Assembly (NCBI GenBank): GCA_949739095.1
Contig: CATIYX010000335.1
Location: 1 to 33,031 of the forward strand
Direction of reading: 5' to 3'
Length of the DNA stretch: 33,031 nucleotides
Origin: an uncultured Clostridia bacterium
GTDB taxonomy: Bacteria > Bacillota > Clostridia > RUG12999
Shown here piece after piece: positions 1-33,031 of the stretch; positions within the stretch are counted from its first letter, which is position 1; each line of letters begins with the position of its first letter. Below the pieces are notes generated by a model that saw nothing but the letters and a program-made list of their open reading frames with translations, made no database searches and was not told where the DNA came from. The position numbers were made by a program, and so were the translations under genes.

Positions 1-2738
1 CCGGCTGGAATGCAACGACTTCTGTGTTCACTGCACAGCTGAGCGGAACCGCAACAAATGTAGCGGTAACAATTGGCGGCAAAGCGGCAACGGTAGAAAC
101 AGCAAATGCGGACGGCAAAACGACTGTTACGGCATATCCTAGCGAGAAACTCGCATTGAATACGTTCTACCAAGTGAATGTTACGGCGGACGGCAAGAAT
201 GTCTATACCAAAGAAATTCAACTGATGGAACTGCTGAACGATAATTTTGACGGGTTCACCGAAAGTACAAGCGGAAATTTGAGAAATGTATATCCGGTGA
301 GCGATGGGAATTATTCCATTGTATACGGAACAGAAAACGGTAAACTGAGGATCGTCTATATTCCGGGAGGAGTGGTTGGTACAACGCGCAGCGATTTCAA
401 AACCACGCAGGCGGACTGGCAGGACTATACATTGGAATTGGACTACTCGGCGGATGAACAATATGTCAACGGAGCCAGAACGTATTATCCGGCACAGCAT
501 GTGCGTATTGGTATAGAAGTGCCGGCAAATACGGCGTTTGATAAAGCAACGGCAGGCAGCATTAACGCCGGCATTGATAATACGCTGCAAGTGAGCGGTG
601 CATCACTGGCAATTGACGGTGATAATACAGGAGTGAGAACCTTTACCGGCGGAACAAAAGTGGTAGCGGGTGCACAGAATAAAGAATTGACTGCAGCAAG
701 TGCAGTAACAGCGCCAATTAATCTGCAAATTGGTATCAAAGACGGAAATGTGTTGTCGCTGGCAAATGGTAAGGTTCTGGGTAATGCGGCACTTCCGGAA
801 GGGACGACAAGAGGCGGTGGATTTGTGCTGACCAGCCGCGGCGAAGGTGGAACCATGACGCACAGCTTGTATGACAACGTCAAAGTCTATAAGGCAGTGG
901 AAAAAGAACCGGCTAACACCTATGACATTTCTGATTGGAACGCGACCACCTCGGCGGCGTTTGTCACACTGAACGGCGTGGTTTCCGGCACCATCACGGC
1001 GGAGACTGCGGACAGAGAACTAAACGTTGAAAAGAAGATAAACGGCAACAAAACAGAACTGACCATTCTGCCGGGCGCGCCTTTTGAAATCGGACAGGAA
1101 TATTCGCTGAAAATTCTGGAAAACGGCGAAGAAGCAGCGGTACTGCCCTTCAAGCTGCTGCAAATGTTTGCGGACGATTTTGACAGCTATCAGACTGACA
1201 AAGAGATTCAGCAGGAATTTGTAGGCAGCACCTCCAGCGCGGTTGCTTACGCGAGAAACGGCAGGATGGGCGTATTCGGCGCTATGGACATGAGCAAAGT
1301 CTATCACAAGGATTTCACGGACGCGCAAAGGGATTGGCAGGACTATACAATGGAATTTGATTATATACCGAGCGCTTCTCAGAGGGGGCTGTTTGCCTAT
1401 ATGGAAGCGCATCCGGAAAAGATAGAGGCTTATAAAGATTTCAACGCCACCTCAGTGGGATTAGAGCCATTCCGTACGGCGAGTACGATGTCTGTAACCA
1501 TCAACGCAAACGGCGTACAGGCGATATGGGGCGGTGTTCTGAATGAAAAGACAGGCGCTTTAACGTATGGCTATACGAATATGGCGAATACAAAAACACA
1601 GGCGGAAGCACAGAATGTACAAATCAGCACCAAGGGAGACTACGGCTTTGTACTTGCCGACGCAAAAAACGGCGGCAAACTGATTCATACGCAGCAGCTT
1701 CCCAAAGATGCCCTGCGCGGCGGCGGCTTCGTATTCCTGGTACGCAACGATGAATATCTGATAGACAATCTAAAGATATATAAAGCAGTCACACCGCCCG
1801 AAAATCGCGACACGATGACGCTGGAAAGCGAAGAAATTACGGCACGGGAAGCTAATTTCACTTTCTCCGATGATGTCAGCGGTATGCAGGGCAGCAAGAT
1901 TGTATTGAACAAATATGAAGACGGCGAAATAAATCCTGTTAACTTTAGCGTGAAGGCTTCCGGAACACAGCTGCGTGTGGTTCCGCATACCGCCTTTGCA
2001 GACGGGTACTATTCCTTGAAGCTGGAAAGCGGCATTACCAGCCTGGATGACAGCAAGGCAACGGAAAGCGAAAGCACCCGTTTCTTCCGTGTCAGCGGCG
2101 GCAGCATATTGCCGGTAGCGAACTGGAGTTCTGAACCGGCATATGGCAGCAGCAAGCTGTTTAACGGTACCATCACAATGACGTTTGAACCGAGCGTTGA
2201 CGTTTCCACCATCACGGCAGACAGCGTTAAGGTATATAAAAACGGCGTGGCGGTCAGCGGCGCGACGGCTTCGGCAACGGAAAATACGGTTACGGTAAAT
2301 TTGAACGAACCGGTAGAGTTCGACACCAAATATGAAGTCCGGTTTACGAATAAAGCGAAATTTACGGAAAACTACGGGTTCCCCGAACTCATCTTCTTTG
2401 TGCCGAACGGATTGGATTTGTCCGATTTTAACGTCACGTTGCGCGACAATGTGATTCATCCGTCCACACCAATCGGCGGCGAGACCATTAGCATCGGCGC
2501 AACCATAACGTCAAACGAAAGTACAGAAAGCCGTTCGGCGGTCGTTACCTTCTGTGTGTTTGACGCCGACGGAAGAATGTGTAAAATCGGCGGGGAAGCG
2601 ATTACTGTTGCGGCGGGTGCAACCAAGGACGTTTACGCGAACATGGTGATTCCGGCAGGCAGCGGCTATACCATTAAATGCTTTGTTTGGGAATCATTTG
2701 AAAACCTGGTAGGTATCCATGAGGAGATATGGAGGTAA
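1..2738 (+). CDS. Secreted/surface multi-module protein with its 5' end outside the window: two tandem Ig-like + concanavalin/LamG-like beta-sandwich units, two SbsA/Big_5-like Ig domains, and a C-terminal beta-sandwich
   Basis: Frame 3 is open from nt 3. The GTG listed at 24 is not a real start: the first residues (GWNATTSVFTAQLSGT) mirror the internal SDWNATTSAAFVTLNGVVSGT at nt ~932, so the window cuts into a repeat unit. Repeated motifs are DNFDGF/DDFDSY, DWQDYTLELDY/DWQDYTMEFDY, RGGGFVL/RGGGFVF and YDNVKVYKAV/IDNLKIYKAV. Stop TAA at 2736-2738. Domain names are fold-level guesses from motif patterns. Confidence 0.85.
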   Translation, partial: GWNATTSVFTAQLSGTATNVAVTIGGKAATVETANADGKTTVTAYPSEKLALNTFYQVNVTADGKNVYTKEIQLMELLNDNFDGFTESTSGNLRNVYPVSDGNYSIVYGTENGKLRIVYIPGGVVGTTRSDFKTTQADWQDYTLELDYSADEQYVNGARTYYPAQHVRIGIEVPANTAFDKATAGSINAGIDNTLQVSGASLAIDGDNTGVRTFTGGTKVVAGAQNKELTAASAVTAPINLQIGIKDGNVLSLANGKVLGNAALPEGTTRGGGFVLTSRGEGGTMTHSLYDNVKVYKAVEKEPANTYDISDWNATTSAAFVTLNGVVSGTITAETADRELNVEKKINGNKTELTILPGAPFEIGQEYSLKILENGEEAAVLPFKLLQMFADDFDSYQTDKEIQQEFVGSTSSAVAYARNGRMGVFGAMDMSKVYHKDFTDAQRDWQDYTMEFDYIPSASQRGLFAYMEAHPEKIEAYKDFNATSVGLEPFRTASTMSVTINANGVQAIWGGVLNEKTGALTYGYTNMANTKTQAEAQNVQISTKGDYGFVLADAKNGGKLIHTQQLPKDALRGGGFVFLVRNDEYLIDNLKIYKAVTPPENRDTMTLESEEITAREANFTFSDDVSGMQGSKIVLNKYEDGEINPVNFSVKASGTQLRVVPHTAFADGYYSLKLESGITSLDDSKATESESTRFFRVSGGSILPVANWSSEPAYGSSKLFNGTITMTFEPSVDVSTITADSVKVYKNGVAVSGATASATENTVTVNLNEPVEFDTKYEVRFTNKAKFTENYGFPELIFFVPNGLDLSDFNVTLRDNVIHPSTPIGGETISIGATITSNESTESRSAVVTFCVFDADGRMCKIGGEAITVAAGATKDVYANMVIPAGSGYTIKCFVWESFENLVGIHEEIWR
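3..1805 (+). repeat. Intragenic tandem duplication: two ~930-nt (~310-aa) units, each an Ig-like module followed by a LamG-like module
   Basis: Unit 1 spans nt 3 to ~931 and unit 2 spans nt ~932 to ~1805. The colinear protein motifs are listed under the CDS. The repeat is conserved at protein level only; the DNA has clearly diverged. Confidence 0.7.
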
Positions 2739-2743
2739 AGCCT

Positions 2744-5700
2744 GTGTATAAAAGAATTATAAGTTTATTGCTTTTGGCTGCTCTCCTGACTTTACCGCTG
2801 CCGCTCCATGCGGCGGCGGAGTCGGCACAGGTCGATGTGCAGGTGGCTGTACAAGAGAATTCCATTCATCTTTCCGGGAACCTGAATGCAGCGCCGGAGA
2901 ATGAATTTGTCACAGTGCAGCTGCTGTCGGGTGGCAGCAAGGCGGAGACAGCGACGAGCGCCGAACAGGATATCCTCCATTTCGGCGTGTGCAAGGCGAA
3001 CGGGAGCGGCGCGTTTTCCTATGAATTCAGTGTTTCGTCTCTCAGCGGCAGTGAATATCTTTATGTAAAATGCGGCAGCAAGGAGTATTTTGCGCCGCTG
3101 GTGGAGAAAAAAACAACCGTGCAGCTTTATGTTGCGCCGGACGGCAATGATTCTGCCGCCGGCACACAGGATGCGCCGCTGAAAACCATGGACGGTGCAA
3201 GAAAAGCGGCGGCTAAATTAGACAAATCCGCGAACCGGGTGGAAGTCATCTTTGCGGAAGGTGAATATTTTCAGCAAGGCACAGTCCAGTTCACAGGCAC
3301 TGATTCCGGCGGCAAGGATACACCGGTCACCTATAAAGCGGCGGAAGGCGCAAAAGTGGTGTTTACCGTCTCTAAAAAGCTGGATGCTGCAAATTTGGAA
3401 ACAGTTACGGACGCGGACACATTGCTGCGGCTGCCGGAATCGGCAAGAGGAAAAGTGTTGCAACTTGACCTCAAACAAAGCGGCATCACGCCGGCGGACG
3501 TGGATTTATATTCCAGAACCAATAATTTACTCAACGAAAGAGGATTATTGCTGAACGGCAAACCACAGAGAATCGCACGTTATCCCAATACCGGATTTTT
3601 GCGGGTCGGCTCGCTTTTGAAAACAAATGTGGTAGCGGAAGGAAGCAGTACCGAGCCGTGTGTGTTCACATGGGATAATGACAGAATTTCGCGCTGGACG
3701 ACGGCGGGCAGTTTTTGGATAGAGGGATATTTTGCGGACGAGTACCGCGCGGACACTGCAAAGGATTGCAGCGTGGATGCGGCGAAAAAGCAAATCACCA
3801 TGAACGGTTCCGACAGAGGAATCGGTTATAAAACACGTTGGCGCGCCATTAACCTTTTGGAGGAACTTGATATTCCGGGCGAATGGTATGTGGATAAAAA
3901 CACAATGACATTGTACTACTATCCACCGTACTATTTTGACAAGACAAGTGACGAGCTTCGTTTCACCGTGAACAGCAACGGCGCAAGTATTGACATGATG
4001 ATTGTGCTGAACGGCACAAACAATATTTGCTTTGAGGGACTGGAATTCCGCGACAAATACTATGGCGATGTCATTCGCTCTACCAATAAGGTGGACGGAA
4101 TTTCTGTTAAAAATTGCAGCTTTGTGAACACAGCGACAGCCATTAATCTGGATGGGAAAAATCTCACCGTGGATGGATGTGATTTCCACAATCTGCAAGG
4201 AAACGCGGTGCAGTTGTCAGACCAAGATGCGATTAACACACTCACCCCATCGAACATTGCTGTCACAAACAATTATATCTACAATACCGACCTTGGGTCT
4301 GCACCTGTCCTTGTGGGCGGTGTTGGGACGCGGGTGGCAAACAATCTGATTCACCGCACGGACGACGGCGGACTGTTGCTGGGCAGCATAGACCGGCGGT
4401 GGAGAATCGCCGAATGCACAGCGGAGAACAACGAAATCTATAACGGTTTGCGTGAAAAAGGCGACATGGGAATGGTCTATATGGGACGTTCCTGGTATTC
4501 GCCGGGTGTATCGGTCAGCCGTAACTATATTCATGATTTCGGTATCCATGAGAATTTGAGTTGGTTCGATAATCCCACCTATGGTATTTTTGCAGACGAT
4601 ACACACAGCAACGCAAGTTTTACCAGCAATATCATCAACGCAAACAACAAAGATAAGACCTATGGCATTGTGTTGGGCGGCGGCAGCAATCTTGACGTGG
4701 AGGGCAACACCATTATCCATACAACACGCGGCGCCGACCTCAACGACAGAACAAATACAGGGAATATCACAACCTACGGCGCGTATACCGCGATGCTTGC
4801 GGCATATAATGACGGACTAAAATACGACCAAACCCCGTGGCTGACAAAATATCCGCAAGTGAATAAAATCATGACGGACATTACAGCGGACGGCAAACAC
4901 ATTCCCAAAAACGAAAAACTGGTCGGCAACCTGTTTTTTGATAATAGCAAAGCATTCAATATTGCAACGAGAAACAAAAACTACGGACAAGAATCGGGAA
5001 ATGTGACCGCATCGAGTGATTCTGTTTTTGTGAATGCAGCGAAAAATGACTGGCGTGTGACCGCAGCGGCAAAATCGGCACAGGGAATTGGCGCGGGAGT
5101 GCTTGATGAAAGCTTCGATATGTCCTCCATCGGACTTATCAGAAAACTTTCCATGACCTATGAACCGGTTCGGCTGCAATATCCTTTGCAGGAAGATTAC
5201 CCGGATGCGTCCGCACTCACACTTGCGTGGGAGGATGCGGCGCCGGCGGATGAATACTACTATGAAATCGCAACAGATGAAGCGTTTGGGAATGTGGTAA
5301 AATCCGGCACGGTATATGAAAATGTCGCTGATGTTTCGGGGCTGACGAAGGACAGCGTATATTATTGGCGCGTGACAGCGCGGAATCTCTCCAAGGACTA
5401 CGGCAAAAGCTGGCAGAGCGAGACAGGCATGTTCCATACAGCGAAAAATGTTATGAAGGTGCAAAGTTTTCAGGAAAATGCGGCAGGGAAAGCAGAACTG
5501 ACATATACCATTGACGGAGCCGCAACCGATGTGCAAAACGCGAGTGTTCTCGTTGCCGTGAAGTCGGCGGATAAAGTGATTGACGCGCAGGTGTTCAACG
5601 ACCCCGTCACAGGCGGCACACAAAATACGTTTACAAAACAGCTTGATATTGCCATAAAACCGGAGTATACCGTGGAATGCTTCGCCTTATCAAGCGTTCA

Positions 5701-5749
5701 GGAGTTATTTCCGATTGATATGAAGAAACAGCTAATTTTAAAGAGGTGA
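2744..5749 (+). CDS. Secreted right-handed parallel beta-helix protein (pectate-lyase fold; candidate glycoside hydrolase or polysaccharide lyase), paralogue A
   Basis: GTG 2744 lies 8 nt after GGAGG (2731-2735). The track's ATG 2729 is only 2 nt from GAGGAG, so 2744 is preferred, though 2729 remains possible. Signal peptide: YKRIISLLLLAALLTLPLPLHAAAE. The N-cap LYVAPDGNDSAAGTQDAPLKTMDGA is followed by PbH1-like coils (NCSFVN, VTNNYIYN, VANNLIHR, ENNEIYN, SRNYIHD, TSNIINA, EGNTIIH). An Fn3-like YYWRV module sits at nt ~5215-5385, followed by a C-terminal Ig-like sandwich. Confidence 0.9.
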   Translation: MYKRIISLLLLAALLTLPLPLHAAAESAQVDVQVAVQENSIHLSGNLNAAPENEFVTVQLLSGGSKAETATSAEQDILHFGVCKANGSGAFSYEFSVSSLSGSEYLYVKCGSKEYFAPLVEKKTTVQLYVAPDGNDSAAGTQDAPLKTMDGARKAAAKLDKSANRVEVIFAEGEYFQQGTVQFTGTDSGGKDTPVTYKAAEGAKVVFTVSKKLDAANLETVTDADTLLRLPESARGKVLQLDLKQSGITPADVDLYSRTNNLLNERGLLLNGKPQRIARYPNTGFLRVGSLLKTNVVAEGSSTEPCVFTWDNDRISRWTTAGSFWIEGYFADEYRADTAKDCSVDAAKKQITMNGSDRGIGYKTRWRAINLLEELDIPGEWYVDKNTMTLYYYPPYYFDKTSDELRFTVNSNGASIDMMIVLNGTNNICFEGLEFRDKYYGDVIRSTNKVDGISVKNCSFVNTATAINLDGKNLTVDGCDFHNLQGNAVQLSDQDAINTLTPSNIAVTNNYIYNTDLGSAPVLVGGVGTRVANNLIHRTDDGGLLLGSIDRRWRIAECTAENNEIYNGLREKGDMGMVYMGRSWYSPGVSVSRNYIHDFGIHENLSWFDNPTYGIFADDTHSNASFTSNIINANNKDKTYGIVLGGGSNLDVEGNTIIHTTRGADLNDRTNTGNITTYGAYTAMLAAYNDGLKYDQTPWLTKYPQVNKIMTDITADGKHIPKNEKLVGNLFFDNSKAFNIATRNKNYGQESGNVTASSDSVFVNAAKNDWRVTAAAKSAQGIGAGVLDESFDMSSIGLIRKLSMTYEPVRLQYPLQEDYPDASALTLAWEDAAPADEYYYEIATDEAFGNVVKSGTVYENVADVSGLTKDSVYYWRVTARNLSKDYGKSWQSETGMFHTAKNVMKVQSFQENAAGKAELTYTIDGAATDVQNASVLVAVKSADKVIDAQVFNDPVTGGTQNTFTKQLDIAIKPEYTVECFALSSVQELFPIDMKKQLILKR

Positions 5750-5756
5750 GGCAAAT

Positions 5757-8700
5757 ATGAAAAAAGCAAAATGGCTATCCGCCGTGCTTGCGGTTGCGCT
5801 TATGCTCGGTACGTTTTCGGCGATGCCGGCAGCAGCGGCAAATGCAATAGAAATCCATGTCTCTCCGAGCGGAAACGATTCGGCGGACGGGACGCCGGAG
5901 CATCCGCTTGCAACCTTTGGGGGCGCCATGCGTATGGTGAACAGCGTGAAGAAAAACGGCACGCCGGTTAACGTACTGTTCCATGCGGGTACTTACCCGC
6001 TGCGGGACAATATAACGTTTTCGGCGTCGGATTCGGGTTCCGCGGGCGCACCCATTACCTATAAAAATGCGGGCGATGGAGAGGTAATCTTCTCCGGCGC
6101 AAAAACGCTGGACGTTTCAAAGTTTTCCAGCGTTACCGATGAGAAGATTTTGGCAAGACTTCCTGAAGAAGCGGCACCATATGTCGTACAGATGGATTTA
6201 AAATCGCAGGGTGTGACATCGGGCGATGTGGATATGTATACCAGAGCCTCCGCGCAGCTCGAACGCCGCTCGCTCAGACTCAACGGGAAACATCAGACGC
6301 TGGCGCAGTATCCCAATCAGGATTACCTGATTATGGGCGAGACGGCGGAAATCATCACGGCGGGCAGCGGCTCTGTTGCACCGGTCTTCAAATATGACAA
6401 CCCGCGCGTCAGCCGGTGGGCGAATGAGAAATCTTTCTGTATTGAAGGGTTCTTTGCAGTGGAATATTGGGGCGATGCGGCGCTGAACTGTGTGGCAAAC
6501 GCCGCAGACAACACCATCACGGTGGGCGGTGCAACCCGCGGTATCGGTGCACAGTCGCGCTGGAGAGCGATTAATCTTCTGGAGGAAATTGACATTCCGG
6601 GAGAATGGTATATTGACCAGGAAAAAATGATTTTGTACTACTATCCGCCATACAAGCTGGATAGAGAAAAAGATACGCTGACGCTTTCCGCCTCTTTGGC
6701 GACGATTAACGTCAGCAACGCAAGCCACATTCGGTTTGAAGGACTGACCTTCAGCGACCACTACCGAACAAGGGTGATTGAAGGCGCTAACGCGAAGGTG
6801 GACGACATTGCAATTGTCGACTGCGTTTTTGACTCGGTTGGTCAGGCGCTGCGCATGAAGGGAACCAACATTTTGATTGACGGCTGCGAATTTAAAAACG
6901 TAGTCAGTGCAGGAAGCGCAATGTATGTTTCCGACCCGGACGGAATGCCAACGCTGACCTCATCAAACAATGTCATCCGGAACAATCACATCTATAATTA
7001 TCTGTCCACGCACAACCTCATTGACGCAACGGGCGTGGGGACGGTTGTAGAAAACAATTTGGTTCACCGTGTGGACGGTATTCCGCTGAACATGACGTAT
7101 GCTTACGACCGGGGCGCGGAGTGCATTGCACAGTACAACGAATTTTATAATTGTCTGCGAGAAAAGGGTGACCAGGGTGTTATCTACATGGGGCGTTCCT
7201 GGCACAGTCCGGGCAACGTTGTAAAAAATAACTTTGTACACGATTTCGGTGCGGACGAACGTGCACTGCATTTGCAGAACAATAATTTTGGTATCTATCT
7301 TGACGATACCTTCAGCGGCGTGCAGGTGATTGGAAATATTGTCGTACCCGGCGAAAATTCCCATTTGGTATCAGGCTATCTGGCGGGCGGCGGCAGCGAT
7401 AACTACGGCGACGGCAACATTGTTGCCCTGACTGACAAAAGCGGTGCGTATGTCAACAAATCAAGAGCAGCTGCAAACGCATTTAATTATGCGACATACA
7501 CCTTGTTGCAACAGCAAAGCGACATCAATTATTTCAGTTCACCGTGGAGCACCAAATATCCGTGGGTGGCGCGGAACATCAATGAACTCAAAGCAAACGG
7601 CGGCGTACATACTGCTAAATATAATACCTATACAAACAACGTATTCGCAAAGGCGACTTTGGTAAAGAGCACGATTGCTTCGGAGGAAATGCTGGCAAAC
7701 GGCGGCGTTTTAGAGAACAATCTGGAGTTTGACAATCTGGATATTTTCGTAGACCCTCAGAATCTGGACTACAGAATCAAAAATGAGGTGAAAGAACAAT
7801 ATCATCTGGGCGACAATATTCCGTCCGAGGATTTCGACCTCAAAACAATCGGTCCGCAGAAGGAATTTGACATGAAGGAAGAAGAATTCTTCCAGACCTA
7901 TCCGCAGAACGGACGGAAAAACATGAACGCAAAGGCGGTTGAACTTTCGTGGGAAGAAGCCTACCCGGCGGACTGGTATGAATATACCGTTGCGACCGAC
8001 CCGAACCTTGAAAATGTGGTTGCCTCCGGTACCAGCTACGCGACAACGATTGCTCTGCCGGAACTGGAAAAAGGCAAACAATATTATTGGAAGGTGCAGG
8101 CAGTTACCGAGTCGCTGTACTGCCGCAAAAAATGGAGCAGCGTGGGCGATGTTTATACCTTTACCACCAGCGCGACCGACTACAGTGACCGCCATTTGAT
8201 TGACTGGAGCTATTTGGAGCGCGCAATCGAAAGCGGAGACCGCGCGGTTGCCGTGACGGACGGGAACACGGAATATAATCAGGAAGCGGTCGCAAAGCTG
8301 AAGGATTGTTTGGGGGAAGCGAAAAACCTGATGGCGCACAAAAAACAGGTATCCTCCTATGCGGAATATATGACGCAGGTCAACACCCTTACCAATCAGG
8401 CGCAATATGTGTTGGAAAGCAAAGCGATTAACTATACCAAAGTGGACGTCAACAGCATGTGGCATACGAGCCGTGCATCGCTTGGGATGACTTATCAAAA
8501 CGATGAGTTGTCAATTAAATATGAAGGCGGGACGGAAGGTGTATTGACAGACAGCGTGCTGCGTACCAACTCGGAAATGCTGTGCTTTGATATGAAGGTT
8601 GATTTGGGCGAGAATATAGGTTCCAACTGGGCCGGTATCGGTTTGAGTGCAACGCCGGATTTAGGCAGAATTTACGGCGCTACCTCACCGATGTACCGTG

Positions 8701-9929
8701 TGGTTATCAAGCACGATGCGATAGAGCTGCAAAGTCAGGGCAAAGCAGCGGAACTGTTTGTTTCGGTACCAAACGATGGTTTTATTGAACAAGGAAAATG
8801 GCAAAAAGTACAATTCGGTGCATTCCCGGCGGAAAACGGCGTTTTGATTTCGTTTATTGTGGATGACAAGCCGGTGTTTGAATATTGCGACACAGCAAGT
8901 CCGTTGAAATTCCAACCGTATCTGGTGATGACACCGAGTGGCGGCGGTCCTTATTTTAGCTTTAGAACCTCAAGCGAAGTACCTGCCGGAACTTATACAC
9001 TGCCGGAAATAGAACTGAAAAACGGCATGGAGGGAATTTATACCATCAACGATTCTCAGTATAAGAATGGCGGTTCCTGGAAAACCGGACACGATATTAC
9101 GGGCTATGACAACATTTCGGCGGCACGTTCCGGTACAGCCGGAAGTTCTTCAGGCTGGAAGCTTGGCGCAGATGTTCCGATTGGCTATTATAAACTCTCC
9201 TACTGGCATTCGGTGGTTTCGGACGGCGGCGACAGCAAAGCGGTGCTGACCTGTGAGAACCACGATACCAATTTCAAAACCACCCTTGACTTTACCACCG
9301 GAGAGGACGGCTGGCGGGAAATCGGCATATTTAAATGTATCAATCCATCAGCAAAGAGTGAACTGGAAGTGATGTTCACGCCGAGCGGCGAAGGTTTGGT
9401 GCCTCTGACGGCAATCAAATCGGAGCAGGTGACAGTGGAGGACAGCTATTTCTCCGCAGTGTTCACACAGAAATCCTCTAACGGTTTGCTGTTAAAGGTT
9501 GGAAACACAAAGGCGTTTAAAAACATAGTGCCAATGGCGGAAATGGACGTCGCACCACTTGTAATAGATGGCAGGACGCTTGTACCCATCCGGTTCGCGG
9601 CGGAAGCGTTCGGCGCGAAAGTGGACTGGGAGGAAGAAAGTCAGACGGTAACAATCCGGTCCGGCGATAAGACAATCAAGTTTGTTATCGGTTCCGCCGA
9701 ATATCAAAACGGGGCGGAGACGATGGCGCTTGACGTACCCCCGGCAATCATTGATGACAGAACCATGATTCCGCTTCGTGCGGTGGCAGAAAGCCTTGGC
9801 AAAAAGGTATATTGGAATGGAGAACATGAGTTGATACTGGTTGCGGATGAAATGATTATAACAGATCAGGATACCAATGAGCTAACCGCGGCAAACAACG
9901 CATTTGGAGGTGCAGAGAATGAAAACTAA
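5757..9929 (+). CDS. Secreted right-handed parallel beta-helix protein, paralogue B (1390 aa), with extra helical (FIVAR-like), LamG-like, CBM-like and copper-amine-oxidase-N-like modules
   Basis: ATG 5757 is preceded by AGAGGTGAGG (5742-5751), which overlaps the upstream stop. Signal peptide: MKKAKWLSAVLAVALMLGTFSAMPAAAANA. The ~750-aa core is colinear with paralogue A (RWRAINLLEEIDIPGEWYIDQEKMILYYYPPY; QYNEFYNCLREKGDQGVIYMGRSWHSPG; YYWKVQAV). Stop TAA at 9927-9929. Confidence 0.92.
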   Translation: MKKAKWLSAVLAVALMLGTFSAMPAAAANAIEIHVSPSGNDSADGTPEHPLATFGGAMRMVNSVKKNGTPVNVLFHAGTYPLRDNITFSASDSGSAGAPITYKNAGDGEVIFSGAKTLDVSKFSSVTDEKILARLPEEAAPYVVQMDLKSQGVTSGDVDMYTRASAQLERRSLRLNGKHQTLAQYPNQDYLIMGETAEIITAGSGSVAPVFKYDNPRVSRWANEKSFCIEGFFAVEYWGDAALNCVANAADNTITVGGATRGIGAQSRWRAINLLEEIDIPGEWYIDQEKMILYYYPPYKLDREKDTLTLSASLATINVSNASHIRFEGLTFSDHYRTRVIEGANAKVDDIAIVDCVFDSVGQALRMKGTNILIDGCEFKNVVSAGSAMYVSDPDGMPTLTSSNNVIRNNHIYNYLSTHNLIDATGVGTVVENNLVHRVDGIPLNMTYAYDRGAECIAQYNEFYNCLREKGDQGVIYMGRSWHSPGNVVKNNFVHDFGADERALHLQNNNFGIYLDDTFSGVQVIGNIVVPGENSHLVSGYLAGGGSDNYGDGNIVALTDKSGAYVNKSRAAANAFNYATYTLLQQQSDINYFSSPWSTKYPWVARNINELKANGGVHTAKYNTYTNNVFAKATLVKSTIASEEMLANGGVLENNLEFDNLDIFVDPQNLDYRIKNEVKEQYHLGDNIPSEDFDLKTIGPQKEFDMKEEEFFQTYPQNGRKNMNAKAVELSWEEAYPADWYEYTVATDPNLENVVASGTSYATTIALPELEKGKQYYWKVQAVTESLYCRKKWSSVGDVYTFTTSATDYSDRHLIDWSYLERAIESGDRAVAVTDGNTEYNQEAVAKLKDCLGEAKNLMAHKKQVSSYAEYMTQVNTLTNQAQYVLESKAINYTKVDVNSMWHTSRASLGMTYQNDELSIKYEGGTEGVLTDSVLRTNSEMLCFDMKVDLGENIGSNWAGIGLSATPDLGRIYGATSPMYRVVIKHDAIELQSQGKAAELFVSVPNDGFIEQGKWQKVQFGAFPAENGVLISFIVDDKPVFEYCDTASPLKFQPYLVMTPSGGGPYFSFRTSSEVPAGTYTLPEIELKNGMEGIYTINDSQYKNGGSWKTGHDITGYDNISAARSGTAGSSSGWKLGADVPIGYYKLSYWHSVVSDGGDSKAVLTCENHDTNFKTTLDFTTGEDGWREIGIFKCINPSAKSELEVMFTPSGEGLVPLTAIKSEQVTVEDSYFSAVFTQKSSNGLLLKVGNTKAFKNIVPMAEMDVAPLVIDGRTLVPIRFAAEAFGAKVDWEEESQTVTIRSGDKTIKFVIGSAEYQNGAETMALDVPPAIIDDRTMIPLRAVAESLGKKVYWNGEHELILVADEMIITDQDTNELTAANNAFGGAENEN
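9549..9841 (+). other. Copper amine oxidase N-terminal-like ('stalk') domain at the C-terminus of paralogue B
   Basis: VAPLVIDGRTLVPIRFAAEAFGAKVDWEEESQTVTI ... PPAIIDDRTMIPLRAVAESLGKKVYWNGEHELILV. This is the characteristic duplicated 'GRT[LM][VI]P[IL]R..AE.[FL]G..V.W' pattern of this domain in Bacillota surface proteins. Confidence 0.7.
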
Positions 9930-11607
9930 ACTTGCAGGACTGCTTGCAGTATTCATGGTGATGGCAATGGCGCTCAGCGTCAATGCAGCCGAACTGGCAG
10001 ATATGTATGACGGGACAGTTCGGCTGGAGGGGACGGCGCAGCCGAACCAAAAGCTGAACATTCTCGTTCTTGCGCCGGGCGCTTCGGCGCAGGAGGCAAT
10101 GGCGGATTTATCGCTTGTCAGCTACCAGAACAGTATCGCTACGGATAAAAACGGTGATTATTCCGTAGAACTGCTGATGCCAACAGAGGAAACCGCACCG
10201 TCCGGATACTACACGGTGCTGACCGGCGGCAAGGCAGGAGAAGCGCCGAAAGAAGAAAAGGTGCTGTATTCTCCATTTGAAAAGATTAAGAAACTACTGG
10301 GTACTACGAAAACTATGGACAGTGGCACGCTGGGCACTTTCTTAACAGAGAACACGGAAAACCTGTACATGGGCGAGGAAATCTTCCAGCCGACATATAT
10401 GCCGATGATTGCGGAAAAGCTGGCGGCGGAACTGCAGGAGAACCCATTATCCTTTACAGATGAGGAAACCGCCAAAGAATCGTGGGAACGTTTTCACCAA
10501 TTTGTAAGTTCCTATGCACTGCTGGCAAGCTATAACGCCGGAAATACGGCTGCCGTATTTGATGAAAACGGCGACTTCCGTTTCAAGGAAGTATTGGGGC
10601 TGGAAGAATTAGATAAAGACGGATTGACGATTTATAACCTATATCAGAACAAAATGACGGCGGCAGGACAGAGCGCTGTCCGGCAGGGAATGCTGGGCAA
10701 AGCGGCAAATTCCCCCGAGGACTTGCTGAAAAATTTTGCGCGGCAAACCATTTTGAACGTTCTGACAAACAGCAATGAAAGCGGAAGCGGTTATGTCGGC
10801 GCGTGCCTGACGGCTGCCAACTGTGACTATGCCGGAATATCCGTGCCGAAATACAGTGCGTTAACAAACAAACTATATGCAAATGCGGCAATTGCCCAAG
10901 CCAAAAATACCATCACGAACGACAATTTGGAAAGCGTTATTGAAGAATGCGCGGACGCAAAAGAACCGACCTTCACGCCGGGAGGCACTCTGGGCGGCGG
11001 TTCCGGAAGCAGCGCGGGAAGAGGAAAACAGTCAACATTTGCCACAGGGCAGGTTCTTGACCCGACAACGCGGGAAAACATACTTCCCTATTCCGATATC
11101 AGCGACTACGGCTGGGCGCAGGATGCGATTGTCAGCCTGAGCAGCAAAGGAATTATGAACGGTGTGGGCGGCGGAAATTTTGACCCGTCCGGTTATGTGA
11201 AACGGGAACAATTGGCAAAAATGGCAGCGTTGGCATTTCACCTCGAAGAAGCAGAGAGTAGCGAGGGATTCTCCGATGTAGAAGCGGGAAGCTGGTATGC
11301 GCCATATGTATATGCAGCGCGTGAACACGGTGCGGTGAAAGGATTCAGCGAGACGATGTTTGGCACAGGTCAAAATGTATCTCGCGAGGACTTCTGTACA
11401 GTGCTATACAGACTTATGGGCGCAGATGGAGAAGATAACCCGGCGGTGTTTGCCGACAGCGGTGACATCAGTGAATATGCGGTGGAAGCAGTGGCATTTC
11501 TGTACAGTAAAGGGGTTATCAGCGGTTATGAGGACGGCAGTTTCCGTCCGCAGGCGCCGGTGACACGTGCAGAGGCTGCAAAAATACTGTCAGGTATTTT
11601 GAAATAA
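9919..11607 (+). CDS. Secreted S-layer-homology (SLH) domain protein: N-terminal Ig-like module, helical middle region of unknown function, three C-terminal SLH repeats
   Basis: ATG 9919 lies 8 nt after GGAGG (9906-9910). The track's start at 9904 is a TTG with no RBS. The start overlaps the upstream stop by 11 nt. Signal peptide: MKTKLAGLLAVFMVMAMALSVNA/AE. Confidence 0.9.
   Translation: MKTKLAGLLAVFMVMAMALSVNAAELADMYDGTVRLEGTAQPNQKLNILVLAPGASAQEAMADLSLVSYQNSIATDKNGDYSVELLMPTEETAPSGYYTVLTGGKAGEAPKEEKVLYSPFEKIKKLLGTTKTMDSGTLGTFLTENTENLYMGEEIFQPTYMPMIAEKLAAELQENPLSFTDEETAKESWERFHQFVSSYALLASYNAGNTAAVFDENGDFRFKEVLGLEELDKDGLTIYNLYQNKMTAAGQSAVRQGMLGKAANSPEDLLKNFARQTILNVLTNSNESGSGYVGACLTAANCDYAGISVPKYSALTNKLYANAAIAQAKNTITNDNLESVIEECADAKEPTFTPGGTLGGGSGSSAGRGKQSTFATGQVLDPTTRENILPYSDISDYGWAQDAIVSLSSKGIMNGVGGGNFDPSGYVKREQLAKMAALAFHLEEAESSEGFSDVEAGSWYAPYVYAAREHGAVKGFSETMFGTGQNVSREDFCTVLYRLMGADGEDNPAVFADSGDISEYAVEAVAFLYSKGVISGYEDGSFRPQAPVTRAEAAKILSGILK
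11089..11604 (+). other. Three tandem SLH repeats (cell-wall secondary polymer anchor)
   Basis: The three repeats read YSDISDYGWAQDAIVSLSSKGIMNGVGGGNFDPSGYVKREQLAKMAALAF, then FSDVEAGSWYAPYVYAAREHGAVKGFSETMFGTGQNVSREDFCTVLYRL, then FADSGDISEYAVEAVAFLYSKGVISGYEDGSFRPQAPVTRAEAAKILSGIL. Confidence 0.85.
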
Positions 11608-11625
11608 AGGCGGGAGGTAGCCAGA

Positions 11626-14502
11626 ATGAAAAAAAGAATTATCATTGCATTGATGTTATGTTCTCTTTTGGCAGGGCTGATACCTGTTGTTCAGGCGGCG
11701 GAACAGCCGGAGCGTTACTCGGCATTTGAGGTTGTTTCCGGTATCGGGCTGATGGAGAGCACAGAGGAAGAAGAGACGGTCACGCGTGCGCGATTTGCTG
11801 CCGTTTTATATGACATTGTTTGCTATGGGCAGACAACCCAAGAAGTGAAAAGTATTTTTGGAGACCGCTATCAAGATGCGGAATTTGTGGGTGAAATGGA
11901 AGAAAACGCCACGTATGAAGATATACCTGCAAGCTATGAATACTATGAAAAAGTAAACTTTATAAGCTCTATCGGCTTGATGAAAGGCGTTGGCGGAAAC
12001 CGCTTTGAGCCGGAGGAAACAATACAGATTGAACATATTTATAAAGTGCTTGTCCGTCTTTTGGGCTATGAACAAAAAGCGCTGCAAAACGGCAATGGCA
12101 TTACGGGATATCTTGCCGTGGCAAATGAACTGAAACTCATGCGGGGCGTTCCAAGCAATGCAGTGATGGACGGCAAAACATTTGCCCAAATTATATATAA
12201 TGCGCTGGACGTTCCGATTGCGCGGCAAACCACCATTGGCACGCAAATGACAGAATATACAACAGTGAAAAACGAAACGTTGCTAACCGAAGTGATGGGT
12301 CTGGACAAAGTCACCGGCATTATCACGGAAAACGGCAGAACCAATTTTATGGCAGAAAGCAGGATTGGAAAAAATTCGATTAAAATCGGCGAACAAATTT
12401 ACAACCTGCCTTCCGCTTGTGATTATATCAGCGAATATATCGGAAGATATGTTGACCTCTATTACGTGAAAGAAGGAAAAGAGAACGAATTTGATGTTCT
12501 TTGGGCGGGTATTGCGAAAAAAGACGATACAGAGATTTTTGACATAAGAGATTTTATCAGCTTAGACAGCGGCGTAATTCGCTATGAAAAAGATGGCAGA
12601 ATCCAGACGAAACGAATTGCAAACGGCGCGTATATCATCTATAACGGCTTAGCGGTCACAGCGCTCACACAGGAACTGTTCCAGCATGACAGCGGAGACG
12701 TTATCATGGTTTCGCTGGACGGCACAGACACAAATTTGGTGATTATCAATGGCTACAGAGGCGGCGTGGTAGATGGCGTTGAAACTACGGAAGGCGCGAT
12801 TTACGATTCGGTCGGCAAAGGAAGCGCTGACAAATATAATATTAAAACGCCGTTGGAAGAGATTGGAAAAAAGGTGAGAATTTACGACACAAATGGTAAA
12901 TCGATTGCTCTTTCAGGTGTTTCGGCAGGAATGCTGATGGATATTTCAGAAAACGGAGATGTGAAAAAGATTATCGCCTATACCGGTCGGGATGAGAATA
13001 TCACCGTAGCTTCGCTTGCAGAGGACGGAGACCAGACGCAGATTATCACCGGTGACGGCACGACCTATAACGTAGCGAAGAGTTTCGAAAATTCCAGTAA
13101 TTTTAACGTTTCTTTGGGCAAGACCTACAGCGCAAAAATCAACCGACATGGCGAAATTGCGTTCCTCGGTCAGCCGAATGCCGGAAGCTGGAGCGTTGGA
13201 TATTTGAAGGAAACCAGAAAAGCCAGCGGTGTGGGCGTTGAAGTAGGTATGAGAATGTTCCAGATGAACGGTAAGTTCGAGACATTTGCCTGTGCCGACA
13301 GCGGGGTAACCGTTTATAACACAGACGGTACTGAAAAGAAAATCAAAAGCGGCAGTGAACTGTATAGCACAATTTCGGGCTACAGCGGACTTTGCAGATA
13401 CCGGACAAACGATGAAGGCAAAGTTACGGCACTTGAACTGCCGCTGCAACTGGGCGACCCAAGCACACAGAATGACCGGCTGCGCGTGCTCTATGACACC
13501 AAGGTGGGAGGCACAGTCAGATCACCGGGAGGAGACGCCGGATTTGATGGAAAGGCGTTTTGGAGATCGGGTTATTCCAGAATCATTTATGCGCCGGACG
13601 AAGCGGAAAATGAAGATGACTTTGCAGTGCTGGACCGGAGACCGGAAACATCCAGCGAAGGTGGGAAACCGTTTATTGCATATTCGCTCAATCCAAACAC
13701 CCTTTTGTGCGATTATTATGTGTTCCCGGGGACAAATACCTTAGAGGGCGCTATTACAACTAGCGGTCCGATGATTGTCACTAATGTGACTACTACATCA
13801 GACGCGAATGGAGACCGCGTGCAAAAGGTGAAGGGAATGCGTTGGAACAAAGGGGAAGAGACGATTTATTTTTCAAATGACCCCGATATTTTTGATAAAC
13901 TGAACAATCCGGTAGGAAGTGCGGCGCAGACGAGTCCCAAAGTGGGCGACATTATTATGACCGAGCTGAACAACAACAATATTGTGCAGCGTGCTAATAT
14001 TCTGTATAAAGCGGACGCGGTGAACCCGCTGTCGACCAAAAACCAAAAAGGATGGCTCTATGGCTCTACAGGAATACTGGAACGTACGGAGGCAGGTGTG
14101 CCGGTTGCGGACGGGTCAGTGCAAAATCCCTATACCATTGCGGAAAATACGGGAGATTTGCAGCAAGGCGCGGATAACTCGTATCATGCCCCAGACAGAA
14201 GAAGATTTGTCTATGGATGGATTTATGACTATGCCGACGGCATACTCACTATCACAACGCAAAACCTTGCTGAAGAGGAATATGATCCGAACAGCAGTAT
14301 TTATATTACAGAGGGTCAAGTATTCAAAGATCGTATGATGTACGCACATTATGAAGACGGAAAGGTTGAAACCAAAAAGAATGCGTCCCTTACGGACATC
14401 AAGACATATAAGAATTTCGGAACGGATTGCAGTAGACTCTTTACAGCGACCTATTACGGAGAAAATACCTGGGGCGTTATTTTGGACGGCTATTTTGAAT
14501 AA
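11626..14502 (+). CDS. Secreted 958-aa protein with degenerate N-terminal SLH-like repeats and a ~750-aa region of unknown function
   Basis: ATG 11626 lies 8 nt after GGGAGG (11612-11617). Signal peptide: MKKRIIIALMLCSLLAGLIPVVQA/AE. SLH-like segments at nt ~11713-12215 include YEDIPASYEYYEKVNFISSIGLMKGVGGNRFEPEETIQIEHIYKVLVRLLGY. I recognise no motif in the remainder. Confidence 0.88.
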   Translation: MKKRIIIALMLCSLLAGLIPVVQAAEQPERYSAFEVVSGIGLMESTEEEETVTRARFAAVLYDIVCYGQTTQEVKSIFGDRYQDAEFVGEMEENATYEDIPASYEYYEKVNFISSIGLMKGVGGNRFEPEETIQIEHIYKVLVRLLGYEQKALQNGNGITGYLAVANELKLMRGVPSNAVMDGKTFAQIIYNALDVPIARQTTIGTQMTEYTTVKNETLLTEVMGLDKVTGIITENGRTNFMAESRIGKNSIKIGEQIYNLPSACDYISEYIGRYVDLYYVKEGKENEFDVLWAGIAKKDDTEIFDIRDFISLDSGVIRYEKDGRIQTKRIANGAYIIYNGLAVTALTQELFQHDSGDVIMVSLDGTDTNLVIINGYRGGVVDGVETTEGAIYDSVGKGSADKYNIKTPLEEIGKKVRIYDTNGKSIALSGVSAGMLMDISENGDVKKIIAYTGRDENITVASLAEDGDQTQIITGDGTTYNVAKSFENSSNFNVSLGKTYSAKINRHGEIAFLGQPNAGSWSVGYLKETRKASGVGVEVGMRMFQMNGKFETFACADSGVTVYNTDGTEKKIKSGSELYSTISGYSGLCRYRTNDEGKVTALELPLQLGDPSTQNDRLRVLYDTKVGGTVRSPGGDAGFDGKAFWRSGYSRIIYAPDEAENEDDFAVLDRRPETSSEGGKPFIAYSLNPNTLLCDYYVFPGTNTLEGAITTSGPMIVTNVTTTSDANGDRVQKVKGMRWNKGEETIYFSNDPDIFDKLNNPVGSAAQTSPKVGDIIMTELNNNNIVQRANILYKADAVNPLSTKNQKGWLYGSTGILERTEAGVPVADGSVQNPYTIAENTGDLQQGADNSYHAPDRRRFVYGWIYDYADGILTITTQNLAEEEYDPNSSIYITEGQVFKDRMMYAHYEDGKVETKKNASLTDIKTYKNFGTDCSRLFTATYYGENTWGVILDGYFE

Positions 14503-14536
14503 TATTTGACCTGCATGGAGCAGATGAAATGTATCA

Positions 14537-14569
14537 AAGGGGCGGGGTCTACCCTGCCCCTTCTTTTCT
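14537..14569 (+). terminator. Rho-independent terminator candidate
   Basis: AAGGGGCGGGG (14537-14547), loop TCTA, CCCTGCCCCTT (14552-14562). The stem is 11 bp with one G-U pair and is followed by CTTTTCT. Confidence 0.7.
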
Positions 14570-14629
14570 GCCCGGCAGGGCGGTGCACGGAGGTTCGGCA
14601 GGTATCAGACGGACAAATGTGCATGGGAG

Positions 14630-16336
14630 ATGAAAAGAGGGAAAAGTTTGTGGTTTGGCACAGAGAAAGGAATGGTGGTTGCAGTGGATAGGTTAAAGGA
14701 TTTATCACTGCGGGAAAAAATCGGGCAGACCTATATTTTGGAGGAATCCATTTATTCCGACTTGCAGGATAAAGAAGCATTTTTTGAGAAATATCAGCCC
14801 GGCGGTATCTGGTTTGGTTCCGGTGAACCGACCACATGTGCAGGGATGCGGGCATATGCGGACAGTATCAATGCCCGACTGAAAGTACCGGCGCTGTTTT
14901 GCGGCGATGCGGAAACGGGATTGGGGCGGTCAAAGATTGCAGAGCCGTCCTATCTGCCGTGTGCGGCAGCGCTGGGAAACACAGCATCTGAAGAGCTTTC
15001 CTATGAATTCGGTGCAATCAATGCGAACGAAGCAAGCGCGGCAGGATACAACTGGATTTGGGGACCGGTGGTGGATTTGCCGTGCGACAGCGTCTCCAAG
15101 CTGCGGGAACTTTCGGACTATCCGGAAATGATTAGCAAAATGGCGGTTGCCCAGCATCAAGGTATGTTATCAGAGCATGTGGCGGCATGTGCAAAACATT
15201 TCCCGGGAACGGACGGCATTGAGTACCGAAACAGCCATTTTTGTCAGTCCTCGGTTTCTACGTCTCTTGCAGAGTGGAAGGAAAAACAGGGCAAGATATT
15301 TCAGGATATGATACAGGCGGGCGTACCTTCTATTATGACGTCGCACAGGGGATTTCCGGCAGTGGACGACAGACGTGTGGGGCACGGATATATGCCGACA
15401 ACGCTGTCCTATGCGGTCATTACAGAGCTGCTGAAAGGGGAAATGGGCTTTGGCGGCGTTGTCGTGACGGACGACTTGTTCATGCGCGGTATCAAGAATG
15501 TATACGACAGGGAGAAGTTGTATATTGAGGTGGTCAACGCAGGAAATGACATGATATTGGGAACACGTTCTACGGATTATATCGACATTATTGAAGCTGC
15601 GGTGCGGCGCGGGGAGATTATGGAAAGCCGCATTGATGATGCGTGCAGCAGAGTGCTTGCCATGAAAGAGCGGCTGGGGTTGTTCCAAACGCAAAATAAA
15701 ACGTGGGAGGAAGAGCAGTTTGCCGGACGTTCGCATCGGTTTAGAGAAAAAGTTGCCGAACAGTCTTTGCACCTTGTCTGTGACGAAACCAAAAAGCTTC
15801 CGTTTGACCCCCAAAAGATAAAAAAAGCGGCAATAGTGTGCTTTTCGACCGGAGAAGCTTTCTACGGCGCGCTTTCCCACATGAAAGACGCGCTGGGCAA
15901 ATATGATATTGAGACGCATATCCAGCATAACTTCCCCACCGGGAATATCGTAAACTTCGGCGTACCCATTGATTTTGGCGAGGGGAAAAGCGAGACACAG
16001 GGAAAGGCATATTCCTGCAAAGAATTGGACGAACAATTCGATTTGATTATTTATGCGCTCTTTTCCGGCGGCGGACGCCCCAGCTTCTACGGCGGAGAGG
16101 AAAGCGGATTTTTCGATGTGATGACTTATGGTAAGGAAAAAAGCGTGGTGGTGTCCTTTGGAACGCCGCAGGTATATTTCGACTGGTTTTCCGATTCCGA
16201 CATTTTTTTCAATGCATATGACTATCTGCCGGAAATGCAGGAAAATTTTGTGAAAGCGTTATTCGGAGAGACAAAACCGATGGCAGAATCGCAGTTCAGA
16301 CTGGTACCGCTGGAATTTACGGTGGGAACGAAGTAA
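14630..16336 (+). CDS. Glycoside hydrolase family 3 (NagZ/beta-hexosaminidase-like or beta-glucosidase-like), two-domain, no signal peptide
   Basis: KHFPGTDG (nt 15194-) and GFGGVVVTDDLFMRG (nucleophile Asp region, nt ~15450-15495) match the GH3 N-terminal domain hallmarks. LSLREKIGQ lies near the N-terminus. The start is uncertain: ATG 14630 has a poorly spaced RBS, and in-frame alternatives are TTG 14648 (GAGGG 7 nt upstream) and GTG 14684. Confidence 0.85.
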   Translation: MKRGKSLWFGTEKGMVVAVDRLKDLSLREKIGQTYILEESIYSDLQDKEAFFEKYQPGGIWFGSGEPTTCAGMRAYADSINARLKVPALFCGDAETGLGRSKIAEPSYLPCAAALGNTASEELSYEFGAINANEASAAGYNWIWGPVVDLPCDSVSKLRELSDYPEMISKMAVAQHQGMLSEHVAACAKHFPGTDGIEYRNSHFCQSSVSTSLAEWKEKQGKIFQDMIQAGVPSIMTSHRGFPAVDDRRVGHGYMPTTLSYAVITELLKGEMGFGGVVVTDDLFMRGIKNVYDREKLYIEVVNAGNDMILGTRSTDYIDIIEAAVRRGEIMESRIDDACSRVLAMKERLGLFQTQNKTWEEEQFAGRSHRFREKVAEQSLHLVCDETKKLPFDPQKIKKAAIVCFSTGEAFYGALSHMKDALGKYDIETHIQHNFPTGNIVNFGVPIDFGEGKSETQGKAYSCKELDEQFDLIIYALFSGGGRPSFYGGEESGFFDVMTYGKEKSVVVSFGTPQVYFDWFSDSDIFFNAYDYLPEMQENFVKALFGETKPMAESQFRLVPLEFTVGTK

Positions 16337-16360
16337 CTTTATAGCAAGGAGAAGAACGTT

Positions 16361-18415
16361 ATGAGGGAAGAAATGAGTCATCGAGAATTTTTTAAATTGG
16401 TTAATATCTACAGCGCGGGTCTGGAAAAAGTGCGCGAAAGTGTGGAACAGGAGGATTATGACGAAGCATTTTTCCGTTACAGAGCATATTTGGAGAAGCG
16501 TTTTACTTCTTTCAAAAAAGCGCCCTCGCATCATGGCACCTCAGACGCAGAGGAGGTGAAGCGTCTGGCGGATTTCATGCTGGACGACAAGCTTTCGTTG
16601 CTGGGATATGAACCGGTGCAGCTGCCGACTCCTATAGATTGGCTATACTATCCGTTTGACGACAACCAGTGGCAGAGTCATTTGTGTTATTTGGAATGGA
16701 CACGAAACTTGGTGGACACCTGGCAAAACACAGGCGACGGCCGTTATTTAAATAAGTGGTGTCAGTTCGTGGAGGACTTTTTGGACCATCACCCGTGGGG
16801 AGCAAAAGGGCTGGAATATCACACGTCGCGTCCCATGTATCTTGCGGAATATAAATATAAATGCGGCGGCGAAGGACAAATGCCGGGATATCTTGTCGGG
16901 TCATGGATTGGTCTGGCAGCGTCCATTCGCACCTCGGTGCTGCTTGCGGCGCTGCAAGACATCATTGGAGAAAAGGAACTGTCTGACAGACTGCTGAAAA
17001 AGATTATCGTTTCGCTTGCAACCGACCATGTGGATGTGATGATCAACAATGCGCGGCGGTATACGCCAAACCAGCTCTTTGACGGCGCGACCGCGTTGCT
17101 GCGTTTTTCTATCTGTTTCTGTGAGCTGCGGGCGGCACCTGCCGCTTACCTCGTGGGGATGGATCGCATGGAAGAAGCGTTTCGCAGAAACATTCTGCCG
17201 GACGGTACGGACATTGAACAATCCTTCAACTATAACAGTTATATGCCATTTTGGTTTAATGAGGTCTATTCTTTGTACGGCGAGCAGACAACGGTGCGCA
17301 TAGAAAAGCTGAAGGAGCGCGTGATAAAACGCTGCGCCTTTTTGACGGCTATGATGGAGTTTGACAATACATGGCCGGCGGTGGCGAAAACACACAGTGA
17401 GGATGTCACCGGATTGATTGCGGATTATGAAGCGTTGTACGATATCAAACTGCAGGGAAGGTTTTGCGAGACGATGTTCTTTCCGTATGGCGGCTACTAT
17501 GTCTTTAAAAATGAGACGGACAAAAGATATTTGCTGTTTAAGACCAGCCGCAAGGCGATTGGTCATGCACATGAGGACTGCAATTCCATCATGCTGAGTG
17601 CGTTTGGAGAGAAAATATTGGTTGACGCCGGAAACTATAACTATTCAAACGATGCACAAAGCCTTGTAATCAACCGGTACCATATATCTACGGCGGCGCA
17701 CAACAGCTTGTCAGTGGACGGCTATTCGCAAAACCGCATTCCGTTTGCCGTGAACGATCCGCAGGTTTTGGAGGAAATCGGGAAAACGCCCATGGAGGGC
17801 TGCGGCAAAAACGAGGGCGTGGAATATGCGAAAGGCGAATATTGCGATGATTACGGCGATGCACTTTTGGGTGTGCTGAAAGGAATGCCGGTGGAGCGCT
17901 TCGAGGAAAATCATATTCATGTGCACCACGAAAGAGAAGTGATTCACCTGAAAGAGCCGGGCGTGTTTGTGGTGGTGGATACCGTTAAAGACAGAGAGGA
18001 TAAACCGCACACCTATACGCTTTCCTGGAATTTGAACTATACCTATCAGCCTGAGAGCGTTTCGTTCGGCGAAAACAGCATTTCCGTTTCCCGGAGTGGA
18101 CTGCCGGGGCTTTTGATACAAACCATTGCGGAAAAGCCGATAGAATATCACATGACCTACGGACAAGACGAGCCGTATTCCGGTTGGATGGCAACGGGCT
18201 ACGGAAAATTGGCAAAATGCGTCCACATAGAACAAAGCCTGAAAGGTTCGGGGGAAGAACAGCTTTATACGCTCGTGTATCCCTATCAAGAAAATAAACT
18301 GTGCTCCGCCGAAAAAAGCGCGGAGGGCATAAACATTCTCACCACAGACGGTACGCGTTATATGGTAAGCAAAACGGAAAGCGGCTGGCAGGTGGAGAAG
18401 GAAACGGAACAATAA
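16361..18415 (+). CDS. Heparinase II/III-like polysaccharide/oligosaccharide lyase (alpha/alpha toroid + beta-sandwich; PL12/15/17/21-type architecture), no signal peptide
   Basis: ATG 16361 lies 8 nt after AAGGAGAA. The signature region FFPYGGYYVF...GHAHEDCNSIMLSAFGEKILVDAGNYNYSND...STAAHNSLSVDGYSQ (nt ~17476-17730) fits the Hepar_II_III pattern 'gHgHaD.ls..l...g..l.vD.G...Y....s.aHNt..vdg'. Confidence 0.85.
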   Translation: MREEMSHREFFKLVNIYSAGLEKVRESVEQEDYDEAFFRYRAYLEKRFTSFKKAPSHHGTSDAEEVKRLADFMLDDKLSLLGYEPVQLPTPIDWLYYPFDDNQWQSHLCYLEWTRNLVDTWQNTGDGRYLNKWCQFVEDFLDHHPWGAKGLEYHTSRPMYLAEYKYKCGGEGQMPGYLVGSWIGLAASIRTSVLLAALQDIIGEKELSDRLLKKIIVSLATDHVDVMINNARRYTPNQLFDGATALLRFSICFCELRAAPAAYLVGMDRMEEAFRRNILPDGTDIEQSFNYNSYMPFWFNEVYSLYGEQTTVRIEKLKERVIKRCAFLTAMMEFDNTWPAVAKTHSEDVTGLIADYEALYDIKLQGRFCETMFFPYGGYYVFKNETDKRYLLFKTSRKAIGHAHEDCNSIMLSAFGEKILVDAGNYNYSNDAQSLVINRYHISTAAHNSLSVDGYSQNRIPFAVNDPQVLEEIGKTPMEGCGKNEGVEYAKGEYCDDYGDALLGVLKGMPVERFEENHIHVHHEREVIHLKEPGVFVVVDTVKDREDKPHTYTLSWNLNYTYQPESVSFGENSISVSRSGLPGLLIQTIAEKPIEYHMTYGQDEPYSGWMATGYGKLAKCVHIEQSLKGSGEEQLYTLVYPYQENKLCSAEKSAEGINILTTDGTRYMVSKTESGWQVEKETEQ

Positions 18416-18438
18416 ACTGTCATGAGGAGGAAAAGGGT

Positions 18439-19653
18439 TTGGAGGAAGTATTACAAACAGTCATGCAAAAAATAAAAAACAATATGGCTGAGATTGGAAC
18501 GGATTTGCGGGAGTTTCCGGGGACGCATGACGGAATGTATTTCAGAAATCGGGAACGTTGTATTGAGATTGAACATATTTTTAACTGGACGCAGAGTTTT
18601 TTTACAGGGATGGCGTACTGGAGCTATTTATATGATAAGGACAGCAGGACAATAGATTGGATGAAACAATTTTTGGATAGATATGAGGCAAAGGTGCTGA
18701 AAACTCCAATGGAAACCATGCATGATACCGGTTTTTTATACAGCCTGTATGCAGTTGCATTGTATCAGCTGACGGGAGAAGAACGTGTGAAAAAAATCGG
18801 GCTTTCGGCGGCGGATGCGCTGGCGAACCGCTTTGTATCAAAGGGCGGATATATCCGCGCATGGGGACGCATGGACGATACCATTCCGGCTTATGTATCT
18901 CCCGAACTTGCCAAAGACCACTTTTTCACGGAGAGCCGGGGGCTTGCGATTGTGGACTGCATGATGAATCTGCCGCTGTTGTTTTGGGCGGCGGAAGCAG
19001 GAGGAGACGCACGTTATGCGGAGATAGCAAAGGCACATGCGGATATGACGCTGCAATATTTTGTCAGAGAAGATGATTCGGTTTGCCACGCATACCGTTT
19101 TGACGAGGACGGAACGCCGCTGGGTGAGGAGAACTACTGCGGCTTTTCCAAGGGATCGCGCTGGGCGCGCGGCACGGCGTGGGCGATATATGGCTATGCC
19201 ATTTGCTACAGCTATACGAAAGAGAAACGCTATCTGGACGCCAGCGAACGGCTTGCCACGTTTTTTTGCAAACATTTGCAGGGTGACGGCGCTGTCCTGT
19301 GGGATTTTTCACTGCCGCCGGAAACGCCGGCGATTCCCAGCGGCAAGCATCAGGAGTGGATGACGTGGGATATCACGGATAAGAAAAATGAGAGCCATGT
19401 TGTGGATACGTCTGCCTCTGCTGTTGTACTGTGCGGCATACAGGAAATTCTGCGCCACAGGGAAAACGCGTTTTTGGAAAAAAGCGCAAAGCAGATTTTG
19501 ACGGGACTGACAGAAAACTACCTGTGTCTTGACAAGGACGTGAACGGTATTTTGAAATGCCAAAACGGCAACGAAACCATGACGCCCTACGGAGATTATT
19601 TTATAGTGGAAGCCATGATGAATGCCTTCGGGGACTATGGACGTATCTGGTAG
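18439..19653 (+). CDS. Glycoside hydrolase family 88 (unsaturated glucuronyl hydrolase-like), no signal peptide
   Basis: HDTGFLY, RGTAWAIYGYA, VLWDF and DTSASAVVLCGIQEI match GH88/GH105 hallmarks. TTG 18439 lies 8 nt after GAGGAGG (18424-18430), and ATG 18463 is an alternative. The track's start at 18301 would overlap the lyase gene by 115 nt and was rejected. Confidence 0.85.
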   Translation: MEEVLQTVMQKIKNNMAEIGTDLREFPGTHDGMYFRNRERCIEIEHIFNWTQSFFTGMAYWSYLYDKDSRTIDWMKQFLDRYEAKVLKTPMETMHDTGFLYSLYAVALYQLTGEERVKKIGLSAADALANRFVSKGGYIRAWGRMDDTIPAYVSPELAKDHFFTESRGLAIVDCMMNLPLLFWAAEAGGDARYAEIAKAHADMTLQYFVREDDSVCHAYRFDEDGTPLGEENYCGFSKGSRWARGTAWAIYGYAICYSYTKEKRYLDASERLATFFCKHLQGDGAVLWDFSLPPETPAIPSGKHQEWMTWDITDKKNESHVVDTSASAVVLCGIQEILRHRENAFLEKSAKQILTGLTENYLCLDKDVNGILKCQNGNETMTPYGDYFIVEAMMNAFGDYGRIW

Positions 19654-19701
19654 GAAGCGATAAAGTCTTGTTGGATGATAAGGGCGGCAATAAATCCGCA
19701 T

Positions 19702-19745
19702 AGAAATAGGCGTTTCAAGCAAAGGTGCCTGAAACGCCTATTTCT
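19702..19745 (+). terminator. Hairpin terminator candidate after the GH88 gene
   Basis: Perfect 16-bp inverted repeat AGAAATAGGCGTTTCA (19702-19717) / TGAAACGCCTATTTCT (19730-19745) with a 12-nt loop. The only T-rich stretch lies within and just after the 3' arm. Confidence 0.6.
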
Positions 19746-19793
19746 ATCTATAAGGAATTTTATGCATTCACCGGTGATGCCGTCCATACCGTC

Positions 19794-19822
19794 TTGACAG
19801 AAAATCGCCCTTATGTTACACT
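19794..19822 (+). promoter_or_regulatory. Sigma-A-type promoter candidate for the DUF4234/SHOCT gene
   Basis: TTGACA (19794-19799), a 17-nt spacer ending in TGt, then TACACT (19817-19822). It lies ~69 nt upstream of ATG 19891. Confidence 0.45.
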
Positions 19823-19890
19823 ATGAAGAGAAGTCTGTTTATCCTATGTTGGGATAGATAGGAAAAAGTACATAGTAAAGGGGAAGAAAC

Positions 19891-21021
19891 ATGGAAACGA
19901 AACAAAAAGGAGAACTTTTCTCTATTTTGGCGGGTGTAGCATTTGTGCTCATATCGTTGTGGCAGGTCGTTAGTCTTGTTCGGCATTTTTCTGTTGTTGG
20001 TTTGCTGTATCTTGCAGTAGACATTTTTACGGCAGTGGTTTTGCTTATCAGAAAACGCGATGTGCTGCTTTTGGTTGCGGCATCTGCCCTGACGCTGCTG
20101 AAACTGTATGCGCTGGCGCGTGTGGGTGGACGTTTCGGCTTGGTTTTTGTACGCTTTTTGGAACTGTTGCCCGTTTTGGCATTGCTTGCGCTTACCATTT
20201 TGATGACAACAAACGCAGCGGTGCAGTATCGGGAAAAGGTAAAAACAGTGTGGTTTGTTCCCATCATTCTGTCTGTGATATTCTTTTTTGCAAATCTCAT
20301 TGGTCACGGAAGCTTTTTCCTGACATTGTTTAGTGCAGCGGGCTATGCGCTGGCGGCAATTTGGATTGCTTGTCCGGAAGGATTCTCGAAAGAAGTTACC
20401 GCTGGTTCTATGTCGCAGGCGACAGTGACAGTGGAAAGTGTAAACGGTGAATTTGTCGGCGGGACGATTCCGGGAGTACAACAATCTGCTGTCGGCGGAG
20501 ACAGTGACGAAGGCTATATAGATATGGCAGCATGTATCCTGCTGTTACTGCTCACGTGCGGTATCTATTGGTATATCTGGATTTACCGTACCACCAAATA
20601 TTTAAACCGTACACCGGGCGAAGAATCACGCGATCCGGTAGCGCAATTACTACTATGCATGTTTATTCCGTTCTATCAGATTTATTGGACATATAAGAGT
20701 GCACAACGTGTAGATAAGCTGGCAAAAGTAAGCGGAACCACTTCCGATATTACAAATCTTTGTTTGATTCTGGCAATTCTTGTTCCGATTGTCGCGCCTA
20801 TGATTATGCAAGACAAAATCAATGGCATTGCAAAATCCCAAAATGGCGCAAAGCAGAGCGGTGCTACAGCAGGCAGCAACGTGGTGGTAGAACCATATGC
20901 ACCGGCGCAGGCGGAACTTGGCGTTGCAGCGGAACTGAAAACCTATAAAGAATTGCTGGACAGCGGCGCGATTACACAAGAAGAATTCGATAAAAAGAAA
21001 AAGCAATTGTTGGATGAATAA
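19891..21021 (+). CDS. Polytopic membrane protein with a DUF4234-like module and a C-terminal SHOCT domain
   Basis: The N-terminal half has ~5-6 hydrophobic helices. CGIYWYIWIYRTTKYLN...IPFYQIYWTYKSAQRVDKL is DUF4234-like. The C-terminal ELKTYKELLDSGAITQEEFDKKKKQLLDE is a typical SHOCT motif. RBS AGGGGAAG lies upstream of ATG 19891. Confidence 0.85.
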   Translation: METKQKGELFSILAGVAFVLISLWQVVSLVRHFSVVGLLYLAVDIFTAVVLLIRKRDVLLLVAASALTLLKLYALARVGGRFGLVFVRFLELLPVLALLALTILMTTNAAVQYREKVKTVWFVPIILSVIFFFANLIGHGSFFLTLFSAAGYALAAIWIACPEGFSKEVTAGSMSQATVTVESVNGEFVGGTIPGVQQSAVGGDSDEGYIDMAACILLLLLTCGIYWYIWIYRTTKYLNRTPGEESRDPVAQLLLCMFIPFYQIYWTYKSAQRVDKLAKVSGTTSDITNLCLILAILVPIVAPMIMQDKINGIAKSQNGAKQSGATAGSNVVVEPYAPAQAELGVAAELKTYKELLDSGAITQEEFDKKKKQLLDE

Positions 21022-21030
21022 ATACCATGT

Positions 21031-21062
21031 CAGGGGCGGGAAAATTTCCGTCCCTGTTTTTT
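21031..21062 (+). terminator. Rho-independent terminator
   Basis: CAGGGGCGGGA (21031-21041), loop AAAT, TTCCGTCCCTG (21046-21056). The stem is 11 bp with 2 G-U pairs and is followed by TTTTTT (21057-21062). Confidence 0.75.
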
Positions 21063-21168
21063 AAGATAACCCGCCAAACCCAACACACGTCGCGGCGTGT
21101 GTTGGAGAAAATCGTGTTTCTTCAAAATGACAGTGCGTAAAATCAAATATAAACAGGAGCGAAAATAT

Positions 21169-21687
21169 ATGGAAATTGTCATACAACTCATTGGGATAGC
21201 GGCAATGCTGGGGTCAGTGCTGTCTTTTCAGTGTAATAAACATAAATCCATCATGATTATGCAAATCATTGCCACGGCGCTGTTTGGTATTCAGTACTAC
21301 TTTTTGGGGGCATTTACCGGTATGGCGCTTGATGCGGTCGGCATTGTTAGAGATGTTGTGTTTTACCATAAGGATAAAAAATGGGCGCAGTCAGTTTGGT
21401 GGACGGTACTATTCGCGGTAGCTATGGCAGTGGTCGGCATTATCACATATCAAAATTATATATCGTTGCTTATGATTGTGGCAATGGTGCTGAACACGGT
21501 TTCCTTTTCGTTCACAAAACCAAAGCTTGTGCGGAGCACGATTTTAATTTCTTCACCGTTTTTGTTGGTGTATAACATTTTAACAGGTTCCTGGGGCGGT
21601 GTCATCAACGAAGCCTTTAGTGAAGTGTCCTCGCTTGTGGGGCTGCTGCGGTATGATGTTAAAAAAAACAAAAAAGAATCAGAATAA
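21169..21687 (+). CDS. YgjV-like inner membrane protein (172 aa)
   Basis: ATG 21169 lies 9 nt after AGGAG (21155-21159). The track's start at 21097 adds a basic, RBS-less extension. The sequence is small and polytopic (IQLIGIAAMLGSVLSFQ..., IIATALFGIQYYFLGAFTGMALDAVGIVRDVVF), resembling the Imp-YgjV family. Confidence 0.8.
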   Translation: MEIVIQLIGIAAMLGSVLSFQCNKHKSIMIMQIIATALFGIQYYFLGAFTGMALDAVGIVRDVVFYHKDKKWAQSVWWTVLFAVAMAVVGIITYQNYISLLMIVAMVLNTVSFSFTKPKLVRSTILISSPFLLVYNILTGSWGGVINEAFSEVSSLVGLLRYDVKKNKKESE

Positions 21688-21714
21688 AAAGAAATGTGGA
21701 AGAGGTGAATATAC

Positions 21715-22395
21715 ATGCGTAAAACGGAGCGGTTGCAGCGGTATATGATTTTTATGGTGGGACTGTTTATTGCGTCTTTTGGCGTGGCGATGATTACAAA
21801 GGCGGATTTGGGAACCTCGCCCATTTCATCCATTCCCTATGTGCTCAGTCTGCACTATCCCATGACACTGGGACAGTTTACCATTCTGTTTAGCATATTT
21901 TTGATTCTGCTGCAGCTTATCATTTTGAAAAAAATTTTCAAATGGGAGCATGTTTTGCAGATACCGGTATCCATCCTGTTTGGTTATTTTATTGACTGGA
22001 GTATGCTGTTGTTGTGGTTTGTTCATCCAGCGGCATACATAGCAAAGGTGATTTATTTGCTGCTCGGTTGTGTGGTGCTTGGGATAGGCGTATATCTGGA
22101 GGTGCTGGCGGATGTGGTTATGCTGCCGGGCGAATCCTTTGTAAACGCGGTTGTGTTCACATGGAAAACGGAATTCGGCGTTACAAAAGTGGCGTTTGAC
22201 GTATCCATGACAGTGGTTGCCGCGGCACTATCCTTCCTGCTGATGGGACGGCTTGCGGGCGTGCGGGAAGGGACGGTGGTTGCCGCGGTCTTGGTTGGCT
22301 TTATTGTGCGTTTTTGCAGAAAACAGCTATCCTTTCTGCCGGCGAAATTATTTGCTTCGGCAAAGGCGGACGGTGCGGAAACAAAGATGTCCTAA
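21715..22395 (+). CDS. YczE/YyaS/YitT-like (DUF6198-type) membrane protein
   Basis: ATG 21715 lies 7 nt after GAGGTGA. The N-terminus RYMIFMVGLFIASFGVAMITKADLGTSPISSIPYVLS is typical of this family. There are ~6 hydrophobic helices. Confidence 0.8.
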   Translation: MRKTERLQRYMIFMVGLFIASFGVAMITKADLGTSPISSIPYVLSLHYPMTLGQFTILFSIFLILLQLIILKKIFKWEHVLQIPVSILFGYFIDWSMLLLWFVHPAAYIAKVIYLLLGCVVLGIGVYLEVLADVVMLPGESFVNAVVFTWKTEFGVTKVAFDVSMTVVAAALSFLLMGRLAGVREGTVVAAVLVGFIVRFCRKQLSFLPAKLFASAKADGAETKMS

Positions 22396-22428
22396 AAATC
22401 TACCCATTTCGGGGCAAAGAAATAACAT

Positions 22429-22465
22429 AAAAGGCGGAGAACATATGATATGTTCTCCGCCTTTT
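22429..22465. terminator. Bidirectional terminator between convergent genes
   Basis: Perfect palindrome AAAAGGCGGAGAACATAT-G-ATATGTTCTCCGCCTTTT. The GC-rich stem is flanked by A4 on one side and T4 on the other, so it reads as hairpin plus U-tract on both strands. Confidence 0.8.
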
Positions 22466-22510
22466 GTGAAATAGAATTCTTTTGAAGGTTCATGAAAAAC
22501 TAAAATAGCA

Positions 22511-24799
22511 TCAAATTTTTTTCGATTCCCGATATTGGTTGGGCGTCTGTCCTGTTTCTTTTTTAAAGTTCCGAATGAATACGGTGCTGTTGGAATATCC
22601 CAATTGTTCGCTGATTTCACTCAGCGTATGATTGGTGGTTTCCAGCAGCGTTTTTGCTTTTTCTGTTTTAATGTTCCGAATATAATCCGTGAAATTCACG
22701 CCCAGCTTTTCCTTAAAGAATGCCGAAAGGTAAGTGTGATTGGTGTGAAAGGCATAGGCTAAGCTGTTGAGATTGAAGTTTACATCAAAGCAGTATTTAT
22801 CAATATATGCCAGCAGTTGATTTTTGAAATCGTTGGATTTGGCGCTGGTATTCTTACGGGATTCATCACAAAGACGAAGAAAAAGCTGTTTCAAAATATC
22901 AAAGAGCTGTTTACCGGAAAGATTTGCTGCCGCGTTATAGGATTCATAGCTTTCCTTTACCAGAGATTCGTCCTCTATGGCGAGTTCATACATGATTTTT
23001 AGCGCAGTGCTGAGCAAATCAAAATACAAACACTTGATTTCCAGAAGAGACAGACTACTTTCGTCAAAGTTTTTTTGAAAGAGCGTGTCCAGAAGAGAAC
23101 TGACGAGTTGCGTATTGGAATTGGTAACCGCATTGATAAGCTGGAGTTCCAGTTCTGTAGGATAGTAGAAAATATTTTTGCCTGCCGCCATACTTCGATA
23201 GTCAATCATACCGCTGATACCTTTGAGATTCTGATATTCCAGAGCGGACAGACAGTGTTGATAAGAGAGAAATGCGTTTCCTAGTCCGTCTTGAATGTCG
23301 CCTACTGCGATTTGTATAGGAAGATCGAACTGTTCTTTCATGATGGTGTCCAGCAGCTCCAATGCACTGGAAATGTGTTCCAAATGGGCGCTGCGGCTGT
23401 CCGGAAGATTCACGAGGATACCGATTTTGTTGAAGGTGACATCTACACTGTTGGCAGGATAGTTTTGCTGGATTAATTCGTCTGCAATGTTTTGTACGGC
23501 ATATTTACAGAGTGTGAGTTCCTGTGTATCCTGTGGGTCAATCGCTTGCAATGAAACCACAATCGCCAGAAAACAAGGACCGGGATATACAATATCCAGC
23601 GATGCCAATGCGTCCGTGGTGTTCTGCTCTAAACGGTAGCCTTTCAAAATGTTGTTGAGGAGATTGGATTTCAAAATCGGCGTTTCTTGGTCAATAATCT
23701 GACGGATACTTTGATTTTCTTCCAGCAGACTTTGCGTAGCCTTTTCCACCATACTGAATCCGTTGCGGAACCCGCCCGGAGAGCCTTTCGAGGATTTCAC
23801 TGTATCAATGATTTTTTGAATGGGGGAATAGAGACGGCGGGAAAGGATATAGGCAATCAATATGCCGATTAAAAACGCCAGAAACAGCCATGTTAAAGAA
23901 GAGGCGCGAAATAGCCGGAAAGGCGCTGTGAATTCTCCGGAATCCGGAATCAAAACATATTCATAGCCGGTGACGGTACTCGGCATATGAAACAGATAAG
24001 TGGAGAGGGAGGGGCGGACAAATGTGGCCCTTTCCACAAGATAGCTATACCGAAAAAAGTTTTTGTCATTCGGCAAAATGCGGAACATGGACTGATTCTT
24101 GTTGTTGACCGCATAGAACTGCATGTTGTTTTTTTCATAGAGGTCCTGCACCTCTTGCAGCAGAACATCTTGATCAAGCAGAATCATCAGCGTGGCGTCA
24201 ATGGTATCCAGCGAACCGATGGGTAGGGATTGCAGATAGGTAATAACAGAGCGGTCTTGTCCGTTCACTGTGATGGTTTCTGTGAATCGGAACATATCAA
24301 AATTCTGCTCATTTAACATGCTGCGAAAACCATTGATGTCGGTATTCTGATAGTGATATTGTTCGTAGAGTTCTTCCACATCCAGCATAGATGAAGTGGT
24401 GAGTGCCTTTTTTTCATCATGGAGATAGAGGCAGATATCAAAAATAATGGTGTTGGAATTTTTGTAGTTGTTTAGCGCGCTAATAACCTCAGATTTGTGG
24501 TAGACCTCCATGCCGGAGTCCTTGCCATCATAGCTGAGAAGACGGGCGATATCCTTATCCACACAGATATTTTTACTAACGTTTTTGATGTTCAAAAGCC
24601 GCTCATCCAGCACGCCCTGCATCTGTTCCAGCAGCAAGATGTATTGCTCCTGCAGTTGATTTTGAATCAAAGAAGCGTTCAGTTTATAATTCACCAGCCC
24701 CGAAACCAGAGGAATAATGAGAATGGTCACATAAGTCATCAAAATCAGGGAAAAGGTTTTATGGTCATAAATCAGTTTAGATAATCGCCGGAAATTCAT
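22511..24799 (-). CDS. Membrane-anchored AraC-family transcriptional regulator (B. subtilis YesS/YtdP-like architecture)
   Basis: ATG 24799 lies 6 nt after AGGGGTG; the track's GTG 24808 is an alternative. In track numbering there are two TM helices (aa ~19-38 and ~303-323) flanking a ~264-aa extracytoplasmic domain, then a large cytoplasmic region and a C-terminal AraC HTH. The size (~762 aa) matches YesS (761 aa) and YtdP (772 aa). Confidence 0.88.
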   Translation of the reverse strand: MNFRRLSKLIYDHKTFSLILMTYVTILIIPLVSGLVNYKLNASLIQNQLQEQYILLLEQMQGVLDERLLNIKNVSKNICVDKDIARLLSYDGKDSGMEVYHKSEVISALNNYKNSNTIIFDICLYLHDEKKALTTSSMLDVEELYEQYHYQNTDINGFRSMLNEQNFDMFRFTETITVNGQDRSVITYLQSLPIGSLDTIDATLMILLDQDVLLQEVQDLYEKNNMQFYAVNNKNQSMFRILPNDKNFFRYSYLVERATFVRPSLSTYLFHMPSTVTGYEYVLIPDSGEFTAPFRLFRASSLTWLFLAFLIGILIAYILSRRLYSPIQKIIDTVKSSKGSPGGFRNGFSMVEKATQSLLEENQSIRQIIDQETPILKSNLLNNILKGYRLEQNTTDALASLDIVYPGPCFLAIVVSLQAIDPQDTQELTLCKYAVQNIADELIQQNYPANSVDVTFNKIGILVNLPDSRSAHLEHISSALELLDTIMKEQFDLPIQIAVGDIQDGLGNAFLSYQHCLSALEYQNLKGISGMIDYRSMAAGKNIFYYPTELELQLINAVTNSNTQLVSSLLDTLFQKNFDESSLSLLEIKCLYFDLLSTALKIMYELAIEDESLVKESYESYNAAANLSGKQLFDILKQLFLRLCDESRKNTSAKSNDFKNQLLAYIDKYCFDVNFNLNSLAYAFHTNHTYLSAFFKEKLGVNFTDYIRNIKTEKAKTLLETTNHTLSEISEQLGYSNSTVFIRNFKKETGQTPNQYRESKKI
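22529..22825 (-). other. AraC-type double helix-turn-helix DNA-binding domain
   Basis: LNSLAYAFHTNHTYLSAFFKEKLGVNFTDYIRNIKTEKAKTLLETTNHTLSEISEQLGYSNSTVFIRNFKKETGQTPNQYR. Confidence 0.85.
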
Positions 24800-24824
24800 T
24801 ACAATCACCCCTATCTTTTAGAAA

Positions 24825-26378
24825 TTATGCCGCCGGCGCATATTTTTGTGCAATTTGGAGCGCCTCATAGATTCCCATTTTTTCAAGAGAATCCAGATAA
24901 TCCTGAAAATGGTCCAAAGGCTCTACGCCAATGATAAACTTTGCGGTCATTTCCTGACAATATGGACGCACAAGGGAAAGAATCCGGTTGTATCGGTTCA
25001 AATCCTCCGGAGAGAAATTACGGCGCGGTTGTTTGAAAAAGATATCGCCCTGCGCCCAGACCACCGCTGCGTTTTGCTGGCAGGGAAGGTTGTTCAGCAG
25101 ACGATAAGGCTCGGACAAAATGACCTTTGTTCCGCCGCGAATTGTGAGACAATAGGGCGTGATGGCAGTGATGGCATCCAGACCATCCGGATTTTGTAAA
25201 ATCAAGTCCGTGAAGTGTTTTTGACCGCTTTCATTGACATAAGTAACACCCTCAATTCCCCAGTTCAACAGGTCGGTTGCTTCGTTGCTATAGAGATAGT
25301 CCAAAAAAGCAATTGTTTTTTCCGGATATTTATTGGCCGTTGTTATAGCAACGCCCAGTTCATCCACTTTTTCATCGATGTTCAGAGGATTATAAATCAC
25401 TCCGTCCGCTTTTGGCCATGGCACACCGATATACTCCATGTTTTTACCCTGTTCGGTGAGATAACTGTAGTACAGTGGCATTTGGCTGCCCAGATAACCA
25501 ACGCAAGCGCCTACTACATCCTGACTGACTCTACGGTTTAAGGATTGACGGTCCATCAGCAGGAAATCCTGGTTCAAGAGCCCTTCCTGATACCACATAT
25601 GTGCAGTTTCCAGAAACTGCCGGTAGCCGGATTCCATGGGACCGAAAGCGGCATTGCCTTCGCTAGTGTAATATACAGTAGATGGACCCACACCAAAAGC
25701 GCTTGCCATTAATATGAAAGAGGAGCCGTTTTCTATAGAAAACGGAATCTCATCCTGCAATCCGTTTTGATTGGGATCCTGCCATTTAAATGCACGCAAA
25801 ACGGCGGTCCACTCATCCAATGTCTGAGGAGGCTGAAGCCCAAGGGTTTCCAACCATTCTGAGCGAATCATAGGGCCCAGGTAGGCATTAATCGTGGGGT
25901 CGGATTTGATGGAGGGAAAATAGGCAATTGTACCATCATAGAGAAGAATGTCCTCCAAAATATCGGGGGATTCCTGAAAAATCTGATTTAAGTTTGGCGC
26001 AAATTGGGCGATATAGTCATTGAGTTTTAGAATGATATTTTTGTCAATTGCACTTTTTGCCCCGCCGCTGATGCTGTTCCAGTTTCCCTCAATCAAGTCC
26101 GGATATTGACCGGAGGAGAGCAGAAGCAAAAATTGTTCGTCTGAAGTGTAGTGGACAAAATGAATGTCCACACCAGTGCTCTCTTGAATTTTTTGATAGG
26201 CTGCCACTTCGTCGTAGCTAGAGATGAGGTTGGTGTCATAATTCCTGCAAAACCATTCAAGTGTAATGGATGTGGTGGCGGAGGAACCGCCGGAATTTTG
26301 CTGCTGTGTACAGGATGCCAAAATTGCCGTTGTCAAAAGGAGCAGTATGGCGGATACAAGTTTTCGATGTTTTTCCAT
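24825..26378 (-). CDS. Lipoprotein extracellular solute-binding protein (LplA/YtcQ-type, ~517 aa), co-transcribed with the AraC regulator
   Basis: ATG 26378 lies 7 nt after GGAGG. Lipobox ILASC (MEKHRKLVSAILLLLTTAILASCTQQ). It is a paralogue of the SBP at 28555-30132 (shared WLE.LGL..P.T.DEW...L.AFK.QDPN.NG..DEIP). The gap to the regulator gene is 25 nt. Confidence 0.9.
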   Translation of the reverse strand: MEKHRKLVSAILLLLTTAILASCTQQQNSGGSSATTSITLEWFCRNYDTNLISSYDEVAAYQKIQESTGVDIHFVHYTSDEQFLLLLSSGQYPDLIEGNWNSISGGAKSAIDKNIILKLNDYIAQFAPNLNQIFQESPDILEDILLYDGTIAYFPSIKSDPTINAYLGPMIRSEWLETLGLQPPQTLDEWTAVLRAFKWQDPNQNGLQDEIPFSIENGSSFILMASAFGVGPSTVYYTSEGNAAFGPMESGYRQFLETAHMWYQEGLLNQDFLLMDRQSLNRRVSQDVVGACVGYLGSQMPLYYSYLTEQGKNMEYIGVPWPKADGVIYNPLNIDEKVDELGVAITTANKYPEKTIAFLDYLYSNEATDLLNWGIEGVTYVNESGQKHFTDLILQNPDGLDAITAITPYCLTIRGGTKVILSEPYRLLNNLPCQQNAAVVWAQGDIFFKQPRRNFSPEDLNRYNRILSLVRPYCQEMTAKFIIGVEPLDHFQDYLDSLEKMGIYEALQIAQKYAPAA

Positions 26379-26434
26379 TGGCGTACCTCCATTTTTTCTG
26401 ATTCCCCTTTACACACGAGGGGAAGTATGTCTTT

Positions 26435-26463
26435 ATTATAGCATAGCAATAGTGGAAAATCAA
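26435..26463 (-). promoter_or_regulatory. Sigma-A-type promoter candidate for the SBP-regulator operon
   Basis: On the minus strand: TTGATT (26463-26458), a 17-nt spacer, then TATAAT (26440-26435). The predicted leader starts just upstream of the hairpin TTCCCCT/AGGGGAA (26402-26424) and the RBS. Confidence 0.5.
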
Positions 26464-26584
26464 ATGACTATCTATGGTATATTTTTGTAGTTGCAAACGG
26501 TAAAAGATAGGTGTCATAAGGGATGCGTGGATTTCATAAAAAACGGCGATAAAAAAGTGATGATGCAAAATAAAGGATTGATTC

Positions 26585-26613
26585 TTGAGGGTCATACTGG
26601 TTCTTGATAAAAT
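26585..26613 (+). promoter_or_regulatory. Promoter candidate (extended -10) for the permease-SBP operon
   Basis: TTGAGG (26585-26590), a 17-nt spacer ending in TGa, then TAAAAT (26608-26613). It lies ~62 nt upstream of GTG 26676. The -35 element is weaker, as expected for an activator-dependent promoter. Confidence 0.35.
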
Positions 26614-26675
26614 AGGCACAGAGATAAACGAAAGCGGCGAAAAAAGAAAAACCAAAAAGGAGATGGAGAAATAGA

Positions 26676-27626
26676 GTGAACAATATTGCGATTACACCAC
26701 AAAAAAAGAAAGCCGGACTTCGGATGGGAGGTCTCGTCCGAGAGTTGGCTACCAATAAGTATATTTATCTCATGGCGCTGCCGGGGCTTCTGTTTTATCT
26801 CATTTTTTGCTATGGTCCCATGTACGGAGCAATCATAGCGTTTAAAGACTACGCACCGGCGGCGGGAATATTGGCGAGCCCCTGGGTTGGACTTGAAAAC
26901 TTTAAACAATTTTTCACAGGGATGTATTTTACCCGAACACTTTTTAACACATTGTTGCTGAGTACATATCAAATTGTGTTTGGATTTCCGGCGCCGATAT
27001 TGCTGGCACTGTTGCTCAACGAACTACAGGGCAAGTATTTCAAACGGACGGTACAGACGATAACGTATATACCGCATTTCGTTTCTCTCATCGTAATATC
27101 CGGTTTGATTATTGATTTTACCATGCGTGACGGTATTATCAATGATATCATTGCCATATTTGGCGGTGGGCGGAGCAATCTGTTGATGCGTCCGGAAATG
27201 TTTCGTAGGATTTATGTGATTTCCGGCATATGGCAGGAAATTGGATGGGGCAGTATCGTCTATCTGGCGGCGCTGGGCGGCATTGATTCTTCTTTATATG
27301 AAGCAGCGAGAATTGACGGTGCAGGACGTATCCGGCAGACATGGCACGTGACACTGCCGGGCATTATGCCAACCATTGTTGTGTTGTTTATCATGCAAAT
27401 TGGCAAGGTCATGAGTGTCGGATTTGAAAAAGTAATGCTGTTATACAGTCCGGCGACCTATGAAACCGCAGACATCATATCGACCTTTGTCTACCGAAAA
27501 GGGATTGAGGAAGCGAACTACAGTTTTTCAGCTGCGGTGGGGTTGTTCAATTCTGTTATTAACCTGATATTGATTTTCGCAGCGAATACACTAAGCCGCA
27601 AAATCAACGAAACCAGCTTATGGTAA
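26676..27626 (+). CDS. Carbohydrate ABC transporter permease (LplB/YteP-type)
   Basis: GTG 26676 lies 7 nt after GGAG (AAAGGAGATGGAG). N-terminal 'KYIYLMALPGLLFYLIFCYGPMYGAIIAFKDY' and the EAA-like loop 'YEAARIDGAGRIRQTWHVTLPGI' are typical of this permease subfamily. Length 316 aa versus 318 aa for LplB. Confidence 0.92.
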   Translation: MNNIAITPQKKKAGLRMGGLVRELATNKYIYLMALPGLLFYLIFCYGPMYGAIIAFKDYAPAAGILASPWVGLENFKQFFTGMYFTRTLFNTLLLSTYQIVFGFPAPILLALLLNELQGKYFKRTVQTITYIPHFVSLIVISGLIIDFTMRDGIINDIIAIFGGGRSNLLMRPEMFRRIYVISGIWQEIGWGSIVYLAALGGIDSSLYEAARIDGAGRIRQTWHVTLPGIMPTIVVLFIMQIGKVMSVGFEKVMLLYSPATYETADIISTFVYRKGIEEANYSFSAAVGLFNSVINLILIFAANTLSRKINETSLW

Positions 27627-27645
27627 AAGAAAGGAGGTTGTTACA

Positions 27646-28530
27646 ATGAAAAAAGATGAATCCATTTCCCGCAGCATTTTTCGGGTGTGTAATGTCTGTA
27701 TGATGATTGCGCTCATGATTGTTTGTCTGTATCCTTTTTTATATATCATTTTTGCATCTTTTTCTGATGCAGCGGAGCTTCTCAAAACTACAGGGCTTTT
27801 ATTAAAACCGGCGGGCCTCTCTTTGGAGGGCTACAAAGCCGTACTGAATAACAAAGATGTTTATACGGGCTATGCCAACACCATTTTCTATGTTGGGGTC
27901 GGAACCACGCTGAATGTGATTGTGACAGCGCTTCTGGCATATGCCCTGTCAAGAAAAACAGTGAAATATGCAAAGCATATGATGGTTTTTATCGTCATCA
28001 CCATGTTTTTCAGCGGCGGTATGATTCCGACTTATTTGGTTGTCAAAAATCTGGGACTTTTAGATAACCGTTGGGCGTTGATTTTTCCGACACTGGTTTC
28101 AACCTATAACCTGATTGTTATGAAGACGGCGTTTATGGGCATTCCGGACAGCTTAGAGGAATCTGCAAAACTGGACGGTGCAAATGATATTATCGTTCTG
28201 TTTCGTATCGTTCTGCCGCTTTCCACATCAACCATTGCGGTCATGGTTTTGTTCTATGGCGTTTCCCATTGGAATTCCTGGTTCAACGCCATGATGTATC
28301 TGCCCACAAGGCGGGGACTGTATCCGCTACAGCTCATTTTGCGGGAGATTTTAATTAATGCCAGCACAGACAACATGATGATGGACAGCAGCTCCGGTGC
28401 GCGGGCATCACTGGAGGACGTTATTAAATATGCAACCGTGGTGGTTGCTACTGTGCCTATTTTGTGTGTTTATCCATTTTTGCAAAAATACTTTGTCAAA
28501 GGCGTCATGGTCGGCGCAGTGAAAGGTTAA
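27646..28530 (+). CDS. Carbohydrate ABC transporter permease (LplC/YtcP-type)
   Basis: ATG 27646 lies 8 nt after AAGGAGG. EAA-like loop 'EESAKLDGANDIIVLFRIVLPLS'. Length 294 aa versus 295 aa for LplC. Confidence 0.92.
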   Translation: MKKDESISRSIFRVCNVCMMIALMIVCLYPFLYIIFASFSDAAELLKTTGLLLKPAGLSLEGYKAVLNNKDVYTGYANTIFYVGVGTTLNVIVTALLAYALSRKTVKYAKHMMVFIVITMFFSGGMIPTYLVVKNLGLLDNRWALIFPTLVSTYNLIVMKTAFMGIPDSLEESAKLDGANDIIVLFRIVLPLSTSTIAVMVLFYGVSHWNSWFNAMMYLPTRRGLYPLQLILREILINASTDNMMMDSSSGARASLEDVIKYATVVVATVPILCVYPFLQKYFVKGVMVGAVKG

Positions 28531-28554
28531 AAATATTTTTAGGAGGGTACAACA

Positions 28555-30132
28555 ATGAAAAAGAAAACATTCCAAAGAATCATGACAGCGGGACTTGCGC
28601 TGACAGTTTCGGCAGGGCTTTTGAGCGGTTGCGGAAACGAAGCCGGCGGCAGCACTTCCGGCAAACTCACCATGTGGTGTGTGAACTATGCCAACAAATA
28701 TGTTTCCAACTACGGAGAGATTCAGGCGTTTCAGGAGCTGCAAAAAAACAGTGGCGTGGAAGTGGAATATCAGCATCCGGTAGTAGGTCAGGAAGCGGAG
28801 CAGTTCAATCTGCTGATGGCATCGGGAAACCTGCCGGATATTGTGGAAGCGGAATGGACCTCCCGGTATACCGGCGGTCTGGAAAAGGCGATTTCAGATG
28901 GGATTGTTGTCCCGATTCAGGATTATCTGGACAAAGCGCCGAATTATATGAAATTGTTAGAAGAAAATCCGGAATTGGAAAAAGGAACAAAATCTTCAGA
29001 CGGCAAACAGTTGATTTTTCATTCGCTGAAAGATGACATTAAAATCAATAGCTATACAGGACCGCAAATTCGCAAAGACTGGTTAGAAAAACTGGGACTT
29101 CCTGTGCCGACCACTATTGACGAGTGGTATACGACCCTCAAGGCATTTAAGGAGCAGGACCCCAATGGCAACGGCGTAGCGGACGAAATTCCGTTGGCGG
29201 ACGACAAAACCATGGCATTCCGGCATTTTGCAGCGGCATGGGGATGCTTGAAAGGCGAATTCTATAAAAACCCAAGAGGCGAGTTTGTCTATGGAAGCAT
29301 TGAACCGGAATATAAAGCATTTCTGGAAGAAATGCATAAATGGTATGAAGAAGGGTTAATTGACCAGGAGTTCGCTTCCATTACAAGAAAGAACGTAGAT
29401 GCGAACATGACCACAGATATTTCCGGCGCATTTGTAGGTCTGCTGGGCAGCCAGATGGGGAACTATATTGCTGCTATGCGGGGCACCGATTCAGACTATG
29501 AACTGGTGGGTACACCGTGGCCAATCGGACCGGCAAACAAACCCTATTGTGCAACACCCGGTGTGGCGCGGCTGACAGTATATGGCTATGGCGCAGCAAT
29601 CACCAAAAATTGTAAAAATATTGACAGCGCTATGAAATATCTGGACTATTGCTACAGTGATGAAGCGTTTGAACTGCAAAACTGGGGTATTGAAGGCGTG
29701 ACCTATACCAAAGGCGAAAATGGAAACCAGTACACGGATTTGATTCTGAAAAATCCGGAAGGTAAGAGCACAGTAGAAGCGATGGTTCCGTATGCAGTGC
29801 CTTCCTATGGCGGCACAAAAATGATAGACGGCGACGCATATGTAGCGTTCATGCATAACGAACCCGCCCAGAAAGAAGCGTCTGCTCTGTGGGCTTCCGG
29901 AGACAATTCCCTGCTGCTGCCATCCTATTGCTATACGGCGGAAGAAGCGCGGAAAATCAGCAACATCATGGGCGATATCACAACCTATGAAGATGAAATG
30001 TTTACCAAAATGATGATAGGGACTGTTCCGGTCAGCGAGTTTGATAACTATGTGGCAAAAATCAAACAGCTCGGCATCGATGAAGCGATTTCGCTCCATA
30101 AACAGGCATATGAACGGTATATGGGAAACTGA
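28555..30132 (+). CDS. Lipoprotein extracellular solute-binding protein (LplA/YtcQ-type, 525 aa)
   Basis: ATG 28555 lies 7 nt after AGGAGGG. Lipobox LLSGC (MKKKTFQRIMTAGLALTVSAGLLSGCGNE). Confidence 0.92.
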   Translation: MKKKTFQRIMTAGLALTVSAGLLSGCGNEAGGSTSGKLTMWCVNYANKYVSNYGEIQAFQELQKNSGVEVEYQHPVVGQEAEQFNLLMASGNLPDIVEAEWTSRYTGGLEKAISDGIVVPIQDYLDKAPNYMKLLEENPELEKGTKSSDGKQLIFHSLKDDIKINSYTGPQIRKDWLEKLGLPVPTTIDEWYTTLKAFKEQDPNGNGVADEIPLADDKTMAFRHFAAAWGCLKGEFYKNPRGEFVYGSIEPEYKAFLEEMHKWYEEGLIDQEFASITRKNVDANMTTDISGAFVGLLGSQMGNYIAAMRGTDSDYELVGTPWPIGPANKPYCATPGVARLTVYGYGAAITKNCKNIDSAMKYLDYCYSDEAFELQNWGIEGVTYTKGENGNQYTDLILKNPEGKSTVEAMVPYAVPSYGGTKMIDGDAYVAFMHNEPAQKEASALWASGDNSLLLPSYCYTAEEARKISNIMGDITTYEDEMFTKMMIGTVPVSEFDNYVAKIKQLGIDEAISLHKQAYERYMGN

Positions 30133-30196
30133 TGTAATTTCTGGGAATTTCGGATTTTAGCAGGAATTGAGAAGATTTTGTCGAATAATGAAAGAA

Positions 30197-30223
30197 AGGG
30201 CGGTCTGAAAAAAAGACCGCCCT
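30197..30223 (+). terminator. Hairpin (possible weak or partial terminator) after the SBP gene
   Basis: AGGGCGGTCT (30197-30206), loop GAAAAAA, AGACCGCCCT (30214-30223): a perfect 10-bp GC-rich stem. No U-tract follows on the plus strand, but a T-rich run would follow on the minus strand. Confidence 0.5.
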
Positions 30224-30250
30224 AACTGGAAAGACAGGTGAATACCGAAC

Positions 30251-33031
30251 ATGAAAATATTAATGAAGAAATTAGCGATGGGTTTAGCGGCTGTGGTGCT
30301 GTTCTCGTGTTTTCCGGCGACCTATTTTGCCGCACCGGAAGCCCCTACCAGCTTCACCATGATTGGCGACAGCATTACCGTAAGTGAGTATTATAAGCCA
30401 TTAGCAGATGCTGTGGCAGACGCCGGATATAGCTTCAACAGGTTTGCACAGGCAAGTCGAACGGCATTAAAGGATACGGATGTGTCCTATTGGGATACAG
30501 ACTCCTATACGAACAGTTTGAATTCCAAGGCGGACGCCTTTGTCATCATGTTGGGAACGAATGATGCAAATGGTGTGCATCAGGAGGTGCGCAGAAATTT
30601 TTATGAAGACTATAAGGCGCTGGTAATGACGTATCAAGCGCTTGAGACCAATCCCAAAGTTTATCTGTGTCTGCCGTCCTGGACATCAAGGACGGCTGAA
30701 AGTGGTATTACGGCGAATGTGATACAATCGGAAATTATCCCTGAAATTCAGAAAGTGGCAGGAGAACTGAATTGTCAGACGATTGATTTCTATACGCCAA
30801 CAGTAGGACACACAGAGTGGCTGAGTGATGGGCTGCATCCAAATGCTGCCGGTAAAGTGGCAATGTCCAAAATTTTGGCGGAAGGGTTAGGGATAACCGC
30901 CGACATTCCGGACGCGCCGGCAGAACCGGCATTTCAGAGTATTTTATACAATTCCGTAACGGAAGGTGCAGAGAATGCATTTGACAATAACCTGTCCACA
31001 ACGTGGGCAGGAGCGGAACTTCTGATTGATTTCAAAGAGACCCGCAGCTATGATGAAATCGTCATTACTGCGGCACAGCAACCGGGTGCGGAAACAACGC
31101 TTTGGGCTTCAGAGGATGACGGTGCAACTTATACGCCGTTACCATTCAGCGCAAAGACGGAAAGTGGTCGTACCCATTTTGTGCTGGAAGAAGCTACAGC
31201 GTCCTCCATTGTCAAAATTGATTTTGGTGGTACAGTCACTATTCAGGAAGCGGCTGTTTTGAAAAATGGTGCCCATGTCGAGGCGCTGGGCAAGACTGCT
31301 GCTGCATCCAGTAATTATAACACCACGACCTATACCATTGATGCTGCGCTGGACGGCGATACTGATAATACACGCTGGGCGGTAAAAAATACCGATACTG
31401 ATATTTGGTTGTCGGTTGACATGAAATATCCGGTTACTATCAACACCATTCAATTATATGAAAGAAACAATGAGATTGTCGTCGAAAATATGAAACTGGA
31501 ATTTTCTGTGGACGGCAGTACATATCAAGAAGCGGAATTCAATTATACAGATGCCGGAGAAAAGGCAAACCGTCCGGTACATACTTTGACCTTTGCTGAC
31601 ACATCCGTGCGGGCATTTAGGGTGTCATTTCCGGGGGCGGGAACATCCACCTCACTGTTCCAGATTTCTGTCCCACAGATAGAAAAGGGAGAAGCGGAGG
31701 AACCGGAAGAACCAAAAGACACAGATGTTTCGGTGACCGTACCGGAAGCGGACGGATTCAGTATCTTCCATAACACCATCACCGCGGGCGCAGAAGCCGC
31801 GTTTGACGGTGACCTCACAACTAGCTGGACAGGCAGCGAATTGGTACTCAATTTTGAAGAGAGCCGCATCTATAATCAGATAGAATTTGAGGGTTCCAAT
31901 TTAGCGTCCGTGGCGGTATCCTCGTCTGATGACGGTGCAACGTATACGCCGCTGAACGGTACCTTGATAGACGGCAGCGGGAATCAGACTTACCGGTTGG
32001 CGAATGCGGCAACCTCTAAGATAATCAAAATAGAAATGACCGGTGCAGGGGGCGCGAGCCCATCGGTTGCGGAACTTCATGTGCTAAATGGCAGTAAGCT
32101 GGTAGAAGTGTTCGGTAAAACCGCTACAGCTTCAAGTGAAACCAGCAGCAGCTATGGCGCGGCAAATGTGTTTGACGGTTATACAGGTACTGCCAATCAG
32201 GGACGCTGGGCAATCAAAAAAAATGATGCAGATATCTGGCTGCTGGTGGACATGAAAACATCGGTTCTTATCGATTCTCTCGTGTTATATGAAAGAACAG
32301 CTTCGGGCGCTGTTGTGAAAACCGTGACGGAAAACACAACGCTGGAAGTGTCGACAGACGGTGTGTCGTATCAAACGGTGGACCATACGCTCGTAGTAGA
32401 CCCAAGTGCAGAACGCATCAAAACGATGCGTTTTGTGCCGACGAAAATGCGGTATTTTCGACTGCGCTTTCCGGATGCGGACAGCACCTCTGCCACTTTG
32501 TATGAGGTGACAGTGCCAAACATTTTGGCGGAAGAGACGGAACCCACACCCACACCGACAATAACACCCACACCGACAGTAACACCGACGCCCACATCCA
32601 CTCCAACGCCGACGGAAACACCTACACCAACACCAACAGTAACACCCACACCAACGCCGACAGAAATGCCGGAGGACCCGGACGCACCGGAGACGGTGCC
32701 GGAAGCAGATGGATTCAGTGTTTTCCATAACACCGTATCCGACGGGGCGGAAAAACTGTTTGACGGCGACCCCACAACGACCTGGACGGGCAGTGAAGTG
32801 GTGCTCAATTTTGAAGAAAGCCGTATTTATAATCAAATAGAATTGGAGGGTTCTAATGCAACAGCAGTGACGGTGTCCGCGTCCGATGACGGCAAAAATT
32901 ACACGACATTAGATGGTACCTTGATAGACGGAACCGGAAAACAAATCTACCGTTTGAAAAGTGCGGCAACATCTAAGACAGTGAAAATAGAAATGGCGGC
33001 AGCGGACGGTGCGAATCCGACTGTTGCAGAA
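30251..33031 (+). CDS. Secreted SGNH/GDSL hydrolase (candidate carbohydrate O-acyl esterase) fused to iterated discoidin/F5-8-C (CBM32-like) domain pairs and a Pro-Thr linker; 3' end outside the window
   Basis: This ORF is not in the supplied track because frame 2 runs 927 codons from ATG 30251 to the window end without a stop (I translated it by hand). AGGTG lies 10 nt upstream. Signal peptide: MKILMKKLAMGLAAVVLFSCFPATYFA/APE. SGNH blocks: FTMIGDSIT (I), IMLGTNDA (III), DGLHPNAAG (V). These are followed by A/B domain pairs with discoidin hallmarks (A..AFDGD..T.W; ASS...A..DG....RWA......W..VDM; E.S.DG..Y). Confidence 0.88.
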   Translation, partial: MKILMKKLAMGLAAVVLFSCFPATYFAAPEAPTSFTMIGDSITVSEYYKPLADAVADAGYSFNRFAQASRTALKDTDVSYWDTDSYTNSLNSKADAFVIMLGTNDANGVHQEVRRNFYEDYKALVMTYQALETNPKVYLCLPSWTSRTAESGITANVIQSEIIPEIQKVAGELNCQTIDFYTPTVGHTEWLSDGLHPNAAGKVAMSKILAEGLGITADIPDAPAEPAFQSILYNSVTEGAENAFDNNLSTTWAGAELLIDFKETRSYDEIVITAAQQPGAETTLWASEDDGATYTPLPFSAKTESGRTHFVLEEATASSIVKIDFGGTVTIQEAAVLKNGAHVEALGKTAAASSNYNTTTYTIDAALDGDTDNTRWAVKNTDTDIWLSVDMKYPVTINTIQLYERNNEIVVENMKLEFSVDGSTYQEAEFNYTDAGEKANRPVHTLTFADTSVRAFRVSFPGAGTSTSLFQISVPQIEKGEAEEPEEPKDTDVSVTVPEADGFSIFHNTITAGAEAAFDGDLTTSWTGSELVLNFEESRIYNQIEFEGSNLASVAVSSSDDGATYTPLNGTLIDGSGNQTYRLANAATSKIIKIEMTGAGGASPSVAELHVLNGSKLVEVFGKTATASSETSSSYGAANVFDGYTGTANQGRWAIKKNDADIWLLVDMKTSVLIDSLVLYERTASGAVVKTVTENTTLEVSTDGVSYQTVDHTLVVDPSAERIKTMRFVPTKMRYFRLRFPDADSTSATLYEVTVPNILAEETEPTPTPTITPTPTVTPTPTSTPTPTETPTPTPTVTPTPTPTEMPEDPDAPETVPEADGFSVFHNTVSDGAEKLFDGDPTTTWTGSEVVLNFEESRIYNQIELEGSNATAVTVSASDDGKNYTTLDGTLIDGTGKQIYRLKSAATSKTVKIEMAAADGANPTVAE
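31741..32095 (+). repeat. Intragenic repeat copy (discoidin-like 'A' module, copy 2)
   Basis: PEADGFSIFHNTITAGAEAAFDGDLTTSWTGSELVLNFEESRIYNQIEFEGSN... I counted ~80% nucleotide identity to 32698-33031 over the ~145 nt I aligned by eye. Confidence 0.8.
32543..32662 (+). repeat. Low-complexity Pro-Thr linker coding repeat (imperfect ACN-CCN hexamer array)
   Basis: PTPTPTITPTPTVTPTPTSTPTPTETPTPTPTVTPTPTPT, encoded by degenerate ACA/ACG-CCC/CCG/CCA units. Confidence 0.9.
32698..33031 (+). repeat. Intragenic repeat copy (discoidin-like 'A' module, copy 3), truncated by the window end
   Basis: PEADGFSVFHNTVSDGAEKLFDGDPTTTWTGSEVVLNFEESRIYNQIELEGSN...; see 31741-32095. Confidence 0.8.

Follow-up and report, generated by a model that had tools for sequence, protein, structure and literature searches.

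A putative polysaccharide-utilization gene cluster pairing secreted GH141-like beta-helix proteins with a cytoplasmic PL12-like lyase, GH88, and GH3 in an uncultured Clostridia bacterium

The window, that is, the whole stretch of 33,031 nucleotides that was analyzed, comes from an uncultured Clostridia bacterium, and its ORF listing contained eight long co-directional ORFs (g1 to g8) occupying 3..19653 of the + strand. These genes and the two associated hairpins are as follows:

g1, 3..2738, + strand: surface protein with the 5′ end missing at the window edge; 911 aa visible, 933-939 aa in orthologues
g2, 2729..5749, + strand: 1006 aa; GH141-like right-handed beta-helix (aa ~131-800) with fn3/Ig-like C-terminal modules
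g3, 5757..9929, + strand: 1390 aa; GH141-like beta-helix (aa ~31-720), then fn3, ~450 aa without assignment, and Cu_amine_oxidN1 (aa 1262-1358)
g4, 9919..11607, + strand: 562 aa from ATG 9919; signal peptide and three C-terminal SLH repeats
g5, 11626..14502, + strand: 958 aa; signal peptide and divergent N-terminal SLH-fold anchor (aa ~30-195)
Hairpin in the g5–g6 gap, 14537..14572, + strand: 11 bp, 8 GC, T-rich tail
g6, 14630..16336, + strand: GH3; 568 aa from ATG 14630 or 554 aa from ATG 14672
g7, 16361..18415, + strand: 684 aa; PL12-like (heparinase III-like) lyase with a predicted triad of Asn237, Tyr291, and His402
g8, 18439..19653, + strand: 404 aa; GH88 unsaturated glucuronyl hydrolase (Pfam GH88), predicted to be cytoplasmic
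Hairpin after g8, 19700..19747, + strand: 22-nt arms

With the most likely starts, the intergenic gaps from g1 to g8 were -10, +7, -11, +18, +127, +24, and +23 nt. These figures take ATG 9919 as the start of g4 (an alternative in-frame TTG lies at 9904) and TTG 18439, 9 nt after GGAGG, as the proposed start of g8, the orthologue of which is also 404 aa long. The ORFs and gaps thus bore out the preliminary description of eight co-directional, tightly packed genes with a single long gap of 127 nt, and a terminator-like hairpin with a T-run lay in the gap to which a terminator had been assigned. The search for the same gene order elsewhere, which that description had proposed, found g1 to g8 orthologues in this order in three other, related assemblies (59-89% protein identity), indicating that the ORFs are not chance. 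These three assemblies are of close relatives, and their synteny alone is weak evidence. Sequence prediction gave typical Sec signal peptides for g2 to g5 and none for g6 to g8. The proposed division into five secreted and three cytoplasmic proteins therefore stood except for g1, of which ~38 residues lie beyond the left window edge, so that its signal peptide falls outside the sequence and is present only in the orthologues P0165 and P0166.

The beta-helix proteins g2 and g3 are paralogs, as had been proposed, with 40% identity over 777 aa in a pairwise alignment, and g2 matched Pfam Beta_helix (7.7e-19). GH141_M scored 17-19 bits on g2/g3, under the Pfam cut-off of 27. The g2/g3 family profile matched PDB 9RX2 at E 4e-91 and the GH141 enzyme BT_1002 (5MQP) at E 3e-45, and the GH141 catalytic Asp pair was invariant in 77/77 aligned family members; the predicted catalytic residues are Asp579 and Asp623 in g2 and Asp472 and Asp516 in g3. 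Judged by sequence, g2 and g3 are distant GH141 relatives within a large uncharacterized family that includes 9RX2, contrary to the earlier view that the secreted proteins belonged to no nameable family. They share the right-handed beta-helix with the GH141 enzymes (BT_1002 alpha-L-fucosidase, Xyn141E xylanase, and Wf141 endo-fucanases), and the NLLEE-x-D-x-PGEWY insertion motif of GH141 is found in the g2/g3 family together with both aligned catalytic aspartates. This likeness is at the profile level only, however, g2/g3 being far nearer to the uncharacterized 9RX2 group; the accessory modules differ, and the genomic partners here are PL12-like and GH88 enzymes. 9RX2 itself ("Parallel beta-helix repeat protein", 717 aa, lipoprotein-type signal peptide), for which a literature search returned no paper or function, matched the g2/g3 profile over its full length but consists of one domain and lacks the additional N- and C-terminal modules of g2 and g3. 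The C-terminal Cu_amine_oxidN1 of g3 probably confers association with the cell surface.

Since g2 and g3 fall into a GH141-like family and conserve the catalytic Asp pair, the extracellular step is predicted to be hydrolytic, and hydrolysis is probably the extracellular chemistry. Conversely, they might be beta-helix polysaccharide lyases, like PL1/3/6/9, with the extracellular step also a beta-elimination. The family profile gave weak matches (E 3e-10 to 1e-5) to PL6 alginate lyase, chondroitinase B, and PL9-type rhamnogalacturonan lyase, precomputed Pfam "Pel9A-like_beta_helix" matches exist on relatives, and the downstream GH88 requires unsaturated ends. However, most of the PL matches covered the N-terminal cap alone, whereas the far stronger GH141 and 9RX2 matches span the catalytic region; the two invariant aspartates are those essential in BT_1002; and the cytoplasmic PL12-like enzyme is able to provide the unsaturated ends for GH88. 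We regard secreted lyases as very unlikely.

The label "LamG-like" for g1 found no counterpart in Pfam, where Big_5 was the sole match, and held at the fold level: Foldseek searches with the AF2 model (pLDDT 67) matched BT3469 ConA-like, laminin LG4-5, and BoNT Hc structures, each with prob 1.0 and low TM. The model supports, at the level of fold, a secreted multi-domain beta-sandwich protein comprising LamG/ConA-like jelly rolls, a Big_5 Ig-like domain, and a C-terminal sandwich, which probably binds glycans. As to the two SLH proteins proposed, g4 had a clear Pfam SLH match (1.5e-37) in 3 stretches, which by sequence constitute a cell-wall anchor, and ~370 aa without assignment lie between its signal peptide and these repeats. 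No Pfam match at all, SLH included, was obtained for g5; its predicted SLH-fold anchor is based on weak BLAST similarity to g4 and on the match of its AF2 model (pLDDT 64; mostly 75-90 for aa 30-600) to SpaA-SLH 7SV4 (Foldseek prob 1.0, TMt 0.65). The same model has small beta-barrel domains in series at aa ~195-605, followed by a C-terminal third that was not modellable. A search of 1.84 billion representatives yielded only 23 hits for g1, of which 4 had E-values below 1e-30. For g5, only 11 homologues were found, the distant ones bearing Pfam SLH; by these searches, both proteins are near-orphans.

Pfam searches upheld the GH3, heparinase II/III-like, and GH88 assignments of the last three genes. 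The g6 protein, the orthologues of which are called at 550 aa, matched Glyco_hydro_3 (GH3_N; 6.7e-51), and its best PDB matches were Bacillus subtilis NagZ/YbbD (1e-39) and the GH3 phosphorylase BglX 5VQD (3e-38). Its motif KHFPGTDGIEYRNSH retains the His acid/base and VVTDD the nucleophile, and from its sequence g6 is a cytoplasmic GH3 of the NagZ/phosphorylase subgroup. For g7, which matched Hepar_II_III_N+C, the family profile aligned over its full length with HepIII 5JMD/4MMH (~1e-49), and other PL families reached no better than 1e-5. The Asn/Tyr/His triad, mapped by means of PMC12088678, was invariant in 24 homologues. The pairwise match of g7 to PL12 was modest (E 4e-13; 59 bits against a 700-bit HepC cut-off), and both g6 and g7 were far under the NCBIfam equivalog cut-offs; g7 thus appears to be a distant, cytoplasmic PL12 relative and a predicted polysaccharide lyase. 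The g8 protein matched Bacillus GL1 UGL 1VD5 (1e-43) and keeps both catalytic residues, Asp88 and Asp149.

The hairpin and T-run between g5 and g6 (14537-14562; folding z-score -3.8) were kept in two relatives, L006 and L001, with substitutions that preserve the stem. This hairpin is probably a partial terminator or a 3′-end stabilizer setting the ratio of surface to cytoplasmic transcripts. Since a conserved terminator-like hairpin separates g1–g5 from g6–g8, the two sets may not be co-regulated. The locus could accordingly consist of two adjacent, functionally separate units: a surface operon, g1–g5, ending at the hairpin and encoding S-layer-associated or adhesive proteins with two beta-helix enzymes, and an independent cytoplasmic operon, g6–g8, finishing unsaturated or acidic oligosaccharides imported by another route. 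The position of a stable, conserved hairpin in the only long gap fits such a division, as do the close relationship of the fully syntenic relatives and the finding that, among the lyase-homologue neighborhoods examined, this was the only clade with GH88 next to the lyase. However, sequence inspection revealed no promoter-like site between the hairpin and g6, and lyases only 24-45% identical still adjoin the beta-helix family or g4/g5-like proteins, which would be unexpected if the neighborhood were accidental. We consider two separate units unlikely. The hairpin 3′ of g8 marks where the conserved block stops on the right, and in L001 other genes follow GH88 than here.

The neighborhoods of relatives gave two added supports for a polysaccharide-utilization locus (PUL). 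First, in L008, the surface genes of the orthologous locus are immediately preceded, at a distance of 70 nt, by co-oriented genes for an ABC importer (two permeases and a solute-binding protein, SBP) and an AraC-type regulator. The lyase homologue of P. koleovorans likewise has permease, SBP, and AraC-type genes as neighbors; the SBP is a lipoprotein in both. Those ABC genes that the window does contain, to the right of the cluster, were only 33-39% identical to the ones adjacent in L008 and probably serve another unit. Second, the lyase family co-occurs independently, in distant lineages, with the beta-helix family and with g4/g5-like SLH proteins. The lyase gene abuts a same-family beta-helix gene in a gut clade at 45% identity and in a Spirochaete MAG, and is close to one in Lentisphaerae MAGs. 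Two Oscillospiraceae/Clostridia MAGs carry genes like g4 and g5 next to a lyase that is secreted and keeps its catalytic motifs, and the lyase homologues in L035 and L042 have g4-like proteins as neighbors. Close relatives also have a GalA/GalB-like GH2.

Several lyase homologues instead have a cytoplasmic beta-helix partner and are surrounded by housekeeping genes, a setting that does not resemble foraging. They fit the idea that the locus remodels or recycles the cell's own envelope polymer (a secondary cell-wall, teichuronic-acid-like, capsule, or spore polysaccharide) without external foraging. Such homologues and partners in gut Clostridia lie among housekeeping and sporulation genes, and wall-association modules occur in three of the five secreted proteins (SLH in g4 and g5, Cu_amine_oxidN1 in g3). 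NagZ-type GH3 enzymes have a known role in cell-wall recycling, and g6 matched B. subtilis NagZ best. Conversely, the importer, lipoprotein SBP, and AraC-type regulator adjacent in L008 and P. koleovorans form the usual signature of a nutrient locus, g1 carries LamG/ConA-like binding modules, and no polysaccharide synthesis genes were found in the whole window. We give envelope recycling a low probability.

Within 1-19653, we found no transporter or regulator gene, so that this interval alone lies outside the definition of a PUL. We judge it slightly more probable than the reverse that it represents the portion of a Gram-positive PUL that encodes enzymes and surface proteins in an uncultured, spore-forming, gut-type Clostridia bacterium, directed at a glycan with 4-linked glucuronate-type residues. 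The polymer would be held at the cell surface by g1 and the wall-anchored g4 and g5, and hydrolyzed to oligosaccharides by g2 and g3. The fragments may be taken up by an ABC importer like that of the orthologous locus, the corresponding position of which falls here beyond the left window edge. In the cytoplasm, g7 would perform beta-elimination at the uronate, g8 would take off the 4,5-unsaturated uronate, and g6 would take off beta-linked GlcNAc or Glc via hydrolysis or phosphorolysis. The g5–g6 hairpin probably reduces transcription of the cytoplasmic relative to the surface genes, short of full uncoupling. Together, the PL12/GH88 pairing and the lack of sulfatases suggest an unsulfated heteroglycan that contains GlcA and is either heparosan-/hyaluronan-like or an acidic polysaccharide of bacterial or plant origin. 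The earlier proposal, in which surface proteins feed a cytoplasmic lyase/GH88/GH3 trio, thus gained support from the importer, the regulator, and lyase co-occurrence and remains the best explanation overall. A literature search found no publication describing this locus, and so neither an account of it as a PUL with a known substrate nor expression data separating the two gene sets came to light.

The locus plausibly belongs to a well-known class of systems, apparently made of distant uncharacterized relatives of known families. Gellan and xanthan are degraded by Bacillus sp. GL1 with an extracellular depolymerase, followed by intracellular UGL (GH88) and exo-glycosidases, the lyase step being extracellular. 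That Gram-positive system finishes imported acidic oligosaccharides with GH88 and beta-glycosidases, as proposed here, and its UGL is the enzyme most similar to g8; in the present locus, however, the only recognizable lyase is predicted to be cytoplasmic, the extracellular enzymes are hydrolase-like, and rhamnosidase and mannosidase are absent. Gram-positive PULs (gpPULs), defined in the review PMC9067506, which cites Sheridan et al. 2016, place secreted or wall-anchored enzymes and binders beside cytoplasmic finishing enzymes, as here; no glycosaminoglycan (GAG) gpPUL of gut Firmicutes is characterized according to this review. Predicted GAG loci of this kind share with the present one the lyase and GH88 uronate route, and their ABC importer and AraC-type regulator are matched in L008. 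They differ in using extracellular PL8 lyases where GH141-like hydrolases are predicted here with an intracellular lyase, and the present interval has no transporter or regulator and includes two near-orphan surface proteins. The heparin/heparan sulfate (HS) PUL of Bacteroides thetaiotaomicron (BT4652-75) also pairs Asn/Tyr/His-triad PL12-type lyases (BT4657/BT4662) with GH88 (BT4658). In contrast to that PUL, our locus lacks sulfatases, PL13, PL15, and SusC/D, its lyase is only distantly PL12 and predicted to be cytoplasmic, and it encodes GH3 and GH141-like enzymes that the HS pathway does not need.

The eight genes of the locus (g1–g8) were recovered as long ORFs between positions 3 and 19653, all on the plus strand, as the preliminary description had stated:

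3–2738 (+): g1, surface protein
2729–5749 (+): g2, secreted beta-helix protein
5757–9929 (+): g3, secreted beta-helix protein
9919–11607 (+): g4, SLH protein
11626–14502 (+): g5, surface protein
14630–16336 (+): g6, GH3 protein
16361–18415 (+): g7, predicted lyase
18439–19653 (+): g8, GH88 protein

Using the most plausible starts (ATG 9919 for g4 and TTG 18439, behind GGAGG, for g8), the intergenic distances from g1 to g8 were −10, +7, −11, +18, +127, +24, and +23 nt, reproducing the reported tight spacing of −11 to +24 nt with a single 127-nt gap. Typical export signals, consisting of a basic n-region, a hydrophobic core, and an AxA-type site, were found in g2–g5, and none was found in g6–g8, as expected for the three genes described as lacking signal peptides. 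The reading frame of g1 is open from base 3, past the left edge of the window, and its orthologues of 933–939 aa indicate that about 38 N-terminal residues, including the signal peptide, are missing. Of the five signal peptides initially proposed, those of g2–g5 were thus seen and that of g1 lies outside the window; the overall description was accurate apart from this point.

The 127-nt gap between g5 and g6 does contain a terminator-like element, a hairpin whose 11-bp stem includes 8 GC pairs, with a T-rich tail (14537–14562). The gap folds much more stably than shuffled sequence (z = −3.8), and the hairpin is kept in relatives (proteins 59–89% identical) despite substitutions in the stem and loop. 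An Rfam scan of the whole window yielded no match, and hence no riboswitch or leader to account for the gap. A search for a promoter-like site after the hairpin found none, and a hairpin without such a site following it suggests that g6–g8 may be reached by attenuated read-through rather than transcribed independently. The same hairpin is what would speak for two unrelated adjacent operons, a reading that we regard as unlikely in view of the co-occurrences in distant lineages presented below. A second hairpin, with 22-nt arms, follows g8 (19700–19747).

In the cytoplasmic trio, g7 matched Pfam Hepar_II_III_N and Hepar_II_III_C, each above the cut-off, corresponding to an (alpha/alpha) toroid plus antiparallel beta-sandwich architecture. 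Only 33 homologues were detectable in a search of 5.8 billion proteins. A profile built from 24 g7-family sequences (A1) matched PL12 heparinase III structures over the full length (E ~1e-49; residues 15–650 of 5JMD), and matched PL39, PL15, PL35, and PL17 with E values of 1e-5 to 4e-3, placing the family nearer PL12 than these toroid lyases. The catalytic Tyr294 and His424 and the neutralising Asn240 of Pedobacter HepIII (PMC12088678) aligned with Y291, H402, and N237 of g7 (chain index +24), and all three were invariant across the 24 homologues. Possessing both Pfam domains and the full PL12 catalytic set, g7 is a predicted PL12-like lyase, in keeping with the heparinase II/III-like lyase recognised earlier; we use this label without assigning a specificity because its score against the NCBIfam HepC equivalog (59.5 bits) is far below the cut-off of 700.

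The other two members of the trio also bore out their first identification. The g8 product scored 56.9 bits against Pfam GH88 (cut-off 26.6) and matched the Bacillus GL1 unsaturated glucuronyl hydrolase (1VD5) at 1e-43, with conservation of both catalytic Asp residues (Asp88 and Asp149) and the RGxAW motif. The g6 product matched the Pfam GH3 N-terminal domain at 6.7e-51, and its closest structures were Bacillus subtilis NagZ and the GH3 phosphorylase BglX (5VQD). The nucleophile Asp is kept (GVVVTDD in g6, aligned with GVIVTDA, containing D318, in B. subtilis NagZ). At the Asp-His dyad of NagZ (KHFPGHG...D-S/T-H), g6 retains the His acid/base and has Asn in place of Asp (RNSH), making this motif as near to that of BglX (RDQH) as to that of NagZ. 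Its score against the NagZ equivalog NF003740 was 91 bits, with a cut-off of 207. These features leave three candidate activities for g6: beta-N-acetylglucosaminidase, beta-glucosidase, and phosphorylase.

We then compared the two secreted beta-helix proteins with known families. Described as paralogues, g2 (1006 aa) and g3 (1390 aa) were indeed 40% identical over 777 residues, and both matched the generic Pfam Beta_helix. The only other Pfam match shared by the two was GH141_M, at 18.6 bits for g2 and 16.6 bits for g3, below the curated cut-off of 27 and restricted to the C-terminal motif of that domain; the C-terminus of g3 is a Cu_amine_oxidN1 domain. A database search found 257 homologues, none of them named, which come from Clostridia, Planctomycetota, Verrucomicrobiota, Lentisphaerota, and further phyla. 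A Spirochaete relative (L020) passed the GH141_M threshold with 33.6 bits. Searches of PDB sequences matched the GH141 enzyme BT_1002 (5MQP; pairwise E 3e-10 with g3) and the unannotated 9RX2, deposited as a parallel beta-helix repeat protein. With a profile of 77 family sequences (A2), the match to 9RX2 extended over the full length (E 4e-91) and that to BT_1002 reached E 3e-45. BT_1002 requires Asp residues D523 and D564 (PMC12786026), and these aligned with D472/D516 in g3 and D579/D623 in g2, a pair that is invariant in all 77 family members. The same profile matched PL6- and PL9-type lyases weakly, which would be the argument for g2 and g3 being beta-helix lyases; the match to GH141 is far stronger and the Asp pair is invariant, which makes this very unlikely. 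We conclude that g2 and g3 are predicted GH141-like glycoside hydrolases, a label chosen in place of formal GH141 membership because GH141_M stays below its cut-off. The earlier statement that the secreted proteins belong to no family nameable by eye is accordingly superseded for these two. Our literature search found neither a publication on 9RX2 nor a description of a 9RX2-type family.

The remaining surface proteins were characterised by domain searches and AlphaFold2 models, the usable parts of which exclude the C-terminal third of g5 and residues 600–700 of g1. The SLH assignment was secured for g4 by three C-terminal repeats (PF00395, 1.5e-37) and for g5 at the fold level only. No Pfam match was obtained for g5, and only 11 homologues were found, the distant ones carrying PF00395. 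In its model (mean pLDDT 64; residues 30–600 mostly 75–90), the N-terminal domain resembles the SpaA SLH trimer (probability 1.0, TMt 0.55–0.65) and is followed by tandem small beta-barrels. We rejected g4 and g5 as paralogues; they have only the SLH region in common, weakly. For g1, only 23 matches were found among 1.84 billion representative proteins, and the model (pLDDT 67) contains beta-sandwiches similar to ConA/LamG-type modules (BT3469, laminin LG4-5, and the botulinum Hc domain), so that the LamG-like label is upheld at the fold level. BLASTP of g1 against itself and against g2–g5 (E 1e-3) revealed no repeats and no common modules, and cross-orthologue tblastn gave a hint of internal duplication. 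An NCBIfam scan gave no match for g1, g2, g3, g5, and g8, and for g4 a match in the SLH region only (49 bits, cut-off 1275).

The nearest relatives of the host are uncultured Clostridia MAGs with 78–89% identity; the lyase is 86% identical to the copy on CAMNSU010000020. Spore genes beside the orthologous locus mark a spore-former. When we looked for the same gene order elsewhere, as had been advised, g1–g8 were preserved in order in three assemblies. In the 78% relative (L008), two ABC permeases, a lipoprotein SBP (an ABC-importer component), and a g1 paralogue lie 5′ of the locus on the same strand, and just beyond this importer come a GH2 gene and, divergently oriented, the gene of an AraC-type response regulator. 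The second permease there is called as two ORFs (L008:2571–3453; 124 and 153 aa), possibly reflecting a frameshift or assembly error. A GH2 gene absent from the window is found between the GH3 and lyase genes in the 86–89% relatives; it resembles GalA/GalB beta-galactosidase, not beta-glucuronidase:

L006:16427–18787: inserted GH2
L007:15478–17838: inserted GH2
L010 ~7570–10000: inserted GH2
L008:1–144 (opposite strand): GH2 of the 78% relative, upstream of the locus

More distant lineages also bring these gene families together. In six assemblies, mostly gut metagenomes, a gene for a 45%-identical lyase abuts one for a 599-aa member of the g2/g3 family (E 4e-25) lacking a signal peptide. Lyase and beta-helix families lie within 10 kb of each other in several Lentisphaerae MAGs, and in a Spirochaetes MAG (L020:4180–15790) a lyase homologue and a GH141-like protein occur with a sulfatase and sugar-acid enzymes, which suggests a possible sulfated-glycan context for the pair. 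Two Oscillospiraceae/Clostridia MAGs encode a secreted 1322-aa form of the lyase, with genes for g4-like and g5-like SLH proteins and for an SBP upstream of it. This form keeps the TPNQ, EQSFNYN, and GH motifs and has extra F5/8-type-C, Ig, and Cu_amine_oxidN1 modules; here the lyase apparently acts outside the cell. The Paenibacillus koleovorans lyase homologue adjoins ABC permeases, an SBP, and an AraC-type regulator. The main arrangements were as follows:

L003:10001–13791 (also L004, L005, L011–L013): 45% lyase with the 599-aa beta-helix gene directly after it, gut Clostridia MAGs
L035:2237–13533: secreted lyase with SLH neighbours
L042:2–8284: secreted lyase with SLH neighbours

These independent associations in distant lineages link the cytoplasmic lyase, as far as gene neighbourhoods indicate, to both kinds of surface component.

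Several neighbourhoods had further features. Housekeeping genes surround the L003-type pair, which is wholly cytoplasmic, and an MBL-fold hydrolase and a class IV aminotransferase are encoded after it. L020 also encodes a zinc alcohol dehydrogenase, a xylose-isomerase-like TIM barrel, an aldo/keto reductase, and an aldehyde dehydrogenase. Five consecutive large ORFs (220–785 aa) stand beside the lyase homologue, the ABC genes, and the AraC-type gene of P. koleovorans NBRC 103111 (L053:1–9347); none of the five had a precomputed Pfam family, and a fresh Pfam scan of three was also empty. In L054:10001–13617, a 38% lyase homologue precedes a 488-aa protein, with tRNA synthetase and sporulation genes as neighbours; this protein had no match in Pfam or NCBIfam, and its sequence suggests a beta-helix enzyme of another kind (pectin-lyase fold).

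The best-supported model for g1–g8, and in our judgement a moderately probable one, is a pathway of the Gram-positive polysaccharide utilisation locus (gpPUL) type. Glycan-degrading enzymes, of which such a locus needs at least one, are predicted for g2, g3, g6, g7, and g8, and the model builds on the domain identities, catalytic-residue conservation, presence or absence of export signals, and synteny that we observed. The order in which the proteins act is inferred, as are glycan binding, import, and the nature of the substrate. In this scheme, g1, g4, and g5 would capture the polymer at the cell wall, and g2 and g3 would hydrolyse it extracellularly. Fragments would then enter through an ABC importer and undergo cytoplasmic beta-elimination by g7, after which g8 would take off the unsaturated uronate and g6 would trim the remainder from the end, with GH2 also involved in the relatives. 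An improbable alternative is that the locus turns over a polymer of the bacterium's own wall or capsule. The wall anchors on the surface proteins, the NagZ-like GH3, and the pairs of homologues found among housekeeping genes would agree with this; the importer, regulator, and binding modules argue against it.

For the gpPUL-type pathway, the pairing of g7 and g8 mirrors that of PL12 and GH88 in the Bacteroides heparan sulfate PUL. Unlike that PUL, the locus has no sulfatases and has a beta-specific GH3, which makes an unsulfated GlcA-containing heteroglycan the more likely substrate. Heparosan breakdown needs no beta-GlcNAc-ase, and hyaluronan-like polymers would fit the set of GH3, lyase, and GH88. 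The GH2 of the relatives, however, has the look of a GalA/GalB beta-galactosidase and not of a beta-glucuronidase, and we made no substrate assignment from the enzyme set.

The locus is thus of a known kind, the gpPUL, with an undescribed combination of GH141-like hydrolases outside, a PL12-like lyase inside, and two near-orphan surface proteins. Our literature search found no description of the g1–g8 locus and no publication combining GH141 with PL12 and GH88. Much less is understood about the glycan loci of Clostridia, gut and environmental, than about their Bacteroides counterparts. For gut Firmicutes, no GAG-type gpPUL has been characterised, according to a review (PMC9067506). The evidence requires no new principle, and the locus is a reasonable target for enzymology. 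It opens a large uncharacterised GH141-related beta-helix family with one solved structure (9RX2), a rare clade of PL12-like lyases, a genomic association of lyase and beta-helix genes that recurs, and two near-orphan surface proteins. On a bolder and rather less probable reading, the PL12-like lyase and the 9RX2/GH141-like enzyme would work as a pair conserved across Clostridia, Spirochaetes, and Lentisphaerae, in some cases entirely within the cytoplasm, on a class of uronate glycan without a known degradation pathway. If so, g2 and g3 would have a novel glycoside hydrolase specificity and might even constitute a family of their own next to GH141, and g1 and g5 would be new families of surface glycan-binding proteins in Gram-positive bacteria. 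Finding the substrate would give a function to all these families and establish a division of labour, with hydrolysis outside and beta-elimination inside; if it proved to be a common acidic glycan, the locus would be a routine new PUL.

Finally, we considered the rest of the window in relation to the import step. Positions 1–19653 contain no transport genes, and the region left of g1 lies outside the window. ABC genes are present at 24825–30132, and an AraC-type gene (22511–24808, minus strand) lies 3 kb downstream of g8, an AraC-type response regulator being also the neighbour of the L008 locus. These ABC genes and the importer abutting that locus are not orthologues. We rejected the 22.5–30 kb ABC/AraC cluster as the cognate transporter because of its identity of only 33–39% to the L008 importer, and treated it as a separate unit. 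The region from 22511 is apparently a second, separate gpPUL-like unit:

19794–22395: three small membrane-protein genes (DUF4234+SHOCT, YgjV-like, and DUF6198), between the two carbohydrate units
22511–33031: second unit, with a 765-aa AraC-type gene (−), an SBP (−), two ABC permeases, a second SBP, and a GDSL/SGNH esterase

The esterase is secreted, has four F5/8-type-C modules and a Pro/Thr-rich linker, and continues past the right edge of the window. The three small membrane-protein genes are missing downstream of GH88 in the relative L001; in the window, they are preceded by a sigma-70-like promoter with a TG extension (19794–19822).
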